Shown: positions 1-64,000 of the stretch, piece by piece | Layout: each line of letters begins with the position of its first letter | Position numbering within the stretch: position 1 is the stretch's first letter | Assembly: GCA_017467625.1 (NCBI GenBank) | Contig: JAFUSN010000003.1 | Span: 257,378 to 321,377 of the forward strand | DNA length: 64,000 nucleotides | Direction of reading: 5' to 3' | Source of the DNA: Clostridia bacterium | GTDB taxonomy: Bacteria > Bacillota > Clostridia > Christensenellales > UBA1242 | Translations under genes and position numbers: made by a program | Notes under the pieces: model-generated | Databases searched by the model: none | The model's input: the letters and a program-made list of their open reading frames with translations, nothing else | What the model was told of the DNA's origin: nothing

Positions 1-114
1 AAAGCAATTTGATAGTCCAATTCATAATTTTGAACATAAAACTTTTGTACGTAAAAATTCAGTGCGAAGTACTGACAAAGGATTTTCGAATTCATCGTAT
101 CCAAGTTTTCCTGA

Positions 115-726
115 TTATAATTCTGAGGATGATTGGCTTTGATAATCCATTTTGTAGTTTATGCTTTTGAAGTAATCAATTATAATTTTAATGTATTTTT
201 CACGCAGCCATTCTTCGTCTTTAACTTGTGACTCAATAAAACGCACGGACCATTTATTTTCAATAGCGTTTTTGTAAATCTTATCAATTAATTGCTCCAC
301 TTTTCTAAAAACACTTCTTTTTGAAATTTCATAATCTGTAGCCAAATCTTCAGCTGTCCAATTATAAACATATTTCTTTTCTAAAAAATCCCATTCTTCT
401 TCACTTAGAGATTTATGCATTTGTTTTGTCATTATGTATATATTGAGCAGTGTATTTTTTCTTTCACTTAAATCAATAACTTGATCAAATTGTTTTGTTA
501 TTGAGCTATGTAAATTAAAAATATCAGAACTGAATGATATTGTTGTTGCCTGCAGTTCGATAATTTTATCTAATTGCTTAATTATGTTTGGAATAATTGA
601 ATGTGTTGTCAGAAATGTTTTTATCCAAAATTTAAATTTATCCTTTTCGGTTAATGATTTAATATAGTCTTTAATTTTTTTCTTTTGTTCATAGTCAATT
701 TTCTTTAATTTTGTTGTTTTTTTCAT
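115..726 (-). CDS. Putative small transcription regulator with C-terminal sigma-70 region-4-like helix-turn-helix (ECF/ArpU-like); function tentative
   Basis: ORF track gives 115..753. I prefer the internal ATG at 726 because GAGGAG lies 6 nt upstream (minus strand atGAGGAGaattttATG). The C-terminal segment LSEEEWDFLEKKYVYNWTAEDLATDYEISKRSVFRKVEQLIDKI fits the region 4.2 pattern (L..E...L...Y..g.t.eeiA..l.iS.rtV.r). No sigma region-2 motifs were recognised. It is divergently oriented to the giant gene at 1131. Confidence 0.5.
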   Translation of the reverse strand: MKKTTKLKKIDYEQKKKIKDYIKSLTEKDKFKFWIKTFLTTHSIIPNIIKQLDKIIELQATTISFSSDIFNLHSSITKQFDQVIDLSERKNTLLNIYIMTKQMHKSLSEEEWDFLEKKYVYNWTAEDLATDYEISKRSVFRKVEQLIDKIYKNAIENKWSVRFIESQVKDEEWLREKYIKIIIDYFKSINYKMDYQSQSSSEL

Positions 727-1117
727 AAAATTCTCCTCATAAAACTTGCCCAAGGTTTATAAGTTCATTTTAGTATACTTTTTTTATAAAAGTGGTTTAC
801 CCGTGACATGTTTTTTAAAAAAAATTTAAATATGTACAAATTAACCAAAAAGTCATGCTGTGTTTTTGAATTAACAAGTGTTATGTATGTATTACTATTT
901 TTTTTATTATATTTTTGACAATTTATTGTAATTTACAAAGTCAAATTAAATAGTTATTAAATAATAACATAACAAAAAATTGTAAAATATAATTTTACTT
1001 TAATAACTAAACTATTTTTTTTGAAAAAAAATTCGTTTTTTTCTTTTCAAAAACGACCTTTTATGTTAAAATTAGTTAGTAATATAATAAATTAATATAT
1101 GCTCGAATAATCAAACT

Positions 1118-1124
1118 AAGAGGG
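1118..1124 (+). promoter_or_regulatory. Shine-Dalgarno element of giant gene 1
   Basis: AAGAGGG ends 6 nt before ATG 1131. Confidence 0.6.
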
Positions 1125-1130
1125 ATAAAA

Positions 1131-1232
1131 ATGGTTAAGTCAAATTTAATTGGGAAAAATATTATTAAAACAATCGCAAGGTCATTTGTTTTGTTGTTTG
1201 TGTGCTTTGCCTCGCTTTTTCTTGCTGCCTGT
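1131..1232 (+). other. Lipoprotein (SPase II) signal peptide with lipobox L-A-A-C
   Basis: MVKSNLIGKNIIKTIARSFVLLFVCFASLFLAAC has a basic n-region (K3, K9, K13, R17), a hydrophobic core and lipobox LAAC with Cys34 at 1230..1232. It is followed by GKTSSSDSG, a typical flexible start of a mature lipoprotein. Confidence 0.75.
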
Positions 1233-4200
1233 GGCAAAACATCATCAAGTGACTCTGGTTTTGATGCTTATGGTAGATATCGCTTAAATCAGCCAAACAT
1301 CACCTACTATCGCGAAACCACAGATGGAAAAGTCAACCAGTACACTGGTTCGTTTTATGTTCCACTTGAATTCTATTTAAACAAAACATTGTCAGAGCAA
1401 ATTGAACACAAAAGGAATAGACTAGGTCTTTCTGCTAGTGCTGATGTTGATTTTATCAAAGATTATGACCAGGTTGGTTCACTTGCTATTGATGATTCAT
1501 GGGGTCAATTTGATTCAACTAATTATTCGTATTCTGATTATTTGTTTTGGGTTGATGGAATTGTTTATCAAATTCATGTCACCGTTGATTTTAGTAAATT
1601 AGTTAGACACGTGGGTTCAACTTCAAGCAGATATTTTAATTTAAGCAATTATATTGAGGCAACTGATGATCTTGATAACATTTTCCACTATTCTTACAGA
1701 ATTGGAAACGAAGGAATATGGAAAGATGCCTCAACAATAATTTCAACTGTTTACTACACAAGACGTGGAACGGATCAATATGATTTTGTTTCTGGAAGTA
1801 TTTCAAATAAAACCATTTCATTTGACCACTGCTTTTATATGGGTTTCAATCCATTTTTAGAGAATGGATCAATAAACAGAAGAATTAGAGTTAAAGCAAT
1901 ACCTAATTTTGATGTTACTCTTAATCCTTCAGCGTCATCACTGTCTCTTGGTCTTGATTATCACTCAAGCTCAGTTTATCGTGGAGATTCAATTTTTTCA
2001 AAAACAGTTATTTATGATGCGTACAAGTTAAACTTTGAATCATACTCTCCTAATAGCGCATATCTTGATTATGGCCAAATTTCATACAATGAAGACAATC
2101 CAAGCTTTTACTTTTACAATGTAAATAAAACATATTCATCTGCAACAAAAAAGAGTTACATTACAGGTGTTTCGGGATTTTTCCCTGCTGGACGAGTTGT
2201 TGAAGTTGAGCGTGAATTTGATAATACACTTACATCGTCAAATTACGCTTATGCTTCTTGGACCGCAAATAAAAAACAAGTAAATTCTCTTTTTAATGAA
2301 AATACTATTCATCGTGATAAATCAGTTTCAAATTACAGCGAAAGTCAGTTTGAGAACTATGATAAAGGCTATCATGCTTTATTTGGTGCTGATTCTGCCT
2401 TTAATGTTTTTGCTGTCAAATCATACAATGCTTTATCAGATGTTTATGGAAAAATAACATCCAATTCTCTATCCAGTCATGTTGTTGAAAATCTTAATGG
2501 AAGAACAAGTAAAATTTATGTTGAAACCTCCGCTGATTATAACAATTACATTTTCTATGCAAACTTTGTGAAGATTGATAATTTTTCAATTACTGGAACA
2601 ATTTTCGACGCTGAAAAAATATTAAACTCTTCAGAAAATCTTTTGAGTGACGTTAAATATCAAAAAATCAAAGTGTCTAGTGATGGATCAACGAATATGC
2701 TCGCCAATGGCAATGTAACTGATGGACAAGTTGTATTTGCCGGATTAAATTTTGGTGAATCAGTTCTTTTGTCAAAGCAGTTTATTGAAGATGATGAGAA
2801 TGTGGTTGAATATAATTTTTATGGTCAATATGTTTCAGATTTAACCATTGGGAATATTTCTGTTAGTTCAATCAAAAACACCGTAGCCAAAAAGGAATAT
2901 TTAACGGGAACAATTATAACTTCAGCCACAGGTTATAAAATTTATATGAAACCTGATGATGTTTCATTTGTTTATGCAAACACATCATTCTACATTGATG
3001 GTAATAGAGTTTTTGATCAAGATAAAAATGAATTTTTCAACTTTACTGTTGAGCCAGTATACAAAACATTTGATTTAATTGGAATTTCCATAATGGGAAC
3101 CCGATATGATTCAGAGAGTTCTCTTGTTGTTGGAGTTAAAGCATATGATGGAAGAAGAGATTATCCAATTGTTGATCCAACTGAACTTGGCATTTCATAT
3201 GAAGTTATTAAATCAGTAAACTCATTTGTTGATTCGTTGGGTTATGTAACAACAACGGCTTATGTTTCAGTTGTGTTGCCTGCTGATATTTCCCTTCAAA
3301 AGTATAATGTTATAACAAATAACTTCACCACTGCTTCAATCTATGAAAACAACAATTCTTCATACAATCAAATTCTTGCTCTTTCAACAAATGTAAATGG
3401 AATACAAAAAAACGAATATTATTATTTGACTGAATCTGAAATTAATAGTCGTTTTATAACCACTTTGTCTGGTGGTATTCTTATTTATAATAATGTAGTT
3501 TACTCATACAGTGTAAAGAACTTTAATGCGGATAAAACTTACTATCACTACAATTCTTCAGAATCTGACGACATCCTCATTCGTGTAACTGATTCAACAC
3601 AAACTAAATACATTTTACTTAAGCTTGAAAAAATACACTATTCAACGGATTCCTCAGCCGTAAATTACTTACAAACAGGTGCCTCCTCTGCTGAATCAAA
3701 TTACAAACTCATTTGTGAAGGCTTTGAAACTAAAGCAGGTGCAGATGCAGCGCTTAGTGCTCATAATGCAAAACAGAATGTTGATTATGCATACCTAATT
3801 TACAACGGATATATTTATTTTTCATATAATCAAGAAAACTCTCTTTCAAGCACTGAAGAAGCTAATTTTGGTGTAATGCCTACAACAACAATTTCAACTG
3901 GAATTACTGCTAAACAAGATTTTACAACAGGATACAGTAATGTTATTAATTTTAGTGACACTTCTTCCAAGATTGTTAAAAATCAAGCTATAACTGAAGG
4001 AATTACAACCTATCCATTTTCTGGTTCATATGACAAATGGAATATTTCAGCAGATATTTTGGATAAATATTTCTATACAGTTGAGATGAAATATAGTCCT
4101 GAAATTTCTGAAGCAGAGCAAGAATTTATTTTGGAATCAAAATATAGCGAACATGTTTTAGATGAATACAATGATGGTAATGGCCCATTCTACACAATTA

Positions 4201-7200
4201 TTATGAATAATCAACCATACTACATTGTTTCTAGTGAAAGTAATTCTCGTTATGAAATTTATATGACTTATGACTATACAAAATCAACTCAAAAATTTAA
4301 CACGAGAATTGGTATATTTGCTAAATCTGGTGATAAACAAATTTTTACTCATTCAAACGATGAAAACGATCAAGATGATGTCACAGAACACACCATTTTT
4401 GATAGTTACAAATCTGTTGAATTGTTATTGCAAGATGGAAAACCAAACAAAATAAAATTCACAAGAGAATGCGCAAAATATAATGAACAAGAACTCTATT
4501 TGAATAATGATATAAAAGAATTCTATGCAACATTCACCTGTTTTGGTGAACCAATTGATTTAGAAAAAGAATTTGGCATTGTAAGACATGAAATTAAAAA
4601 TGAAAAATTAGTTTTAACAAGAAAATCTGTAAAGATTGGTGAAACAATATATTATATCGATTTAAACAGTAGGTTTTTGTTTACAGATTTTAAGTGTGTG
4701 ACGGAGTTAAATACATCAGACAAAATTGTTTTCTCATATAATGATAGTAACGAATTAAAAATTGAATTTACTAATACTTTCACAACTTATATTGAATTTT
4801 CTTATAATGGAAAAACATACAGAATTATTAACTCATCACTTGATTTTTATGAGTTAAGTGATGCAACTGGAGGTTATGTTCCAGTAACTTCAATAACCTA
4901 CTATGATGTTAAAATAGATATGTCAACCGGTAGTTTCAGTTGCAAATTTGGAAGTGATTTAAAAACAAAAGTAAGCACTTCGCATTCAATCACCTTGGAA
5001 AAAGGTGAAAATAACATTGTTGATTCTTTGAAAAAATTAACTGATGAAAAAATTATTGGAAAGAATAATAAAGTAACTCGTGATAGTTCAGAGTATGTCA
5101 TTGGTGCATATGGACTTATAAAGGCAACAAAATACTTTGGAGGCAGAACAAACACCTCAATAATTTCAGTTGCTTATCCAACCGAGATGCAACTTTTAGC
5201 TTTCCAAATTGGTGAAGAATATTACTATTTAAATCAAGTTCAAGATGGAACGACAACTAAATTTGAACTTTATGCAAATGCATATTTTCATATAAATGAA
5301 ACAACAAGCGCTAAAGAAAAAGTTTATGTTGATAAATTCACTAATGAGGCGAAACTTAATGATTCAGCTTTTATTAGATCATCAATAGTATATTATTTTA
5401 ATTCAAATGAATTTAAAACTATAAATGTACCTGGAGTACCTGGAAATTCGATTGATGTTTTTGATTTATATACGGACATGGTTGCTTCAACGGTAAATCT
5501 TTATTCAAATGAAGATACCCATGGAGTTTTGTTGCGCATAAATTCAAAATATTATTATGCAACTAACGGAAGTGGAAGCAATACTGATTCAACTTTACAA
5601 TATAAATCAAGACAGTATTTATACAATACTTCAAATGAAATTGTTGCCAGTGGAAACGATAGCAATAGACAAATATATAAAATCTATCAAATTAATAAGC
5701 ATAATAATGAGTTTTTATTGCGTCTTAATATTCAATTGGGAGCAAAGTTGACACATGATGATTTAAATCTTACAGCGAATAACATTCATTTTCCTATCAA
5801 TACCTACAGTGGATTAAAGTCTACTGATTGGTTTGATATTGACGAAAATAAAGGTGAAGAATTCCAATACAATGCAAAAGAATCTAGTATATATGCCTTT
5901 TATGATGTTGAAGCCGTTCGAGTTCTTAGTGGTGGCAGCTTTGTAACTAAATATTACTTAACAACTCCTATTGCAAGTGAAACTACGTTTAATGGAACCT
6001 CTATACTTGTTTATAACTATTTTATATCAAATTTAAATGAACTTTTTGGAATTCAAGTAATTAGAGGAAGTCAAATTGCTCAAAATCGTGACTTTTATTC
6101 TTCATATTATTCAATTTTAGGTGGAAATCTTGATTTAAATAAATATTATTATGTAAAAGAATTGTCTGAACCTGCGGATATTGAAATATTCCAAGAAGCA
6201 TCTGCACAAAAGAATTCAAAGGTTCCATATTTATTAGAAAATTATATTGATGCAGATGGTAATGAACATACTGATAAAGTTTATACTAAAACAAAATTAA
6301 TTTCACAGCCACAATTTAGGGATCAGTCTAATGCTGTCATTACTTCTCTCCCACCAGTTAAAAATGGTGAAATTTCAAATATTTTAGAGCAAACTGATAA
6401 TGAAAAAATTTCATTTACACTGGGTGCACCAAGTGGCACTTTATACACTTCAACTGGTGCAGAATATAATTTTACAAATGCAGAAACAACAACTGGTCGT
6501 TCATATGCGATAGTTTCAAACATCAATCAGGGTGATGATAATACACAGGACCCTCTTACTGCGTATGGTTTTGATCAAGGTAACTTCATTTTAGAAACAA
6601 ATCAAAATGATACTTTTGTTAAAAACAATGTTTATTATCACATCAATATTGATGAAACGGATTATTGGCTTGGTATAATGCTTTCATATACCTTATACAT
6701 TTGTCAAAGTGGTGCCAATAGGCCAACTGCAGTTGAAATGTATGTGGATCAAATTGGTAATTGTTACGTCGTTTCACGAACTGAAAGAAATGCTGTTTAT
6801 CTTAAACAACTTGTAACAAGTAAAGATGAACCAATTATGTTTAAAGACTTATATACTTCCATTTCTGATGACACCGCTTCAACATTAAATAAAAATTACC
6901 TATTTGGAACCTATACTGATGAAAATAATATTTTCGAATGTGAATCAAAGTATTATATTTTAATCAATGGCATTTATTACACTTATAACAAAGACAATGG
7001 TAAATTTGAAACAACAACTCCCCCACACAACTTTGAAGCTAACAAGATTGAGGTTTCTGAAAAACAAGATATTGGTGTTGTATATAAAAACTCAAATGAT
7101 AATAAATTTTACTATTGTTTGCCTAATGGAAAGGTTTACACAACCAATAATTTTACTACAAGGTTTACATTAAATAAATACTATTATTCAAATGGATCTA

Positions 7201-10200
7201 TTCATTATAATTCTGGATATAAACGAGATGATTATAATCAAGATCAAGCAAATGGTTTACAACTTTTTACTTTAACAAATTATACTTATGATCCAGAATC
7301 AAGACAATTGTTTGATGGGTCAGGCAATTTCAGTGGATTATTTGTTCAATCTGCTTCAGTTATGAATTTGGTGGATGGAGAGTCTGTTTCAGCAATTAGA
7401 GTTGTTTATGACTACTTTACTGAGCAATATTATTTCTTTAATCAAAATCAAGGATTGATTTATAATGAAAAGAATTTAATGGAAAAAGATTCAATTGAAT
7501 ATAAAGAGTCTAATGGTTCATATGGATATCTTCAAAATGGAATCTGCAATAATATTAATTTCTACTATGTCAGTCAAGAAGATAAATTTATTTTTAGACC
7601 ATCAACTAAGTATTATACTTTTGTTAATTACAGTATCACAGCATATTTTGAAAATATAGGTTCAACAACGGCTGATGATGTTAAATGGATTCAATCTAGT
7701 GCATACCCTCTTTATGAAAATGGAAGTAATAAATCACTAATACAAGCAATTACAATGCATTCTGATACTGAAATCACATATTGGAAAGAACCAACTTTCA
7801 AGAACCAACTTTCAAGAAATGTAAATACAAAGTATATTGATGTTGGAACTTCTTCGCAGTATGTAATTTCAAAAAATCCAAGTTCATCATCAAGGGTCAT
7901 AACTCTTCTTGGAAAAAGAAAAGTTATTGATAATAATGAAAATACTCTTGATTATTCATCATATTCAATGTTGATTCCAACAGTAAAAGAATCACCTATT
8001 CTAGATATTAATACTGCATATTTTGATGTTGATTACACTTCAAAAGATAACATTACTGAGGGATTCCCAGGTGTAAAACTTTTGGATGGCATACCATATG
8101 TTAACCCAATGTTTGTGTTTAATGTTTATCACAAACAAGGAACCCCTGCATATATTGATTTGGCATTTTTGGTTAACAATGGATACTATGTTGAAATCAT
8201 AAATAATATAAGGCAGGATGGAAATAGTAAGTTAACGACTGATTTTACAACTATTAACTTTAAGTCAACAGCTGAAAACCTGTCTACTGGCGATTATGTT
8301 GATAAACTTTATTATATTGTTGATAATACAAAATATGAGCCAATTCTAGCATATCGAAAAGTTACCCCAGCTGAACAGTTAACTGCAGTTACATTTACAA
8401 CTTATTATAATAAATACAGAGATGATAGCTCTAGCTATAAATCAATATATATTCCAAATTTTGAGTATATAAATCTTACAAGTGATGAAAAATCCATGTA
8501 TTATGGGCTTGTTAAAGATGGAGACTTCTATTATCAACTTAACACCACTGCCCTAAAGTTTAATGATATAGCAATAAATGATGGCGATGATAGTGAAACG
8601 CTATACTTTGATGATGCAACAATTTTTGATAATGATAAGGTTGTTTATAGCGACATAGTTTATAGATTTATTAATGGGAACTTCTCCCCTTTAACTGCAA
8701 ATGAATGTGCAATTTGGGAAACTTCAACTGTTGCAATTAAAGATATTCCATACTTAGATGTCCATACCTACAAGCAAGATAACAATACTGGTTTAATTTA
8801 TTTAAGTTCAGACGTTGTTAATTCAGATGTTAACACAATTTGCAATGGTTTGACAGGTATTGATACAAATATAACAACCGCAAATTCAAATGATGTTAAT
8901 TATGATAATGTAATCGTTGCTGGTATCACAAATGCATACAAAGTTTCAACAAATGAAATTTCAAGTTTCGGTGATAATTTATATGGTTATTGGCTTGATA
9001 AGTCAATTCACTTACTTGATATTACAAAATCACAAAATACATTCCTTAAATGTGGTTCAGAATCAGTTGTTTTAACTGCATCACCACTTATCTCTTTTGA
9101 TGGTGAAATTTATTATAAACTTAAAGAATGGAAAGTTTATGTTCGTGAAAATTCTGAAAGAATTCGTGAACTTGGAAATGACTACATTAATGATTTAATT
9201 GGGACTTATAGAAATAACGCAATTTGTATATTCTCTTCAGATGTTTCTGGATATTATTTATTCTTACCTGTTTATGAAAAGGTTTACACAATGTCAATGG
9301 CAACAGAAGTAATTTCAGGCTCATTGAATGTTGGTGGATCAATTTCAATTAAGTCTTCTGAAAATTCTGTTGATATTGATGAAGAAAATTATCAAGAAAA
9401 TCTCTATTTCATTGACCCAATTCCTGGTTATGACAGCACTATTAATATTTCTTCATACATATTCTTTACTGGTAATTTTAATGATGGCAATCCAATTTTT
9501 GCACCACTTAACTTGGATAATAACAATTTGGTAATGAGATCACCTAATGCAAATAACTCAATTGCCATTATCAGTTTCATTGATTCTGGAAAAGCAAATG
9601 TTTTTGTTTATAAAATTAAACAACAAAACGAAGTTTTGTCAGAAGGTGAACCATGCTTTATTGAAATAACCAACACAAATGGTATGTATAGATTCAGCTA
9701 TAATAGGAATGGCTATGCTTTATCAAATGCCAATGTTTTATATACTAATCGTCCATTTGTTCAAACTACATATACGGATAAAAATGGACAATCAAGAATT
9801 GGATATACTTATGCCCCATCAACTTTAAATAGTTCTATTTCCACTTATAACGCAAGAATAACCAATGTTTTGACATACACATACAAATATACAAAAGATG
9901 GAACAGAACACAATGTAATGCTTTTAAATAATAATTTCTATACTGTTCCAGAGTCAATAATAAGTTCAATTGGATTAAATGAACCTGGAGATGGAACAAC
10001 AGAACTTGAAATAGATAGAGATAATATTTTGTCTTTATTAGATTCTTCCATTGCAAAACTTGTTATAAAGAAATTTAATGTTGCGCAAAATTCAAAAGAT
10101 GACTCAGTCAATGGGTATTATTCAAATACTGAAAAGAATTTGTCAACCGGTGAATTATATGCTGATGAAAATGGGAATATCCATACCACCTTGCAGTATA

Positions 10201-13200
10201 AAACTAATTACTATTATCGTGATTCAGAAATTTTATTAGAGGCAATTCCAAATTCTGGTTACAGATTTGAAAATTGGTATTTTGCTAGATTTGATGAAAC
10301 TTATGGTTGGACTGTTTCTGATAAAACTGTTCTTGACGAACTCAACAACTCATATGTTGATGAAATAATTAAAACTGAATTTGCTACAAATTCTGCAGCG
10401 ACAACTTATAAATTGGATTATAAGGGTCATTATCCATCTGGCGAACAATATGATTTAACATATACAATTTCAAGGTACGATAGCGACATTGTATTCTCAA
10501 ATAATATGCAAAAAGTTCCAAATTCAGTAAAAAGTAACTATTATGGAATCTTTGCAAATCTTGGGACATCAAGATCACATCCAAATTTTGTAAGAGTTTA
10601 TCAAATAGAAAATAATCCATCTGCTTTATATTATGATGAGCATGGTGCAATTCCAGTTCAACTTTCTGATTTTACAATTCAACTAAATAGCTTTGAAGAA
10701 TTATGGTCACATAACTACATTGGTTATATGAATTTCTATGATGCAATAAAAATAACATACCAATATGATAGTGACGGAAATATCAATGAAAGATGGACAA
10801 GAGTTGGAACTGGTGACAGTTATACCGTTTCAACAACTAAATTTACATTTAATGGTGAAACCATCTACCCTGTTTACACATACAACACCACAACACTCAA
10901 TTATGATATAGCTTATTACAGGTCAAATGAATCAGGAAATTTCTATGTTGATGAAAATAACGCACTTCATATTTATAAGTTACATTCAAATGTTAGAGTT
11001 GTGGCAAAGTTTATTGAGACTTACAAAGCATTTATTTTCAATGAAACTGAAGACGAATCAGGAATTTCTATTGAAGCAATTTATTATTATAATGAGGATG
11101 AATCCAAAACAGTCATTAGAACCAGTGCAAATGGCAGCAATTTAACTGCATTAGATACCCCATTAAAAACGGCTGCTGTAAGCAAAAATTACTTTGGTGC
11201 AACAGACACAAGTGAAACTTATCCTTTTAATGTTACAAAAGATTCAAGTGCTACTCCTGCAAAAACATTATTTGATAATGTGAATAATAAAGATACATCA
11301 TTTTATGAAGCTTTGTATTCAAAAAATGATCGTGATCGTTTTGAATCAATTGCTGGTGTAAACAACTTTACGGGTTCATTTGAAAGAAATGCATACGCAA
11401 TGCTTAGAAATGGAAAAGATAATCAACAGTCACTTTCATTGAAAAATTATTATTTTGATGTTGGAACCACCCTGTTCCTGTTAATTAGACTTCAGGCTGA
11501 AAAGCAGATAACTATTCATTCACTTGGTTTAAATCAAAATTACACGTTAAACTTTGTCATGGAACCAAATAGTGATGTTGTTAAGTCACTTAAAGGATCC
11601 GACAATATTGAATATGTTTATTATGTTCTAAAAGTTACATTTGACAGAAACATGGAGCAAACAGACGGAATAACAACTAATGCTGGAAATGAAAATCCTG
11701 AATATGTTCTTCATCCAGACAGATCTAAAAATTTGTCAATTGATGTTTTATCTGGTAACAATTTATCATTTTATGATTCATTATATGATCTTTATTTTGG
11801 TTTGTCTGCTTCGAAAGATAGTGATATTAATCTTTCACAAAACAATTATCTTAACTTTAATATAGATTCTAATGAATATAAGGTTAAAATTGCCTTTAAT
11901 AAGGCATTAAATTATACTTATGCAAACGCTTTTAGTTATTCAAAAACTATGGCGGAATCACTTTATAACCAAATGCTAATGCATGATAACAGTCTAATAA
12001 CTAGACTAGTTTCTACATGGTCAACCATAGAAGATAAAACTATAGTCAAAACTTTCAATAAAAATACATTTATTTTCGACTTCAATGACTATTTAGATGA
12101 ATCATCAACAACTACTGAAGTTTATAAAGCTATAAAATCATACTTTATTGAGGCATTTAATAAGGTTTATCTTGCACAAGAATCTAATAATGCTAATTAT
12201 AACTTTACAAAATCAATATCTACTCTTGAAATACTTTTAAATGAATTATTTAAGAAAATTGATAATAGCATTAATGTTAATGTTATTAACTCACCAAAAT
12301 TTGATGATTTATATTACTACATGACAGTTACTGGAAAAATTCATGTGGGAACTGTTTTCGTTGATTACATTGTTGCTGTTATGAATGATGATTTGGGTGC
12401 TTATACAAAATCCATAATTCAATCTTTAAAATATGAAACATTTGACAAACTTTCTGACTTTATAACTAGAGTAAACCAAGTAATTTATTCAGCAATTTAT
12501 AAACGTGATGCATTTAAGATAAAATATGCAAAACTATCTGAATCTTATAGCAAAATATATAATATGAATAACAGTCATGCTAGTGCCGACAGTAACACCG
12601 AAGAAGAATTATCAAGCATTCCGACAATATTCAATTCTATTAAAAAATATCAAGGAAATATATATGATGATGGTGGAAATTGGCGTTCTGGCAATGTTTA
12701 TAAATTTGGTGGACCATTTAGATCTGGAATACTGAACTATATTAACCTTTCAAGTGTTAATGTTTATACTGTTTCTGTATCAACAACTGTAATTGACTCA
12801 ATAACAACAAAATCAGAAAATAACGATGGACAAGAGATAGAAACTCTTTCAGTTGATAAATTTATTTCAAGTTCAAATAATTTTGATGAAAATCCATATT
12901 ATGCTCTAGCAAATTCAATTTACACGGCCGGTGGTGTTGCAACAAGTCTTGGCAAACTCACATATATTGGTTCAGCTCATCAAATTGATTTAGCTGGTCC
13001 AAATGTTGTAACCTATGTTGATGGGTATAATAAGGTAAATAGATTTGAAACAAAATTTGAAGACTCTCAAAACGAAAATTTGTATGCAGAGTCAACAAAC
13101 TCTACTGGCTTTAATAATTCATCTTATGGTGACATGACCTTTGCTGAATATTCAATTGTTCTCTGGGAAGGTCTAGATGTTGATGAAAGTAAAGGAATTA

Positions 13201-16200
13201 AAGATTTCACTATTTTCAATAATACAGACCAATCAGAAGAGTATGATGTTTACATTAGAGATAATGAATATTATATTTATTCATCCGATCATAAAACAGT
13301 TTACATTGTTTCTGGTACAACAGTTGATTCATCAACTCTATTTGATGATATTGTTAATTATATAACAAATGCTTATACATTCTCTGGGTGGTATGTTCAA
13401 ACTCAAAATAATGATAACAACATTTGGTCTAATTTTGAATTATTCTCAACTTCACTCCACAGACCATTTATTAGCGCAATAACAACAAACATCAATATTG
13501 TTGCTGTATTCTCTGCTTTGACCAATGTTAAAATTTCATATAATCCAAACGAGTTAAATGTTTCATTTGCATCAAGCCTTGATTCTCGTGGCATGCTTAC
13601 ACAAACAAATTACATAACATCTGAATACTATTCAATTTCTGGTTGGTTTAACTTTGTTTCAGATGTTTTGGTTCAAGTTTCTCCAGTTGGTGGATTTAGA
13701 CTTGGTGGAAAAGATGGATTATATTCTGTTATTTCTTCAAGTAATTCAACTTTAGCTAAATTTGACTTGAATTCAACTTCTAATCCATTTGGCTTTATGA
13801 AATACACTAGTGGTTCACTCGTGAATGTTAGAAATTCGCAAATTTCACTAACTGAAGTTAATTATTTTGATGTAAATCTTGCGAATTACATGAAAAAATG
13901 TGGAAAGTTTGTTTCTAATAATAACATTAAAGCTGAATCAATATTAGATATTTTCCTTGAGTCAGAATTTGTTGTTTTAACCTACTTTAAAGTTGATGAT
14001 TACTTTGGAATAAGAACTTCTGATAGTGGTGACGATGGATATCAAACCAGAGTTATACTTTATGAAGAAGAAATAGCAAATCCAAGTAACAGAACTACCC
14101 TTTTAATGACAAAGCTTGGAAACACAACAAATTCACTTCAATATGAAGTAGAACCACAACGTGATAATGCAAATAATGAAATTATATGCAGAGCTGTCGA
14201 CGGTTCAACATCGCTTGAATTTTATGGATACTTTGATAGGGATAAATATACTGGTTCAAGTGCAACTCACAGACTTATTGCATGTGTTAACACGCCAAAT
14301 AAAAGTTCGCAAGAGTATAATGCATGGATGATTAATGGAACTAATAATGGTTATCCTGAAGTATCTAATGGTTATACTATTGAAGGACATCCTATTTCTG
14401 GTGCAAAAGCCGAACAAGAAATCAAATTCTTTTTCAATGATGAATCTATTAACAATGATTATCTACTTTCAAGTGACAACCATGTAATTCATCTTCATGC
14501 TAGAAAAGCGACAAAATCAGCTTTAACAATCCAAGAAGAGTTTTGGGCTGTAAACAATGGTAGTTTACAAAAAGAAGAAACTGTTACCCATTCTATTCCA
14601 ATTTCATTTGTGTATAACATTAAATACATGGAAGATGGAACATTAAATGGAAATTTTGTTTATAACCAAATATCTCCAAAAACTTATGAATTTACAACAG
14701 AAGCTAATGATGGCACAGCAAGTGGATTTATTGCTCGTGCTATAATAAACGAAACATATAGATATGTTTATGATGGAGCAAACTACTATATGTTTGTTGG
14801 ATTTAAAGTTTCAACTAATCACAATGAAGTTATCTCGACACAAATGATGTATACTTTCAATGAAGCACCTGATGGAACTTTAACCGCAATTTACATTAAA
14901 ATTTTACCAATTGAGATAAATATTACATCTGGTGGTGATTATAATATCACTATCTCTTGTGATGCATTCACAAATGTATATAGAGATATTTCTGTTTCTG
15001 AAATTGGAATTGCTACTAATAATTATGAGGAAATTGAAAATACATTTAACTTTGTTCTTTATGGATCAAGAGTAGAAATTAGACCAATTGCATCAGCAAA
15101 TTATGAACTTTCATATGCGGCAGCCACCAAAGGTGGAGTTAATGATCCTTCGGTTAGTGTTAACAGTCCAAATAAAGTAATATCAAATTATAACGAGAAA
15201 TATACATTCTCTTACGGTTTCTCAACAACCAATATAATCACAATAAAGCAATATTTACTTTCATCAACAAGCCAATCATCTCTTGCTAGTCTTTATACTG
15301 ATGAATACTTTACTTTCCTATCCAAAGATGAATTAACGAATGATCAAATTATTAATTATATTTCTGACATTAACAACAAAACAACTTTAAATATTGCCAA
15401 TGGCGGTGATTTTTATATCTACTTCCTTATTAATTCATCAAAGTCAATAACTGGAATCTATTCAAATGGCAAATTATTACTTTCAGCTTCTGATGTGTCA
15501 TTAATTGATTCACAGGATGTTGGAGATGGATATAGCATAAAGAAAATTAAGTATTCATCTTATAATGATTCATTTGTTTCAGGAGATATTTCTCTTGACA
15601 TTAGATTCTCAACAATTGTCTCTCTTAGAACTGAAATTGTTGGAATTGGACTTAAATCAGGATCATATCCATATGAAACAGTGTTTGATGAATCAATATA
15701 TCAAGATGGAAGATATATCGTTGCAAGTCTTGGAGATGAAAATCTTTATTTAACACCATCAACAAATGTAACAAATGGTGTTGAAATTGCCGCAGGTGAT
15801 AATGTTAACTTTAATCTTAATGTCTTATATAATTCCAAGTATTCATTTGTTTATTATTACTACTATGCAAAATATCAACTTCCAGAAGAAAAAGATGGTT
15901 ATTACGAAATTAAAATTGGTAACCATACATACCTTTTAAAGAAAACTTCAAACAATACAATTGAAGAACCTCTTTATATTGGTTCAACCGATGCCACAGG
16001 ACAACTTGTGTTATTGGAATCAGGCTTATATGCAAAACCTGAACTGTATGTTGAAGGTTCAACTAAATATGCAATGCTTGAAACAAAGATTGGTAATACA
16101 CCAATAGCTTCTTTAATTGTTGACGCAAACATGTTGAGCAATATGATTAATGATAACTTAACAATTTATGCAAAATTCTCTGAAATTACAACCGTTAATA

Positions 16201-19200
16201 TTTCAAAAAATATCACTATTCACACTGACGATTTAAGTTATTATGATAATTTAAGTACTAGAAATGAATTCTTTAACTTCTTCAATGCAAAAATTAAATA
16301 TACTAACGCATCTAGAACAGTTATTGAGGAAACATTAACTTATGATATTTTTGAACATAGCTACAAAACTATCACAATTGCTAAGGATTCTGAAATAACA
16401 ATTACACCATACATTTCATCACATGTTGTAAATCGATATATTCCAGCCGATGTTTTGGAAGTTAAAGCCGGTGGAACAACTCGTCACAATGCAAATTTAG
16501 AGAGTAATAACTTTGTAATACAAACAAAAATCCCTACACTTATTTCATATACGATTCTTGATATGACACTTAATTTCTTAAGTTCATACACAGTAACAAT
16601 TGAGAGAACAATTAATGGACAAAAATTGAATTCGCAAGTTTCAAGTTTAACAACTCCAACACAATTAATGCCACTTATTAATGTCTCATCAGTAACTGAA
16701 TATTCAAATATCAAAGGAACCAGCTTCACTGAAACAGTATTCCTTTCAACACACAATAGTTATACAAAAGTTAACGATTTATCGTTTGTTAGAAATTATC
16801 AAAATGATTATGCAACTCTCACCTATCCAATTAATGGAACTCCAATAAATTACACAACACAAACAGTTTCAACATCAATTAATTTACCTTCAGATACACA
16901 AATTGAAAACTTATTATTTGATGGTTGGTATTTAAACGGAATATTATATTCAACAAAAGATACTATTAAATTGCCAATTAATGAAGTTTCAACCGATGGT
17001 TTAATCTTGATATATCAAACAAATGGTGAACAAAAAACAATTGTACAATTAGTTGAACTTACTTTTGATTCAACAAATAATAGATATAAATTTGAATATA
17101 ATTCATCAACTTATTATATTGATTTAACTGACAATCTTGAGAATTTTACTGGTTCAATTGTTAATGAGTCAAATGCATTTAATTATATATACATTCCTTC
17201 GGATAATATAACTTTAACTGCAGCATATTCAACTTATACTAAAGTTAGTTATCAAACAAATCCAACTACAGAAACTGGTGATAATCTTGTTCAAGCAACA
17301 CTAACAGGAAATCTTTTAGGAATTGTTTCAAATAATTCATCAATCACCTCAGAAGTTGGATCATATTCACTTGTTTATGATGAAATTGATGTAACTAATA
17401 GATATGAAAATATATTTACATCTAAATTAAGTTCTTCAAAAGAGTATCTTGGAGAATATAGGCTTATTTCAACAATTGACTCCTATTTAATTGATAATTA
17501 CCACGCAGCATATGTTTTAAGCGGTTCAAATCTGTTAATTACAGCAGGCCACTTAATTGGATACCGAGTAATTGGTTATCAGTACACTGGTAGAAGGATT
17601 ACTGTTTCATCAAGAATAAATGCATCTGGTGAAATAATTTATAGCTATGGTATAACCCCATTTACAACGCCAATTTCAATTGAATCAGTTTCTGAAAATA
17701 ATTCTATGGGTTATTTAACCATTGGAAACAATGAACTATTTACTGATATAACCATTACAGTTCTTTACGAAAAAGTTTATGAGGTATCAACAGTTGTTTC
17801 AACTATTGGTGAATATGATGATGACAAAATTGCAACAGCCGCACCTGGAGGTTCAATTGAAATTTCATCATATAATAGCAATAATGACATTGATGTTAGT
17901 GATGGAACATTCTACTCCGATACTTATGACGTCATTAGAATTAAGTGCATACCAAATGAAGGATACACATTTGTAGGTTTATATCTAAATGGCAAATATT
18001 TGGGTGCCAATGAACTAACATTCGACACTTATAATTATGAAAAGATTATTGATATAATTCCTGATAATTTAGGTTTTGCTGAAAATAATAGACAAAGTAT
18101 TGTTTTTGAAGCTAGATTTGCAAAAAATGTTGATTTTTCTATTAGAATTGAAATTAATAATTCCTCATCAGTAAAAGAAATTTTTGATAGATATGGAATT
18201 ACAAAAGAAAATCATTCAACCGGTTTAAATATCAATGTTAAATTACAATCAATCTATGATAGCATTTCATACGGATCATCAACTGATGAATTTAATATGG
18301 AATCAGCAACTGATCTTCAAACTAATGTTTGGGAAACTCCAATAACAAAGGTTAAACAAGGTCATGCATATGATAGTTCTCTTGAATATTTCACAGATCC
18401 TAATGGTGAAAATATTTACACATATTCACCTGCTGATTCTGCAAACTGGACAACTCTTCAAACTGCAACTGAAGGAAATGCTCTTTATGTTCGTGATAAT
18501 AGATATTTAATTATGAACTTTACAGTTGCCTATGGAACATATGTGCAACTTAGTGTTCCGGAGACAGATAATAATCAAATTAGATTATCATCTGGAACAT
18601 CAATTTATTACAAGGGTTGGCATTTATATAGACCATCTTTGCATGAACATCCTGTAATAACTGACAATAATATGCTTGAATTCTTTGCAACACATGACTA
18701 TTACAGTTCAACAATGGAATTTGTTGCAGTATTTAATACTGATTCATCAAGTCACTCAACTGATACTCATGCAATAGCTGAATTTATTGATGAAACATCA
18801 AATACATTGCTTAGAACAATGAACCCAGACAATATTGATATTTCCAATTATAATAATGGAATTCTGACAATAAGTGGAAATAACTACTTATTCACTGGTT
18901 GGTGGAATAGAATTTTAGATTCTTCTAGACCAACAACTGATATATTAATTTCAAATAATTTCTTGGAATATATAAACAAAGATCTTCCAAGAGTTAATAA
19001 TCTCATTGCGAAATTTGTTAAAATTAACCCAATTTCAATTACATTACCTACCCCACAATCAGGTTATATAACAACAAATCTTACATATAGATATTTCTAC
19101 ACTGCAACCAGTGTAACAGACAACAGAGTTCAAATTGTAACTAGCGATAGTGATGAAAGATTTAAATTAACATTTAACGTTCCAGTGGACACATATTTGT

Positions 19201-22200
19201 CATCAACAAAAACATATGCATATTCTGGTCACTATTACACAATCAATAATTCAGGTACAAGAAATAATTACGCAAGTTATACAATTCCTACTGAACAAAG
19301 ACTAAATAATACTATTGGAACAAGATATTCTCCTAATGTGGTTTATTATGCGGTTCAAAATTCAACAATTTATTATCTTGATTTAGTAAATAGAAAGGCT
19401 TACACAGAAGTCTATGTCGACGGAAATTCAATTGCATTTAGAAATGAATACACTGAAATAACATTCACAGCTTCAAGTGTTAAATTTGGAACTATTGAAA
19501 GAAGTATTGAAACTGGTCAGTATGTCATTATTGAAAATAACATTCATTTTCTCGCATATGATAAGTTGTATGCTGATTTGTTCTATGTGAACGAATCATC
19601 TTTAGCAAATTATAGAGTAAGTAACAGTATTGTTATTCATAATGAAAATAATGCCAATATTTCGATTGGATTATCAACATTTGAATCTGTTAAAAAAGCA
19701 GGATATAATTACAATGTTGAAAGCGATTATGATCATCTTTCAATTATAAATGGTGGTCACACAATAAGCTACATTGTAACAACTGTTGAAGATGATGGCC
19801 ATTATGGTTCAATTTATGATAATACTGCGGGTGGATCAATTTCATCAATTAAAATCAGAACAACCGGTGGAACAAATTCAACTTCCCAATATATTTATTC
19901 AGCCACATATCCAATTCTTGAAATTACTCTAGCACCAAATGTTAACTATACATTTGTGGGACTATATATCAATGATAAATATGTTCAAAATTCATATAAC
20001 AACCTTAACTTGATAATTGACTTGAGTTTATATGATACCGACCTTGTAATTGATGCAAGATTTTCAAAGAACATTTCAATTGAATATAGACTTTCTGTTG
20101 GAAGAAATGACTCAAGAGCATATATTTATGATGATCTCAAAATTATTAATAATGAACTTGCCCTTTCGGGAACTATATCAAATGTTTACAACTCAATTAA
20201 TGCAACATTTGGAGATGATATAGAATTTGGTTCATCAATTGTTTTTAGTGATATTGATATCAAACAATCAGCAGAGGCTTTGTCTTATATTATTACAGTT
20301 CCATATGGAACAAGGCTTACATTCTCAACTGAAAGAACGACAATTCATTCACAATTGGGCGCTGAGTATAAATTTAATGGTTGGTATGTATTTGAAAACG
20401 GTATTATAACAACAAATACACCTGTAACATCCAGTCCAACATTTACAGTTTATGCCGTAAATGATTCTGACGGAAATTCATTAAGTTTTGTTGCTGATTA
20501 TGAGATTGATGCAAACACACCTGGATCACTTTCAGAAATTAGTAACATTGAACTTTACACTTCAACCTCAACCACACCATTAACATTCAGTGAAATTGAA
20601 TTTAATTCAAGATATAAGAGAAATAACCCTAATGCATCAATAGTTACCATTGAAGGTAAAAAGTATTTATTTACTGGTTGGTGGCAAGTAATAAGAGATG
20701 ATTATAAGATTTTCGTTTCAAATATTGTTAACGCAACATCTCTTCCAAACCGAAGAATAGGAAGATATGTTGAACTTACGGATATTACAATAAAATTCTC
20801 TGAAAAATCTGCAATTTCTATTGAAGCAAATTTACATCAAGCATTTAGTTACATTCAATCAACAACTTTAAGTTCTTCAATGTTAAATGCAAGAATTGAT
20901 AGTGAAAGCAATACATTTGTTGTAACAACAACAATAAATAGTGCACTTACAAATGTACGTGTTAAAGCGCATAACAGTTATTATTTCAGAAATACTGAAC
21001 CAAATGAGTATGGTAATTATCCATATGATATTACATCTATATATCTAGATAGAATTGATGATGAATTTGTTATTTCAACAAACATCGCTGAAATAGCTGA
21101 TGTGTATATGAGATATTCAAAGATTTATTCAGGTGATGATGAATTTGCATATAATGTTGAGCATGAAATTCAAGAAGATAAACTTGTTGTGTTTGTTCAA
21201 AATAATGCAAACTCATTTAAAGTTTCAATTGTTGCTCAAAATATATCTAAAACTGAGGCAAACTCTAAAGCAACAGCATCTTCAATGATTTACATTGCTT
21301 CCACAAACATTCACTCACCTAGTCTTTCACAAATTCAATCTCTTGAATCATCTGTAAAAACGGTTTATATTAATGGACAAACAGTATTTATTTTAAATAA
21401 TACAATATATGAAAGTTTAGAAGCATACAAAACCTACTACGATTTAAGTAAACAAATAATTCCAAATTTGACTGGCTATTCAATTGTTACACTTTCAGGA
21501 ACATACTATTTAACAAATTCAAATACTTTTGTTGATAATGATAATAACCTAATTGACAATTCAATAGTATTTGGAGCATCAGACGCAGTAATTGTTATGG
21601 ATTACACAGTAAATTCATCAAATCCTTACACTCTTTATGTATATTCATCAGTAAGTTCAAAGTATCGACTTATAGAACCTATTGGTGCAAACAATGTTGT
21701 ATGTCAAATCAGAAACACTGAAACAAATGAAAATTTAACATTGCCAATTTCATTTAATGCTCCAGACAAATTTTATTCTGTTTACACAAAACTTAATATT
21801 TCATTAGTAAAAGAGTATCGAAAAGAAAGTTTTGTTGGATTTAAGATTTTATATGATAATGGAAAATCAATCTTATATGATGCAAAAACATATGGATATT
21901 CATTCTCAATTGTTGTTACTGAATCAATCACAATTATTGCTCAATTTGAAGATGCAGTTAACACTCAAGATCACACAAATTATGATGAAACAACTGTTCC
22001 AGATATAAATTATGGCTCGAGTGTCGTGTTTGGTGATGGTGACGAATCTCAAGATGAATACCCTGTAACACTTTATACTGCACAAGAAGGTTATTACATT
22101 CAATTGATTACAATTTATACAGTGGATATAAACGGTGATCAAGTAATATATCAATTTGATTTTGATTTAAAAACAAATTTATTCAACCCTAATGGTAATA

Positions 22201-25200
22201 TTCCTTCGGGTATAAGTGTTGTTGGTGACGATGAAAGCAAGGTTCAAGATTCATTTGGTCAGTTCTTCTATAAATCAGTTAAAGTTGCAGCGCCTGAGAA
22301 CGCAACTGTTGAAACGCTAACTTACAAAATTTATACATTAAACATAACTATTACTCAAAATGAAGTTGGCTCTTGGCCACAGATCACAATGCTCTATCCA
22401 CATGACTACTTGCAAAATAATATTTACAACACTCCTCGTTATGTTCAGTATCAAGGCATTATTAACAATGACACACTTCTTGAGTATATTAAAAATAATC
22501 TCCTTGATGGAACAAGAGATTATGAACTTGGAACAGGATTTAATTTTTCTAACACTCTCGTAACAGCTGGAACTTCTTCAAGATTTATTGATGGTTTCTA
22601 CACAATGAGTATTGATAACGCTTCTAATTATGTTTCAAATGTTTTACCAAAACTTGATGGAAACACATCTGATGTTGATGCAAGTGGAAAATTCACTAAA
22701 TACTTTATTCAAATTTCAACAAACTCCCCTGTTTCATACAGTTTAAGATATAACTTCCAGACTCAGGGTAAAATTAGAGTTTATGTTCATCCATATTATT
22801 ATGATACAAATGAATCTACTAATTACAATCCAAATCTCGAACAAAGTTTAATTTTACCAAGTGTCGATGAAAGAGAGTTTGTAACAAATTCAATTCATGT
22901 CGGAAATAAAGAAGATATAAATGGCAACATTCAATTAGATGACTCAATTACATACGAATTGAATAAAAATGATTATGAACATAGAGGTAATACGGGAAGT
23001 TCTGAAATTAAAGGTGTTTGGTACTATGAAATTTCATATTACTTCTCTGATCCACTTTCATTATATTTTGATTCTCAATATCTATCATTTGATAAATTCT
23101 ATTATTACGATACAAATAATAATAAACAATATTTATCAAGATCATACTATGAAGAAGAATATAAAGTTAATAACATGAATCCATTGACATTAAAAACGAA
23201 TAACTCATCATTAACAATGTCCTATGATGAATATTTGAAAATTTTGGCAGTCACAAGGAAAGATGTTGATCCAAAATTAATTACTTCTGAATCAATGATA
23301 AATTCACTTACTCCTGATGAATCTGTTTTAGTTCTTCATTGTGATGCAAAAGAAGATATTAAATCAACAATATTAAAATTTGATTTCAATCAGCCAACAA
23401 TTAATTTGAGTTTCAGAATGAATGATGATACATACACTTCAACAGTTGATGCATCATATTCAAATGGAAATCAAAAAACCGTAACTTTGTCAGCAGATAA
23501 TGGTAAAGAATATTCAATTACTATTCAAAGTTATGAGTTAAATGAAAGTTATTATATGCGATTAATTTATTCAAAAGAATTAATAGCAAATAATGCAAAT
23601 TTCACAATTAACCTAAAGAATTTTATACCTAAAGACCAATATAAAGGAACGGTATTAAATTCTGAAAATAGTAAAATTAAAATTTTTGAGACTGATACAG
23701 CAACATATAAATTTAACAATGCTTACTGCACTAACACAACTCAAACAATCAATATAAACAATGAAATAGATCAATCCCCTAAAATTTCATTTGTACTTGG
23801 TGATACTTTCTCAGATTCAAATGAAATTAATATTGAAACTCGTTTAATGAATAAGATTTTACTTGCAAATGATAAATCAAATGCTGGATTGATAAATATT
23901 TCAATTTCAAAACCTGATAAATCAATTAATGATAATCCAGTAATTATTTCAAATGAAACCACTACTGATTATGCGAATTATGTTCTGGCATATGCAGAAA
24001 CTAATTCAGTTGTAAGAGTGTTTGCAGAACATCCTAATAGATATATGTTTAATTCAAACTTAACAAGTTCACTAAGCAGTATTATTGATGTTATTGAAGG
24101 TCGTTCAACATCATATAGTTATAATGAAACATGGGCAACTCAAACTATTTCAACAATGAAATCTATTGCAACATTAACAACATCCCCTTCAACGGTTAAT
24201 CAACAATATACATATGTGCCTAATTCAAATGCAGCATTCTTAGTTGACTACTATGGTTGCGATTCAGAAATTCAACCAACTAAAATTGTTGGAATTATTG
24301 CTCCGGGAAATGCATCATCATTCATTCCAAGTGGTGATGATTCAATAATAACCACAATATCTTCATATGAAAGTGGCTTTAATTTCATTATTGAAATCAC
24401 TAAACTTGAATCCGAAACATCTGTTTCTTACAAACAACAAATCAATGGTGAATATTATTCAGCAACTCAAGTTATTGAAGAAAATGGAAAACTTTATACA
24501 ACAAATAAAGATGATAGCAAAGTTGCTATTTATTCAATACCAAAGTTTGAAAATACAACTATAAAGATGTTCTTAAATGATCCACAAGTTAAACAATACA
24601 TCTTGCTAGTTTCAGCAAATCTTAATAAAACACTTATTAGAACTGGAATATTCTATCAAATGATTCTTCCAGAACTTGAAACTTCTGTTGAAATTGATTA
24701 TGTAACCGAAAGAACAATTGATGAGTATGATGTAGCTGAATATTCATCAACATCAGTTTTATACACATTAAATACTTCAGCATCATTTACAACAGCAGGT
24801 TCTTACGATCCTAATGAAACATATTTCCAAGCTTCAACTAAAACAGCACCTGTTCATGGTATGACGCTTGATTATTTAGGAAAAACATACTATATAGTTG
24901 GAAATAGCACTTATGAATCAATTACACTTGATAATGGTGAAATTTCAACTCCTCTTTCAACACCAATCAACACTTCACTCAATGCGCTTAAATTACTTCC
25001 TCATTATGAGTATGACAATTATTATGTCGTTGCATTAAGACTTGGTTATTATTATTCACATGTTTCTCTGGAAAATAGAACATTCTATTATGGTTATAAA
25101 AACACTTCATCAGAAGAACCTAAATTCTATGAAATCATTAATGGAAACTTTGTTGAAAAATCATCAGTTCTTTCACCTAACTCAGATCTTTCAATTTCAT

Positions 25201-28200
25201 TCTTTGAAGATGATGTTTTATACACGCTATTAATTGATAAAGTTAAAGTAATTAAGCGCGATATGATAACTATTAATAGTGAAAGCTTATCAATTTCAAT
25301 TAAGGCAGATATTTATAATTCAGAGTATAAAGAATACACACGTTCATTGACTGGAGAACTTGTTCAACTTGATGAATCAAATTCTTCAAATAACAATGAT
25401 ATATTCCTTAAATTAATTCAAGAAAGAGAATTAGAAGTTCGTTCATTGGTTTATAATGATCAAAAATATTATATAAATAATGAATTCCAAACTTTAGTTA
25501 TTTATAAAGAAATTGAACTTATGAATGAGGTGACCGAGTTTACTTACGAAATTGATCCAAGTAATGACAAATTCATAATAATTCACGATTCTGATGACAA
25601 CACAAATACTGTTGAAACTCAACTGGAAAAACAAATGTTGACCTCAGTTCAGTATCAAAAACAAAATTACTTTGTTTATGAAAATAAATTATATATTTCA
25701 TATCCATACAATGAAGAATCTGTTGTTGATTTTGAATATAACATATATCCAGTTAAAATTACATATAACAACTTTGATTATATTCGTGAAACCGCTTCAG
25801 CAGATGAAACAATTACATATGTATCACAAGTTAATAACAACCGAATTACATATAATACAAGAACACAACTTGTAACAAATGAAGTTGATGATATCACAGA
25901 CAGTGCTGAAATTTCTAAAGTTAAATATGTGTATATTGATAATAATGAAATTGAAACATCGTTAGTAGTTAACAAAGCTTCAAGTGAATTATCATTAAAT
26001 TCAAGACTTTCAATCGAACACCCATCCTCAAAATCAACAAACTTAACCTTGAAATCAATAACTGCATCAGCACCACAAGGCTATATAATTAAAGGTTTTG
26101 TTGTTGCATCAAATTATGAACTTGCATCAGCAAATTCATTATGGATTTCATATAGAGTTGATGAGGGTGCTCAATTATTTGGCCTACAAGGTGAAGATTA
26201 TTATTCAAGATTTAAATATTACAATTTATATCAAATAGCATATGACGATTTATCTTCAAATTCAGATATGCCAAGTGCTTCAAATGCAACTATTACTATG
26301 AATAATAATGAAGTTACTGTAGAGTTAAACCTTGACATGAAATTATTTGGCGAATATCAAGTATATGCAATTTATTCACCTATAATCTATGAGATAAATT
26401 ATAATTTAATTAATATTCATGAGATAATTAATTCTGATACCGACGGAACTGAATATGCATATAAAGATAATTTCATAGAGACATATTATTCAAATAAAAT
26501 TTTTGAACAAGATCCAACTGTTGGATATGTAAAAGGACAAGTAATTGTATCTAATGGCAGAGATACATCACTTAGAGTATATTCAAATGCCGGAAGTAAA
26601 TATGTTGGCCATTCAGTTGCAAAAGACTCCCCTTCAACCACAATTGAAACTTTCTATGCTGGAAGTGCAGAAGAACTTGAAGATGCACAATTAACTATTC
26701 TTTCTAATGATATTTATAACTCTTCATATAGTATTATTGCACCTGACAGTTCAGTCGAAGTTGATGACACTAGATTAAATGTTTATGGTTCAGTAAATAA
26801 AGCTAATCACATAAAAATTCAAGATATAACAAATAATGTTAAATTATACTTATTCTTCAATTCAATCACCTATGCGCTTGATATTCAAATTACTGAAAGC
26901 GAAAATGGTGTCTACTTTAATAATAACTATGAAAGTGATTATTATTTGTCATATAGTCAGGAATTAACTAGAACAGAAAACTTCAACCATACTAATGAGA
27001 TAATTAAAAGTGATGATAATATTAAAAATATCCAAACAATATATCAAAATGGAAACTTATTATCTCAAGAAGAAGATAAAACTTTATTTGATGATAATAA
27101 AGGTTACTACAGAATCAGTGATGAATTATATAAAAACATTTCATCAACAGATCCACTTGTTTACACAATTTTTGATAATTATGGAAATTTAATTACAACT
27201 CAAGAAAAGTTAAATAGCACAGATAGTTCAACTATATCAAAATATAACAACTATATTGAAAAAATAACTCCAACTCCAATATTAAGCAAAACAATTGATT
27301 TCGAAATGTCTAGAAAAGTTGGTTTCTTGGTGTACAATTCAACATCAGAGTATGGTAACAGAAGTTATTTTGTTCCATCTCTATATGTATTATATTCTTC
27401 AAGTAATACTGTTCCTCAATCTTTGTCCCTTGTGCCAAATGGCCCATTTGAATACTATGTTGATAAAAATGGAAACTATTATGTACAAAGAACAATAAAT
27501 ATGTATTACATTAAACGAGTATCTGCTGAGGGATCTATAGATAACCCATATCTTGATCCAACAATTTCAGTTGAAGGATATGGCAACGGAAATACAATTT
27601 CAACATCCGTATATTTCCGTGCAATTCCATACACAGCATATGAAATTTATGCGGAATACGGAGATGAGTTTGTTGAAAATGAAATTAATAAATCAAAAGG
27701 CTTACAAATTTATCAATCAAAAAATATTGATAAAACAATAACAGAAGATGTTGTTTCATTCTCATTGGATAGATCTGTTCGAACAACAATTTCAACAAAT
27801 GTTGCCGGTGAATCAATAACGGCAAACAACACATACATTTATTCTATATTCAATTTAAATAAATCCGCAAATTCAAATGAGTATACTTATATTGATGGAT
27901 ATGTTAATCATGTTCCAATTGATGAAATTGAACTTCACACTATTGGAACATTTACCTATTTAACTCATAAAACACCACTTGAAAAGAATGGAAGGACATA
28001 TTATCTTGCTGTATCTGCAACACCAAAAGAAATTGGAACTGATGGCGATGATTGGTGGATTAATTACACAACCAGTTATATTGATAGAATTCTTTCATAT
28101 TATAATGATGATAAAAACAATGTAGTTTATAAAGAACAATATGAAAAGTATGCAAAAACATTGATTTTTGGAACTGATTTTGATACAGCTCTTGCAAATA

Positions 28201-30398
28201 AGAGTGTTTACAACATTTCAAGTTTAAATGTTAATAATTATTTAAGTGATTACACGAAATATATTGATATATTTAATGATGGTCAATACCGAGTTTCCCT
28301 TAAAAAGAATTTATTCACTTTAAATATTGATGAATATTCTTTTGATAGTTCAGCATTTTCAAACAATATAACCGAAATAAGAAGTGCTGAGTCAATTATT
28401 GGAAATGCAGGAAAATACACAGCTTCTATGACTTTCAAAACTGTTACAATTAATGGCGAAATTAAGTATAATATTATGATTAGAATTAAGATTGGATATA
28501 ATTCAACTGGTTCACTTCCAATTGTTTCAATTGAAGGACATAACAATGTTTCTGACACAACTAATTACAATTTAAATTTTGTTGGTCAATCCTCATCATA
28601 TGACCGATTGATTAAATATTCTGATAATAATTCAGTTACTGAAACAGTTTCTGGGACTGATACAATTTATAAACCGATAAATTTAATTGAAAAAGTTGGA
28701 ACAAAATATAAACCAGATGCAGCAGCTGAAAAAATTACAGATACATATTTTTCAGACAAATCTACATCAGAAGGCTATTTCCAAAATATTTATACTAGTG
28801 CAATGCATTCAGATGAAAGTTCAAGAATTCCAAATCTTAATTTGAAAATTCAGTTAATTTATAGTCATCAAATTAAAGCAATTGATGCGACTGTTGCAAT
28901 AAACACAAACAACAATGTTGAATTTGGATATGATTATAAAAAATCTGCACAATCAATTGATTTGATTAACAAAACTCAAAATGAACTTTGGTATAAAACA
29001 TTTGATAGTAAAGCCACTAATGAAATTACAAGTTCATCATTACTCTACAGTAATGTTCTCCTTTCACAAAAAGCAAAGGAAGCTCAGTTAAATGAAAAGA
29101 AAACTTCAGTTTCAGAAGCTAAAATTTCTGGATGGATGATTGAGCATTATTATGTTTACCTAATTAAAGATGCTTATCATATTATGAACTTATTACATGA
29201 AATTCTTCATTACTTAACAGACGAAGCAAAAAATGAAGCTGAAGCAACTCGAGCAATGAACTATCAACTTTACATATTGAACTACGATCCAGAAATGTAT
29301 AATGAACAAGATTATGTATTCTCTGATTCATATTCAGAAACAGAACGAAAGTATTCAGAATTATATTCATTCATTGAATCAAATATATCAAATATGCGTC
29401 GTAACAACAGATCAAAATATGAAAACTTATATAATGACTTACCTTCACCAAATAGTCTTAACACAAGCACTCAAGGTGTAAGTAATGCTTCATATATGAA
29501 AGTTCGCAAGATTGATATATTTAGCTCATATAAACGAGGTGTAGATGTAAACTTTATCCAAAATTATTTCACTCAAAATGATTTAGTAATTACCTCACTT
29601 GCTCAAAAAGAAAAATTCCAGCATGAAGTTCAAGAAAGAGGCGCTATTTTGGGAAATCCAGACTGGAATGTTCCATGGAGAGGATATCAAGGATATTCAT
29701 ATTACGATAATGCAACTGCATTCATTAGTGCCAGCTTAACCACTCCAACATATAAATCTGACGCATTCTCTGCTGCTGACTTCTCTGATGGTGCAGCTAG
29801 CAATCCAACACTTGTTAATATTTATAAAGCTCAACAACAAGAGGGTGGAAACAATCCTTTTGCAGTAAATTTATTTGTAAGCTTAGTTGGAACCTACCTA
29901 ATGATTGAAGCTAATGATTTTTCAGGAACATCTAGTTCGAAAGGAAATGGAACTGAAATAAATCAAATTACATCGACAATTTATATCAATTCATATCAAC
30001 TTCCAAAACACGATGGCAGTGATTCAAATATGGGATATCAAGTTGGAGAGTCTCGTGCAGACTTTTCTAAAGAAGGTGGAAATATTAGAAATCGCTCAGT
30101 GTCATTTAACTACTCACTCAACCAATTCTACACAATAACCCTTGTCGATATTGCATCTTCATTATTAGTACCTTGGCCACTTTCAGTACTTGTTAAACAG
30201 CAATATCATACAAATGATTCAGCTGATGCAAATGCTCAAGCACTAGCTTCGCTCATTCCAATTCCTGGTCTTGATAGCTATGTTGCTTCATTACTAAGAA
30301 CTGATTTCAGCGCCAGTGTGACAAAACTTGTTAAATCTTTAATGAGCGAAGGTGCTGTATGTATCTATGGCTTGAATTGCAACATAAGAATAGCATAG
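1131..30398 (+). CDS. Giant surface lipoprotein (9,755 aa) with divergent InlB-B / Listeria-Bacteroides-type repeat domains and a distinct C-terminal domain
   Basis: One open frame of 9,756 codons in strongly AT-rich DNA. Every other frame across the interval is broken into pieces of 91 aa or less (ORF track). ATG is preceded by an SD and the N-terminus is a lipoprotein signal. The body is N/S/T/Y/I/D-rich and Cys-poor. Recurrent domain-junction signatures include LEAIPNSGYRFENWY, IKCIPNEGYTFVGLY, LAPNVNYTFVGLY, NYLFTGWW, KYLFTGWW and EYKFNGWY. There are at least 15 'h-x-A-x-[FY]' domain ends (IYAKF, FEARF, IDARF, LIAKF, IIAQF, VVAKF...). TAG stop at 30396..30398 is followed by an intrinsic terminator. 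The family assignment is by motif recognition only. Confidence 0.9.
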   Translation: MVKSNLIGKNIIKTIARSFVLLFVCFASLFLAACGKTSSSDSGFDAYGRYRLNQPNITYYRETTDGKVNQYTGSFYVPLEFYLNKTLSEQIEHKRNRLGLSASADVDFIKDYDQVGSLAIDDSWGQFDSTNYSYSDYLFWVDGIVYQIHVTVDFSKLVRHVGSTSSRYFNLSNYIEATDDLDNIFHYSYRIGNEGIWKDASTIISTVYYTRRGTDQYDFVSGSISNKTISFDHCFYMGFNPFLENGSINRRIRVKAIPNFDVTLNPSASSLSLGLDYHSSSVYRGDSIFSKTVIYDAYKLNFESYSPNSAYLDYGQISYNEDNPSFYFYNVNKTYSSATKKSYITGVSGFFPAGRVVEVEREFDNTLTSSNYAYASWTANKKQVNSLFNENTIHRDKSVSNYSESQFENYDKGYHALFGADSAFNVFAVKSYNALSDVYGKITSNSLSSHVVENLNGRTSKIYVETSADYNNYIFYANFVKIDNFSITGTIFDAEKILNSSENLLSDVKYQKIKVSSDGSTNMLANGNVTDGQVVFAGLNFGESVLLSKQFIEDDENVVEYNFYGQYVSDLTIGNISVSSIKNTVAKKEYLTGTIITSATGYKIYMKPDDVSFVYANTSFYIDGNRVFDQDKNEFFNFTVEPVYKTFDLIGISIMGTRYDSESSLVVGVKAYDGRRDYPIVDPTELGISYEVIKSVNSFVDSLGYVTTTAYVSVVLPADISLQKYNVITNNFTTASIYENNNSSYNQILALSTNVNGIQKNEYYYLTESEINSRFITTLSGGILIYNNVVYSYSVKNFNADKTYYHYNSSESDDILIRVTDSTQTKYILLKLEKIHYSTDSSAVNYLQTGASSAESNYKLICEGFETKAGADAALSAHNAKQNVDYAYLIYNGYIYFSYNQENSLSSTEEANFGVMPTTTISTGITAKQDFTTGYSNVINFSDTSSKIVKNQAITEGITTYPFSGSYDKWNISADILDKYFYTVEMKYSPEISEAEQEFILESKYSEHVLDEYNDGNGPFYTIIMNNQPYYIVSSESNSRYEIYMTYDYTKSTQKFNTRIGIFAKSGDKQIFTHSNDENDQDDVTEHTIFDSYKSVELLLQDGKPNKIKFTRECAKYNEQELYLNNDIKEFYATFTCFGEPIDLEKEFGIVRHEIKNEKLVLTRKSVKIGETIYYIDLNSRFLFTDFKCVTELNTSDKIVFSYNDSNELKIEFTNTFTTYIEFSYNGKTYRIINSSLDFYELSDATGGYVPVTSITYYDVKIDMSTGSFSCKFGSDLKTKVSTSHSITLEKGENNIVDSLKKLTDEKIIGKNNKVTRDSSEYVIGAYGLIKATKYFGGRTNTSIISVAYPTEMQLLAFQIGEEYYYLNQVQDGTTTKFELYANAYFHINETTSAKEKVYVDKFTNEAKLNDSAFIRSSIVYYFNSNEFKTINVPGVPGNSIDVFDLYTDMVASTVNLYSNEDTHGVLLRINSKYYYATNGSGSNTDSTLQYKSRQYLYNTSNEIVASGNDSNRQIYKIYQINKHNNEFLLRLNIQLGAKLTHDDLNLTANNIHFPINTYSGLKSTDWFDIDENKGEEFQYNAKESSIYAFYDVEAVRVLSGGSFVTKYYLTTPIASETTFNGTSILVYNYFISNLNELFGIQVIRGSQIAQNRDFYSSYYSILGGNLDLNKYYYVKELSEPADIEIFQEASAQKNSKVPYLLENYIDADGNEHTDKVYTKTKLISQPQFRDQSNAVITSLPPVKNGEISNILEQTDNEKISFTLGAPSGTLYTSTGAEYNFTNAETTTGRSYAIVSNINQGDDNTQDPLTAYGFDQGNFILETNQNDTFVKNNVYYHINIDETDYWLGIMLSYTLYICQSGANRPTAVEMYVDQIGNCYVVSRTERNAVYLKQLVTSKDEPIMFKDLYTSISDDTASTLNKNYLFGTYTDENNIFECESKYYILINGIYYTYNKDNGKFETTTPPHNFEANKIEVSEKQDIGVVYKNSNDNKFYYCLPNGKVYTTNNFTTRFTLNKYYYSNGSIHYNSGYKRDDYNQDQANGLQLFTLTNYTYDPESRQLFDGSGNFSGLFVQSASVMNLVDGESVSAIRVVYDYFTEQYYFFNQNQGLIYNEKNLMEKDSIEYKESNGSYGYLQNGICNNINFYYVSQEDKFIFRPSTKYYTFVNYSITAYFENIGSTTADDVKWIQSSAYPLYENGSNKSLIQAITMHSDTEITYWKEPTFKNQLSRNVNTKYIDVGTSSQYVISKNPSSSSRVITLLGKRKVIDNNENTLDYSSYSMLIPTVKESPILDINTAYFDVDYTSKDNITEGFPGVKLLDGIPYVNPMFVFNVYHKQGTPAYIDLAFLVNNGYYVEIINNIRQDGNSKLTTDFTTINFKSTAENLSTGDYVDKLYYIVDNTKYEPILAYRKVTPAEQLTAVTFTTYYNKYRDDSSSYKSIYIPNFEYINLTSDEKSMYYGLVKDGDFYYQLNTTALKFNDIAINDGDDSETLYFDDATIFDNDKVVYSDIVYRFINGNFSPLTANECAIWETSTVAIKDIPYLDVHTYKQDNNTGLIYLSSDVVNSDVNTICNGLTGIDTNITTANSNDVNYDNVIVAGITNAYKVSTNEISSFGDNLYGYWLDKSIHLLDITKSQNTFLKCGSESVVLTASPLISFDGEIYYKLKEWKVYVRENSERIRELGNDYINDLIGTYRNNAICIFSSDVSGYYLFLPVYEKVYTMSMATEVISGSLNVGGSISIKSSENSVDIDEENYQENLYFIDPIPGYDSTINISSYIFFTGNFNDGNPIFAPLNLDNNNLVMRSPNANNSIAIISFIDSGKANVFVYKIKQQNEVLSEGEPCFIEITNTNGMYRFSYNRNGYALSNANVLYTNRPFVQTTYTDKNGQSRIGYTYAPSTLNSSISTYNARITNVLTYTYKYTKDGTEHNVMLLNNNFYTVPESIISSIGLNEPGDGTTELEIDRDNILSLLDSSIAKLVIKKFNVAQNSKDDSVNGYYSNTEKNLSTGELYADENGNIHTTLQYKTNYYYRDSEILLEAIPNSGYRFENWYFARFDETYGWTVSDKTVLDELNNSYVDEIIKTEFATNSAATTYKLDYKGHYPSGEQYDLTYTISRYDSDIVFSNNMQKVPNSVKSNYYGIFANLGTSRSHPNFVRVYQIENNPSALYYDEHGAIPVQLSDFTIQLNSFEELWSHNYIGYMNFYDAIKITYQYDSDGNINERWTRVGTGDSYTVSTTKFTFNGETIYPVYTYNTTTLNYDIAYYRSNESGNFYVDENNALHIYKLHSNVRVVAKFIETYKAFIFNETEDESGISIEAIYYYNEDESKTVIRTSANGSNLTALDTPLKTAAVSKNYFGATDTSETYPFNVTKDSSATPAKTLFDNVNNKDTSFYEALYSKNDRDRFESIAGVNNFTGSFERNAYAMLRNGKDNQQSLSLKNYYFDVGTTLFLLIRLQAEKQITIHSLGLNQNYTLNFVMEPNSDVVKSLKGSDNIEYVYYVLKVTFDRNMEQTDGITTNAGNENPEYVLHPDRSKNLSIDVLSGNNLSFYDSLYDLYFGLSASKDSDINLSQNNYLNFNIDSNEYKVKIAFNKALNYTYANAFSYSKTMAESLYNQMLMHDNSLITRLVSTWSTIEDKTIVKTFNKNTFIFDFNDYLDESSTTTEVYKAIKSYFIEAFNKVYLAQESNNANYNFTKSISTLEILLNELFKKIDNSINVNVINSPKFDDLYYYMTVTGKIHVGTVFVDYIVAVMNDDLGAYTKSIIQSLKYETFDKLSDFITRVNQVIYSAIYKRDAFKIKYAKLSESYSKIYNMNNSHASADSNTEEELSSIPTIFNSIKKYQGNIYDDGGNWRSGNVYKFGGPFRSGILNYINLSSVNVYTVSVSTTVIDSITTKSENNDGQEIETLSVDKFISSSNNFDENPYYALANSIYTAGGVATSLGKLTYIGSAHQIDLAGPNVVTYVDGYNKVNRFETKFEDSQNENLYAESTNSTGFNNSSYGDMTFAEYSIVLWEGLDVDESKGIKDFTIFNNTDQSEEYDVYIRDNEYYIYSSDHKTVYIVSGTTVDSSTLFDDIVNYITNAYTFSGWYVQTQNNDNNIWSNFELFSTSLHRPFISAITTNINIVAVFSALTNVKISYNPNELNVSFASSLDSRGMLTQTNYITSEYYSISGWFNFVSDVLVQVSPVGGFRLGGKDGLYSVISSSNSTLAKFDLNSTSNPFGFMKYTSGSLVNVRNSQISLTEVNYFDVNLANYMKKCGKFVSNNNIKAESILDIFLESEFVVLTYFKVDDYFGIRTSDSGDDGYQTRVILYEEEIANPSNRTTLLMTKLGNTTNSLQYEVEPQRDNANNEIICRAVDGSTSLEFYGYFDRDKYTGSSATHRLIACVNTPNKSSQEYNAWMINGTNNGYPEVSNGYTIEGHPISGAKAEQEIKFFFNDESINNDYLLSSDNHVIHLHARKATKSALTIQEEFWAVNNGSLQKEETVTHSIPISFVYNIKYMEDGTLNGNFVYNQISPKTYEFTTEANDGTASGFIARAIINETYRYVYDGANYYMFVGFKVSTNHNEVISTQMMYTFNEAPDGTLTAIYIKILPIEINITSGGDYNITISCDAFTNVYRDISVSEIGIATNNYEEIENTFNFVLYGSRVEIRPIASANYELSYAAATKGGVNDPSVSVNSPNKVISNYNEKYTFSYGFSTTNIITIKQYLLSSTSQSSLASLYTDEYFTFLSKDELTNDQIINYISDINNKTTLNIANGGDFYIYFLINSSKSITGIYSNGKLLLSASDVSLIDSQDVGDGYSIKKIKYSSYNDSFVSGDISLDIRFSTIVSLRTEIVGIGLKSGSYPYETVFDESIYQDGRYIVASLGDENLYLTPSTNVTNGVEIAAGDNVNFNLNVLYNSKYSFVYYYYYAKYQLPEEKDGYYEIKIGNHTYLLKKTSNNTIEEPLYIGSTDATGQLVLLESGLYAKPELYVEGSTKYAMLETKIGNTPIASLIVDANMLSNMINDNLTIYAKFSEITTVNISKNITIHTDDLSYYDNLSTRNEFFNFFNAKIKYTNASRTVIEETLTYDIFEHSYKTITIAKDSEITITPYISSHVVNRYIPADVLEVKAGGTTRHNANLESNNFVIQTKIPTLISYTILDMTLNFLSSYTVTIERTINGQKLNSQVSSLTTPTQLMPLINVSSVTEYSNIKGTSFTETVFLSTHNSYTKVNDLSFVRNYQNDYATLTYPINGTPINYTTQTVSTSINLPSDTQIENLLFDGWYLNGILYSTKDTIKLPINEVSTDGLILIYQTNGEQKTIVQLVELTFDSTNNRYKFEYNSSTYYIDLTDNLENFTGSIVNESNAFNYIYIPSDNITLTAAYSTYTKVSYQTNPTTETGDNLVQATLTGNLLGIVSNNSSITSEVGSYSLVYDEIDVTNRYENIFTSKLSSSKEYLGEYRLISTIDSYLIDNYHAAYVLSGSNLLITAGHLIGYRVIGYQYTGRRITVSSRINASGEIIYSYGITPFTTPISIESVSENNSMGYLTIGNNELFTDITITVLYEKVYEVSTVVSTIGEYDDDKIATAAPGGSIEISSYNSNNDIDVSDGTFYSDTYDVIRIKCIPNEGYTFVGLYLNGKYLGANELTFDTYNYEKIIDIIPDNLGFAENNRQSIVFEARFAKNVDFSIRIEINNSSSVKEIFDRYGITKENHSTGLNINVKLQSIYDSISYGSSTDEFNMESATDLQTNVWETPITKVKQGHAYDSSLEYFTDPNGENIYTYSPADSANWTTLQTATEGNALYVRDNRYLIMNFTVAYGTYVQLSVPETDNNQIRLSSGTSIYYKGWHLYRPSLHEHPVITDNNMLEFFATHDYYSSTMEFVAVFNTDSSSHSTDTHAIAEFIDETSNTLLRTMNPDNIDISNYNNGILTISGNNYLFTGWWNRILDSSRPTTDILISNNFLEYINKDLPRVNNLIAKFVKINPISITLPTPQSGYITTNLTYRYFYTATSVTDNRVQIVTSDSDERFKLTFNVPVDTYLSSTKTYAYSGHYYTINNSGTRNNYASYTIPTEQRLNNTIGTRYSPNVVYYAVQNSTIYYLDLVNRKAYTEVYVDGNSIAFRNEYTEITFTASSVKFGTIERSIETGQYVIIENNIHFLAYDKLYADLFYVNESSLANYRVSNSIVIHNENNANISIGLSTFESVKKAGYNYNVESDYDHLSIINGGHTISYIVTTVEDDGHYGSIYDNTAGGSISSIKIRTTGGTNSTSQYIYSATYPILEITLAPNVNYTFVGLYINDKYVQNSYNNLNLIIDLSLYDTDLVIDARFSKNISIEYRLSVGRNDSRAYIYDDLKIINNELALSGTISNVYNSINATFGDDIEFGSSIVFSDIDIKQSAEALSYIITVPYGTRLTFSTERTTIHSQLGAEYKFNGWYVFENGIITTNTPVTSSPTFTVYAVNDSDGNSLSFVADYEIDANTPGSLSEISNIELYTSTSTTPLTFSEIEFNSRYKRNNPNASIVTIEGKKYLFTGWWQVIRDDYKIFVSNIVNATSLPNRRIGRYVELTDITIKFSEKSAISIEANLHQAFSYIQSTTLSSSMLNARIDSESNTFVVTTTINSALTNVRVKAHNSYYFRNTEPNEYGNYPYDITSIYLDRIDDEFVISTNIAEIADVYMRYSKIYSGDDEFAYNVEHEIQEDKLVVFVQNNANSFKVSIVAQNISKTEANSKATASSMIYIASTNIHSPSLSQIQSLESSVKTVYINGQTVFILNNTIYESLEAYKTYYDLSKQIIPNLTGYSIVTLSGTYYLTNSNTFVDNDNNLIDNSIVFGASDAVIVMDYTVNSSNPYTLYVYSSVSSKYRLIEPIGANNVVCQIRNTETNENLTLPISFNAPDKFYSVYTKLNISLVKEYRKESFVGFKILYDNGKSILYDAKTYGYSFSIVVTESITIIAQFEDAVNTQDHTNYDETTVPDINYGSSVVFGDGDESQDEYPVTLYTAQEGYYIQLITIYTVDINGDQVIYQFDFDLKTNLFNPNGNIPSGISVVGDDESKVQDSFGQFFYKSVKVAAPENATVETLTYKIYTLNITITQNEVGSWPQITMLYPHDYLQNNIYNTPRYVQYQGIINNDTLLEYIKNNLLDGTRDYELGTGFNFSNTLVTAGTSSRFIDGFYTMSIDNASNYVSNVLPKLDGNTSDVDASGKFTKYFIQISTNSPVSYSLRYNFQTQGKIRVYVHPYYYDTNESTNYNPNLEQSLILPSVDEREFVTNSIHVGNKEDINGNIQLDDSITYELNKNDYEHRGNTGSSEIKGVWYYEISYYFSDPLSLYFDSQYLSFDKFYYYDTNNNKQYLSRSYYEEEYKVNNMNPLTLKTNNSSLTMSYDEYLKILAVTRKDVDPKLITSESMINSLTPDESVLVLHCDAKEDIKSTILKFDFNQPTINLSFRMNDDTYTSTVDASYSNGNQKTVTLSADNGKEYSITIQSYELNESYYMRLIYSKELIANNANFTINLKNFIPKDQYKGTVLNSENSKIKIFETDTATYKFNNAYCTNTTQTININNEIDQSPKISFVLGDTFSDSNEINIETRLMNKILLANDKSNAGLINISISKPDKSINDNPVIISNETTTDYANYVLAYAETNSVVRVFAEHPNRYMFNSNLTSSLSSIIDVIEGRSTSYSYNETWATQTISTMKSIATLTTSPSTVNQQYTYVPNSNAAFLVDYYGCDSEIQPTKIVGIIAPGNASSFIPSGDDSIITTISSYESGFNFIIEITKLESETSVSYKQQINGEYYSATQVIEENGKLYTTNKDDSKVAIYSIPKFENTTIKMFLNDPQVKQYILLVSANLNKTLIRTGIFYQMILPELETSVEIDYVTERTIDEYDVAEYSSTSVLYTLNTSASFTTAGSYDPNETYFQASTKTAPVHGMTLDYLGKTYYIVGNSTYESITLDNGEISTPLSTPINTSLNALKLLPHYEYDNYYVVALRLGYYYSHVSLENRTFYYGYKNTSSEEPKFYEIINGNFVEKSSVLSPNSDLSISFFEDDVLYTLLIDKVKVIKRDMITINSESLSISIKADIYNSEYKEYTRSLTGELVQLDESNSSNNNDIFLKLIQERELEVRSLVYNDQKYYINNEFQTLVIYKEIELMNEVTEFTYEIDPSNDKFIIIHDSDDNTNTVETQLEKQMLTSVQYQKQNYFVYENKLYISYPYNEESVVDFEYNIYPVKITYNNFDYIRETASADETITYVSQVNNNRITYNTRTQLVTNEVDDITDSAEISKVKYVYIDNNEIETSLVVNKASSELSLNSRLSIEHPSSKSTNLTLKSITASAPQGYIIKGFVVASNYELASANSLWISYRVDEGAQLFGLQGEDYYSRFKYYNLYQIAYDDLSSNSDMPSASNATITMNNNEVTVELNLDMKLFGEYQVYAIYSPIIYEINYNLINIHEIINSDTDGTEYAYKDNFIETYYSNKIFEQDPTVGYVKGQVIVSNGRDTSLRVYSNAGSKYVGHSVAKDSPSTTIETFYAGSAEELEDAQLTILSNDIYNSSYSIIAPDSSVEVDDTRLNVYGSVNKANHIKIQDITNNVKLYLFFNSITYALDIQITESENGVYFNNNYESDYYLSYSQELTRTENFNHTNEIIKSDDNIKNIQTIYQNGNLLSQEEDKTLFDDNKGYYRISDELYKNISSTDPLVYTIFDNYGNLITTQEKLNSTDSSTISKYNNYIEKITPTPILSKTIDFEMSRKVGFLVYNSTSEYGNRSYFVPSLYVLYSSSNTVPQSLSLVPNGPFEYYVDKNGNYYVQRTINMYYIKRVSAEGSIDNPYLDPTISVEGYGNGNTISTSVYFRAIPYTAYEIYAEYGDEFVENEINKSKGLQIYQSKNIDKTITEDVVSFSLDRSVRTTISTNVAGESITANNTYIYSIFNLNKSANSNEYTYIDGYVNHVPIDEIELHTIGTFTYLTHKTPLEKNGRTYYLAVSATPKEIGTDGDDWWINYTTSYIDRILSYYNDDKNNVVYKEQYEKYAKTLIFGTDFDTALANKSVYNISSLNVNNYLSDYTKYIDIFNDGQYRVSLKKNLFTLNIDEYSFDSSAFSNNITEIRSAESIIGNAGKYTASMTFKTVTINGEIKYNIMIRIKIGYNSTGSLPIVSIEGHNNVSDTTNYNLNFVGQSSSYDRLIKYSDNNSVTETVSGTDTIYKPINLIEKVGTKYKPDAAAEKITDTYFSDKSTSEGYFQNIYTSAMHSDESSRIPNLNLKIQLIYSHQIKAIDATVAINTNNNVEFGYDYKKSAQSIDLINKTQNELWYKTFDSKATNEITSSSLLYSNVLLSQKAKEAQLNEKKTSVSEAKISGWMIEHYYVYLIKDAYHIMNLLHEILHYLTDEAKNEAEATRAMNYQLYILNYDPEMYNEQDYVFSDSYSETERKYSELYSFIESNISNMRRNNRSKYENLYNDLPSPNSLNTSTQGVSNASYMKVRKIDIFSSYKRGVDVNFIQNYFTQNDLVITSLAQKEKFQHEVQERGAILGNPDWNVPWRGYQGYSYYDNATAFISASLTTPTYKSDAFSAADFSDGAASNPTLVNIYKAQQQEGGNNPFAVNLFVSLVGTYLMIEANDFSGTSSSKGNGTEINQITSTIYINSYQLPKHDGSDSNMGYQVGESRADFSKEGGNIRNRSVSFNYSLNQFYTITLVDIASSLLVPWPLSVLVKQQYHTNDSADANAQALASLIPIPGLDSYVASLLRTDFSASVTKLVKSLMSEGAVCIYGLNCNIRIA
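17766..19240 (+). repeat. Internal paralogous segment A of giant gene 1 (coding repeat)
   Basis: Collinear with 19757..20990 through shared landmarks: GGSIE/GGSIS, PNEGYTFVGLYLNGKY vs PNVNYTFVGLYINDKY, ARFAKNVDF vs ARFSKNISI, YYKGWHLY vs YKFNGWYVF, NNYLFTGWWNRI vs KKYLFTGWWQVI, LIAKFVKINPISI vs ITIKFSEKSAISI. Confidence 0.7.
19757..20990 (+). repeat. Internal paralogous segment B of giant gene 1 (coding repeat)
   Basis: See segment A. Offset is about 1.98 kb at the 5' landmarks and about 1.78 kb at the YLFTGWW landmark (18891 vs 20670), so copy B carries deletions relative to A. Confidence 0.7.
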
Positions 30399-30412
30399 TG
30401 ATGAGCCTTAAT

Positions 30413-30448
30413 AAAAAACCAATCTTTTGATTGGTTTTTTGTTTTTTT
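30413..30448 (+). terminator. Rho-independent terminator of giant gene 1
   Basis: AAAAAACCAATC-tttt-GATTGGTTTTTT: perfect 12-bp stem, 4-nt loop, then G + T7. It starts 15 nt after the TAG stop. Confidence 0.8.
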
Positions 30449-30460
30449 ATTATTATTTAT

Positions 30461-30488
30461 TTGTAATTAATTTTAAAATTGTTATAAT
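30461..30488 (+). promoter_or_regulatory. Sigma-70-type promoter with extended -10, positioned for a leaderless transcript of the 30495 gene
   Basis: TTGTAA (30461..30466), 16-nt spacer, TGtTATAAT (30480..30488). The ATG at 30495 is the 7th nt after the -10. The only SD-like element (AAGG) is 1 nt from the ATG, too close to function. Confidence 0.55.
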
Positions 30489-30494
30489 TAAGGT

Positions 30495-32489
30495 ATGAGA
30501 AAATCTATTAATAGCATAATTTTAAAATATCTTTGTTTTGTGGCAATATTTATGTTTTCTGTGGCGTGGAGCTTTTCTAGTATTTTTTTTAAGAGAGAAG
30601 CCTACGCTGAAGAAATAGCTGGTCACAGCATTTTTATTGCGTCACCAACCTACTCTGTTTTTTGTAATTCAAAAGTTTTTTTTATTGATGATTATGATTC
30701 ATTACTAAAAATTTATGACACAGTTGAAAATAAATTTTTAACTGACATAAACTCTTCTGTTGATTTGTCAGAATATGGTGAATTTTTAGATGGATATTAC
30801 CAAAATGAAAACTTATTCCTTCTTTCTGAAATGCATAAAATAGTTATCATAAATTTAAATTCTCTTGAGGTAATTAATATTGATCTTGATGAAACCGAAT
30901 TATATACTAATTTTTCAGTTTCAATGATAACAGATTCCTCCTCAAATTTATATTATGTTATATCGCTTGTCACTCAAAATCTTGAACAAACAAGCACACT
31001 CAAAATAGTTGTTTTAAATAATAACTTTTCAGTTGAAAATACATCTTCTCTTCTTTTGAATTCAACAACTGATCAAATGAATGAGTTAAAGTCATCACTA
31101 ATTAAATTTTTTGTGAAAAATTCAATTAATGCCAATGAATTAGATTTTGTATTTATTTATGGTACAACTTATACAAAGAATTTAAATACAATAACTATTT
31201 CCTCATTACTTTCAGGTGATATCACAATTAGTGACATTGGAAATTATGCATTTAATGGGTTTTTGAGTGATTTTGAAAGTGATCAGATATCTATTTCGAA
31301 TGTTCAATTTATAAATATTTCAAACACTGATTATTTACTTGTAACCTACCTTAATTCAGATTCACAGCGCCTATATAAGTATAATGATAGTCCTGCATTT
31401 GGCGATTATGAAAGTTTTGCTAAATATTTTGATAATGAAAAAGCTTTAGCATCTGAAAATTATGTAACATATGCAATTGGACAAGAAATAAATTATATTA
31501 CATTTACTTTTGATGGTGAAACAGTAATAGTTTTAGATGACGACAATAACAAAATTAAAAATCCTGATATAAAATTAACATATTATTCAACTGATAACTT
31601 TATTTATTTGCAAACAACTACTGAAACAACTATTCTATCATCTCCTTGGTCATTTGAACCAATTAAACTTATTCCAGAAAACAGTGATATAGTTTGTGTT
31701 GCATCAGCTAAAATTGACAATCAGGGCGAAAATATGCTAATAGAGGACTTTTATTATTGCTTATATACATTTGAAGGCCATAATTATTTAGGTTATGTTA
31801 AAGCGGCTAATGTTGCCGCAAAAACAATAATTCCACTATCATCTTATCGTTATTCAATATGCCGAGTTAACCCAAATTCAAATCTGTATTCCCTTCCAAC
31901 TAAATCAACAGGAAATTTGGGAGAACTTGATTCATATATCATACAAACAATAACAGATAATTCAAGAATAAAAATTCTTGATGTATTATGTGGTTATGAA
32001 TCAGATGGTGCTGTTATGTTAAAAGTCCAAGTAAACGAATCTGCAATTGGATATATTGAAAAAGTTGTTATAATTGATCCAAACGATAAGGTTAATTTCA
32101 TTATAACAAATGCATCAATCAAAGAGGATAACACAATTGTTTATTTTGAACCAAACAAAAATTCTGAAGTTTGGGGATCTCTTAAAAAAGATTATAGAAT
32201 CAGAATTAACGGCGCACGTGATACAAAGTCTGGATTCACATCAATAAGTTTTAATGATGAATACGGTAATAAATTTTCCGGTTACATCATAACAGATGCA
32301 ATTGGTGCGGATAGCTGGTCTGCCCTTCAAATTGTCGGATTAATTTTAATTGCAATTAATATTGGACTCCTAATTTTAATCTTAAGATTTAGAAAACAGT
32401 ACATTGGTAATGATGGTCAAATTTATGTAAAGCACAAAAAACCAAATTATGTTGAAAACTCTGATCTAGAAAACGATCAAAATAAATAA
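30495..32489 (+). CDS. Type-I membrane protein: N-terminal signal/anchor, large ectodomain with about 3 C-terminal SH3b-like repeats (tentative), C-terminal TM helix and short basic tail
   Basis: N-terminus MRKSINSIILKYLCFVAIFMFSVAWSFSSIFF is hydrophobic after a basic start. The C-terminal helix ALQIVGLILIAINIGLLILIL is followed by RFRKQY (about 32320..32400). Three segments end in GYV/GYI motifs (NYLGYVKAANV, SAIGYIEKVVI, FSGYIITDAIG), resembling bacterial SH3 domains. That similarity is by eye only. Confidence 0.6.
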   Translation: MRKSINSIILKYLCFVAIFMFSVAWSFSSIFFKREAYAEEIAGHSIFIASPTYSVFCNSKVFFIDDYDSLLKIYDTVENKFLTDINSSVDLSEYGEFLDGYYQNENLFLLSEMHKIVIINLNSLEVINIDLDETELYTNFSVSMITDSSSNLYYVISLVTQNLEQTSTLKIVVLNNNFSVENTSSLLLNSTTDQMNELKSSLIKFFVKNSINANELDFVFIYGTTYTKNLNTITISSLLSGDITISDIGNYAFNGFLSDFESDQISISNVQFINISNTDYLLVTYLNSDSQRLYKYNDSPAFGDYESFAKYFDNEKALASENYVTYAIGQEINYITFTFDGETVIVLDDDNNKIKNPDIKLTYYSTDNFIYLQTTTETTILSSPWSFEPIKLIPENSDIVCVASAKIDNQGENMLIEDFYYCLYTFEGHNYLGYVKAANVAAKTIIPLSSYRYSICRVNPNSNLYSLPTKSTGNLGELDSYIIQTITDNSRIKILDVLCGYESDGAVMLKVQVNESAIGYIEKVVIIDPNDKVNFIITNASIKEDNTIVYFEPNKNSEVWGSLKKDYRIRINGARDTKSGFTSISFNDEYGNKFSGYIITDAIGADSWSALQIVGLILIAINIGLLILILRFRKQYIGNDGQIYVKHKKPNYVENSDLENDQNK

Positions 32490-32515
32490 AAAAATGAGGG
32501 CTAACCCTCATTTTT
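32490..32515. terminator. Bidirectional intrinsic terminator between convergent genes
   Basis: AAAAATGAGGG-ctaa-CCCTCATTTTT is flanked by A-runs and T-runs on both sides. The stop of the 30495 gene (32487..32489) abuts the hairpin. The NUDIX stop codon (32501..32503, minus) sits in the loop. Confidence 0.8.
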
Positions 32516-33064
32516 ATTTTTATAATTTTTCTTTTTAAAGTTATCAAAAACAAATTCATCAGCCTTAAATAATAAAAATTCATTCATGGCTCTTTCAATC
32601 ATTGATTTATCACGCTTAAGTAATCTTGCCTTCATAACATCTTCATAGTCCAAAAATTCCATTTCAATGTCACCATCATCAAATTCACCTGAAAGACCAT
32701 GATTATTATTTTTAAACTCTCTAAATCTACAAAAATAGAAATATTCAACTCTATTTGAATCAAATATAATTCCATTATAATTAAAATTTTTAGCTGTATG
32801 ATAATATTTTCCAACAATTTTAATTGGTAAAATATCAGCTCCAGTTTCCTCAAAAACCTCTCTTAAAACTGTTTCATGCACAGACTCATTGTCTTCAAGT
32901 GTTCCACCTGGAATTGAATAACCATTATGGCGTTTTGAATGCAACAACAAAATTTGCCCCATTTCGTTTATAATTATTCCACGAACCTTTTTGGTGCATT
33001 TTCCCTTTAAATAATTTTCATAATATAACTTTGATTTATCTTCAAAATATTCTTTAGACGACAT
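32501..33064 (-). CDS. NUDIX hydrolase
   Basis: Complete Nudix box GX5EX7REUXEEXGU in GGTLEDNESVHETVLREVFEETGAD. I prefer the ATG at 33064 (MSSKEYF...) over 33091 because AAGGA lies 7 nt upstream and a promoter lies just beyond it. Confidence 0.85.
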   Translation of the reverse strand: MSSKEYFEDKSKLYYENYLKGKCTKKVRGIIINEMGQILLLHSKRHNGYSIPGGTLEDNESVHETVLREVFEETGADILPIKIVGKYYHTAKNFNYNGIIFDSNRVEYFYFCRFREFKNNNHGLSGEFDDGDIEMEFLDYEDVMKARLLKRDKSMIERAMNEFLLFKADEFVFDNFKKKNYKNKNEG

Positions 33065-33081
33065 AAAACTATCCTTAGAAA

Positions 33082-33110
33082 ATAATAGCAATAATTATTC
33101 TTTTTGTCAA
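33082..33110 (-). promoter_or_regulatory. Sigma-70-type promoter for the NUDIX gene
   Basis: Minus strand: TTGACA (33110..33105), 17-nt spacer, TATTAT (33087..33082), then tttctAAGGAtagttttATG. Confidence 0.55.
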
Positions 33111-33114
33111 ATAA

Positions 33115-34077
33115 TCATCTTGGTTGTTTTTTTGAATAATGATTTACTGCATACTTAAATCCGTTTAATAAAAATTCTTTTGATTGCTTACCAACCCTAG
33201 TTTTTTTCCCAATAACATCAAAGACATGATAACACCCATTGAAAATTTTAAAATCAACTTTAATTTTATGTTTTTTTAATTGTTCAACATAGTTTTTAGT
33301 TTCGTCTAAAAACGGGTCCAAATCGCCAACATAAGATAATGCTGGAGGAAGATTAGAATAATCAGTTTCAAGAGCTGGAACAGCATATTTATCCGGTTTT
33401 AGTTGATTTTTTAAATATGTTTTCCATGCAACACGGTTTGATTTTGTGTTCCAAACTGGCATTGTATTATTTTTTGATGAATTTGTTTCTCTAGAATCCA
33501 GCATAGGATAAATTAGAATTTGAAAAGCAATCGCAAATTCTCCCCTGTCACGAGCAAGAAGTGTCAAAGCTGCCGTTAGTCCACCGCCTGCAGAATCTCC
33601 ACCAACAAAAATTTTTGATGAACTAATACCAATTGTTTTTGCATTTGTAACCATCCACTTAAGTGCCAAATAAACATCATTAAGCGCTGCAGGAAATGGT
33701 TTTTCAACAGACCTCGTATAGTCAGGTGCAACAACAATACAATTTTCTGCTTCAACAAATTGCTTAATGAAATAAATATCCTGTTCAGGAACACTCATTG
33801 CATACCCACCGCCATGAATCCACAAAAGTCCAACTGCATTTTTAACGGGTTCCTTTGGAGTGTAAACACATAAACGAAGCTCAGATTTATCTTCCCTTTT
33901 TATAAAAAATTGTGAATAACTTATTTTTTTTGTTAAAGCTCTACCTTTAAACATTAAATCCGTAACTTTATTTATGATCACAAATTTTTTCTTTGTGTAT
34001 TTTGGCAATAAAAAATTAATAATTGAAGCTGGTGTTCTAAGTTCTTTATCTATTTTATTTTTATCTAAACCATTCAT
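33115..34077 (-). CDS. Alpha/beta hydrolase, family IV (hormone-sensitive-lipase-like) carboxylesterase/lipase
   Basis: HGGG oxyanion motif (WIHGGGYA), GDSAGG nucleophile elbow, downstream DLDPFLDE and CYHVFD consistent with the Asp/His of the triad. The track start at 34095 is a TTG. The first ATG (34077, MNGLDKN...) sits 6 nt after an extended -10. The stop is TGA (33115..33117). Confidence 0.85.
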   Translation of the reverse strand: MNGLDKNKIDKELRTPASIINFLLPKYTKKKFVIINKVTDLMFKGRALTKKISYSQFFIKREDKSELRLCVYTPKEPVKNAVGLLWIHGGGYAMSVPEQDIYFIKQFVEAENCIVVAPDYTRSVEKPFPAALNDVYLALKWMVTNAKTIGISSSKIFVGGDSAGGGLTAALTLLARDRGEFAIAFQILIYPMLDSRETNSSKNNTMPVWNTKSNRVAWKTYLKNQLKPDKYAVPALETDYSNLPPALSYVGDLDPFLDETKNYVEQLKKHKIKVDFKIFNGCYHVFDVIGKKTRVGKQSKEFLLNGFKYAVNHYSKKQPR

Positions 34078-34083
34078 AAAAAG

Positions 34084-34111
34084 ATTATAACACAAAGAAA
34101 ATAAAATTCAA
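34084..34111 (-). promoter_or_regulatory. Sigma-70-type promoter with extended -10, positioned for a leaderless esterase transcript
   Basis: Minus strand: TTGAAT (34111..34106), 16-nt spacer, TGtTATAAT (34092..34084), then ctttttATG. The ATG at 34077 is the 7th nt after the -10. No SD. Confidence 0.55.
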
Positions 34112-34120
34112 TAAAAATTC

Positions 34121-34149
34121 TTGCAAAAAATAATAAAGTATGTTATTAT
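34121..34149 (+). promoter_or_regulatory. Sigma-70-type promoter for tRNA-Leu
   Basis: TTGCAA (34121..34126), 17-nt spacer, TGtTATTAT (34141..34149), 16 nt upstream of the tRNA 5' end. Back-to-back with the esterase promoter. Confidence 0.55.
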
Positions 34150-34165
34150 ATCCTCGTTTAAAGAA

Positions 34166-34251
34166 GCCGGAATGGCGAAATGGTAGACGCACAAGACTCA
34201 AAATCTTGCGAGGGAAACTTCATGTGGGTTCAAGTCCCACTTCCGGCACCA
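34166..34251 (+). tRNA. tRNA-Leu (anticodon CAA), class II with long variable arm, CCA encoded
   Basis: Cloverleaf read directly: acceptor GCCGGAA/TTCCGGC; D-arm GCG-aaatggtaga-CGC; anticodon stem CAAGA/TCTTG with loop CT-CAA-AA; variable arm GAGG-gaaa-CTTC; T-arm GTGGG-TTCAAGT-CCCAC; discriminator A; CCA. Confidence 0.92.
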
Positions 34252-34253
34252 GT

Positions 34254-34288
34254 AAAAAAAGATTGGATAAATTTCCAATCTTTTTTTT
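34254..34288. terminator. Bidirectional intrinsic terminator (tRNA-Leu on +, cysS operon on -)
   Basis: A7-GATTGG-ataaattt-CCAATC-T8. Symmetric A and T tracts allow function in both directions. It lies between the tRNA 3' end and the stop of the 34344 gene. Confidence 0.7.
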
Positions 34289-34343
34289 ATAAAATTAATA
34301 AAATTAACGGCAATTACATAATTTTTAGAACAAATTTGCGTTT

Positions 34344-35072
34344 TTAATATAAAATTGATCCATCATTATCATCAGCATGTGAAACAAATTCCTCTTCACT
34401 TTCCTGATGTTTTTTTACAATTCTTTGCATTTTTTCTTCTTCAATTAACTCTTTCTTTCTAATATCTGCATATTTAATTATAGCATTTAAAATTGGATTA
34501 TATTTTTCATAAGTATCTTCATCGCTATTTTCATAAATATCGTCAATCGTAAGGAAAATTTTCTCCCCCTCTTCATTTGGTGATACTTTATAAGCAATTA
34601 TTTCACCAGTTCTAGTATTAAGCAAATTTAATATACCTTTGGCATTTGCTTTAATTAAACCTGTTGTATCTGGATTAAAAATAAAAAATGTCGCATCATT
34701 TTCAAATTCACCAATGTAATCACATAAAAAATAATTTTCGCGCAGTTCTGAATCATCTGTATAAACTTTATGAATCTTAACTTTTTTAAGAGAAACCTGT
34801 TCAACATTTGATGTGGCAGGAAAATGAATTCCAAGTTTTTCATACATTCCTCTATCAAAGCAATTTATAACACTTTCTTGTGAAAGTAAATGAACTTCAT
34901 TAAGACAATCAGCCTTATTCCCTTCAGCTCTAACTCTTAAATAAATATTTCCATTGTTATCATAAAGCCATGAACGAATAATTTTATGCCATAAACCCTT
35001 ATAATGAACATCGTGTTCATCTTCTGCAGATTGAAAAACACCATTTTGATCAAATGTATCATAAAATTCCAT
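34344..35072 (-). CDS. Nudix-fold-like protein with degenerate Nudix box and acidic C-terminal tail (function unknown)
   Basis: The N-terminus YDTFDQNGVF...HYKGLWHKIIRSWLY resembles the D..G...R...H..G.WH..v start of Nudix/IDI-like proteins. The box position reads QESVINCFDRGMYEKLGI, which lacks the REx2EE residues. SD AAGGAAG overlaps the cysS stop codon, 7 nt before the ATG at 35072. Confidence 0.5.
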   Translation of the reverse strand: MEFYDTFDQNGVFQSAEDEHDVHYKGLWHKIIRSWLYDNNGNIYLRVRAEGNKADCLNEVHLLSQESVINCFDRGMYEKLGIHFPATSNVEQVSLKKVKIHKVYTDDSELRENYFLCDYIGEFENDATFFIFNPDTTGLIKANAKGILNLLNTRTGEIIAYKVSPNEEGEKIFLTIDDIYENSDEDTYEKYNPILNAIIKYADIRKKELIEEEKMQRIVKKHQESEEEFVSHADDNDGSILY

Positions 35073-35084
35073 AACAAAACTTCC

Positions 35085-36491
35085 TTATATTTTTTTATCG
35101 GTGACATTAATGTTTAGTTCAACCAATTTATCACGTATAAAATCTGACAATTGGTAATTTTTTTCAGCTCTAAGTCTGTTTCTAATTTCTAAAACTAAAT
35201 TTAAAAGTTCATCGTTACCCTTATTCTCTTTAGTTTCAATATCAAATTTAAAATTTAAACCTAAAACACTTTCAAAAACATCCGCAATTGTAAGTGCTTG
35301 ATTTAACAACTTAGTATTTGAGTTTACAAATAATTGAGATAAAACTTTTGAAAATTTAATTAACTCAGCAATTGCAAGTGGTGTGTTAAAGTCATCATCC
35401 ATTCCAGCTTTAAAATTATTCAAGATTTCAATAAGTTCATCATCAACAACTTCTTCTTTTTGAGTCGCAACACTGCGTAACTTAGAAATATTTTCAGAAA
35501 TTTTTTCATATTGTGATTTAATTGCTGAAATTGCTTCAAAACTGAAATCAACAGGCTTTCTATAGTGGAATTGAAGAATAAAATATCTAACAAGCATAGG
35601 ATCAAAACTCTTAAATAAATCTTCAAGAGTTATAAAATTTCCAAGACTTTTTCCCATCTTTGTTCCATTAACAGTAACTAGATTATTGTGCATAAAATAA
35701 TTTACAAATGGTTTTCCATTAACAGTTTCACTTTGTGCAATTTCACTTTCATGATGAGGAAAAATATTATCAATTCCACCACCATGAATATCAAATGTTT
35801 GGCCTAAAAATTTACCACTTAACACAGAACACTCAATATGCCAACCTGGATATCCCCATCCCCATGGTGAATTCCATTTCATTATATGACCACCAACTGC
35901 AGTTTTCCATAGCGCAAAGTCTTCAGGATTTTCCTTATCGTCTGCAACTGTAATACGCTCACCTGATAAGTTATTTTCAAGTTTTCTTCCAGAAAGTTTT
36001 CCATAATCACTATCTTTATGAACTGAAAAATAAACATTACCTTCTTTTGTTACATATCCATATCCTGAATCAATAATTTTTTTGATAAATTCAATCATTT
36101 CAGGAATAAACCCAGTTGCTCTAGCACTAATAGATGGCCTTTTAACACCAAGTTTGTCCATTTTTTCAAAATAATCAACTTCGTAGCGATAAGCAAGTGC
36201 ATATGGATCAACATTCTCTTTTTTTGCCTGTTTTAAAATTTTATCTTCACCATCATCAGAATCGCCAACTAAATGACCAACATCAGTGATGTTTTGAACA
36301 TATTTAACTTTATAACCTAAAAATTCTAAATATCTCCTAACAACATCAAAGTTGACATAACTGCGTGCATGACCAACATGTGGTGGACCATAGACTGTTG
36401 GTCCGCAAACATACAAACCAACTTGACCTTCGTTAATCGGATGAAAAACATCTTTTTTTCGTGTAAATGAATTATAAATTGAAAGTGCCAC
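35085..36491 (-). CDS. cysS: Cysteine--tRNA ligase
   Basis: Class I motifs HIGH (PHVGHARS) and KMSKS (KMGKSLGN). Zn-ligand contexts VCGPTVY and WHIECS. The N-terminus MALSIYNSFTRKKDVF is typical of CysS. GTG start at 36491 is preceded by GGAGGA. Confidence 0.95.
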   Translation of the reverse strand: MALSIYNSFTRKKDVFHPINEGQVGLYVCGPTVYGPPHVGHARSYVNFDVVRRYLEFLGYKVKYVQNITDVGHLVGDSDDGEDKILKQAKKENVDPYALAYRYEVDYFEKMDKLGVKRPSISARATGFIPEMIEFIKKIIDSGYGYVTKEGNVYFSVHKDSDYGKLSGRKLENNLSGERITVADDKENPEDFALWKTAVGGHIMKWNSPWGWGYPGWHIECSVLSGKFLGQTFDIHGGGIDNIFPHHESEIAQSETVNGKPFVNYFMHNNLVTVNGTKMGKSLGNFITLEDLFKSFDPMLVRYFILQFHYRKPVDFSFEAISAIKSQYEKISENISKLRSVATQKEEVVDDELIEILNNFKAGMDDDFNTPLAIAELIKFSKVLSQLFVNSNTKLLNQALTIADVFESVLGLNFKFDIETKENKGNDELLNLVLEIRNRLRAEKNYQLSDFIRDKLVELNINVTDKKI

Positions 36492-36613
36492 ATTTCCTCC
36501 AAAAATAAAAGTGAGCAGTTATCTACCCACTTTAATTAGACAACTGAAAGAAACCTTATCTAAGGTTAAAATTCTACTAATACAAATAACAATGTCTAAT
36601 CATAATATTACCT
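36492..36613 (-). promoter_or_regulatory. Structured cysS 5' leader (candidate reduced T-box or other attenuator)
   Basis: About 120-nt leader from the predicted TSS. An 8-bp long-range helix ATTAGACA (36600..36593) / TGTCTAAT (36542..36535) encloses the hairpin AACCTT-agat-AAGGTT (36567..36552). It is followed by AATTAAAGTGGGTAG, loosely like the T-box consensus AA..AGGGTGGTAC, and then a terminator hairpin. A mini-ORF ATG ATT AGA CAT TGT TAT TTG TAT TAG (36603..36577) contains one Cys codon. Confidence 0.35.
36501..36533 (-). terminator. Leader (attenuator) terminator hairpin immediately upstream of the cysS SD
   Basis: Minus strand AAAGTGGGTAG-ataa-CTGCTCACTTT: 11 bp including 2 G-U pairs. 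It is followed by TATTTTT and then GGAGGAAAT-GTG. Confidence 0.5.
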
Positions 36614-36619
36614 AACTTG

Positions 36620-36649
36620 ATTATACACTAAAAAATAAAATAGTGTCAA
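36620..36649 (-). promoter_or_regulatory. Consensus sigma-70 promoter for cysS operon
   Basis: Minus strand: TTGACA (36649..36644), 18-nt spacer, TATAAT (36625..36620). Both hexamers match consensus perfectly. Confidence 0.65.
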
Positions 36650-36655
36650 GCATTG

Positions 36656-38737
36656 TTATAACCTGGTGCTAACATAATATGTAGATTCAATTTCCTCTTG
36701 TAAATTTGAAATTTTTAATGCATTACCCACCAAAAAAACTTCTTTTGAAAAATTAGAATTTAAAATCTCAACAAATTCATTTAAATTTGAAAACAACTCT
36801 GGCTCATAAACAAATAAATCCATATCAATAGATTTTGCAATTTTTTCAAAATTAAAATTTTTAGTAAAAGTTTTATTAAAAAAATCAAGTGCAAAGTTAT
36901 ATGGGTTTTGTTTTCTATTCATAACAATTTCAACTGAGTCCTCTTGAATTCTAACAAGATCATAAAATTGATAAATTGGAATTTGAATTTCATTGATTTT
37001 ATACATATAAAACATTAATCTATCATTAATTATATTTTTTAAAAAATTGCACGATTTAATCATTATTGATATGTTTTTACATAATTTTTGTAGTAAAATT
37101 GCAGTTTTTAATCCAAATTCAGAATTAATAAACAACACAATATTTTTGTTTTTTAAAACACTTTTATTTAGATTTAGGATATCAAATAAATTAAAAACAT
37201 TCTGCAAAACAACGCCTTCAACAATTAAATTTTTTTGTAGATATCCAGTTGCAAAAATTATTTTATCATACATATCAATTGTTTGTTTTTTTACAGTAAA
37301 TTGTTGATTGCAAAATAAATTAATTTTATTTTTATTTACAAATGAAAAAAATTCCTTTTGAATAAATTGATTGAATTTTTTTAAACTATAGTCTAATCCA
37401 AATATTTCCTTAATGATTGAATTGTTATTTACACTTTTGTTTTTTTCAAAAACATCAACACAAGCCCCTCGTTTTGCAAAATTTATTGCTGAAACCATTC
37501 CACTTATTCCAGCTCCAACAATTAAAATTCGTTTTTTATTTAAATCTTTTTCACATTTAAATGTGTTGAATGTATCAGGATTTATTGCGCATGTATTAAG
37601 CTTAAACTTTTTTGCACAATATGTGCAATATGAACACTTAATACATTTTTCTTCACTTCTTGAAATTATATAGTTATTTGCTGCCAATATCTCTTTAGTG
37701 ACATCAAACATATTACTAATGCCTTCATTGTAATAATCACACATTTCATTTTTTGATCTATAATTATCTTTTACAATTAATAATGGATTTTCGTTACTCA
37801 AAGTTTTAATTTTGTTATCCACAAAAAATCTTTTTATTTTTTTCATTTCATTTTCAAAAATTTTTGTAGATTGAAATTCATTAAACTCTTTTAAAAATTC
37901 CGTTTCAAATGTTCCACATTCAAATATAAAACCATCTGAACCAGCTTCAACCAACTTTTTCATTAAGTTATAAAAATTTTTTCTATCAAACGTTTTAACT
38001 TTTTTTAATGCTCTTATTTTTTGTTTAATCATTTTAAAATAATATTCTAGAAAACTTTCTATTGGTAATTTAATCAATATCACCCCATCGGTAATTTTTT
38101 TTAGTAATGTAATAAATTTTATAAGCAAATCAAAAATCGAATTAAAATATCCATATTTTCTTAAATTAAATTCATTTGACGAAAACTCACCAATTATACT
38201 ATAAAGTGTTGCATCAATCACAAAACCATCAACGCCAGCAAAACTTACATATTGTGCCACTTTTTCCATTTGTTCAATCATTTTACAACAAAAACCATCC
38301 GACGTTCTTATTGATGGCATTTTTGCCGTTAAATATGATTTAATTGAGGACGGAGAACTTGAAAATATCCCAAATACTTTATTTTGATAATCACCACGAC
38401 CATAAATCGATTTAAAATTGAACAAAAACTTACTTCCATGTGAATGAATTATATCAATAACTTTTTTAAGCTTTTTCATATTTGAATTATTAAGGCAAAA
38501 ATTGCTGTTATAACCGTTTTTATCTGCATTGCCTAAACCGAGATAAAATCCACCGCTTATAATTGTTCCAACACTTGTTTTTGCCAAGTTATTGTAATAT
38601 TTTAAAAATTTATCATTAAAATTTCCATGCTCATCATAAAATTCACATTCTGTTAAATTTTCAAATATGAATTTATTTTTAAAAACCTTGTTGTTGTGTT
38701 CAATAGGAGTAAATAAAATATCATAGTTATTTTCCAT
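36656..38737 (-). CDS. OYE-like FMN domain + 4Fe-4S Cys cluster + FAD/NAD(P)-binding domain oxidoreductase (2,4-dienoyl-CoA reductase / NADH:flavin oxidoreductase architecture), divergent
   Basis: The N-terminus LFTPIEHNNKVFKNKFIFENL resembles the OYE start LF.P..ig...lkNR.v.aPm. Cys cluster CIKCSYCTYC...C-AINP. Dinucleotide fold ILIVGAGISGMVSAINFAKRGACVDVFEK. The track start at 38764 is TTG; the first ATG is at 38737 (MENNYD...). No SD. Confidence 0.6.
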   Translation of the reverse strand: MENNYDILFTPIEHNNKVFKNKFIFENLTECEFYDEHGNFNDKFLKYYNNLAKTSVGTIISGGFYLGLGNADKNGYNSNFCLNNSNMKKLKKVIDIIHSHGSKFLFNFKSIYGRGDYQNKVFGIFSSSPSSIKSYLTAKMPSIRTSDGFCCKMIEQMEKVAQYVSFAGVDGFVIDATLYSIIGEFSSNEFNLRKYGYFNSIFDLLIKFITLLKKITDGVILIKLPIESFLEYYFKMIKQKIRALKKVKTFDRKNFYNLMKKLVEAGSDGFIFECGTFETEFLKEFNEFQSTKIFENEMKKIKRFFVDNKIKTLSNENPLLIVKDNYRSKNEMCDYYNEGISNMFDVTKEILAANNYIISRSEEKCIKCSYCTYCAKKFKLNTCAINPDTFNTFKCEKDLNKKRILIVGAGISGMVSAINFAKRGACVDVFEKNKSVNNNSIIKEIFGLDYSLKKFNQFIQKEFFSFVNKNKINLFCNQQFTVKKQTIDMYDKIIFATGYLQKNLIVEGVVLQNVFNLFDILNLNKSVLKNKNIVLFINSEFGLKTAILLQKLCKNISIMIKSCNFLKNIINDRLMFYMYKINEIQIPIYQFYDLVRIQEDSVEIVMNRKQNPYNFALDFFNKTFTKNFNFEKIAKSIDMDLFVYEPELFSNLNEFVEILNSNFSKEVFLVGNALKISNLQEEIESTYYVSTRL

Positions 38738-38744
38738 ATTAAAA

Positions 38745-38773
38745 TTATTAACAATTTGTAACAAAATAGTCTA
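38745..38773 (-). promoter_or_regulatory. Candidate promoter (extended -10) for the oxidoreductase gene, near-leaderless
   Basis: Minus strand: TAGACT (38773..38768), 17-nt spacer, TGtTAATAA (38753..38745), then ttttaatATG. Weaker match than the other promoters. Confidence 0.3.
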
Positions 38774-38783
38774 AATACAAAAT

Positions 38784-38809
38784 AAAAAGAGGGGTTTTCC
38801 CCTCTTTTT
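38784..38809 (-). terminator. Rho-independent terminator of giant gene 2
   Basis: AAAAAGAGGGG-tttt-CCCCTCTTTTT is an 11-bp stem. On the minus strand it is followed by TTTTTATTTTGT. The TAA stop (38810..38808) lies inside the stem. Confidence 0.85.
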
Positions 38810-41800
38810 ATTCGTAAATGTTCTCATAGTCATAAATTTTATCAGCTAAATTTATGATAGATGACACTACAGACAATGAAGTCTCTTCACGAGTAGCATC
38901 CACTTTCACATAGTTATTTGAAACTTGATCAAATACTTTTCCATCTTCATTTCTAAATACGGAAATTAAATAATGAGTTTCAACATCACCAACTTCAAGT
39001 GATTCACCTCTAATTCTAAATCCAGCTTCATTTATGTATGTAACTGGAATCATATTGATTGAAGAAACAATTTCTGTAATTGTTAATTCACCTTGACTAT
39101 CAGTAAGTTGGTTTACAAAGTTTGAAATACGAGCGTCATTTCTATTTCTGTAATAGTAAACTGCAAGTTCAATTGATTCCTCAATTGTCAAATTATCGTA
39201 TTGTGCAATAATTTGTGAACCATCTTGACTATCAAACAACTTAAATCCATTGTTATAGTAAGTTGCAGCAGCATTGAGCTCATCATCAGTAATTTCAAAA
39301 TAACGAACATCACTATAACTTTGCTCAGTCTTGTAATCATAATAGTTAAGATTCATATATTCATCAATAAATGAAACATTTCCATTGTAGCCACTAGTTT
39401 CAATAGCAATTGCAGGTGCGGTAAATCCAAAATTGTTTGAAAGTGTAATTATAGCTGTTGTTGAAAGTCCAGTTGAACCATTAACATTTACTGTAAGCAA
39501 GTTAGCTGAAATAATTGCAACATTACCATTATTATTGTAGTAAGCAACAATATAGTAAGTGTTATTATTTTCAAGACCATGCATTGTAAGAGCACTATTA
39601 GAAACTGAAGCCATAATTAAATCACCACTAAACTTTTGTAATGTAACTTTAAATGCATCTGTTCTGCTATATAATCCATATTCAACTAAATCAGCAAAGT
39701 AACTAAATTGTGAAGCATTAAATGCAACAAAGTTAAGTGTATGCGTGTTCATTGAATATTGAGTATTAGTAGCATAATCAAACTTAGATGTTGACATAAT
39801 TGAATTTACATTAGCAACTGTAATTGTTCCATTTGAAACAGTTACATTTGTTTCCATAAACATAAGATCTTGAATGTAAATCAACGATGCTGAATGGTTA
39901 GCATGGTTAATATAAATATAGTTTGATGTAATTTTAATAATTTCATCACCATTTGTATATAAACCAATTACATATCTATTTTCACTGAATGAATGTTCAA
40001 TGTTAGATGTTTCTCTTCCATTTGACCCCCCAACAATGTTAAGTGACTTCAATGCGTCTTCTTTTGTCATTGTTGTTAAATTAATAAAGTATTGAGTGAG
40101 TTCACTTGATGTAAGTGCAACAAATTTAAGATCATCAGCGCTATAAACATTACCTAATGAATCAGTGAATGATGTTTGCATCCTTGATTTATTTATAATT
40201 AAGCTCGTTTCACCAGTAGATGCATTCATACCAACATTTATTGAATTTGACGTAAATGCAACATTGTTTGAAATTGGGTATCTTGTAATTTGACCATTAT
40301 GGAATTCAATATACATATCTGAAATTGCAGCAATTGAATTTGTTGATCCTTTGCGATACATAAACAAGAATATGTATGCATCAGATCCAACTTCAATTTC
40401 ACTTCTTAAATCAACAAGTTTAACATTACTATAATTTGAAATTGTGTTCAAAAGTGCTGTTTGAACTGAAGGTCTTGAAGCAAGCGCTCTAATGTATGCT
40501 TCATACTCATTTTGATTTAAAACTAAAACTTTAATCTCATCTGGTGAGTAATAAGTGATCACTGAACCGTTTACATCAAAGAACTTCACTGTTGATTTAT
40601 ATTCATCAACATCTACTGTAATTGTTGTGTTATTTTTATTTGTAAAGTCTTTAACAACATTATTTTCATCAACATCCACTGTAAAGTTCAAAATAGCATA
40701 TGCTTGAATTGCATAAATATTTTGATCAACATGTGTATCTGTTGTGAGAATTTGAACTTGAATTGGATTTCCATCAATATTATCGCAAACAACAAACCCA
40801 GTTTCACCATCGATAAGTTGAACCGTTGCAGTATTTGAACTTGTATCAATACTAATGATATCAACATAAACTCCAGATGCTGCAAGTTGTGCAATATTAT
40901 CATATCCAAGTTTATTAATTATTGTTTGAGTTAAAACAACATAACAGATAAATTGTGAATTTGGGAACCAAGCTCCGATTGTTGATTGTGGAATTGAACT
41001 TAATGTTGCATATGAAAGAACTTTTCCAGCTCCTCCACATTCTTCGCAAATTGAACCAGCAACATTTCCATCTCCGCCACAATGTACGCAATCAACAAGA
41101 CTATCATCATGAAGTGTGAAATAGTTTCCATTATTAATATATGCACTTGTCCAAATCCATTGTGAAATTGATGCATCATATACATAACCCGTGTAGGTTG
41201 GCTTAGAGAGTTTCTGCGTGCCATCTTCGTCAATTAGTGTATACTCAGCAGACCTTAAAACATAATTTGAATTGTTTGTATATTGAACATAATTGCCATT
41301 CACATTTTTACTATCGCTCCATGTATAGAATATTACACGTTTTGAACTGTTTGAATCATTAATAATTGAACAACAAAGAGTTATATCTCTGTTTACAATC
41401 ATTGTTGTATCAATTTCAATTTCTTGTGCGTAATAACTGCCATCATCATTAAAGATAATTTCATACCAGAGTTCTGAACTAATATCCCAACCAGCAATTA
41501 TATCTGAAACAGGATAACCATATGGAACTTCGGTTGTATCATGAAGACCTGATGTTTCATCAATATTAATTGTTCCGTCATCTGAAACACTAATGTAAAC
41601 ATTTGTTTCAAATGATTGAGAACTAAACTCAAAGCTAATTATAAGTTCCGTCTTAACATTTTCAATTTCAACAACTGTGTAGAATGTATCTTCTTTGAAT
41701 TCTTCATAAGCAAGTTCCCTTGCAAATCCATCAAATTCATATTGAGCAGTTCCTTCACCATAAAGCAAACTGGTTATTTTAATGTTATTGAATACATATG

Positions 41801-44800
41801 GTATTGAAATTGTATCACCGCTACCAACAATTTGACTTGTTTCATGTGTTGCATTGTTTGTGATATTAATCACATATTCTGCCCATTCTAATCCCCTAAT
41901 TGCTGAATTGAATTTAAGATCAATTGTGGCAATATAGTTAACATTTTCAATATTATAATTCAATGTAATCTTTGAAATGTACTTACCACTTGATGTTGGA
42001 GCCACAACTATATATTCATTGTTATAGAACTGAATTTGTTGTGATAATGTTCCATCGGTTAATGAAAACTCTGTAGATCCATTTACATTAATCATATTGT
42101 AAGCAGCATTACCGCCATTTACATATGAAATTTCACCATCATTATCAACAATTTGTGTATCATTTCCAACCGTTACATTAAATCTGTTTATATCATATCC
42201 AGCAAAGAATGTAATCACATTGTTATCACTAGAATTATTATAAACTTTAACCATATAGGTATTAGAAGATGTTTTTGTAAAGTTGTTCCTAAATGAGTTA
42301 TATGTTGTTGATAATTCTCCATTATCATTAATTACAGTCTCATAAATAAGTCCAGCAAGGAAATTCTCATCAAGTCTATATGGATTATTATTACTATCAG
42401 TTCCATACGCACCAACTGTATCCCAAATAACCGTGTTATTAACATCTGCTAAATCATAGAATGTATTCAATGATTTATATGTGTAACCTGTTAATGAAAT
42501 TGAAAGTTCATCAAGCAACGCTTTGATCCTTTCAGGAACATCATTTTCAGTTTCTGCATTACTAATTACATCATTAAATTTAAGTTTATATGTAATTAAA
42601 TTGCTGCTATTGCCGTTTCTGTAAGCAAATATAGCATTATTTGCAAGATTATGTTTTGTTCCATCAAGTGTAACAAGATAATTTGCATCAACGTTTCCAA
42701 AGTTATTCATTGGAATTGTTCCAACTAAATTGTTTAAGCTGATGACAATCTTATATTCAATTGCTTCCCAAACTGTATACATACTTATGTAATATTCTGG
42801 AGAAATTCCACCTCTTCTTGCCATATCACCAAGTGCCTCAGTGGTTCTTGCAAGAGGATCATTTTCATATGTGGTATACAGATAAATCTTTCCATCTCCA
42901 GTTACGCTATTGATATCAAATCTTGAATTAATTGGACTAAGTGTGTTGACATATTCAGATGGATTCATAAATGCAAATCCACTATAGTTATAACCAACTC
43001 TGATATAACTTAAATCATCAATAACTTGGTCAAATGTAAATCTTGTTTGAACAGCCCTTGTTGTATATGTGTAACTTGTCATGTTTCCTTCACTCGTAGA
43101 AATTGGAGAGCTATTAACAGGAATCATTACAGATCCACCAGACGATGAGTCAATCACATCATTTTCAACAAGTGTGTATGTATTAGCAGTCCATCCAGCA
43201 TAAAGTATGATATCTTCAGTGTTTTCATTAATGATTCCTTTTTCAGTTAATTTTTCAAACATTTCCATCGAAATCATTGCTGTTTCACTTGAATATGCTC
43301 TAATAAACAAGTATTCATCACTTGCAATTGGATCAAGGTACCAACCTTTCCATGTATAACCAATTCTATCAACAAGAAGATTTGTTGTTAAACTACTGTT
43401 ATATGACAAACGTGAATATGGACTGTTTACAGTAATTTTTAATTTATCAGATGATACATCTTGATAGTTGCTATAATATGAAACGAAATTGTTATTTGAT
43501 AAGTAAGCTTTTGTTGAACCAACCCTTCCAAGACTTGTTGATGAAGAATCATTCAAATCAAACTTAATTCCAAATACCCTTGGAAGCCAAATTGCATGAA
43601 GTACAACTTCCAAATTGGTTTGACTATCACCAATTCTTTCAAATTCACCATTTGAGTAAATATGGTAATTACCATCTTTATCAACAATCAAGTTTTTACC
43701 AACATTACTATATTTTTCATGATCTTCAGTATCATTATACTTAACATTTCCAAACTTAAATGTTGCTTTGTCAAATGTTGAAGAAATAATTGCTAATGTT
43801 CCAAGTGCAAAGCCTGACTCATTTTCAACTTCTTGAATTACAACATCATCGAATGACCATCCAACAAACTCATATCCTGCTTTTGCAAGCATTTCAATCT
43901 CATAAGTTTGATCAAATACAAGTTCCTTAATTGAAATGTCATCCAATGTTACCTGTGCAGCTTCTCTATTTGTTACAACATTAATTTTATAAGTATTAGC
44001 CGTCCAATCAGCATATAGTGTAATTGTTCTTGTACTTGAATCAATCTTTAAATTGCCATAAAGTGATGCATCTAAACTTGTTGATGAAACAATTTTTACT
44101 TTATTGTCTGATGTTGAAGTATACCAACCATTCCATTTGTAACCTATTCTAGCAACATTTGCAAGTGAAATATTAATCCAATCATTAGTATCAAATACAA
44201 CACGAACAGCTGAAATAGGTGTATCAGGTCTTGAATATTGACCATTCTCAGCCTCAAACATTGCGGTTGTCGTTCCGTTTCTGTCTGAATCGTAGTCATT
44301 TTTAATAAAGTTTACGCTATATGTTATTGGAGTGTAGTAAGCATAAACATAAATATTATGCTCATATCCTCTGTCAGCATCTCCAAATCCTTCTTTTACA
44401 ACTGAACCATTATCAAAGTAAATATCTGGAGTTACACCAGTTTTTGCATTAATTAAATAGGTGTAATTAATAAGAACTGTATCAGACAAAATGTACTCTG
44501 AATTCTTAATAAAGCTTGAACTATTAACAACATTGTTTCCAACAATCCAACCAACAAAGTCATAACCAATTCTCTCAATATTTCCTGTAAATTTAATAGG
44601 TTGACCAAGTGTAATGCTTTCAGTATATCCAAAGTTTGAACTTGGTTCAGCTTTTGTTGAACCAAAGCCTCGATCTTTATCATAGAAGTTTACATTAACA
44701 TGATAAACATTTGCTGTCCAATGTGCTGTAACTGTAACTTCTCTAATACTTTCATATGTATTCAACATTGAAACTTCTGAATTTGCATTTTTAAATATAG

Positions 44801-47800
44801 ATCTCAAAAGTGTTAAATTGAATTCTGTTGAATTATTTTCAATCTTAATAGATTCATCTGTTTCATTTGTCCACAAGCCATCCCATATGAATCCATATCT
44901 ATCCATCACAACAGTATCCAAGTTATTCCAACTTGCTGTATCAAATTGTGTAGTAACAGTTAATGGTTTTGTTTCTAACGCAAAGTTACCATTTAAATCT
45001 TTATAAACAGCATGGCTTTCTGAATCAATAATTTCATTGTTATCAATAACAACATTGTACTGATTCTTTGTCCATCCAGCATAAATCGTAAGAGTTGTCG
45101 TTTTGTCATCAATATTTTCAAATTTATTATAAAGTCCATTATTTAATGTAGCCAAACTATTAACTTTGTTATAAACATATGTTGTACATGATTTGGTAGT
45201 ATACCAGCCAGTCCATGTATAGCCAAGTTTACCAAAAATAAGTGTGTCAATTTGAGCAGTTCTACCATTATATACCCATTCCCAATTGTTCGTATCAAAG
45301 TAAACAGATACCATAATTGAGTCATGAACATTAATATCAACGTATTCATCTCCATTATAGAAGTATGCATTTGTTGAACTTTCAGTTGAATTCAAATCTA
45401 ATGTTACTGAATATTTAATAGGTGCCCAAACAATTTGAACATAAACATTATGACTTGTTTCTGCATCACCAAGAACTTCTGGTGATGTCTTGCTATCGCC
45501 ATAAATAAACCCTGCTTCATTATCAAGTGATGCATTATTTTGTGTGTTTCGTGCTGTATCTTTTGTAAGTTCAAATTTAATTACTCCATCTTCTGAAACA
45601 AACTTGTAGGCAGAATCAATATTTTCATCAAGGAACATACCATAGAAATTATATCCTTTTCTTGAAGGAACTGGAATTTCAATTTCTTCTCCATCAAATG
45701 TTACTTTGAATATCGATGAATATGCTGCTGATGTTGTTGAACCAATGGATCTAGCAACATCTTTATATTTTTCATCATCTGGAATTTGAATTTGATATGA
45801 AACCTCAGGAGCTGCATTATACTTAAATGTTAATGTATAAGTGTTAGCCTTCCAAATTGCAAATAATTTAATTGTTCCATCTTCATCCCCTGAAACATCT
45901 TCTGTTATGTTTTCAGGAACAAATCTAGTATCATCTAAATTATATAATGTATTTGATGCTTTGTTATAAACAATATATTTAGATGCATAACCTGTTTCCA
46001 AATATGAGTAAGTTGACCAACCAACAAATGTATAACCATATCTGTCAATTACAATATTTCTTAGATATTCTGAAACAATTGTTGTTCCTTGTTGTTCATT
46101 TTCATATTCAAGGAACCAATCTTTGCTATCAAATCTTACATAAATAGATTTAGTACTGTTTGGCAACAACTCTCCATCTTCAACAAAGTAAGCATTTGTT
46201 GAACCATTCGCATTTCCAAGATCATTCTTAATAAATTCAACTTTATATTTCTTTGTTACCCAGTTTGCAATAAGAACAATCCTGTGCTCTTCCTCTAAGT
46301 CACCAAGTGCTTCTCTATCAGCATCAGAATCTGTTACATATCTCGTATAAAGAAGAACATCACCATTATTAAGATATATTACTGAATCATTAAGATAAGT
46401 GTAATATTTAGCATCTTTAACCTTGAATTGAGTTGCAGTTTCTTCATTTCCAGTAGTAATTATTGAAGAATTTAAGCTCCAACCAAGGAATGTATAACCA
46501 TTCCTACTTGCCGTTTGTTGATAATATGGAAGATTTCCATTTGATTGAAGAGATTCATATGTTGTATCGAATATGATTGTACTTGTAAATGCATATTCAC
46601 TATCATTTCTTGAAGCATGACTCGTTCCGGTTTGTAAATTCAAACCTTCAACATCATTCAAATCATAAATAACTGTATAAGTGTTTGCGTTCCAACCAGC
46701 AAATGTATAGAACATTCTAAAGTCTTCACTATCATTATTATCAATGTTTCCATTAAGTGTAATTGCAACATTATACAAATCAATGTCAAATACATGAATT
46801 TGAGGATTTGTTACACTTAAGTCATTGATTGTATGTCCACCAACAATTGCAGTTTGTGCACCCTGATCAATAAACCAACCTGTCCAAGTATATCCAAACC
46901 TATCAGTTAAAATATGATATATTGAAATATTTTCAACAACATCGCCATTGTCCTTTGAATAAATTCTATAACCATTAGTATCAAATAGAACCCTAATTTC
47001 ATAAAGATCATCAAATTCTTCTTTGTCAATATCATAAACATTTGAATCAAAATGTTTAATACTTGCAGGTGTTGAGCCTAATTTCCAATCATTGTTTTCT
47101 GTGTTTGAATCACGAAGAATCAGATTCATTGTATACTCATTTTGCATCCAACCTGCATAAAGGTTGATTGTTCCTGTTACACCAAGTTTATCTTCTTCTG
47201 TAATATAACCATCAACTTGTGTATAATTATCAATATCAGTGTTGAGTGTTAAAACATTGAGTTTTGATTCACTAGTATCATTAATTGCATCATAGATAAT
47301 TGAAGGAATATATGCACCATCTTGAGTTCCATTATTCATTGTTCGGGTTGTATACCAACCAAGGAATGTATAACCAATTCTTGATGTTGAAATATATCTA
47401 AGTGCATTATCTTGAGAGTCTACGAATGAATACCAGTTATCCGTATCAAATTTAACTCTAACTTTATCAACTGTTTCTGAAACTGGTTGAGTGTTGTTGA
47501 GTTTTGTTGCATAGGTTGAATTTATAATTCTTTCAGCATAATTTTCAGCAATATATCTATAATCATTGTTGAAATTAAAGCTTACTTCATAAATTCTAGC
47601 GGTCCAGTTTGCATAGAGAACAATCATATGCTCTGAATTAGTTTCTTCATCACCAAGTTTTTCACTTTCATAATCATTTAATGAACTAAAGAACTTCAAA
47701 TATGACTCAGTTGAAATGCAACTTGTTGCCACATTTGTTTGTCTAGCAAATTCATAATTGAGTTTTAAGTTTCGAGTAATAAGAGTATCAGTATAATTTG

Positions 47801-50800
47801 ATTGAAGTGATGCATTTTCAGGATTTAATGTCCAACCATTAAAGATATAACCATATCTGTATGCAGATATGAATTCTGTATCTGCTATTGTATCGAACAC
47901 TATTTCTGAAATATTAGAATATGAAGGAATATCTGAATTTGCAGCAGTTGATCCAATTGGATTCTGTGTGCCGCCAAGATTTCTTTGCAATGTTCCAAAG
48001 TATAATCTTTCAGATCCTACATCAGAGTAATCATAAACAATTGAGTAAGTATTTGCTATCCATCCTGCATAAACAGTAAATGAAACATTTGTAGTATCAG
48101 ATTCATATTTTACTGGAGCATATACGGTTGAGAAGAATGTATCGTCAAACACATGAACATTATTTTCTCTACCCGCTGTTGAATTACCTGCGATAATTCT
48201 ATTATTTCCAGCCATATCATCAGTAATGAACCAACCTGTCCAAGTGTATCCATATCTATCAATTAAGATGTCATAAATTGTACCTGAACCATTTGCAATA
48301 TTCCACTCATTTGTATCGAACACAACATCAAGAGTAAATGATGATTGAAGTTTATCATATACACCATTTTCTTTAAATAATGGTGTGGTTGTTGTTCCAT
48401 TTTGCTTGTTACCATTGAATGTTACATGATATGTAATTGGAGCCCACACTGCATATGCAACGGTATAATGAACAAATATGTTACCATCATTTCTTCCTTC
48501 AAAATCACCGAATGCTTCTTGAACTGTGCAATCATTATTTGTAAAGATGAATACTTCAGTTCCGTCATCACTGTGAATATAATCATCTGAAATTACAAAT
48601 GTGGTTCCAGCGTAAAGAATTGAATTGTTCTTTGTAACATCATCTGTTCCAAATCTCCAACCAACAAATGTGTAACCATTTCTATGTAATTGAATAATAT
48701 CTTGAGTTGGAGTATCAAATGTTACTTTTTGACTTACATAAGTTGCATTTGAAAGTGTTGTTGCAACACTTGAGCCAACTCCATGTGATGAATTTACATC
48801 AGTATAGTCAAATTTAAGTAAATATTGATTTGCATTATAGTGAGCGTAAAGTGAGAATTTTCGAGATGTTTCATCTCTTTCATCCATTCTGTTGAACATT
48901 GAATATGACAAGTTTACAGCGATGCATTCAGTTGTATAAGATGAACCATATGTCATTAAATCCGATCTATGTCCATCAATAACTCTGTATTGCATACTTG
49001 ATTCATTTGCCCTTCTACCATACCAACCAGTCCATGTGTAACCGTATCTGTCAATAAGTAAATTATAAAGTCCATTATCTTCAAGTTTGTTTCCGTTTCC
49101 ATCAACTGAATACCAGTTGTTAGTATCAAAATAAACTCTAATTTCAATAAGCGAATCCAAATTCTCAATAGGATCATTTACATTTGTTACAACTTCAATC
49201 CAGTCAATACCATTAACTGTATAATATGGTGTTGTTGATCCAACAATGTTTCCACTTCTATTTGTTGAGTAAGCATAGAATTTATCAACTGTATATGTTT
49301 TTGCTGTCCACTTAGCATATAAAGTAATTTCAAAAGTTCTTGTATCTCTGTTCTCAACCCAATCACCAGTTGTAATATAACCATTGTTACTATTTCTCTG
49401 TGATACAGAATGTGTAAACTTACTATAGTATGAATAATCAAGTTTAACTAATGGATCAGTTGAATACATACCTAAAATGTTATTATATGTTCCCTCATAT
49501 TCATTGTAAGCAAGAACAACATGTTCACATGATGAGCTTGTATACCAACCACCAAAATAGTATCCAAATTTTTGAAGCAAAATGTAATAAAGTGCATCAC
49601 TAATCTTTTCACCTGATTTAGTTTCAAACCACCAATCATTATGATCAAAGGTTACATGTGCAACATAGTCAAAGTCATCACCCTCAAATTCAATAAATTG
49701 TTCTGAAAGTCTAAATCCATATTGCAAACTAGACTTATCCCCATCACCTGTCATATAAGCATTAATGTCATTTAAAGTTCCAATCAATGATGTCGTTGTT
49801 TCAATCTTGTCAGAAGTTCTTGATAAGTAAGTTGCAAATGTTGAACTTGGTTTATTATAAATTCCAGCTGTAAAGTTAGTATATGTTGAATTATTATAGC
49901 TGTAATTAATATTAAACTCAACAATATATTCATTTACATCCCAAATTGCAAATATTTGAGCAGTGTGTTTGGCAATATTATTAACAAGTCCATTTGTTGA
50001 AAGCGTGTAATTTGACTCTGTATCACCAAGTTTTTCAATTGTTCCAAGCCTATTGTAATTCGTATCACTCATTGCAACTTCAGCATAAAGTGTATCTTCA
50101 TAAAGGTAACTTTCTGAAGTTGATGCCGTTCCAGCAACATTCTTAATTGCAATTGAATCAGCATTCAAGACTAATTTATCACCATAAGCAAATGTGTAAT
50201 TTGAATTAAGACCAAATCTCCAGCCGGCAAAAGTATAACCAATTCTACTCAAGTATTCAGGATATTCATATTCTTTATCAAACACAAGTGTCATTGTGAC
50301 GTATCTATTTGTTAAATCACCTGCAACAGTAACACCATTAGCTGTAATTGATTCAATTGGTGATGTTGTAACATACGATCCATTATTAACACTGTTTTTG
50401 ATTGAGTTAACATCACTATAATAATAAGTGAGATTATATGTATTTGCTTGCCATCCAGCGCTAAGTTTAAATTTATGCGTTGAATATGTCTCAATAATAT
50501 CACCGTTAACCGTAAAGCTATTATCAACTAGGTTCCAAGTAATATCAGTTGCATCAACATTAACTGTATGATTGTAGTTTGTTGCCTCTTTAACGTTTGA
50601 TGTGTATTCAAATAATGTTAAGAATAATGAATAGTTAAATGGAATTAAATACTCTCTGTAATCGGTTGAAGCTGTTCCACTAATTACCATGAAATTATAA
50701 TAACGTTTCCAGAAATTAGTATCAGCAGCATTAAATGAATTTGAGTTATTAGCTGAAATATTAAATGCTGTACTTCTAGTAAACCAACCCATCCAGGTAT

Positions 50801-53800
50801 AACCAAATCTATCAATCAAAACTTGACTTAAATCAACATTTTGATTATCAACCATCCATTTTGTTGAATCAAATTCAATTTTAAGAATGTCATCATAATC
50901 ACTTGTTGCATCAGTATATGTTCCTGAAGAAATATCATAGAACCATGGATCTGTTGAACCACCAGCTGCCTTATTGCTGTTAAATGAAACATCATAAATA
51001 TTTGCTCTATAGAACGCATTAAGAGTAACTTCATATGTCTTAATTGCATCACCAAGAATTTCACGAGTATTGTTATTAGTTGTATATGCTGAATTCAAAT
51101 AATTGTCAGTATATTCAGCGCTTGTTACTGGTCCATCTTCAAACTTAATTGCGAAATAATCCAATCGAACCATTGTTTTCTTGGCCTCACTTCCCTGAAG
51201 TGTCTTAAAGTATGGTTCAGTTGTTTGTCCAATACTAAATCCAGTAAATGTATAACCAACTCTCTGGAATGCACCAGCATCAACATCTGTGCTATCAAAC
51301 AAAATTGTTGTAATCTTTGTTTTTGATTGATATGCAGGTGATGTTCCACCAGTTGTGCTATCCAAATCGCCAGCTGTTTTAACTGTTTTCTTTTTAAGCT
51401 CATTTGTGCTGTTTACATCATTTGATTCATAAACAACTTGATATGTGTTGGCAGCCCAACCTGCATAGAGTGTTAATGTATAATTCTTTGCACTCTTATT
51501 GGTTGTTACTGTTAAAAGTGTATCATAAATACTCTTATCAAATTTTGCATTATCAGAATCTTGAATATTTCTTGAATAACCAGAACTGTGTGTTTTTGAA
51601 TTTGCATCATTTGCCGTCAAAATCAACTTGCTATTTGATTTCATTGTTCCGTTGTAGAATGTTGTCGTTCCATTTGTTGCCGTTCTAGATGTTCTATTTT
51701 CATAGCCTCTAGTGTACCATCCAGTCCAAGTATAACCATATCTATCAACTTTAATAATATCTTTTAAGTGATCGCCAGCAACAGTTCTGTCTTCAATTCC
51801 ATCACCATTTCTGTCAATTACATATGTTGCGGATTCAAAGTCATAGTAAATTTCTTTATACCTCAAACTATAAATCTCTTCATAATCTGAAGTATATTCA
51901 TTTCTATCAAACATTACATACATATTGCAATATGCGTTTTCTGCATTATATGAACCATTTAATTCATTGATATAGAATGCATTTGTTGAACCAATTCCAT
52001 AGATACTTGAAGTATTGAAATCAGTAGCATCAAATGAAACTTGATAAATAATGCCTTGCCACTTTGCATATATTGTAAGTTCAAATGTTGAAGTTTTTCT
52101 GTTTTCAACCCAGTTTCCTTCTCCATCATTTCTTAAAATTGTATAACCAAATTCTCGATCATAAGTTGTTGCTAAATCTGATTCAAATGTTGTCAAACCA
52201 GCGTTTGTTGTTCCTTGATCAAATGTTCTAAATGTATATTGGTTAAACAATGTGTAATCAAGCACTCTCATAACTGGAGTTGTTCTTGAAGCAATTCTAT
52301 CATAATAGTAGTTATAGTCATTTTCATAACCATAATCAGTACCACTAGTCAAAAAGTCTGACTTAATTGTGCCATTATCATTAAACTCTTCCCAAGTATC
52401 AGCATTTGTATACCAACCAATCCAGAAGTAGTTTTCTTTTGTTAGAACTAAATCAAGTAGATTTGCTGAATCACCATCAACAACCCAGTTGTTTGTATCA
52501 AACACAACTTTAAGTTTAATGTTCAATAAACCATTATTATAAGTTGTTCCATTATAAACAGCATTTGTTGAATCAATTTCACTTGCATTAACATCAATAC
52601 TTACTGTATAAGTGTTAGCCTGCCATATTGCAAATAATATTACATTATGTTTTTGATTATTCTTTGCCATTGTATATGTAACAGCACTTCCATTTTCAAC
52701 AAATGTGTATCTTGAATCACTATCTCCAAGTCTTTCATATGTTCCGAGTATTGCTGAACTATCGTTTAGCATACTTTCATCAACATATAACAATCCATTC
52801 GTTGTTGATCCACTTGTTGAAATTCCTGCTTGTGCAATAGTCGTTGCATTGATAACCATCTTGGCACCATGTGCCATTGTTGAAGCTGAATTTAATCCAA
52901 ATCTCCATCCTGCGAATGTATATCCAACTCTCGTTAAATATTGTGGAGAATATTCAACATCAAACACAAATTCATAGTAGTCTCCACTGTTTGTTGCAAG
53001 TGGTGATGATGTTCCATTCAAATTCTTTAATGAAATTCCACTAGCATCGTGTGCTATTGACACTTCACTGGTCCAAACTGAATGTGCTACACCATCTTGA
53101 ACCCCTTTATATTTTGTGCTTGCATTCGTGCTATCGATTCCATTTGTTCCATAGTCATATGAAACTTTGTATGTATTTGCTTGCCATCCAGCAAATAAAT
53201 AAATTTCATGCTCATCTGCAAGATTTGTTGCACTGTTATATTTTTCAACAACCCTTCCAGTATATGTGTTTCCACTTACTGTAAGTGACTTCTTTCCAAT
53301 TGTAAAGCTATGATCTCCATTAAATGTAAAGCTATTAAAGTTATTTGCCTCACTTGGATTAATGCTTGTATATGTTCCTGTAAAGCTTCTTCCATTAGTT
53401 GTTGTTTCTTCCGAAATTGAAACCAATGTTTCTCCACTTACATTCACAATATCAAAGAACTTCTTAAACCTTGCATAATTGAATACTTGAACATTATCTA
53501 ATCCATTATTTGAAACTATAATGTATTTATAATAAAGCTCCCATAATGCATTGTTTTCATTTCCTGTAGATACAACATATCTATCAGTGTTATTAAGAAT
53601 TGTATTAAAGAATGTACTCTTTACATACCATCCCATCCATGTGTAGCCATATCTATCTACTCTAATATCATCAATCTCTTTGCCATCATTTGACTTCCAT
53701 TCATCTGTATCAAATTCAACCATGATTGTTGAATTATAAGTTGCATTTGTATATGATGATCCATCAACACTGAACCATGGTGTGGTTGAACCACCGGCAG

Positions 53801-56800
53801 ATATATTACTGTTAAAGTTTACATGATATACATTTGCCTTATAGAATGCATTAAGTGCAACTGCATAAGTTTGCAATCCATCACCAAGAACTTCATTCAC
53901 ACCTGTGTGTGTTGCATAACTATAGCTAGAATATAAGTAATTATTAGTTGTCTTTGCACTTGTCTCTGGGCCTCCTTCAAACTTGATTGCAAAATAATCA
54001 AGTCTTACTTTGGTGCTCTTCCATTCACTTGCTTTGCTGGACTTGAAGTAAGGTTCACTTGTCTGTCCTAAACTGTAACCTGTGAATGTATATCCAACTC
54101 TCTGGAATGCTGTTGCTTCAACATCTGCTCCATCAAATAACACTGAAAGTGCAAATCCTGTAACTTTATATGTTGGTGATGAACCACCATTTCCTGAATT
54201 ATCAAGGTTTGCTGTCTTTACTGTGTAATTCTTTAATGGGTTTGTGCTGTGAACATCATTTCCTTCATATGTGATTTGATATGTATTTGCTTCCCATCCG
54301 GCATACAACTTCATTTCAAATGTTCCAATGTTGTTGTTTCCTGTATGTGTCTTATTTGTTGTATAAGTTTGAAGTGTATTATACATTGTCAAATCAAACT
54401 TTCTATTAGATGTATTTACATATCTATATGCAGCAGTATCGTTGAAACCATAAACAGTTGATCTGTAAGTATTACTAAAGTTAGAAATTCTTGTCTTACC
54501 AGAAACATTTATTCCATCAACAACAAGCAAACTTCCACTCATTGAACCAACTTTAAATGCTGTTCCCGTTTCTGTTGATTGCCTTGTCGTCACATTTGCT
54601 GTTTCATAACCTCTTGTATACCAACCTGTCCATGTATATCCAAATCTATCAACCCTTACAAGATCTTCAAGATGTGTTCCATTTTCAGTTGAATATTTGC
54701 CATGATCACTCACATTCTTCAAAATTTCTTTGAAGTTTGATGTATAAAGATTTGTGTCAAACATTACATACATCGTTGTTGTTTCTGTTGATGTGTATGC
54801 ATCAAGTCCAACACCATTCAAATAATATGCCTCTGTTGAACCAATTCCTGAATTTCTGTTTGATTTAAGACTTAAATCAAAGTCAGTCTTTTCAAATGTG
54901 GTCTCGTAAATAATACCTTGCCACTTCGAGTAAATTGTAAGCTCAAATGTTGATGTTGATCTGTTTTCAACCCAGTTACCTTCACCATCTGAACTTAAAA
55001 TTGTGTAACCATATCTAGGTGAGTAATTTGTTACAAGTGAACTTTCAAATGCTTGAAGTTCTGTCTCAAGTGTAGTTGCTCTACCCATGGTTCTGAATGT
55101 AAATTGATTGAATAATGTATAGTCAATTGTTTCTGTATTTTGAACTCCTCGTCCTGCAACTTTATCCACATATTCATTATAACTATTCACATAGTCATAA
55201 TCTGTTTGTACTCCAGCTGCAAGATAATCTTGTCCCTCAACAGTTAGCATATTCGTATACCAACCAATCCACATATATCCAAACTTCTCAAGTAAAATAT
55301 TTGCAAGTTTTTTATCTGTTGAAGTTGGATAATACCAGTCATTTGTATCAAACACAACTCTTAATGTAAATGGAATTAAACCATTTTGGTATATATTTCC
55401 ACTTTGAATTCCACTGTAACTTGCCACTGTTGAATTCATAATACTACTATTGATATTTAAGTGAACTGTATATGTATTAACTTGCCACATTGCAAAGAAT
55501 ATTACAAAGTGGTTGTCAATATTGTTTCCAGACTCAGTATCACCAAGTGTTTCAACATCACCAAGGAATTCTGTTGCGTTATTAATATAACTCTTGTTCC
55601 TATAAAGATATGAGTCTGCAAACACTCCAGTTCCAGCAACATTAGAATTTCTAATTGTTGTAAGATTTAAAATCATCTTATTTCCTGCAGCAATCGTTGC
55701 AGTTGAATTTAAACCAGTTCTCCAACCAACAAATGTATAACCAATTCTTGTTAAGTATTCTGCATCATATTCAACATCAAACACAAATTCTGTATAATTA
55801 TGTGAATTAGTTTGAAGAGGTGACGATCCTAAAAGATTTTTAATTGAAATTCTTTCCGAATCGTGTGAAATTGATGAGCTCTTAATTACATTTGAATCAA
55901 TTCCATTTGTTCCATAATCATATGAAATTTTATATGTATTTGCTTGCCATCCAGCATATACCGTAATGCTTCCAAATTTGTTATTTGATGTTTCACCGGT
56001 TCCACCTTTGTAAACTTCGTTTCTTGAATCAAGACTGTTAGTTGCACTTGCCGCCCCACTACCTGAAGCATATGTAAAGCTTAAGTTATATGATGGTTCT
56101 GTATAGTTTGTTTTACAAATAAGTTCATAATCAAGTTTTGGAAGAATAATTGAATTCTTTGTTGCATATGTATGTCCATCAACAATTTGAAGTAATGTGT
56201 CAAGTGCATCCCAGTTAAATCCTGCAGCATTTTTATTAAAGAATTGATTTTGTGCAGTACCTGTTGCAGCCGTTGAAACATAGAAACCTTGCCATGTATA
56301 ACCATATCTATCAAGTAAAACATCTGAAAGTTTATAGATTGTTCCATTATAACTTAACTGCCACAGATTTGTATCATATGTAACAACAAGATATGTTGTT
56401 GATTCAGCAATAAAATATGATTCATCATTATATGCTGAAGTTTCATAGCTATAATACTCTGGAGTTGTTGAACCAACATTTTTATTGGTGTTAAGCACAA
56501 TGTTATATTTATTAGCTTTCCAAACAGCATAAAGTTTAATGTTTACACCGTTGTAGATTGAGTTATGAATTTGATCTTTAATTGAATTATAGAAATTGTA
56601 TCTGTAAACACCACTTGAATTTGAATCATATGAAACAAAATATGCTTTGTTTCCTGAAACTCCAAACCAATATGAGAAAAATCCTCTACCATAAAGTGTT
56701 GTTGATTCATTATATATGTCAGTTTCATTAGCTGAATTTCTCTCAATACTCCAACTATACGCATTTGACCATGCTGAAAGTCCATTTACAGATGCTGATG

Positions 56801-59800
56801 AATCAAATTCGTTGCCAGTTGCCCAACCCATGAATGTGTAACCAACCATTGAATATTTATTAGAATTAATTTCTGTTACTTGGTTAAAGTAGAAGTTTTG
56901 AGTAAGTTCACTTGTTTCAAGATTTGAAGCAGAAATTGTATTTCCGTTAATAACAATTGGGCTGGTTGCATTCTGTTTGTTGAACTTATATGTAACAGTC
57001 ATAAGTTTTGGAGATGAATAGAATTTAATATTGTTAGTTGCAAATGTATTTGTATCGGCCAAAACTTCAAATCTAAATGTTCCATATGTTGTTGTACTAT
57101 TTTCTCTTGAATATGTAATTGCAATTGAATTTGGAAGTGTCTTATCAGTTGAAACAGTGTAAGTATTTCCACTCTTTGAATATGTAAGATAATAATCTGT
57201 TCCAAGATAGTTTACTTTAGTTAAATCATAACCTTCAATTTCTGTGTAATAAATGTAATATCTATTACCAAAGAACGAATCTGCAATTCTTCCCAATCTT
57301 TCTTTATATGTAATTGAAGAAAGAATTGCATCTCTATTCGCTTTTGTGTAATCAATTTTGATATTTGAAAGTGTTTGACCATTAAACCATGATTGATTTG
57401 CAAGTGGGTCAAGCCTTGCATGACTATCATTAGTATCAATTACACCACCGTTAACAACATAGAAATACGAATCAATGTTAACTTTTGTGCTTACTTCATC
57501 AACTCTAACTTTTGCAAAAGTATAACCATTAAATGTTGTATGTTCATTTGCAGATGTTGAATAAAGTTTTCTTAAGTCTTCAATATAAATTTCTTTATAT
57601 TTAGAACTTGCACTAACTGCGCCATCAACAGTTGTATCTGCACTGTTAACTTTATAAATTGAATTTGCATTATATTGATAACTGCTATTATCAATGTGAC
57701 CTTCATGTGGAACAGTTGCTTTATTCGTAAGCGTAAATCCAGTCATTCGATATGAATATGCATTATCAATAGTTCTAAATGTAATTCCATTATTATCAAA
57801 AATCTTTGCTTTTCCAATAAAGATAAGTTCTACATAATATGTTGAATCAAACTTGCCAGTTCTAAACTCAGTCACTTGAGCTTTAGACTCTGCATATGAA
57901 AGATATGAACCAGTATTGTTCTTTAAATATTCAACTGGCTTGTATCCAATATAGAAATTAAGTGCAAAGTTATTTATGTTATTATCAGTGTTATTTCCTG
58001 TATATGACAATAAAATATTTTTCCAGTTGCCTGCCTCAAATCTGAATGAAATGTAGCTTTCAGCAACCGCTGTGATTCTTACATTTCCATAAATACCAAA
58101 TACTCTAACAGTAATATATCCTGTTGTCTCATCATATTTATATGAGATGAAATCTTTGTTATGGAATGTATAAATCCAATCACTTCCACTATAACCATTA
58201 TTACTATAAGTAAATATGTATGAGTAATTACTATTTGCAAGTTTGGATGAAATATCATCACGAGTTATAGTGAATGTTCCCTTTCCGTAGTTAACGGTAA
58301 GGGTCTTTATTATGTAGCCACTATGTGGTCTAATTACATAAGTGTTAACATCTGATGGACTAACACCAGTTTGATTCATTGAATCATTGTAATCAATTGT
58401 TGCACCAACTGTAGCTGTTGACTTATAAAGATCATTTGCTCCATTTGCCACACTTGAAGAGAATTGAATTGCGTTTTTAATGTCGGTAAAGTCAGCAACA
58501 ACTTTAAGCCCATCATTTTCCCTTCTTGTGTCATCAAATAAAATGTATGCGTAATAATCTTCAGTATTTACTGTATAGTGGCATAAATATAGAACTGCGT
58601 AATTTGTTGTTTCAACAGTTGATTTTGAACTTGATGTTGAAGTTGTTTGCAATTCATATGCTGAAATATAAGGAAGTGTGTATGCTTTTTCAACAACATA
58701 AGTTATTCCATCAACATTAATTGTAAATGAACCATAAACAGGTGTCTTACTTGCAACAATGGTTCCTGAACTATTTTTAACAACGAAATTAGTGAAATCA
58801 ATCTCGTAATTTGTTGCAGTATCAGTTCTGTATTCAAGGGTGTAATAAGTTGTGCGTGAACCTTTCGTGAATGTCAACTTGCTTAAATATGAATCAACAT
58901 AATTCAAATATGAATGAGCCGTATCATTTGTTTTATTGTTTCTAAAGTAAGTGTAATCAACATTATTAACATTTGGATAGAACACTACATATTGTGTGTT
59001 ACCATACATTGTTCCAGATGTTTTTGGTTGTGTCGCAACTTGATGGTCCAATGTTCCAGATGTTGTTGTTCCCTTTTCAACATAACCTTGTGAAGTTGCA
59101 TGACCTGTTGTTGAATAATCTAATGAATCATAAGTAATTGTTGAAACATTTAATGTCATTGCAAAATCTTTATACACATTAGCAACTTTAATCATGTATC
59201 TATATTCACGAGTTGTATCGTTGAAATACCACTCATAACTATAAACATTTTGAACTGAACCGTTGTTTGTAATAGTTATATCACTTCTATCAAGTTTATA
59301 GCCTTCTCTAAGGTAAATAAATAATGTTAAGTCATTGTTTTGAAGTGTTTTAACTGTAAATGTTTCATTATTATTATAACCAAATCCAACATAAAGAGGA
59401 TTGGTTGATGATGCAATTCTTGTCCAATATTTTCCAAAGTTTGCATCGTTTACATAAGGTCTTAAACCTTGTGAATCTAAGTAATATGTTGCTGCAGAAT
59501 TATAAGCGTCACCATCTTTAACTTTAACAATTTCAGATGCAGATTTTCTTACATAGAGAACATTATCCCTTGTTGCAACTCCATAAACCCAATAACTATC
59601 AAAGCTTGTTCCAGTATATTTGGTTAGACCTTCAGCATCAACATAATAAGTTAATGATGAATCATATCTATCACCCGTTGCAACCTTAGAAATTGCAGCA
59701 AGATGCATAACTCTTCTGCCTGTTTCTCCATCATTTCCTTTAAATTTATTTGCGACATCAGTATTATTTTGAGTTGCATTATTTGAATAAACAAACAAAC

Positions 59801-62800
59801 TTGGAGTGTAGAAATTGGTTAATGTTGAACCAATATACTCATTAAATCTTGAATTTACTTCATAATAGATTCCTTTATAATTGATTCTATCAGCATAAAT
59901 AATTGAATTTGTGTTAATAGTATCAGCGTAATCAAGATTATTTTGTAAATTATTAACTCTAATATTTTCAATTCCACTAACCGGACTATTAGTTTGTTCA
60001 ATTCCATCAGTTGTGTAATAAACTGAGCCATAATCACCATTAATGGTTATATTTGCTGTATATTCAACCATCTCATAAACAGCATAAACATAAATATCGT
60101 GGTAAGCATGAGTAAATCTAAATTTAGTCATTCCATTTTCATCATAATAATAGAACTGAGATGAAGCTTGTTTTTCACTTCCATCAAAATCTGTATATGA
60201 ATATATAAATTCATGATAGTTCTGTGTTCCATTATATTTGTCAAAATATCTACCATCTTTATAGTACTGATCATTTACGATATATGCGTGATCTTGGTCA
60301 ACATAAACATACCAACCAATAAATTTATACCATGATGGAACTAAAACATTCTTTTCATTGTTATCATCAATTCTTGATTCAAATGGATTCCATTCCCAAA
60401 CAATATCGCTTGCATATCTAGTTTTGATGAGATCAGTCTTATTTTCAGTTGTTGAATAGAACACATAGTTTGATCCAGGAAGAGTTGTTCTTCCATCAGG
60501 TGCAACAAAGAAATGTCCTTGGTCAACGTTTGAACTATTATAAATTGTTGTTGGGTTTGTTTCGCTCTCATAGAATGTTGCATAGTAAATTTCCTTTACA
60601 TCATAAGCAAAGAAGTATTCATCACCAGCATATCTCTTATAGAATGTTGAGTTTGCATAAACAAACTTATCAGATGAGAACATATCATTATTGATATAAT
60701 CTTCATCAACATCGTCTTCACTTGTGTAATATTCCTCAATATTAATATATGGAACATCAGATTTCAAAGGATTATTATATGAACTTGCATTATCAATTCT
60801 AAGAGCAGCATTTGAATATGTTGGATCATACCAGTAACTGTAATTTGATGCACTAAGGTTTTTATCATTATAATTTCCACTAGCATAATTTGCATAATTT
60901 GCAGTTGAATACCAATCGCTAACATTTTCATTTCTATCAGGATTTGCATCTGTTGCTTCGCTCAAATTATCATAGTTGTAATACCATCTAAACCATGTAT
61001 AGAAATCATAGTGAAGTGGAATTCGGCTTTCGTCAACAATTTCACCGGCTATTACAAATTGTCTATCATAAGTAAGTTCAATATAGTTAACTGACTTACC
61101 TGGCAAAATGTATTCTGCATAGTTAGTAAATCCATTATTGTTAATTGAGTTAACAACATTTTCATTATCATTGCTACCAACTGCATAGTAGAAGTAAGCT
61201 TTATATGTTTTTGCTGTCCATTTTGCATAAAGGTTAACAATATGATCACTATCAGTATGACTTACATATCCAATAGCACCAGCTGTTGCGCTTGTCATAA
61301 AATGCGCTGTAGTTTGATAATCTGCATTACCATTATCAATAAGTTTTTGACAATCTGCAGGGATTGCATTTGCGGCCAAAAGTTGTGTGTAAAGCGTAAA
61401 GTTAAATGTTGGTTGCGCTGCAATATTTCTTGTATCTACCCTATCAACACCTGAAATAATTCGAAGTAAATTGTTTGCGGTTGAAATGAACCAACCATTC
61501 CATGTATAACCATACCTTTGAACAAGTGTAAGATCAAGATTAATCCAATCATTTGTATCATAAACAACAGTCACTGTATAAACTTGTGATGAACTGTAAT
61601 ATGCGGTTCCGTTAAAGAACCTTGCAGGTGTTTTTTCTGTTGTTGTATTAAAATTAAATGTAATTGAATAAGTTTCCGCTCTCCATCTTGCATACAAAGT
61701 TACATTTCCACTTAAAATTTGTTGCTTTAATATTGAATAATAAGTAGATGCACTTGCAGAATTTCTCTTACTCATATCAAATGAAGCAAGGTTATTAAAG
61801 CGAACTACACTATCAGCTGTATTTTCCCATCCTGTTACATGTGACCAACCAATGAATGTATAGCCAATAATATAGAATGGATAGAAGTCTAATCTGTTAG
61901 TATAAGTGAATAATCTATATGTTTCACTTGATGTGTTAACATTTGAATAAATAACAATGTCTCCTGTTGGTGCATCTGGATCAACTTGTTTATAAATTGT
62001 TCCATTTGTAGCAGTTCCATTATATGCATTTGTTAAATCACTATAGTCATAAATTTGGTTGTAAACAACCTTTTGGGTTAAATTACCATTCTGTGAAACA
62101 TTTGTATATGTTGTTCTGTTTGAAACAGAAACTGAATATGGATTTACAACAGGGTTTGAAATTGTATTAATTGTAAGAGGACTGGTTGAATTACCCTTAT
62201 TTGAGTTGTATGTAACTGTAAAGATATTAGGAGTTGAATAGAATTCAACAACTAAACCAGCTGTAAGGTATGCTAAAATGTCCCCATTAAATTCAAACGA
62301 ATAGCTTCCATCATTAGTTGTATATGATGCAGTGATTGTGTTGAGTTCATCATTATTGTTTGCAAATGTATAAATTCCAGAATTTGCAGATATTGTTTTT
62401 CCTGAACGTGTATAGTAATCAACAAATTGAACTGATCCATTGCTAATTGTTGCAATAATATCAATATAATGTCCATCGTTCGCATATTTTCCTGTAGTAA
62501 TTAACCTATTATTGATATATCCATAAATTCTAAGTGTTGAAAGCGTGTAACCATCAATCTTATTATAGTTAAACACGAGTTTATTACCATAATATGTGAT
62601 AATTTCCCTTCCATTATAAACATAGTTACTATCAACAGTTGCTTTTGTTAATCCACTATATGCTGAATAGTCAACATTAATATCAGAAAGAACTTGATTA
62701 TTAAACCATGTATTAGTTGAATATGGATCAAGTCTTGAACCCATCAAATTGCCATTTACATCAATTACATTTAAGTATGAATTGAATTCACTTGTGTTTG

Positions 62801-64000
62801 TTAAAACATCAACTCTAAATTTAACAAAACTTCTTCCATTATTTTCCAGTGCAAAAATTTGTTGCATAGGCTTAATTGTTGTAATTGCAAAGTTTGTTGA
62901 TGATGCAGAAACATTTGTAATATCTGTTTCTGAAGATTTATTAAATATGAATGAGTTATCAAGTTTATAAGCATAACCTGGACCAAGTAAATTAATCACA
63001 AACTCACGGCCAAAGATATCTGCGTGTCCATATGAAACAAATTCAACATAATACATTGTTACATTGTTGTCATCTTTATCAACGCCAGCATAAGAGCCAA
63101 GATTAAAGAATGAATTGTTATAAACATCATCATTAATCTTGAACTTCAAGTTTGATTTAGCCATACCCAAAGCTTCATCATGAAGCAAATATCCCATACT
63201 TTCAGTTTCAAGTCTAAATACAACATGTGACTTAAACTTAACATCAACAGTTATATTGTGATAAATTCCAGTAATACTAATTTCAAAAGTTCCAAGTTTA
63301 TTATTTAATTTATAACTAATATATCTGTTTCCATTTCTTGTTATCGTTCCACTAATAATTTGGCTAGCAGAATCATTCTTCGTTAAGTAATAATTTGCTT
63401 GAGACTGTGAATCTTCATATGAATATGTATAAGTATATGCCCCGCCCTTAGCATAGTTTGTAACAATAAGGGTATGATCAATTCTATATGTCTTGCCTTC
63501 GTAAGTCATAAGAATATAGTCTACAACATATCCCTTGTCTGGTGTTATTGTTAAAGTGTTTGTTGCAGTTGGAAGAATGCTATTAATTGTTGGTGTAATT
63601 GAGCCATAAGCATTTCCACTGACATATTGATCTGAACTTGTTGTAATACCTTTACTTGTAATAATACTATTTCTAATATCAGTAAAGTTTGCAACAATTT
63701 CAATAGCTTCATTTGACTGACATGAATCACTAAACAAAATGTAAACATATTTAGTTTCTGTGTGTAATCCGCCATATGAACATAAATACAGAATGAAGTT
63801 TTGATGAGTTGTCCCACTGTTATAATTCATTGTAAATGCATTATTAACATCGTAAACAACACCAGCAATATTAAATGTTGAATATGCTTTACTTGAAACA
63901 TATGCTGTTGCATTTGTTGAAGTAATCTTGCTCATATCATATCTATCAGTTGTAGCATTATAACCAAGATTAAAGTTATAAGTTTTTGAACCAATTTTAA
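38808..64000 (-). CDS. Giant secreted/surface repeat protein (at least 8,396 codons in window, 5' end probably outside) built from Listeria-Bacteroides (Flg_new/InlB-B-type) repeat units
   Basis: The ORF track starts at Met 63935, but the same frame is open to 64000 (..KIGSKTYNFNLGYNATTDRYD-MSKITS..). No SD precedes that ATG (gatagatatgatATG). I counted about 33 occurrences of the core [DSQ]-[RK]-x-G-Y-[TI]-[FW]-x-G-[WF], each framed by 'ANTY.V.F' starts and 'LYA.W' ends. That is the order of motifs in the Listeria-Bacteroides repeat, here expanded to about 120-250 aa per unit. There is no TM segment or LPXTG at the C-terminus. All other frames are broken to 94 aa or less. Confidence 0.9.
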   Translation of the reverse strand, partial: KIGSKTYNFNLGYNATTDRYDMSKITSTNATAYVSSKAYSTFNIAGVVYDVNNAFTMNYNSGTTHQNFILYLCSYGGLHTETKYVYILFSDSCQSNEAIEIVANFTDIRNSIITSKGITTSSDQYVSGNAYGSITPTINSILPTATNTLTITPDKGYVVDYILMTYEGKTYRIDHTLIVTNYAKGGAYTYTYSYEDSQSQANYYLTKNDSASQIISGTITRNGNRYISYKLNNKLGTFEISITGIYHNITVDVKFKSHVVFRLETESMGYLLHDEALGMAKSNLKFKINDDVYNNSFFNLGSYAGVDKDDNNVTMYYVEFVSYGHADIFGREFVINLLGPGYAYKLDNSFIFNKSSETDITNVSASSTNFAITTIKPMQQIFALENNGRSFVKFRVDVLTNTSEFNSYLNVIDVNGNLMGSRLDPYSTNTWFNNQVLSDINVDYSAYSGLTKATVDSNYVYNGREIITYYGNKLVFNYNKIDGYTLSTLRIYGYINNRLITTGKYANDGHYIDIIATISNGSVQFVDYYTRSGKTISANSGIYTFANNNDELNTITASYTTNDGSYSFEFNGDILAYLTAGLVVEFYSTPNIFTVTYNSNKGNSTSPLTINTISNPVVNPYSVSVSNRTTYTNVSQNGNLTQKVVYNQIYDYSDLTNAYNGTATNGTIYKQVDPDAPTGDIVIYSNVNTSSETYRLFTYTNRLDFYPFYIIGYTFIGWSHVTGWENTADSVVRFNNLASFDMSKRNSASASTYYSILKQQILSGNVTLYARWRAETYSITFNFNTTTEKTPARFFNGTAYYSSSQVYTVTVVYDTNDWINLDLTLVQRYGYTWNGWFISTANNLLRIISGVDRVDTRNIAAQPTFNFTLYTQLLAANAIPADCQKLIDNGNADYQTTAHFMTSATAGAIGYVSHTDSDHIVNLYAKWTAKTYKAYFYYAVGSNDNENVVNSINNNGFTNYAEYILPGKSVNYIELTYDRQFVIAGEIVDESRIPLHYDFYTWFRWYYNYDNLSEATDANPDRNENVSDWYSTANYANYASGNYNDKNLSASNYSYWYDPTYSNAALRIDNASSYNNPLKSDVPYINIEEYYTSEDDVDEDYINNDMFSSDKFVYANSTFYKRYAGDEYFFAYDVKEIYYATFYESETNPTTIYNSSNVDQGHFFVAPDGRTTLPGSNYVFYSTTENKTDLIKTRYASDIVWEWNPFESRIDDNNEKNVLVPSWYKFIGWYVYVDQDHAYIVNDQYYKDGRYFDKYNGTQNYHEFIYSYTDFDGSEKQASSQFYYYDENGMTKFRFTHAYHDIYVYAVYEMVEYTANITINGDYGSVYYTTDGIEQTNSPVSGIENIRVNNLQNNLDYADTINTNSIIYADRINYKGIYYEVNSRFNEYIGSTLTNFYTPSLFVYSNNATQNNTDVANKFKGNDGETGRRVMHLAAISKVATGDRYDSSLTYYVDAEGLTKYTGTSFDSYWVYGVATRDNVLYVRKSASEIVKVKDGDAYNSAATYYLDSQGLRPYVNDANFGKYWTRIASSTNPLYVGFGYNNNETFTVKTLQNNDLTLFIYLREGYKLDRSDITITNNGSVQNVYSYEWYFNDTTREYRYMIKVANVYKDFAMTLNVSTITYDSLDYSTTGHATSQGYVEKGTTTSGTLDHQVATQPKTSGTMYGNTQYVVFYPNVNNVDYTYFRNNKTNDTAHSYLNYVDSYLSKLTFTKGSRTTYYTLEYRTDTATNYEIDFTNFVVKNSSGTIVASKTPVYGSFTINVDGITYVVEKAYTLPYISAYELQTTSTSSSKSTVETTNYAVLYLCHYTVNTEDYYAYILFDDTRRENDGLKVVADFTDIKNAIQFSSSVANGANDLYKSTATVGATIDYNDSMNQTGVSPSDVNTYVIRPHSGYIIKTLTVNYGKGTFTITRDDISSKLANSNYSYIFTYSNNGYSGSDWIYTFHNKDFISYKYDETTGYITVRVFGIYGNVRITAVAESYISFRFEAGNWKNILLSYTGNNTDNNINNFALNFYIGYKPVEYLKNNTGSYLSYAESKAQVTEFRTGKFDSTYYVELIFIGKAKIFDNNGITFRTIDNAYSYRMTGFTLTNKATVPHEGHIDNSSYQYNANSIYKVNSADTTVDGAVSASSKYKEIYIEDLRKLYSTSANEHTTFNGYTFAKVRVDEVSTKVNIDSYFYVVNGGVIDTNDSHARLDPLANQSWFNGQTLSNIKIDYTKANRDAILSSITYKERLGRIADSFFGNRYYIYYTEIEGYDLTKVNYLGTDYYLTYSKSGNTYTVSTDKTLPNSIAITYSRENSTTTYGTFRFEVLADTNTFATNNIKFYSSPKLMTVTYKFNKQNATSPIVINGNTISASNLETSELTQNFYFNQVTEINSNKYSMVGYTFMGWATGNEFDSSASVNGLSAWSNAYSWSIERNSANETDIYNESTTLYGRGFFSYWFGVSGNKAYFVSYDSNSSGVYRYNFYNSIKDQIHNSIYNGVNIKLYAVWKANKYNIVLNTNKNVGSTTPEYYSYETSAYNDESYFIAESTTYLVVTYDTNLWQLSYNGTIYKLSDVLLDRYGYTWQGFYVSTAATGTAQNQFFNKNAAGFNWDALDTLLQIVDGHTYATKNSIILPKLDYELICKTNYTEPSYNLSFTYASGSGAASATNSLDSRNEVYKGGTGETSNNKFGSITVYAGWQANTYKISYDYGTNGIDSNVIKSSSISHDSERISIKNLLGSSPLQTNSHNYTEFVFDVEYDAEYLTRIGYTFVGWRTGLNSTATIAAGNKMILNLTTIRNSNVAGTGVFADSYLYRNKSYINNATEFLGDVETLGDTESGNNIDNHFVIFFAMWQVNTYTVHLNINSSIMNSTVASYSGIQSGNIYQNGLIPFTLRVVFDTNDWYYPTSTDKKLANILLEKFGYMWIGWYTNMLTVEGQDYLAAGVQTDYDYVNSYNEYVDKVAGRGVQNTETIDYTLFNQFTFRTMGRATTLETELQAFESSLVTNYSPRYGYTILSSDGEGNWVENRSTSTFELTIYSKWQGIIYETTFEKTDFDLSLKSNRNSGIGSTEAYYLNGVGLDAYTSTETTTMYVMFDTNLYTSNFKEILKNVSDHGKYSTENGTHLEDLVRVDRFGYTWTGWYTRGYETANVTTRQSTETGTAFKVGSMSGSLLVVDGINVSGKTRISNFSNTYRSTVYGFNDTAAYRYVNTSNRKFDLTMYNTLQTYTTNKTHTGNNNIGTFEMKLYAGWEANTYQITYEGNDVHSTNPLKNYTVKTANLDNSGNGGSSPTYKVTGFALSVLFDGADVEATAFQRVGYTFTGYSLGQTSEPYFKSSKASEWKSTKVRLDYFAIKFEGGPETSAKTTNNYLYSSYSYATHTGVNEVLGDGLQTYAVALNAFYKANVYHVNFNSNISAGGSTTPWFSVDGSSYTNATYNSTIMVEFDTDEWKSNDGKEIDDIRVDRYGYTWMGWYVKSTFFNTILNNTDRYVVSTGNENNALWELYYKYIIVSNNGLDNVQVFNYARFKKFFDIVNVSGETLVSISEETTTNGRSFTGTYTSINPSEANNFNSFTFNGDHSFTIGKKSLTVSGNTYTGRVVEKYNSATNLADEHEIYLFAGWQANTYKVSYDYGTNGIDSTNASTKYKGVQDGVAHSVWTSEVSIAHDASGISLKNLNGTSSPLATNSGDYYEFVFDVEYSPQYLTRVGYTFAGWRFGLNSASTMAHGAKMVINATTIAQAGISTSGSTTNGLLYVDESMLNDSSAILGTYERLGDSDSRYTFVENGSAVTYTMAKNNQKHNVILFAIWQANTYTVSIDVNASEIDSTNAVYNGTTYNNGLLNIKLKVVFDTNNWVVDGDSANLLDLVLTKENYFWIGWYTNADTWEEFNDNGTIKSDFLTSGTDYGYENDYNYYYDRIASRTTPVMRVLDYTLFNQYTFRTFDQGTTNAGLTTFESDLATTYDREFGYTILRNDGEGNWVENRKTSTFELTIYAKWQGIIYQVSFDATDFNTSSIYGIGSTNAFYINELNGSYNAENAYCNMYVMFDRNEYTSDYEEIYSLRYKEIYYDFESATYVIDRNGDGIEDRTVAGDHLKDIIKVDRYGYTWTGWYTRGYENRTSRTATNGTTTFYNGTMKSNSKLILTANDANSKTHSSGYSRNIQDSDNAKFDKSIYDTLLTVTTNKSAKNYTLTLYAGWAANTYQVVYESNDVNSTNELKKKTVKTAGDLDSTTGGTSPAYQSKTKITTILFDSTDVDAGAFQRVGYTFTGFSIGQTTEPYFKTLQGSEAKKTMVRLDYFAIKFEDGPVTSAEYTDNYLNSAYTTNNNTREILGDAIKTYEVTLNAFYRANIYDVSFNSNKAAGGSTDPWFYDISSGTYTDATSDYDDILKIEFDSTKWMVDNQNVDLSQVLIDRFGYTWMGWFTRSTAFNISANNSNSFNAADTNFWKRYYNFMVISGTASTDYREYLIPFNYSLFLTLFEYTSNVKEATNYNHTVNVDATDITWNLVDNSFTVNGDIIETYSTHKFKLSAGWQANTYNLTYYYSDVNSIKNSVNNGSYVTTSPIESITANGVTVAGDLTNRYVTMTLVFDKEYEYPEYLSRIGYTFAGWRFGLNSNYTFAYGDKLVLNADSIAIKNVAGTASTSESYLYEDTLYAEVAMSDTNYNRLGTIEKLGDTESNYTLSTNGLVNNIAKHTAQIFAIWDVNEYIVEFNINYSYNNSTYTNFTAGIYNKPSSTFATYLSRTSDKIETTTSLIGTLNDINAYMTGDGDKSSLQYGFRLSEQFIEFEGDDFDYVAHVTFDHNDWWFETKSGEKISDALYYILLQKFGYYFGGWYTSSSCEHVVLAYNEYEGTYNNILGMYSTDPLVKLDYSYYSKFTHSVSQRNSNNGYITTGDWVENRDTRTFEITLYAKWTAKTYTVDKFYAYSTNRSGNIVGSTTPYYTVNGIDWIEVVTNVNDPIENLDSLIEIRVYFDTNNWYSVDGNGNKLEDNGLYNLLIDRYGYTWTGWYGRRANESSMQYRVIDGHRSDLMTYGSSYTTECIAVNLSYSMFNRMDERDETSRKFSLYAHYNANQYLLKFDYTDVNSSHGVGSSVATTLSNATYVSQKVTFDTPTQDIIQLHRNGYTFVGWRFGTDDVTKNNSILYAGTTFVISDDYIHSDDGTEVFIFTNNDCTVQEAFGDFEGRNDGNIFVHYTVAYAVWAPITYHVTFNGNKQNGTTTTPLFKENGVYDKLQSSFTLDVVFDTNEWNIANGSGTIYDILIDRYGYTWTGWFITDDMAGNNRIIAGNSTAGRENNVHVFDDTFFSTVYAPVKYESDTTNVSFTVYAGWIANTYSIVYDYSDVGSERLYFGTLQRNLGGTQNPIGSTAANSDIPSYSNISEIVFDTIADTEFISAYRYGYIFNGWTLNPENASLQSNYTDTLITRNLKLNYEFARQTNVATSCISTESYLKFFSSLNDYESEKLGDEETNSEHMIVLYANWTARIYEVSFNFNNDYRYIAENYAERIINSTYATKLNNTQPVSETVDKVRVKFDTDNWYSFVDSQDNALRYISTSRIGYTFLGWYTTRTMNNGTQDGAYIPSIIYDAINDTSESKLNVLTLNTDIDNYTQVDGYITEEDKLGVTGTINLYAGWMQNEYTMNLILRDSNTENNDWKLGSTPASIKHFDSNVYDIDKEEFDDLYEIRVLFDTNGYRIYSKDNGDVVENISIYHILTDRFGYTWTGWFIDQGAQTAIVGGHTINDLSVTNPQIHVFDIDLYNVAITLNGNIDNNDSEDFRMFYTFAGWNANTYTVIYDLNDVEGLNLQTGTSHASRNDSEYAFTSTIIFDTTYESLQSNGNLPYYQQTASRNGYTFLGWSLNSSIITTGNEETATQFKVKDAKYYTYLNDSVIYLNNGDVLLYTRYVTDSDADREALGDLEEEHRIVLIANWVTKKYKVEFIKNDLGNANGSTNAYFVEDGELLPNSTKSIYVRFDSKDWFLEYENEQQGTTIVSEYLRNIVIDRYGYTFVGWSTYSYLETGYASKYIVYNKASNTLYNLDDTRFVPENITEDVSGDEDGTIKLFAIWKANTYTLTFKYNAAPEVSYQIQIPDDEKYKDVARSIGSTTSAAYSSIFKVTFDGEEIEIPVPSRKGYNFYGMFLDENIDSAYKFVSEDGVIKFELTKDTARNTQNNASLDNEAGFIYGDSKTSPEVLGDAETSHNVYVQIVWAPIKYSVTLDLNSTESSTNAYFYNGDEYVDINVHDSIMVSVYFDTNNWEWVYNGRTAQIDTLIFGKLGYTWTGWYTTKSCTTYVYNKVNSLATLNNGLYNKFENIDDKTTTLTIYAGWTKNQYNVVIDNNEIIDSESHAVYKDLNGNFALETKPLTVTTQFDTASWNNLDTVVMDRYGFIWDGLWTNETDESIKIENNSTEFNLTLLRSIFKNANSEVSMLNTYESIREVTVTAHWTANVYHVNVNFYDKDRGFGSTKAEPSSNFGYTESITLGQPIKFTGNIERIGYDFVGWIVGNNVVNSSSFIKNSEYILSDTVLINYTYLINAKTGVTPDIYFDNGSVVKEGFGDADRGYEHNIYVYAYYTPITYSVNFIKNDYDSDRNGTTTAMFEAENGQYSRPDTPISAVRVVFDTNDWINISLANVARIGYKWNGWYTSTSDNKVKIVSSTSLDASLYGNLKIDSSTRTITLYADWTANTYKINVVTNREAAQVTLDDISIKELVFDQTYEIEMLAKAGYEFVGWSFDDVVIQEVENESGFALGTLAIISSTFDKATFKFGNVKYNDTEDHEKYSNVGKNLIVDKDGNYHIYSNGEFERIGDSQTNLEVVLHAIWLPRVFGIKFDLNDSSSTSLGRVGSTKAYLSNNNFVSYYSNYQDVSSDKLKITVNSPYSRLSYNSSLTTNLLVDRIGYTWKGWYLDPIASDEYLFIRAYSSETAMISMEMFEKLTEKGIINENTEDIILYAGWTANTYTLVENDVIDSSSGGSVMIPVNSSPISTSEGNMTSYTYTTRAVQTRFTFDQVIDDLSYIRVGYNYSGFAFMNPSEYVNTLSPINSRFDINSVTGDGKIYLYTTYENDPLARTTEALGDMARRGGISPEYYISMYTVWEAIEYKIVISLNNLVGTIPMNNFGNVDANYLVTLDGTKHNLANNAIFAYRNGNSSNLITYKLKFNDVISNAETENDVPERIKALLDELSISLTGYTYKSLNTFYDLADVNNTVIWDTVGAYGTDSNNNPYRLDENFLAGLIYETVINDNGELSTTYNSFRNNFTKTSSNTYMVKVYNNSSDNNVITFFAGYDINRFNVTVGNDTQIVDNDGEISYVNGGNAAYNMINVNGSTEFSLTDGTLSQQIQFYNNEYIVVAPTSSGKYISKITLNYNIENVNYIATIDLKFNSAIRGLEWAEYVINITNNATHETSQIVGSGDTISIPYVFNNIKITSLLYGEGTAQYEFDGFARELAYEEFKEDTFYTVVEIENVKTELIISFEFSSQSFETNVYISVSDDGTINIDETSGLHDTTEVPYGYPVSDIIAGWDISSELWYEIIFNDDGSYYAQEIEIDTTMIVNRDITLCCSIINDSNSSKRVIFYTWSDSKNVNGNYVQYTNNSNYVLRSAEYTLIDEDGTQKLSKPTYTGYVYDASISQWIWTSAYINNGNYFTLHDDSLVDCVHCGGDGNVAGSICEECGGAGKVLSYATLSSIPQSTIGAWFPNSQFICYVVLTQTIINKLGYDNIAQLAASGVYVDIISIDTSSNTATVQLIDGETGFVVCDNIDGNPIQVQILTTDTHVDQNIYAIQAYAILNFTVDVDENNVVKDFTNKNNTTITVDVDEYKSTVKFFDVNGSVITYYSPDEIKVLVLNQNEYEAYIRALASRPSVQTALLNTISNYSNVKLVDLRSEIEVGSDAYIFLFMYRKGSTNSIAAISDMYIEFHNGQITRYPISNNVAFTSNSINVGMNASTGETSLIINKSRMQTSFTDSLGNVYSADDLKFVALTSSELTQYFINLTTMTKEDALKSLNIVGGSNGRETSNIEHSFSENRYVIGLYTNGDEIIKITSNYIYINHANHSASLIYIQDLMFMETNVTVSNGTITVANVNSIMSTSKFDYATNTQYSMNTHTLNFVAFNASQFSYFADLVEYGLYSRTDAFKVTLQKFSGDLIMASVSNSALTMHGLENNNTYYIVAYYNNNGNVAIISANLLTVNVNGSTGLSTTAIITLSNNFGFTAPAIAIETSGYNGNVSFIDEYMNLNYYDYKTEQSYSDVRYFEITDDELNAAATYYNNGFKLFDSQDGSQIIAQYDNLTIEESIELAVYYYRNRNDARISNFVNQLTDSQGELTITEIVSSINMIPVTYINEAGFRIRGESLEVGDVETHYLISVFRNEDGKVFDQVSNNYVKVDATREETSLSVVSSIINLADKIYDYENIYE
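38811..40620 (-). repeat. Four tandem C-terminal modules (about 130-190 aa each) of giant gene 2
   Basis: Modules start near 40600, 40180, 39795 and 39385. They share FFDVNGSVITYYSPDEIKVLVLNQNEYEAYIRAL / FTDSLGNVYSADDLKFVALTSSELTQYFINL / FDYATNTQYSMNTHTLNFVAFNASQFSYFADL / FIDEYMNLNYYDY..DVRYFEITDDELNAAATYY. Each has a later Y-[IV]-[FIV]-x-x-Y strand (AYIFLFMYRKG, RYVIGLYTNG, TYYIVAYYNNNG, THYLISVFRNEDG). Confidence 0.6.
41025..41090 (-). other. Paired CXXCXGXG motifs (DnaJ-type zinc-knuckle signature) inside giant gene 2
   Basis: Translation CVHCGGDGNVAGSICEECGGAG (aa 7616..7637). Both halves fit C-x-x-C-x-G-x-G exactly. It is the only four-Cys cluster I see in the protein. Confidence 0.6.
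42204..44012 (-). repeat. Partial, degenerate higher-order repeat block 6 (4 units, 603 aa)
   Basis: Begins at ADWTANTYKINVV (Ala codon 44012..44010, aa 6642). Cores: AKAGYEFVGWSFD, DRIGYTWKGWYLD, IRVGYNYSGFAFM, SLTGYTYKSLNTF. Ends at FFAGY (42203). Confidence 0.7.
44013..45860 (-). repeat. Higher-order repeat block 5 (5 units, 616 aa)
   Basis: Begins at AIWKANTYTLTFKY (Ala codon 45860..45858, aa 6026). Cores: SRKGYNFYGMFLD, GKLGYTWTGWYTT, DRYGFIWDGLWTN, ERIGYDFVGWIVG, ARIGYKWNGWYTS. Confidence 0.8.
45861..48068 (-). repeat. Higher-order repeat block 4 (5 units, 736 aa)
   Basis: Begins at AGWIANTYSIVYDY (Ala codon 48068..48066, aa 5290). Cores: YRYGYIFNGWTLN, SRIGYTFLGWYTT, DRFGYTWTGWFID, SRNGYTFLGWSLN, DRYGYTFVGWSTY. 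Confidence 0.8.
48069..50459 (-). repeat. Higher-order repeat block 3 (5 units, 797 aa)
   Basis: Begins at AGWQANTYNLTYYY (Ala codon 50459..50457, aa 4493). Cores: SRIGYTFAGWRFG, QKFGYYFGGWYTS, DRYGYTWTGWYGR, HRNGYTFVGWRFG, DRYGYTWTGWFIT. Confidence 0.8.
50460..53192 (-). repeat. Higher-order repeat block 2 (5 units, 911 aa)
   Basis: Begins at AGWQANTYKVSYDYGTNGID (Ala codon 53192..53190, aa 3582). Cores: TRVGYTFAGWRFG, KENYFWIGWYTN, DRYGYTWTGWYTR, QRVGYTFTGFSIG, DRFGYTWMGWFTR. Long collinear identity with block 1, e.g. DGEGNWVENR.TSTFELTIY.KWQGIIY. Confidence 0.85.
53193..55955 (-). repeat. Higher-order repeat block 1 (5 units, 921 aa)
   Basis: Begins at AGWQANTYKISYDYGTNGID (Ala codon 55955..55953, aa 2661). 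Unit cores: TRIGYTFVGWRTG, EKFGYMWIGWYTN, DRFGYTWTGWYTR, QRVGYTFTGYSLG, DRYGYTWMGWYVK. Confidence 0.85.
56281..58720 (-). repeat. N-terminal module copy B of giant gene 2 (coding repeat)
   Basis: See copy A. The offset between landmarks is about 5.2-5.3 kb. Confidence 0.75.
61485..64000 (-). repeat. N-terminal module copy A of giant gene 2 (coding repeat, truncated by window edge)
   Basis: Collinear with 56281..58720. Landmarks: FILYLCSY vs AVLYLCHY; YILFSDS vs YILFDDT; IVANFTDIRNSI vs VVADFTDIKNAI; TITPDKGYVVDYILMTY vs VIRPHSGYIIKTLTVNY; RLDPYSTNTWFNNQVLSDINVDY vs RLDPLANQSWFNGQTLSNIKIDY; FYSTPNIFTVTYNSNKGNSTSP vs FYSSPKLMTVTYKFNKQNATSP; IGYTFIGW vs VGYTFMGW; RYGYTWNGW vs RYGYTWQGF. Confidence 0.75.

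Follow-up and report, generated by a model that had tools for sequence, protein, structure and literature searches.

The DNA that we analysed, a stretch of 64,000 nucleotides that we call the window, has a GC content of 29.8% and contains two giant genes, P1 and P2, which are located 8 kb apart and together take up about 57 kb of its 64 kb (Table 1). P1 is the subject of this work and encodes a putative giant lipoprotein. On its 5' side lies the divergent gene p212, which encodes a small sigma-factor/Q-like regulator and is the first gene of a phage-derived module that continues past the window edge. On its 3' side, beyond a transcription terminator, lies q664, which encodes a 664-aa membrane protein. 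The genes after q664 are, in order, those for a NUDIX protein, an Abhydrolase_3 esterase, tRNA-Leu(CAA), p242, CysRS, and an OYE/Pyr_redox protein. P2 is a Flg_new repeat protein with at least 34 repeats (Flg_new at 68 bits), and on longer contigs it is called at 9,145–9,190 aa.

Table 1. Features of the P1 locus, in window coordinates
Feature	Position	Strand	Details
p212, small sigma-factor/Q-like regulator	115..753	-	phrog_79, E 1e-4
Second candidate promoter 5' of P1	964-993		Consensus scan only
Candidate sigma-70-type promoter	1044..1072	+	TTTTCA-17-TAAAAT with TG; consensus scan only
Shine-Dalgarno sequence AAGAGGG	1118..1124	+	6 nt 5' of the P1 ATG; read from sequence
P1, putative giant lipoprotein gene	1131..30398	+	ATG start, 9,755 codons, 1.106-MDa product
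Predicted signal peptide with lipobox LAAC	1131..1232	+	Cys34 codon at 1230-1232
Flg_new_2 (divergent InlB B-repeat)-like element, aa 3011-3050	10161..10280	+	20.7 bits, cutoff 23.6
Flg_new-like element, aa 5229-5269	16815..16937	+	17.7 bits, cutoff 27
Internal duplication, copy 1, aa 5535-6047	17733..19271	+	Tile blastp, phmmer, HMM tiles
Internal duplication, copy 2, aa 6211-6656	19761..21098	+	Tile blastp, phmmer, HMM tiles
Single P2-type (Flg_new-type) domain, aa 8385-8494	26283..26612	+	P2-repeat HMM 40.3 bits, E 5e-14
Conserved C-terminal (putatively membrane-distal) region, aa 8557-9636	26799..30038	+	16 matches, alignments end near query residue 1080
Intrinsic terminator	30410..30443	+	AAAAAACCAATC-TTTT-GATTGGTTTTTT plus T-run, 15-bp stem
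q664, 664-aa partner protein	30495..32489	+	3' of the P1 terminator, promoter-like site of its own
P2, second giant ORF, Flg_new repeat protein	38808..63935	-	8,375 aa inside the window

Results

The P1 Reading Frame

The only in-frame stop of P1 is its terminal TAG, which is directly followed by TGA TGA. There is no TGA within the frame, and all 44 tryptophan codons are TGG, which indicates that the standard genetic code is used. At the base composition of the window, the probability that a random codon is a stop is 0.082, the mean open run is expected to be 12 codons, and the chance of 9,755 open codons is ∼1e-363. An earlier reading of the letters (hereafter the original prediction) had described this frame as encoding a protein of ∼1.1 MDa behind a Shine-Dalgarno sequence and an ATG, with a strong terminator of its own, and each of these elements was confirmed (Table 1). 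It had also stated that the other frames are short, with a maximum of 91 aa. They are indeed short, but the longest stop-to-stop stretches in the five alternative frames across P1 range from 54 to 100 codons, a trivial discrepancy. The site at 1044..1072 may be the P1 promoter, and we treat it as a candidate: consensus matches 5' of P1 were not more numerous than in shuffled sequence.

The source of the sequence is a metagenome assembly. A 9,755-aa gene upstream of q664 is also called on two other assemblies, an ENA scaffold (432,826 bp) and a Logan contig (94,942 bp); over the last 9.9 kb of P1, the part that was checked, and beyond, their sequence matches that of the window exactly. A third Logan contig (L092) is identical to window positions 1–1677, and an exhaustive protein search returned a 4,611-aa fragment (P0003) that is 100% identical to P1. 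These concordant assemblies share one study or strain, and hence are partly dependent. P1 contains no tandem DNA repeats that could collapse during assembly, and its codon usage is native (RSCU r = 0.96 against the housekeeping neighbors; GC3 of 0.17, like the neighbors). Its metagenomic source and the origin of all concordant assemblies in one study are what could be said for P1 being an artefact, whether through chimeric assembly, repeat collapse, or the chance openness of a decaying pseudogene. As the ENA and Logan product lengths agree, tandem repeats are absent, another species has a colinear orthologue of similar length (see below), and the probability of so long an open frame arising by chance is vanishingly small, we give this explanation next to no credence and regard it as effectively refuted already.

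The P1 Product and Its Export Signal

The P1 product has a calculated mass of 1,106 kDa and a pI of 4.7. It is rich in S (10.6%), N (9.8%), T (8.7%), Y (8.5%), and I (8.5%) and poor in C (0.30%; 29 residues), so that the computed composition bears out the description of its body as almost Cys-free and N/S/T/Y/I-rich. We examined the N-terminus for the characteristics of lipoprotein precursors, namely a charged n-region, an h-region of 7–22 residues, and a lipobox of the form [LVI][ASTVI][GAS]C at the end of the h-region. The N-terminal sequence is MVKSNLIGKNIIKTIARSFVLLFVCFASLFLAAC followed by GKTSSS. A positively charged n-region (K3, K9, K13, and R17) precedes the h-region SFVLLFVCFASLFLA, and the single hydrophobic segment in the 9,755-aa protein (aa 11–37) ends in the lipobox L-A-A-C34. 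P1 thus has the n-region, h-region, and lipobox predicted for substrates of Lgt and LspA. The lipobox Cys is in register in seven of seven homologous N-termini (P0001, P0002, L087, L088, L089, L094, and L097), and the residues found in homologues at this site are VAC, VSC, TAC, and VAC. The lipobox and Cys34 named in the original prediction are therefore present in the sequence and conserved beyond it.

We found no LPXTG-like motif after aa 8832 and, over the whole of P1, no C-terminal TM or other hydrophobic segment besides aa 11–37. P1 therefore fits neither the LPXTG sortase-anchored class nor the C-terminal TM-anchored (Ebh-like) class. The sequence entropy of the protein is ∼4.0 bits. Approximately 80% of its 100-aa windows fall on the folded side of a charge-hydropathy plot, and no stretch longer than 14 aa lacks a hydrophobic residue, which indicates that P1 is neither low in complexity nor obviously disordered. 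A pattern test for beta-alternation and heptads gave the same result for P1 as for shuffles. On the evidence of the sequence, we conclude that the P1 gene is intact and under selection and that it encodes a giant exported protein whose signal is of the lipoprotein type.

Domains, Repeats, and Fold

Searches of Pfam (with the halves of P1 and with ten 1,000-aa tiles), NCBIfam, and PDB sequences (with phmmer and with orthologue profiles) gave no match to P1 above threshold, and thus revealed no adhesin domain, lectin, or enzyme. The original prediction had placed InlB-B-type motifs from ∼10 kb onward and had pointed to the Pfam families PF09479 (Flg_new) and PF18998 (Flg_new_2). A few faint elements of this type are present, but neither of the two Pfam-type elements reaches its cutoff (Table 1), and the claim was to that extent overstated. 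At the site aligned to aa 3011–3050, the homologue from L089 scores 24.4 bits for Flg_new_2, above the cutoff of 23.6, which suggests that a single divergent Flg_new_2 domain in P1 is probably real. An HMM built from the P2 repeat finds 34 copies in P2 and one in P1. The strict GYxFxGW-type motif occurs three times in P1 compared with 1.2 expected, and a profile-profile comparison (hhalign) with the P2-repeat profile added only faint bits. Together the InlB-B/Flg_new-like elements cover <10% of P1. With matches below threshold and no tandem array, P1 as a whole is not a Flg_new/InlB B-repeat protein (PF09479, PF18998). The first ∼9 kb and the last ∼1.3 kb, which had been singled out as matching nothing, do lack matches; this property is not limited to them, however, and extends to practically all 29 kb.

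Because a whole-protein self-comparison by blastp hides off-diagonal matches, we compared P1 with itself in tiles. This revealed one internal duplication of ∼500 aa, which is ancient and is also found in the CALWKE orthologue described below. No other internal repeats were detected by tile blastp, by phmmer against a shuffled control, by orthologue-HMM tiles, or by hhalign with the P2-repeat profile, and >90% of P1 is without a detectable domain or repeat. Structure prediction of tiles, which had been suggested as a further check, yielded no fold: AlphaFold2 with three-sequence alignments gave a pLDDT of 31.2 for aa 35–1190 and of 30.5 for aa 8557–9755. The picture of P1 as a chain of beta-rich modules is suggested by its composition and by the few faint Flg_new-like matches.

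Relatives of P1

Aligning the N-terminus of P1 with two fragments of 38% identity led to an orthologue in another species, on the 413,842-bp contig CALWKE010000002.1, and the end of this gene was found through a C-terminal alignment. The orthologue starts at 241,883 and stops at 271,822, a length of 29,940 nt or ∼9,979 aa if the same frame seen at both loci runs through the 3,022 nt between them that were unread. It is syntenic and colinear with P1 over all 8,980 residues read, at ∼40–44% identity (43.5% over aa 1–4480 and 39.6% over aa 5377–9755), and the best-conserved blocks of P1 are aa 1–500, 2251–2750, 3001–3500, and 5377–6376. The length of P1, whose conservation in related genomes the original prediction had proposed to check, is thus nearly the same in this relative (9,755 and ∼9,979 aa). 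That ∼9,700 unique residues remain colinear and near-equal in length at ∼40% identity argues that a defined architecture is under selection.

A colinear homologue that is more distant, is at least 4,075 aa long, and also has a lipobox is present in L089, a MAG with 44.6% GC, and orthologues of the P1 C-terminus are present in L004, L005, L007, and L110 at 25%–37% identity. The synteny of CysRS, p242, NUDIX, q664, and the P1 C-terminus is kept in L004, L005, L007, L091, and L110. In an exhaustive search of 1.84 billion representative proteins, only 16 matched the C-terminal 1,199 aa of P1, and all 16 are contig-truncated fragments. The region that they define (aa 8557–9636) contains many invariant Y, D, E, P, and G positions (alignments A3, A6, and A7), and the last ∼120 aa of P1 are divergent.

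Other searches indicated that such relatives are rare. A word-index protein search with aa 1–1500 gave two fragments only; the same search with the C-terminal 1,256 aa gave no match, and with a 17-sequence profile it gave two only, all of which must be read in light of the fact that the word index is swamped at 25%–40% identity and limits homologue searches by that route. No relatives were found in scans of metagenome contigs or in a scan of genome contigs with aa 1–4999, and a further genome-contig scan gave the same two MAGs again and nothing else. A pattern scan of IMG/VR viral contigs based on the N-terminal alignment likewise found none, nor did the deposited phage genomes (50,697) and plasmids (72,556) contain any. 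As far as sequence comparison can tell, P1 is the founding example here of a new, rare, and lineage-restricted family of giant putative lipoproteins.

The Neighborhood of P1

The q664 protein has an N-terminal signal, a predicted extracellular SH3b-like region, a strongly conserved C-terminal TM helix, and a basic tail (alignment A8). SH3_3 matches were found in three of six q664 orthologues (best E 6e-6). SH3b-type domains typically bind peptidoglycan, and their occurrence in the partner protein is a hint that a cell wall is present. The gene adjoins the P1 C-terminus in every lineage examined, that is, in the window, L091, L004, L005, L007, and L110.

The p212 gene adjoins the P1 N-terminus in the window, L087, L088, L094, and L097, and its homologue in L094 matches phrog_36 (E 1e-10) and phrog_1740, a sigma factor (E 6e-9). 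Beyond p212, past the window edge, the module continues with TerL, a P22-like portal, a putative scaffold, a major head protein, and more ORFs. Its end in L094 is a holin ∼13.6 kb away, and neither an integrase nor replication genes were seen in it there. The module lies directly 5' of the P1 N-terminus in five lineages (the window, via L092, and L087, L088, L094, and L097). Identities are 81/73% for the MCP and 73/71% for TerL, compared with 72/69% for CysRS, and such divergence at housekeeping rates fits vertical inheritance better than sporadic prophage gain.

CysRS similarity declines smoothly through MAGs labeled Clostridia, Bacilli, and other phyla, and related MAG loci carry the cellular genes TetR, ABC/FtsX, AspRS, and HAD. 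We therefore read the replicon as a bacterial chromosome. The host is an uncultured low-GC (∼30%) gut bacterium that carries the label "Clostridia" at NCBI, and the sample is probably from a ruminant gut. A megaphage origin was considered and rejected on the basis of the bacterial CysRS gradient, the cellular neighbors, and the lack of internal TAG codons.

Discussion

A Proposed Role for P1

We think it reasonably probable, if some way from assured, that P1 is an N-terminally lipid-anchored surface fiber for contact with, or adhesion to, host material, particles, or other cells. The adhesive, host-contact role is suggested by the size of the protein, its export signal, and analogy, and the lipidation of P1, its extended fiber geometry, and its adhesive function are all inferred. 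According to this proposal, the preprotein would be exported via Sec, Cys34 would be modified with diacylglyceryl, and signal peptidase II would cleave the signal peptide, which would tether the N-terminus to the outer face of the cytoplasmic membrane. The remaining ∼9,700 residues would pass through the wall and reach outward beyond it, as folded modules that are each unique rather than repeated and follow one another colinearly, together with a handful of InlB-B/Flg_new-like domains. Such a fiber, if extended, would be roughly 0.1–1 µm long. Because the protein would be anchored at its N-terminus, the conserved C-terminal region would become the distal, interacting end, and aa 8557–9636 would form the tip. 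P1 may also cooperate with the SH3b-type membrane protein encoded by q664.

Several other accounts of P1 have to be weighed against a surface fiber. P1 could be a functional part of the adjacent phage-derived element. This element, which has genes for a sigma-like regulator, terminase, portal, scaffold, major head protein, and holin as well as four unknown ORFs, might be a prophage that is defective, domesticated, or GTA-like; P1 could then be co-regulated with it and could provide particles with a structure for recognition or attachment, or act as a lipoprotein for superinfection exclusion or shielding. The module is divergently oriented 5' of P1 wherever that flank is visible, its MCP and TerL diverge at rates like those of CysRS, its version in L094 is compact and lacks visible integrase and replication genes, and prophage-encoded lipoproteins that block superinfection are an established class. 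Adjacency by itself is no proof of a common function, however, and the genes that follow P1 in conserved synteny (q664, NUDIX, esterase, tRNA-Leu, and CysRS) are cellular. Moreover, the viral contigs, phage genomes, and plasmids that we scanned hold no relative of P1, the module in L103 stands beside a q664-like gene with P1 absent, and we know of no precedent for an exclusion protein of 1.1 MDa, so that we consider this account unlikely. A broader version, in which P1, q664, p212, and the ∼14-kb phage-derived module are one ancient, vertically inherited functional unit of a gut lineage and P1 contributes ∼9,000 residues of folds without database relatives, seems to us a speculative and improbable one; an example would be a domesticated GTA-like particle system in which P1 could dock or recognize particles, or could shield the cell from its own.

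P1 could instead be a delivery or effector protein, in which a long stalk carries a head formed by the C-terminal ∼1,080 aa; this head would have an enzymatic or a toxin-like function, for example in degrading polymers or targeting cells. This region was recovered in more lineages than any other part of P1 and has many invariant residues, and the low-confidence model appears to show more helix at the C-terminus than in the N-terminal tile, a weak indication. Yet Pfam, NCBIfam, and PDB sequences gave no enzyme or toxin match for P1, conservation of the C-terminus (35%–42%) is not above that of aa 1–500 or aa 2500–3500 (51%–56%), the next gene encodes a membrane protein of 664 aa rather than a small ORF resembling an immunity gene, and by the comparisons made here the extreme C-terminus shows no likeness to polymorphic toxins; we see only a slight chance that P1 works in this way. 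Slighter still is the chance that P1 is a coat or envelope substitute, S-layer-like, on a wall-less or wall-reduced cell, which the original prediction had raised and which our results do not support. Wall-less Mollicutes usually display surface proteins by lipid anchoring, the genome is very AT rich, and the two giant genes occupy most of the window, all of which would suit such a cell. The code is nevertheless the standard one, without TGA as a Trp codon; the CysRS relatives grade smoothly among MAGs labeled Clostridia; half of the q664 orthologues have SH3b-type domains of the kind that typically bind peptidoglycan; and P1 has no self-assembly or S-layer domain in Pfam and, as one 1.1-MDa monomer per lipid anchor, would be a poor lattice former. 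An N-terminally anchored surface fiber thus remains the reading that we prefer.

Comparison with Known Giant Proteins

The closest described kind of protein is the giant Listeria-Bacteroides-repeat (Flg_new) surface protein of 10,000–30,000 aa reported from gut Clostridia of mammals (West-Roberts et al., 2023 preprint, doi 10.1101/2023.11.21.568195). P2 is a protein of this kind. P1 shares with these giants its occurrence in gut Clostridia-type MAGs, its length of ∼10,000 aa, its predicted secreted or surface location, its acidic and N/S/T/Y-rich composition, one P2-type domain, and a few faint Flg_new-like elements. It differs from them in its predicted lipobox anchor and in having a single ancient duplication, whereas they, like P2, are tandem-repeat arrays.

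Giant1–5 of Apilactobacillus kunkeei are extracellular proteins of 3,000–8,000 aa with an SPI signal, imperfect-repeat arrays (13–51 copies), and C-terminal DUF5776/SH3b domains (PMC12863079). These proteins and P1 are alike in coming from host-associated Bacillota with AT-rich genomes, in being encoded by clustered giant genes that take a large share of the local DNA, in containing ∼10% Asn, and in being poorly annotated, fast diverging, and presumed to form elongated surface structures. SH3b-type domains are found within the A. kunkeei giants, whereas at the P1 locus they are found in the partner q664. P1 carries a lipobox and lacks both DUF5776 and a repeat array, and we detected no sequence homology between it and Giant1–5.

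The giant surface proteins of the Hodor conjugative megaplasmids (7,309–7,704 aa) have MBG (YGX)/S-layer domains and are proposed to be sortase anchored; the elements have 44.6%–47.1% GC, with a sortase/Sec module nearby and a Rep_3/Par/T4SS replicon (PMC12934698). Here too there are similarities: a conserved, giant, uncharacterised secreted protein with conserved downstream neighbors, a gut Bacillota setting, phage genes on the replicon, and, for P1, contigs of 413–433 kb, which lie in the Hodor range. P1 and its L089 homologue differ in having no MBG/S-layer matches and no LPXTG, and the P1 window differs in its low GC content, its vertical-looking CysRS, and its neighbors (CysRS, NUDIX, esterase, and tRNA-Leu). 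On GC and domain content, we rejected the identification of the P1 replicon as a Hodor megaplasmid.

Among longer-known adhesins, those of the Ebh/Embp type (∼1.1 MDa) in Gram-positive bacteria and those of the RTX/T1SS type (LapA, SiiE, and MpIBP) in Gram-negative bacteria consist of tens to hundreds of tandem domains (FIVAR-GA, Big, and others) and are anchored by a C-terminal TM, by LPXTG, or by an N-terminal plug in an outer-membrane pore. P1 is of the same size class and would likewise have one end anchored and the other distal, but it has neither the tandem domains nor a C-terminal TM, LPXTG, or outer-membrane plug. The RTX/T1SS giants have no N-terminal Sec signal, whereas P1 has an N-terminal signal, and P1 has no Pfam match to RTX or Big domains and no tandem repeats. 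P1 thus resembles giant surface fibers in its proposed working, yet it is a member of none of the families compared. It stands out for its predicted lipobox anchoring, its near absence of repeats, its total opacity to domain and structure resources, and its conserved linkage to an SH3b protein and a phage module.

The usual explanation for giant surface proteins of bacteria is that they are arrays of tandem repeats enlarged by duplication, and P1, an unusually large candidate lipoprotein, does not fit it. Its family makes up a large area of dark protein space, unreadable to the profile libraries of today and to AlphaFold2 with shallow MSAs. The share of the window that P1 and P2 occupy points to a heavy investment in surface structures in this lineage, and the way in which these bacteria attach themselves in the gut may depend on such structures.

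The phage-like module near P1, with its housekeeping rate of divergence, is a separate lead, and it may be a domesticated phage element. Its MCP is ≤30% identical to that of any deposited phage. A simple adhesin model leaves the conservation of this phage-derived neighbor unexplained, and in L103 the module adjoins a q664-like gene without P1.

A phage-derived module at the start of the giant gene

The start of P1, the giant putative lipoprotein gene, is adjoined by a phage-derived module, which was followed beyond the left edge of the window on L092, a contig identical to window positions 1-1677. The module encodes a sigma/Q-like regulator, TerL, a P22-like portal, a putative scaffold, the major head protein (MCP), and several unknown ORFs; neither an integrase gene nor any replication gene was observed in it. 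It is also carried by four further loci (L087, L088, L094, and L097), in one of which (L094) a holin comes next, ~13.6 kb from the regulator. The position beside the start of P1 is kept in five lineages, and the module diverges at the rate of housekeeping genes (81/73% for MCP versus 72/69% for CysRS). Domestication of a phage is one possible origin of the module; a GTA-like element is another.

Apparent interruption and possible absence or displacement of P1 in relatives

In L081, a low-coverage (3x) contig from a species like that of CALWKE010000002.1, the P1 homologue is broken after 1,155 aa (positions 3690-3976) and resumes in another ORF. Because the frame is open at this point in the high-coverage CALWKE010000002.1 contig, the interruption probably reflects either an error in sequencing or a pseudogene at strain level. 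In the window, P1 is closed by three in-frame stops in tandem (TAG TGA TGA, 30396-30404). In the IMG/VR contig L103 (positions 115-780), the gene adjoining the regulator and head module is similar to q664 (26% identity) and is not a P1 homologue; that lineage may lack the giant gene or have it elsewhere.

Genes downstream of P1

The gene q664 always lies directly 3' of the giant gene and has a promoter-like site of its own. SH3_3 (Pfam) was matched in three of six q664 orthologues, and the C-terminal TM helix is almost invariant (LQIVGCILIAINIGLLILIL).

Coordinates of features in and adjoining the window
Feature	Coordinates	Strand	Description
Phage-derived module	window 115-753 and L092 1564-10062	- (window part)	adjoins P1 start; extends 8.4 kb past the window's left edge
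Promoter-like site	30461-30488		belongs to q664
q664	30495-32489	+	conserved type-I membrane protein; signal peptide, SH3b-like domains, C-terminal TM helix
tRNA-Leu (CAA)	34166-34251	+	between esterase and p242 genes
p242	34344-35072	-	242 aa; adjoins CysRS
OYE/Pyr_redox	36656-38764	-	fusion protein, 702 aa
P2	38808-63935	-	giant gene; 8,375 aa within the window, continues beyond its right end

P1 and the second giant gene, P2, together take up ~57 kb of the 64-kb window and are unrelated apart from one domain common to both. P2 is strongly repetitive, with a ~110-aa unit present at least 34 times and a summed Flg_new (Pfam) score of 68 bits. On longer contigs, the gene call for P2 is 9,145-9,190 aa, and its homologues are syntenic with it in L003, L005, L007, and L066.

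The OYE/Pyr_redox gene has an unusually low GC content (23%), and its product shares only 31-37% identity with its syntenic counterparts, whereas the adjacent CysRS is far less diverged (67-74% identity). The tRNA-Leu gene lies on the strand opposite to that of its neighbors. p242 has no Pfam match; its identity among related MAGs is 57-69%, with CysRS as its constant direct neighbor, and it is a conserved, housekeeping-like unknown gene.

Follow-up and report, generated by a model that had tools for sequence, protein, structure and literature searches.

In the Firmicute Staphylococcus aureus, the ~10,000-aa protein Ebh forms a repetitive extracellular fibre, which consists of helical repeats and carries a C-terminal membrane anchor. 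MSCRAMMs and SRRPs carry a C-terminal LPXTG motif. In mammalian gut metagenomes, Clostridia encode proteins of 10,000-30,000 aa with Listeria-Bacteroides repeats, for which binding to the surfaces of hosts or prey has been suggested (West-Roberts et al., 2023, bioRxiv 10.1101/2023.11.21.568195). Giant proteins of the Omnitrophota contain many transmembrane (TM) regions and divergent SecA DEAD helicase-like domains (bioRxiv 10.1101/2023.11.21.568195). In Apilactobacillus kunkeei, the proteins Giant1-5 are extracellular and were recovered from culture supernatant; they span 3-8 k aa and combine an N-terminal beta-solenoid with a basic SH3b-like/DUF5776 C-terminus (PMC12863079).

Few bacterial proteins exceed 10,000 aa, and short-read assembly systematically truncates those that do. 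Here, we focus on g2, a giant gene of an uncultured low-GC (~30%) 'Clostridia bacterium' of the ruminant gut, which was analysed in a window of 64,000 nucleotides (the whole stretch of DNA under study). The window holds the 3' part of g2, a second giant gene (g1) and several smaller genes between them (Table 1). g2 is a genuine, conserved protein-coding gene.

Table 1. Features of g2 and neighbouring elements in the window. Residues of g2 are counted from the codon at 63998 as the first.
Feature	Coordinates	Strand	Residues	Description or basis
g2, 3' 25.2 kb of a giant gene	38808..64000	(-)		8,396 codons + TAA stop (38808-38810); 5' end outside the window
ATG formerly read as g2 start	63933..63935	(-)	22	internal Met; upstream frame open, no SD
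D1	61839..63878	(-)	41-720	~680-aa domain, predicted all-beta; ends in a Flg_new-like GYTFIGW unit; paralog of D2
Two Flg_new-like modules	61059..61823	(-)	726-980	local HMM iteration; GYTWNGW motifs
Unique region	58725..61058	(-)	981-1758	no similarity within g2 or outside (BLASTP, Pfam, NCBIfam, PDB)
D2	56799..58724	(-)	1759-2400	second D1-type copy; BLASTP + three-way alignment A5
Array of ~30 expanded, divergent Flg_new modules	42477..56753	(-)	2416-7174	iterated HMM: 30 domains
Old segmental duplication within the array	50364..55961	(-)	~2680-3600 and ~3601-4545	two ~0.95-k-aa blocks, 40-60% identical
Conserved C-terminal region	38811..42476	(-)	7175-8396 (~1,200 aa)	string of predicted FN3/Ig-like beta-sandwiches, helical inserts, acidic
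DnaJ-type zinc knuckle (Cys4)	41028..41090	(-)	7637-7657	CVHCGGDG-x9-CEECGGAG; loop insertion
Intrinsic terminator	38780..38813	(-)		15-bp stem then T-run, overlaps g2 stop codon; terminator scan
g1	1131-30398	(+)		complete 9,755-aa ORF, 1.1 MDa, pI 4.7; strong SD AAGAGGG; lipoprotein signal
orf664	30495-32489	(+)		N-terminal signal/TM, large ectodomain, C-terminal TM (aa ~602-634), basic cytoplasmic tail

Extent, conservation and neighbourhood of g2

The g2 frame on the minus strand is open from 63998 down to its TAA and comprises 8,396 sense codons with no internal stop. Given the base composition of the region, ~8.4% of codons are expected to be stops at random, and the chance of an open run of 8,396 codons is ~1e-319. 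The remaining five frames across the same stretch hold 336-1,347 stops each, and GC at codon positions 1/2/3 of g2 is 38%/38%/18%. In the ORF listing, the in-window part starts at ATG-63935 and measures 8,375 aa. The 21 codons 5' of this ATG are open as well (KIGSKTYNFNLGYNATTDRYD, then M), and the GGAGG-like Shine-Dalgarno (SD) motif sought upstream of it is absent. The initial annotation had described a gene of at least 8,396 codons with a frame still open at the window edge and a Met at 63935 that lacks an SD and is preceded by 21 open codons, all of which is seen in the sequence (no stop from 63998 until the TAA at 38808-38810). Its estimate that the two giants fill about 54.5 kb of the 64 kb likewise holds, with g1 and the in-window part of g2 adding up to 54.5 kb.

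Longer versions of the gene were located in public assemblies through the proteins encoded next to it in the window. In ENA XIEF21-1_SAMN15829988_METAG-scaffold_9 (432,826 bp), g2 is called as 9,190 aa from record position ~3, and in Logan contigs of two runs (SRR12529323, SRR12529328) it measures 9,145 aa and is cut at position 2. Because the call in scaffold_9 starts at record position ~3, g2 is cut by the contig end there, too. Position 64000 of the window corresponds to position 2,383 of scaffold_9, and hence at least 794 more in-frame codons belong to g2. The full length is therefore at least 9,190 codons and most probably lies at 10,000-14,000. That g2 exceeds 25.2 kb and does not start at Met-63935, as had been proposed, is shown directly by the 9,190-aa and 9,145-aa calls.

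Public assemblies were compared with the window over the stretches that they cover, at seven loci in five assemblies that stem from different pipelines and several samples (ENA, Logan). Four of the five are identical to the window, and one differs by two mismatches and one 4-nt indel, the indel lying outside g2. DNA repeats within the in-window part of g2 share 60-92% identity and reach at most ~220 nt, and long exact repeats are absent from this part. Since the assemblies agree with the window and the repeats are short and imperfect, the g2 ORF is no assembly chimera or repeat collapse. Every public assembly of the species breaks inside g2. In three assemblies from two pipelines, the breaks fall within ~135 nt of each other (scaffold_9 ~1-135, ~2.4 kb past window position 64000), suggesting a repeat, a graph branch or a strain branch point at this site.

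Broader sequence searches returned little. An exact 60-mer from the window end had no match in the contigs of GTDB-representative genomes, and a protein-pattern scan of these contigs yielded no relative. Two scans of JGI metagenome contigs with g2 alignments (A1, A5) did not return a relative either. The protein-library searches with g2 sequences retrieved family members of up to 4,297 aa.

Five related species carry a g2 ortholog at the same position beside an oxidoreductase gene and cysS. Complete orthologs encode 13,426 aa (L009; ENA ERZ28653793 XIEF21-1_SAMN15830008_METAG-scaffold_2), 14,194 aa (L010; ENA ERZ27317338 k141_628566, where the gene begins ~125 nt from the contig end) and 10,336 aa (L011). 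An independent assembly of the L011 species (L016) again gives 10,336 aa; the two contigs with this ortholog are JGI 3300006217 Ga0081461_1000001 and ENA ERZ12802837 NODE_1. The orthologs in L018 and L020 are cut by contig ends. On the L018 contig (JGI Ga0224414_10004319, 67,680 bp), giant genes lie at both contig ends and both are cut (9,388 and 9,441 aa), which illustrates how giant genes fragment short-read assemblies. Look-ups of the fragments P0129 and P0122 gave only contig-edge or frameshift-split copies, the frameshift split occurring in one low-coverage relative.

The gene order is conserved in all five relatives and reads giant gene - Oxidored_FMN/Pyr_redox_2 oxidoreductase - cysS - 242-aa protein. 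Where the contig reaches far enough, which is the case in four relatives, this is followed by a NUDIX gene, a gene for a ~660-aa protein and a second giant gene on the opposite strand. Among the six species sampled, the convergent giant pair around cysS occupies ~55-75 kb per species. A clade of uncultured gut Clostridia thus keeps two giant genes in a fixed position.

The cysS product beside g2 has many relatives at 67-75% identity, and the named ones are labelled 'MAG: ... [Clostridia bacterium]'. The g2 orthologs are far more diverged than cysS: over the last ~2,500 aa, g2 and its orthologs align colinearly with 28-36% identity (675-1,208 bits). Within a single related species, the last 7,524 nt of L011 and L016 differ at 26 sites, with 22 synonymous and 4 nonsynonymous codon changes. 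This ratio indicates purifying selection in the short term, next to fast evolution between species. Such a combination of constraint within one species and quick divergence between species is expected for surface molecules that face the host, feed particles or other cells.

The N-terminus of g1 (MVKSNLIGKNIIKTIARSFVLLFVCFASLFLAAC, followed by GK) is a lipoprotein signal with the lipobox LFLAAC/G. The protein is essentially devoid of Pfam domains, and orthologs of 9,895 and 10,508 aa occupy the same position in relatives. Homology between g1 and g2 was considered and rejected, as the only alignments are compositional (~19%). orf664 has no match in a Pfam search, and in relatives its counterparts (661-693 aa) likewise follow g1 directly. 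This type-I membrane protein is a possible candidate for a membrane partner of the giant proteins. In a second sample of the same strain (L005; ENA ERZ28656003 scaffold_282, window ~24340-45072), a 4-nt indel splits orf664 into 190 and 484 aa, and the g1 call there measures only 4,611 aa. On the g1/orf664 side, these differences might reflect phase variation or a natural disruption. For the esterase gene (Abhydrolase_3; 33115-34095, minus strand), the called start varies by assembly, with products of 320 or 356 aa compared to a 326-aa TTG ORF in the window, and the longer call overlaps the NUDIX gene (32501-33091, minus strand). Four terminator-like sites were found in the region versus 0.4 expected. 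The terminator that overlaps the g2 stop codon indicates that g2 ends its own transcription unit.

Modular architecture of g2

The in-window part of g2 encodes 950 kDa of protein with a pI of 4.6, rich in T, N, S and Y and with 0.2% Cys. Its most N-terminal recognisable unit, D1, recurs as D2 (BLASTP aa 41-779 vs 1759-2500: 25.7% identity, E 1.5e-40). The sole database relative of D1 is P0001 (38% identity), a 779-aa fragment from another Clostridia MAG. D1 is predicted to be all-beta, and an AF2 model built from three sequences was unusable (pLDDT 38). D1 and D2 are the two g2 copies of a new, lineage-specific domain of ~700 aa, predicted to be all-beta.

The only families recovered in a Pfam and NCBIfam scan of g2 are Flg_new (PF09479, 58.9 bits, cut-off 27) and TIGR02543 (82.8 bits, cut-off 20.95); these are whole-protein scores, both matches lie in the C-terminal half of g2, and no enzyme domain was detected. 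A PDB sequence search with both halves of g2 returned nothing. The modules of the array measure ~55-230 aa, mostly 100-230 aa, and most of them terminate in GY[TW]x[FW]xGW ... LYAxW-ANTYxV. Of the 25 copies of the motif GY.[FW].GW in g2, 23 fall inside the array. A scan of ten single modules (126-191 aa) gave top scores of 12.6-19.4 bits, with matches to profile positions ~24-55 of 65. No single module matched the profile end to end, all stayed below the Pfam threshold, and four of the ten gave no Flg_new-type match at all. Scores of 12-19 bits that are confined to the profile core identify the modules as expanded, divergent Listeria-Bacteroides units. Part of the array arose by an old segmental duplication, which is visible in tile BLAST offsets of 921-954 aa and in DNA repeat families spaced 2,817-2,862 nt apart with 70-79% identity.

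The array is followed by the conserved C-terminal region, which has just 21 relatives among 1.84e9 representative proteins, all of them fragments of at most 4,297 aa. A further homologous-protein search with the C-terminal alignment gave no return. In relatives that are not cut, the match stops no more than a few residues short of the protein end, and the region is colinear with the syntenic orthologs at 30-34% identity. An AF2 model of the region, built with the sequences of the relatives, reaches a mean pLDDT of 75, with 85-93 over the last 600 aa. Foldseek searches with this model (PDB, BFVD) retrieved only tandem FN3/Ig-like arrays, among them ROS1, contactin, fibronectin, gp130 and proteins of phages (FN3 or tip-attachment); a catalytic or anchoring fold is not among these matches. 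The net charge of the region ranges from -1 to -20 per 150 aa. The zinc knuckle was not seen in the homologous fragments P0122-P0136, whose sequences were compared by eye.

Proposed role of g2

g2 is best explained as a secreted, fibrillar, multivalent adhesin-like surface protein that is probably held by its N-terminus, a reading to which we assign a probability of roughly 0.7. Secretion, N-terminal anchoring and the adhesive function are features that we infer. The product would be an acidic extracellular fibre of more than 1 MDa with almost no cysteine, composed of beta-rich modules arranged like beads on a string. Export would rely on an N-terminal signal outside the window, and the N-terminal end might retain the protein at the cell, by analogy with the neighbouring lipoprotein g1. 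From there, the fibre could project for hundreds of nanometres and act as a multivalent adhesin for the surfaces of the host, of feed particles or of partner cells. The conserved, predicted FN3/Ig-like C-terminal region would then be located at the distal tip. As the best-conserved part of g2, this region could equally be the cell-proximal end and bind a partner such as orf664.

Placing the attachment at the N-terminus is compatible with the anchor searches. The 8,396 aa include no TM-like segment (maximum 19-residue Kyte-Doolittle value 1.19) and no LPXTG (LP.T[GAS]), NPXTG or lipobox motif. The last residues before the stop codon (...LADKIYDYENIYE) are acidic, and no anchor or LPXTG was recognised by eye at the C-terminal tails of the orthologs. 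The initial annotation had stated that the C-terminus is devoid of a TM helix, LPXTG or another anchor, with which the motif and hydropathy scans agree. It had further concluded that the protein must be attached by its N-terminus, released or bound non-covalently; of these options, anchoring by the N-terminus is plausible. Moreover, Pfam and NCBIfam give no match to SH3b, DUF5776, SLH, LysM, CWB or GW domains in g2.

The lack of a covalent or membrane anchor in 8,396 aa is also consistent with a released matrix or biofilm protein that is either unanchored or held non-covalently via the conserved C-terminal region. A. kunkeei Giant1-5, which share the plan of signal peptide, imperfect repeats and conserved C-terminal segment, are found in the culture supernatant, and no part of g2 is better conserved among orthologs than the C-terminal region. 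We regard release into a matrix as possible but unlikely, because the charge at the C-terminus is strongly negative (net -8 to -20 per 150 aa), wall-binding domains of the types listed above are missing and the predicted fold is FN3/Ig-like. These properties imply that an A. kunkeei-style basic wall-binding end is absent from g2; a basic wall-binding C-terminus is ruled out by the charge profile. The lipoprotein nature of the neighbouring giant g1 also argues against release.

It is highly improbable that g2 resembles CDI, Rhs or MAFB systems, as a polymorphic toxin or a fibre that delivers effectors and ends in a variable C-terminal toxin. The gene product is indeed very long, repetitive, extracellular-looking and fast-evolving, and a small Cys4 zinc knuckle lies near its C-terminus. 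However, the species share a conserved, colinear C-terminus, which is modelled as FN3/Ig-like sandwiches. Furthermore, no toxin, Rhs, PT-TG or immunity gene was found, and g2 is directly followed by a terminator and then by housekeeping genes. In view of its domain content and gene context, we reject toxin, phage-tail and Omnitrophota-type identities for g2.

That g2 is an artefact or a decaying gene, through repeat misassembly or as a pseudogene no longer made as one protein, is essentially refuted. All assemblies of the species do break inside it at nearly one site, 9,145 or 9,190 aa before its stop codon, and one low-coverage relative shows a frameshift split. However, five assemblies from different pipelines and samples match the window where they cover it, four of them exactly, and long exact repeats are absent from the window, as are stops from 25 kb of 30%-GC DNA. 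In addition, three other species have complete orthologs, confirmed for one species by two independent assemblies, and the synonymous:nonsynonymous ratio is 22:4.

With g2 taken as an adhesin-like surface fibre, a wider proposal would be that g1, g2 and orf664 form a lineage-defining attachment apparatus of this uncultured gut Clostridia clade, in which D1/D2 recognise a specific partner. We consider this doubtful. If the partner of D1/D2 were another microbe, the bacteria would be epibionts, comparable to other lineages that bear giant proteins.

Comparison with known giant proteins

The Clostridia giants of West-Roberts et al. (2023) share with g2 the taxon label, the animal gut habitat, the size class, the Flg_new repeats and the predicted surface-binding role. 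The reported giants start at 10,000 aa; g2, still cut, comprises at least 9,190 aa, and its complete orthologs reach 10,336-14,194 aa. By the summary description given in that paper, g2 is set apart by D1/D2, by modules of up to ~230 aa, by its C-terminal region and by the convergent giant pair around cysS. In Listeria, Bacteroides and gut methanogens, surface proteins of the InlB B-repeat/Flg_new type share with g2 the core motif GYTFxGW and a terminal strand with LYAxW. Canonical Flg_new units measure ~65-70 aa, whereas most units of g2 span 100-230 aa and contain long insertions.

The A. kunkeei giants resemble the g2 locus in that a small Firmicute genome devotes a few percent of its length to several very large, fast-evolving genes. 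The proteins are alike in their long, highly imperfect repeats, in a conserved C-terminal segment and in that no TM segment or LPXTG motif was found. They do not share sequence similarity with g2, which instead consists of Flg_new-like modules and an acidic, predicted FN3/Ig-like C-terminus. In contrast to Ebh and the LPXTG adhesins, g2 has neither a C-terminal membrane anchor nor an LPXTG motif. The Omnitrophota giants are similar in their extreme length, but the 8,396 aa of g2 include no TM or SecA-DEAD domain.

Gut Clostridia giants with Listeria-Bacteroides repeats have already been reported. g2 belongs to the described giant repetitive extracellular proteins of gut Firmicutes and does not represent a new class of mechanism. 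Within this group, the locus provides a defined family, recognisable by the D1/D2 domain, the expanded form of Flg_new and the rare C-terminal region. These three features, together with the conserved convergent giant pair, are what is lineage-specific in g2.

What the first reader, a model, noticed from the sequence alone, without database searches (positions are those of the whole stretch)
42204..55955. Five-unit higher-order repeat iterated 5.5 times with a monotonic length gradient
The repeat units come in two alternating flavours. Type Y has R-[IV]-G-Y-T-F-x-G-W followed by an LGD-x-E motif. Type X has V-x-F-D-T-N-x-W followed by D-R-[YF]-G-Y-T-W-x-G-W. The same order Y-X-X-Y-X recurs in five consecutive blocks. 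Block boundaries, verified in frame at the A-[GI]-W codons, give lengths 921, 911, 797, 736 and 616 aa, then a partial 603-aa block. Blocks 1 and 2 are far more alike than the distal ones; a spot-checked 100-nt stretch (about 54.92 kb vs 52.06 kb) is roughly 75% identical. This looks like growth by segmental duplication at the N-proximal end with progressive trimming distally. Each unit keeps the start/core/end motifs of the ~70-aa Listeria-Bacteroides repeat but carries 50-180-aa insertions after the G-W core. I do not recognise this expanded variant as described.
Basis: seen in the sequence. Interest (0 to 1): 0.8.

Follow-up and report, generated by a model that had tools for sequence, protein, structure and literature searches.

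The report
Five-unit super-repeat in giant surface protein
The region is a real array of about 29 enlarged Listeria-Bacteroides repeat domains of two alternating kinds, ordered Y-X-X-Y-X in five blocks, inside a giant surface protein of more than 8,400 residues from an uncultured gut Clostridia bacterium; it is a tidy but unsurprising variant of a known kind of adhesin-like protein.

Summary
Window 42195-55946 (minus strand) encodes 29 repeat units of 110-219 aa, all inside one ORF (38808 to beyond 64000). The N-terminus lies outside the window.

- **Two flavours.** The Y and X types are reproducible, and the order Y-X-X-Y-X recurs five times, followed by Y-X-Y-?.
- **Conservation.** HMMs trained on the window find the same order in orthologues from other Clostridia MAGs. 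These carry four full blocks, not five; the window's B1/B2 pair matches a single block there.
- **Position-specific homology.** It is strong for B1-B3, moderate for B4 and weak for B5. The true assignment is the best of 144 in an exact permutation test.
- **Length gradient.** It is real (Spearman -0.77) and conserved in the orthologues, so it is inherited architecture rather than ongoing trimming.
- **Family.** Both unit types are homologous to canonical 70-aa Flg_new units (hhalign 97-98%). Pfam and TIGRFAM pass only by summed score, and the units are expanded on both sides of the G-W core.
- **Location.** One orthologue starts with an N-terminal membrane or signal segment, so the protein is probably on the cell surface.

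The most likely role is a stalk or multivalent binding array of a giant adhesin. I rate it a new variant of a known kind, of modest interest.

The parts
38808..64000 (-). Giant ORF. It is 8375 aa from the ATG at 63935, but the frame is open to the window edge, so the true N-terminus lies outside the window.
   Evidence: Orthologues continue at least 1000 aa upstream. Independent assemblies call products of 9145-9190 aa that start at contig edges.
53184..55946 (-). Block B1 (aa 2664-3584): units 1Y, 2X, 3X, 4Y, 5X of 154, 188, 209, 151 and 219 aa.
50451..53183 (-). Block B2 (aa 3585-4495): Y-X-X-Y-X. It is a paralogue of B1, and the orthologues have a single block here.
48060..50450 (-). Block B3 (aa 4496-5292): Y-X-X-Y-X. 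It is a 1:1 orthologue of block b in L004 and L002.
   Evidence: (bootstrap 1.0).
45852..48059 (-). Block B4 (aa 5293-6028): Y-X-X-Y-X.
44004..45851 (-). Block B5 (aa 6029-6644): Y-X-X-Y-X with the shortest units (110-142 aa). It passes the TIGR02543 cut-off.
   Evidence: AF2 model of 4Y+5X with pLDDT 69.
42195..44003 (-). Partial block B6 (aa 6645-7247): Y-X-Y plus one degenerate unit (core GYTYKSL).
   Evidence: The same Y-X-Y ending occurs in all relatives.
55947..57038 (-). Isolated Y-X pair N2 (aa 2300-2663), directly upstream of B1. Its X unit is most like the position-5 X units.
61218..62018 (-). Isolated Y-X pair N1 (aa 640-906).
61614..63878 (-). First copy of the N-terminal super-repeat (aa 20-774).
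   Evidence: 25-29% identity to aa 1738-2495, E values down to 4e-19.
56451..58724 (-). Second copy of the N-terminal super-repeat (aa 1738-2495).
38808..42194 (-). C-terminal non-repeat region (aa 7248-8375). It has no LPXTG motif or hydrophobic tail and is conserved across the family.
   Evidence: No PDB or Pfam match.

Best explanation
The region encodes the central repeat array of a giant cell-surface protein. At least 9,100 aa are assembled in this species, and the orthologue is about 11,400 aa. The organism is an uncultured, low-GC gut Clostridia bacterium.

The array consists of about 29 divergent, enlarged Listeria-Bacteroides (Flg_new / InlB B-repeat type) domains of two subtypes:
- Y is closer to the canonical repeat and carries a conserved YLY...LGDxE...H tail.
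- X carries FDTNxW before the core and DR[YF]GYTWxGWYT at the core.

The subtypes are arranged in a five-domain super-repeat, Y-X-X-Y-X.

Shown:
- The super-repeat arose by tandem duplication of whole five-unit blocks.
- It already existed, with at least four blocks and a C-terminal Y-X-Y, in the common ancestor of several species.
- It has since been inherited under purifying selection.
- There has been one further whole-block gain (or loss) at the N-proximal end, B1/B2.
- Domain sizes taper toward the C-terminus, and this taper is conserved.

Inferred:
- The protein is held at the membrane by an N-terminal hydrophobic segment, seen in the orthologue only.
- The array acts as an extended stalk and/or a multivalent binding surface. 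It would present the conserved C-terminal region of about 1,100 aa away from the cell, for attachment to host or particle surfaces. This is what is proposed generally for Flg_new-rich proteins of gut microbes.
For: - **Real coding gene.** A 25-kb open frame in 30% GC DNA. dN/dS is roughly 0.35-0.4 between blocks and orthologues. The last 9.9 kb is identical in four independent assemblies.
- **Units and flavours.**
- **Same order found independently in orthologues and more distant relatives.**
- **Block-wise homology.** The true positional labelling ranks 1/144 (blocks b, c, d), 3/1728 (a-d) and 1/12 for the pairs a-b, a-c, b-c and c-d. Of 20 units, 14 have their best out-of-block hit at the same position, against about 8 expected.
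- **Whole-block copy-number difference.**
- **Homology to Flg_new.**
- **Insertions are conserved in sequence and length between species.**
- **N-terminal hydrophobic segment in the orthologue.** MKKLKKSAKAIIISVVAVVCVLAIVLGCVFGL.
- **Literature.** Giant Clostridia gut proteins with Listeria-Bacteroides repeats are proposed to bind surfaces (bioRxiv 10.1101/2023.11.21.568195). Flg_new proteins are regarded as adhesin-like in gut microbes (PMC9723798).
Against: - No binding partner, localisation or expression evidence exists.
- The N-terminus of this species' protein is not in the window and is not assembled.
- There is no C-terminal wall anchor.
- The AF2 models are only moderate (pLDDT 62 and 69), and Foldseek gives no significant match. 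Neither the beta-grasp fold nor what the insertions form is established.
- Position-specific signal is weak for B5: the a-d pair ranks 5/12, and single-sequence scores show nothing for B4 against B5.
Confidence: 0.75

Rival explanations
1. The Y-X-X-Y-X order is not a five-unit duplication unit. It results from independent Y-X and Y-X-X modules, or single-unit duplications, held in this order by selection. Only B1/B2/B3 would share block-level ancestry.
For: - Isolated Y-X pairs exist upstream, and the array ends in Y-X-Y.
- Cross-position similarities occur: b.3X with b.5X scores 136, d.2X with d.5X scores 112, and b.4Y has a.1Y as its best hit.
- With single sequences, B4 against B5 has no positional signal (p=0.33).
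- The a-d pair ranks 5/12.
Against: - With three-species profiles the true labelling is the single best for b-c, c-d, a-c and for b, c, d jointly.
- The only event that can be observed directly (B1/B2) moved exactly five units with boundaries in register.
Confidence: 0.15
2. The repeat count or order is an assembly artefact (collapse, expansion or chimera of repeats in a metagenome assembly).
For: All assemblies of this species break inside the gene, about 800 aa upstream of the window edge. Some part of the gene is therefore hard to assemble.
Against: - The blocks are only about 61% identical at the DNA level. The longest similar patches are 60-108 nt at 84-93% identity, far too divergent to mis-assemble.
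- The distal 9.9 kb is identical in four assemblies from different samples.
- Orthologues in long contigs (187 kb and 414 kb) show the same architecture.
Confidence: 0.02
3. The length gradient reflects progressive distal trimming after growth at the N-proximal end.
For: - The newest duplication is N-proximal.
- Similarity between blocks falls with distance: mean same-position score is 131 for a-b, 77 for b-c, 70 for c-d and 62 for a-d.
- The upstream N2.X unit, most like the position-5 X units, is also long (191 aa).
Against: - The gradient and the individual unit lengths are conserved between species. Nothing progressive is visible on that timescale.
- Canonical family members are about 70 aa, and the short distal units are the most canonical by HMM score. 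Proximal expansion is therefore at least as plausible.
Confidence: 0.3
4. The protein is not an adhesin stalk. It is a secreted or intracellular giant protein with another role, such as a toxin or effector carrier, or a matrix or S-layer-like scaffold.
For: - No wall-anchor motif is present.
- The C-terminal 1,100 aa and the N-terminal modules have no recognisable domains.
Against: - The orthologue has an N-terminal hydrophobic segment.
- The composition is rich in T/N/S/Y and nearly free of cysteine (6 Cys in 4,584 aa), which is typical of extracellular repeat proteins.
- No enzymatic or toxin domain was detected.
Confidence: 0.15

Closest known systems
Listeria-Bacteroides repeat arrays (Pfam PF09479 Flg_new, TIGR02543; prototype InlB B-repeat), including the giant Clostridia gut proteins noted by West-Roberts et al. 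2023
   Same: - The start strand (x-A-N-T-Y-x-V-x-F), the core (G-Y-T-F/W-x-G-W) and the end strand (L-Y-A-x-W) are the same.
- Units are joined head to tail, with the junction YAxW-xANTY.
- The profile-profile probability is 97-98%.
- The setting is the same: very large surface proteins of gut Firmicutes.
   Different: - Units are 110-219 aa instead of 65-70 aa, with conserved insertions on both sides of the core.
- No single unit reaches the Pfam threshold.
- There are two fixed subtypes in a period-5 order. Canonical arrays score as a single type with these HMMs.
Titin (A-band Ig/Fn3 super-repeats of 7 and 11 domains) and nebulin 7-module super-repeats
   Same: - Two domain flavours occur in a fixed order, repeated as blocks.
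- Same-position domains in different blocks are more alike than neighbours.
- The arrays arose by block duplication (my own knowledge of these families).
   Different: - The fold and lineage are unrelated.
- In titin and nebulin the period matches a known periodic partner filament. No partner is known here, and only 4-5 blocks exist.
Alternating two-module bacterial adhesin stalks such as SasG/Aap G5-E repeats and Ebh FIVAR-GA modules
   Same: Alternation of two related module types builds a long rod that projects a distal region from a Gram-positive surface (my own knowledge of these families).
   Different: - Those have period 2 and near-identical copies. Here the period is 5, the copies are old and divergent, and there is a size taper.
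- The domain family is different.
- No LPXTG anchor is present.

Membership tests
Listeria-Bacteroides repeat (PF09479 Flg_new / TIGR02543) | The family HMM scores above the curated whole-protein cut-off | tested here: met
   - PF09479: 58 bits against a cut-off of 27 for aa 4001-8375.
- TIGR02543: 37.7 bits against 20.95 for block 5.
- The score is summed over weak stretches only.
- Block 1 scores 19.6, just below the cut-off, and aa 1-4500 gives no Pfam hit at E<=0.01.
Listeria-Bacteroides repeat (PF09479 Flg_new / TIGR02543) | Individual units are recognisable as domains by the family HMM | tested here: not met
   14 of 33 units match at E<=1. The best E-value is 1.7e-4, and the one unit tabulated in full scores 12.4 bits against the 27-bit cut-off. 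In the whole-protein scans, no single stretch is significant on its own.
Listeria-Bacteroides repeat (PF09479 Flg_new / TIGR02543) | Homology to bona fide canonical units by profile-profile comparison | tested here: met
   hhalign against 48 canonical units taken from P0007-P0010 gives 97.2% (E=3e-11) for the X profile and 98.0% (E=2e-13) for the Y profile. P0010 itself scores 906 bits on PF09479.
Listeria-Bacteroides repeat (PF09479 Flg_new / TIGR02543) | Unit length of about 65-70 aa | tested here: not met
   Units are 110-219 aa. The pre-core part is 42-125 aa and the post-core part is 40-148 aa.
Listeria-Bacteroides repeat (PF09479 Flg_new / TIGR02543) | Beta-grasp fold of the InlB B-repeat | tested here: inconclusive
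   - The AF2 models have pLDDT 62 and 69.
- Foldseek against the PDB gives nothing at E<0.4.
- The InlB B-repeat 2y5p reaches TM 0.49 (normalised to the target) with probability 0.16. Other ubiquitin-like folds appear among the weak hits.
- The sequence profile hits only InlB in the PDB, at E=0.016.
Domain super-repeat (titin/nebulin-type architecture) | Fixed order of domain subtypes repeated in blocks, with same-position domains more alike than different-position domains | tested here: met
   The order is shown. The exact permutation test gives 1/144 and 3/1728. The signal is weak for the most distal full block.
Domain super-repeat (titin/nebulin-type architecture) | The period matches a periodic binding partner | not testable with these tools
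   No partner is known.
Sortase-anchored Gram-positive adhesin (LPXTG / MSCRAMM type) | C-terminal LPXTG motif followed by a hydrophobic tail | tested here: not met
   The C-terminus reads ...SVVSSIINLADKIYDYENIYE*, with no LPXTG motif and no hydrophobic tail.
Secreted or membrane-tethered surface protein | N-terminal signal peptide or signal anchor | tested here: inconclusive
   The N-terminus is not in the window. The orthologue in contig CALWKE010000002 starts MKKLKKSAKAIIISVVAVVCVLAIVLGCVFGLKK, a hydrophobic segment.

The most novel reading that the evidence does not exclude
The conserved five-domain super-repeat, with fixed subtype order and a conserved size taper, acts as a structural ruler or periodic scaffold, as titin and nebulin super-repeats do. 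Its period would match a repeating partner, such as a wall polymer, an S-layer lattice or lateral self-association into a fibre. The conserved acidic/His tail of the Y units (YLY...LGDxE...H) would be a metal-binding or cross-linking site that rigidifies the rod. This would be the first bacterial example of a position-specific, multi-domain super-repeat with a defined structural period.
Probability: 0.08. Interest if true: 0.65.

Novelty: new variant of a known kind. Interest (0 to 1): 0.3.

Why it matters
Giant repeat proteins of uncultured gut bacteria are almost entirely uncharacterised, and domain databases annotate them poorly. Here Pfam sees one weak summed hit across 8,375 residues.

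This case shows that a well-known 70-aa adhesin repeat can double or triple in size and split into two subtypes. It can then settle into a five-domain super-repeat that stays stable across species while still changing copy number by whole blocks.

That gives three practical results:
- a concrete basis for a new subfamily model;
- defined domain boundaries for structural work;
- a clean example of block-wise evolution of protein repeats.

It does not reveal a new mechanism or system.

Tried and rejected
- **Self-BLAST of the whole protein** returned only the identity hit because of HSP containment. Chunked BLAST replaced it.
- **Biopython bootstrap** timed out. A custom NJ bootstrap replaced it.
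- **Single-sequence Smith-Waterman scores** gave no positional signal for the distal blocks. Three-species profiles were needed.
The runs used window paralogues plus P0001-P0004 fragments instead. Models were only moderate, and Foldseek against the PDB gave nothing significant. What the insertions fold into remains open.
- **The word-indexed homologue search** found only 4 relatives. The exhaustive profile search found the family.
- **The JGI metagenome scan** for the B1/B2 junction found nothing, so copy number at strain level could not be tested.
- **Exact-protein look-ups** reach only 10 kb from the neighbouring gene, so B1/B2 could not be compared between assemblies.
- **PDB, Pfam and NCBIfam searches** of the N-terminal modules and the C-terminal region found nothing.
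- **A paralogue relationship between the two giant genes of the window** was considered and rejected: there is no similarity.
- **The CxxCxGxG pair** was considered as a functional clue and dropped, because no relative has it.
Full report
**What is at the coordinates**

The finding lies entirely inside one open reading frame on the minus strand. The ORF listing reports it as 38808..63935 (8375 aa). The frame remains open up to base 64000, and the 21 upstream codons (KIGSKTYNFNLGYNATTDRYD-MSKITSTNA) align with internal sequence of the relatives. The gene therefore runs off the window, and its N-terminus is not available here.

The window is chromosomal and has about 30% GC. CysRS, NUDIX, esterase and flavin oxidoreductase genes lie next to the giant gene. 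A second, unrelated giant gene of 9755 aa lies at 1131..30398.

**Checking the observation**

Splitting the protein at the conserved end strand [LF]-Y-A-x-W gives 33 units:

- two isolated Y-X pairs (aa 640-906 and 2300-2663);
- 29 contiguous units from aa 2664 to 7247.

A MAFFT alignment of all units (A1) shows the shared frame.

- Y units have G-Y-T-F-x-G-W, then a tail with YLY and LGD-x-E, and usually a His about eight residues before the final W.
- X units have V-x-F-D-T-N-x-W, a longer loop, and D-R-[YF]-G-Y-T-W-x-G-W-Y-T.

The order is Y-X-X-Y-X five times, then Y-X-Y and a degenerate unit.

B1 and B2 are 44-48% identical in BLASTP and 51-55% over aligned columns. The spot-checked 100 nt are 71% identical. 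Unit length declines along the array (Spearman -0.77, p=2e-6), mainly through the post-core part of the X units, which falls from 148 to 40 aa.

One correction is needed. The extra length sits on both sides of the G-W core: 42-125 aa before it and 40-148 aa after it.

**Is the five-unit period real homology or only a pattern of types?**

Three lines of evidence apply.

- **The order recurs in other species.** HMMs for Y and X built from the window classify the orthologous proteins of two other Clostridia MAGs (L004 and L002, 24 kb each, entirely open frames). The result is YX...YX | YXXYX x4 | YXY. More distant family members found by the exhaustive profile search (P0005, P0006, P0011, P0012, P0014, P0017, P0018, P0037) all end in ...YXXYX-YXY followed by a C-terminal region of 1.3-1.6 kaa.
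- **Same-position units are more alike.** I built three-species profiles for every unit and compared them all against all with hhalign. An exact permutation of position labels within blocks puts the true labelling first of 144 for blocks b, c and d. It ranks third of 1728 for a-d, and first of 12 for the pairs a-b, a-c, b-c and c-d. The a-d and b-d pairs are not distinguishable. Of 20 units, 14 have their best out-of-block hit at the same position, against about 8 expected. With single sequences the distal signal is invisible.
- **A whole block has been gained or lost.** Collinearity with L002, L003 and L004 jumps by one block length. Both B1 and B2 map onto the same single block of the relatives, so the window has five full blocks and the relatives have four.

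The five-unit block is therefore a real unit of evolution. Support is strong for B1-B3, moderate for B4 and weak for B5.

**Age and direction of the events**

In a neighbour-joining tree of blocks on 667 columns, B3 groups with the b blocks of L004 and L002 at 100% bootstrap. B1, B2 and the single a blocks of four other genomes form an unresolved star at 49-60% identity.

B1 against B2 has the same divergence as the orthologue pairs: nt identity about 61%, pS about 0.6 (near saturation), and dN/dS about 0.35-0.4. The B1/B2 event is therefore about as old as the species splits. It cannot be assigned as a gain in this lineage or a loss in the others.

The length gradient is present in the orthologues (841/802/759/635 aa and 820/801/726/622 aa). 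Individual unit lengths are nearly identical between species, for example 128/127/128 and 120/120/118. The gradient is inherited architecture. 'Progressive trimming' is not demonstrated, and the polarity is open. The short distal units are the most canonical by HMM score, which fits proximal expansion at least as well.

**What the units are**

- **Pfam on the whole protein.** It sees only Flg_new, and only as a summed score of 58 bits in the C-terminal half.
- **Pfam on single units.** The best E-value is 1.7e-4, and 14 of 33 units match at E<=1.
- **TIGR02543.** Block 5 passes (37.7 against 20.95) and block 1 just fails (19.6).
- **PDB by sequence.** A profile of all units hits only internalin B, at E=0.016.
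- **Profile against profile.** One of those proteins, P0010, scores 906 bits on PF09479.

Homology to the Listeria-Bacteroides repeat is therefore established, but these are strongly expanded and divergent members. The inserted segments are conserved in sequence between species, for example YLY, LGxxExLGDTES, LDYxLFNQFxFR and GEGNW[VI]E[ND]R. They are structured parts of the units, not linkers.

Two AlphaFold2 runs gave pLDDT 62 and 69, with pTM 0.70 and 0.66. One modelled B1.1Y+2X and the other B5.4Y+5X, using the paralogues and four database fragments as the alignment. The cores are beta-rich, and the X insertions contain short helices. Foldseek against the PDB found nothing below E=0.4; the InlB B-repeat and ubiquitin-like folds appear only among the weak hits. 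The fold of the insertions remains unknown.

**Context of the whole protein**

The array is one layer of a nested architecture. Residues 20-774 and 1738-2495 are a diverged duplicate of about 1.7 kaa (25-29% identity), each copy ending in a Y-X pair. In the orthologue from contig CALWKE010000002, the gene starts about 4,060 aa upstream of the point matching window aa 1. That upstream part contains further arrays with periods of about 91, 130 and 390 aa. The orthologue begins MKKLKKSAKAIIISVVAVVCVLAIVLGCVFGLKK, an N-terminal membrane or signal segment. It totals roughly 11,400 aa.

The C-terminus has no LPXTG motif or hydrophobic tail. The C-terminal 1,100 aa are conserved across the family but match nothing in Pfam, NCBIfam or the PDB. 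The array composition is rich in T, N, S and Y, with 6 Cys in 4,584 residues.

Independent assemblies of the same strain (two ENA, two Logan) give an identical last 9.9 kb of the gene. All of them break about 800 aa upstream of the window edge.

**Most likely function**

The protein is most likely an N-terminally tethered, extracellular giant protein. The Flg_new-derived super-repeat would form a long stalk and/or multivalent binding surface that carries the conserved C-terminal region outward.

This rests on three things: the orthologue's N-terminal segment, the composition, and the adhesin-like role generally proposed for Flg_new-rich proteins of gut microbes (PMC9723798; bioRxiv 10.1101/2023.11.21.568195). 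The second paper already notes Clostridia gut proteins of 10,000-30,000 aa with this repeat. Localisation and binding are inferred, not shown.

**Novelty**

Giant Clostridia proteins with Listeria-Bacteroides repeats are known in outline, and block-wise super-repeats are known from titin and nebulin. The new elements are:

- the expanded unit of 110-219 aa;
- the two fixed subtypes;
- the period-5 order, conserved across species;
- the conserved taper;
- the rarity of the family, about a dozen 50%-identity clusters out of 1.84 billion.

This is a new variant of a known kind. It is well suited to a new subfamily model, but it is not a surprise to a specialist.

Noticed in passing
window 1131-30398 (+): A second giant ORF of 9755 aa has a lipoprotein-type signal (MVKSNLIGKNIIKTIARSFVLLFVCFASLFLAACGK). 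It has no similarity to the minus-strand giant and no significant Pfam domain; the only matches are Flg_new_2 at E=0.003 and DUF2977 at E=0.003. The two giant genes converge on a cluster of six housekeeping genes.
   Followed up: partly
window 63936-64000 and beyond: The giant gene is truncated by the window edge. Four independent assemblies of the same strain call products of 9145-9190 aa that all start at a contig edge. Every assembly therefore breaks about 800 aa upstream, presumably at a more repetitive upstream array.
   Followed up: partly
window 41025-41090 (-), aa 7616-7637: Two adjacent CxxCxGxG motifs (CVHCGGDG...CEECGGAG), resembling the DnaJ/anti-TRAP zinc knuckle, lie in the C-terminal region. 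They are absent from all relatives examined, so they look like a lineage-specific insertion.
   Followed up: yes
window 61614-63878 and 56451-58724 (-): There is an N-terminal super-repeat of about 1.7 kaa. Residues 20-774 and 1738-2495 are 25-29% identical, each copy ends in a Y-X pair, and no domain is recognisable in either.
   Followed up: partly
L006 1-10371 (contig CALWKE010000002, upstream of L004): The orthologue's upstream 3,100 aa hold further, different repeat arrays (periods of about 91, 130 and 390 aa, up to 60% identity). It starts with an N-terminal hydrophobic segment containing a possible lipobox-like VLGC.
   Followed up: partly
window 30495-32489 (+) and 34344-35072 (-): Two ORFs of 664 aa and 242 aa between the giant genes have no Pfam match. 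Both are also called as genes in the independent assemblies.
   Followed up: no
P0007-P0010, P0025 (database proteins): Canonical Flg_new arrays also show higher-order periodicity, such as alternating unit subtypes with periods of 2-4 and near-identical copies. Super-repeats may be common in this family, but this has not been surveyed.
   Followed up: no
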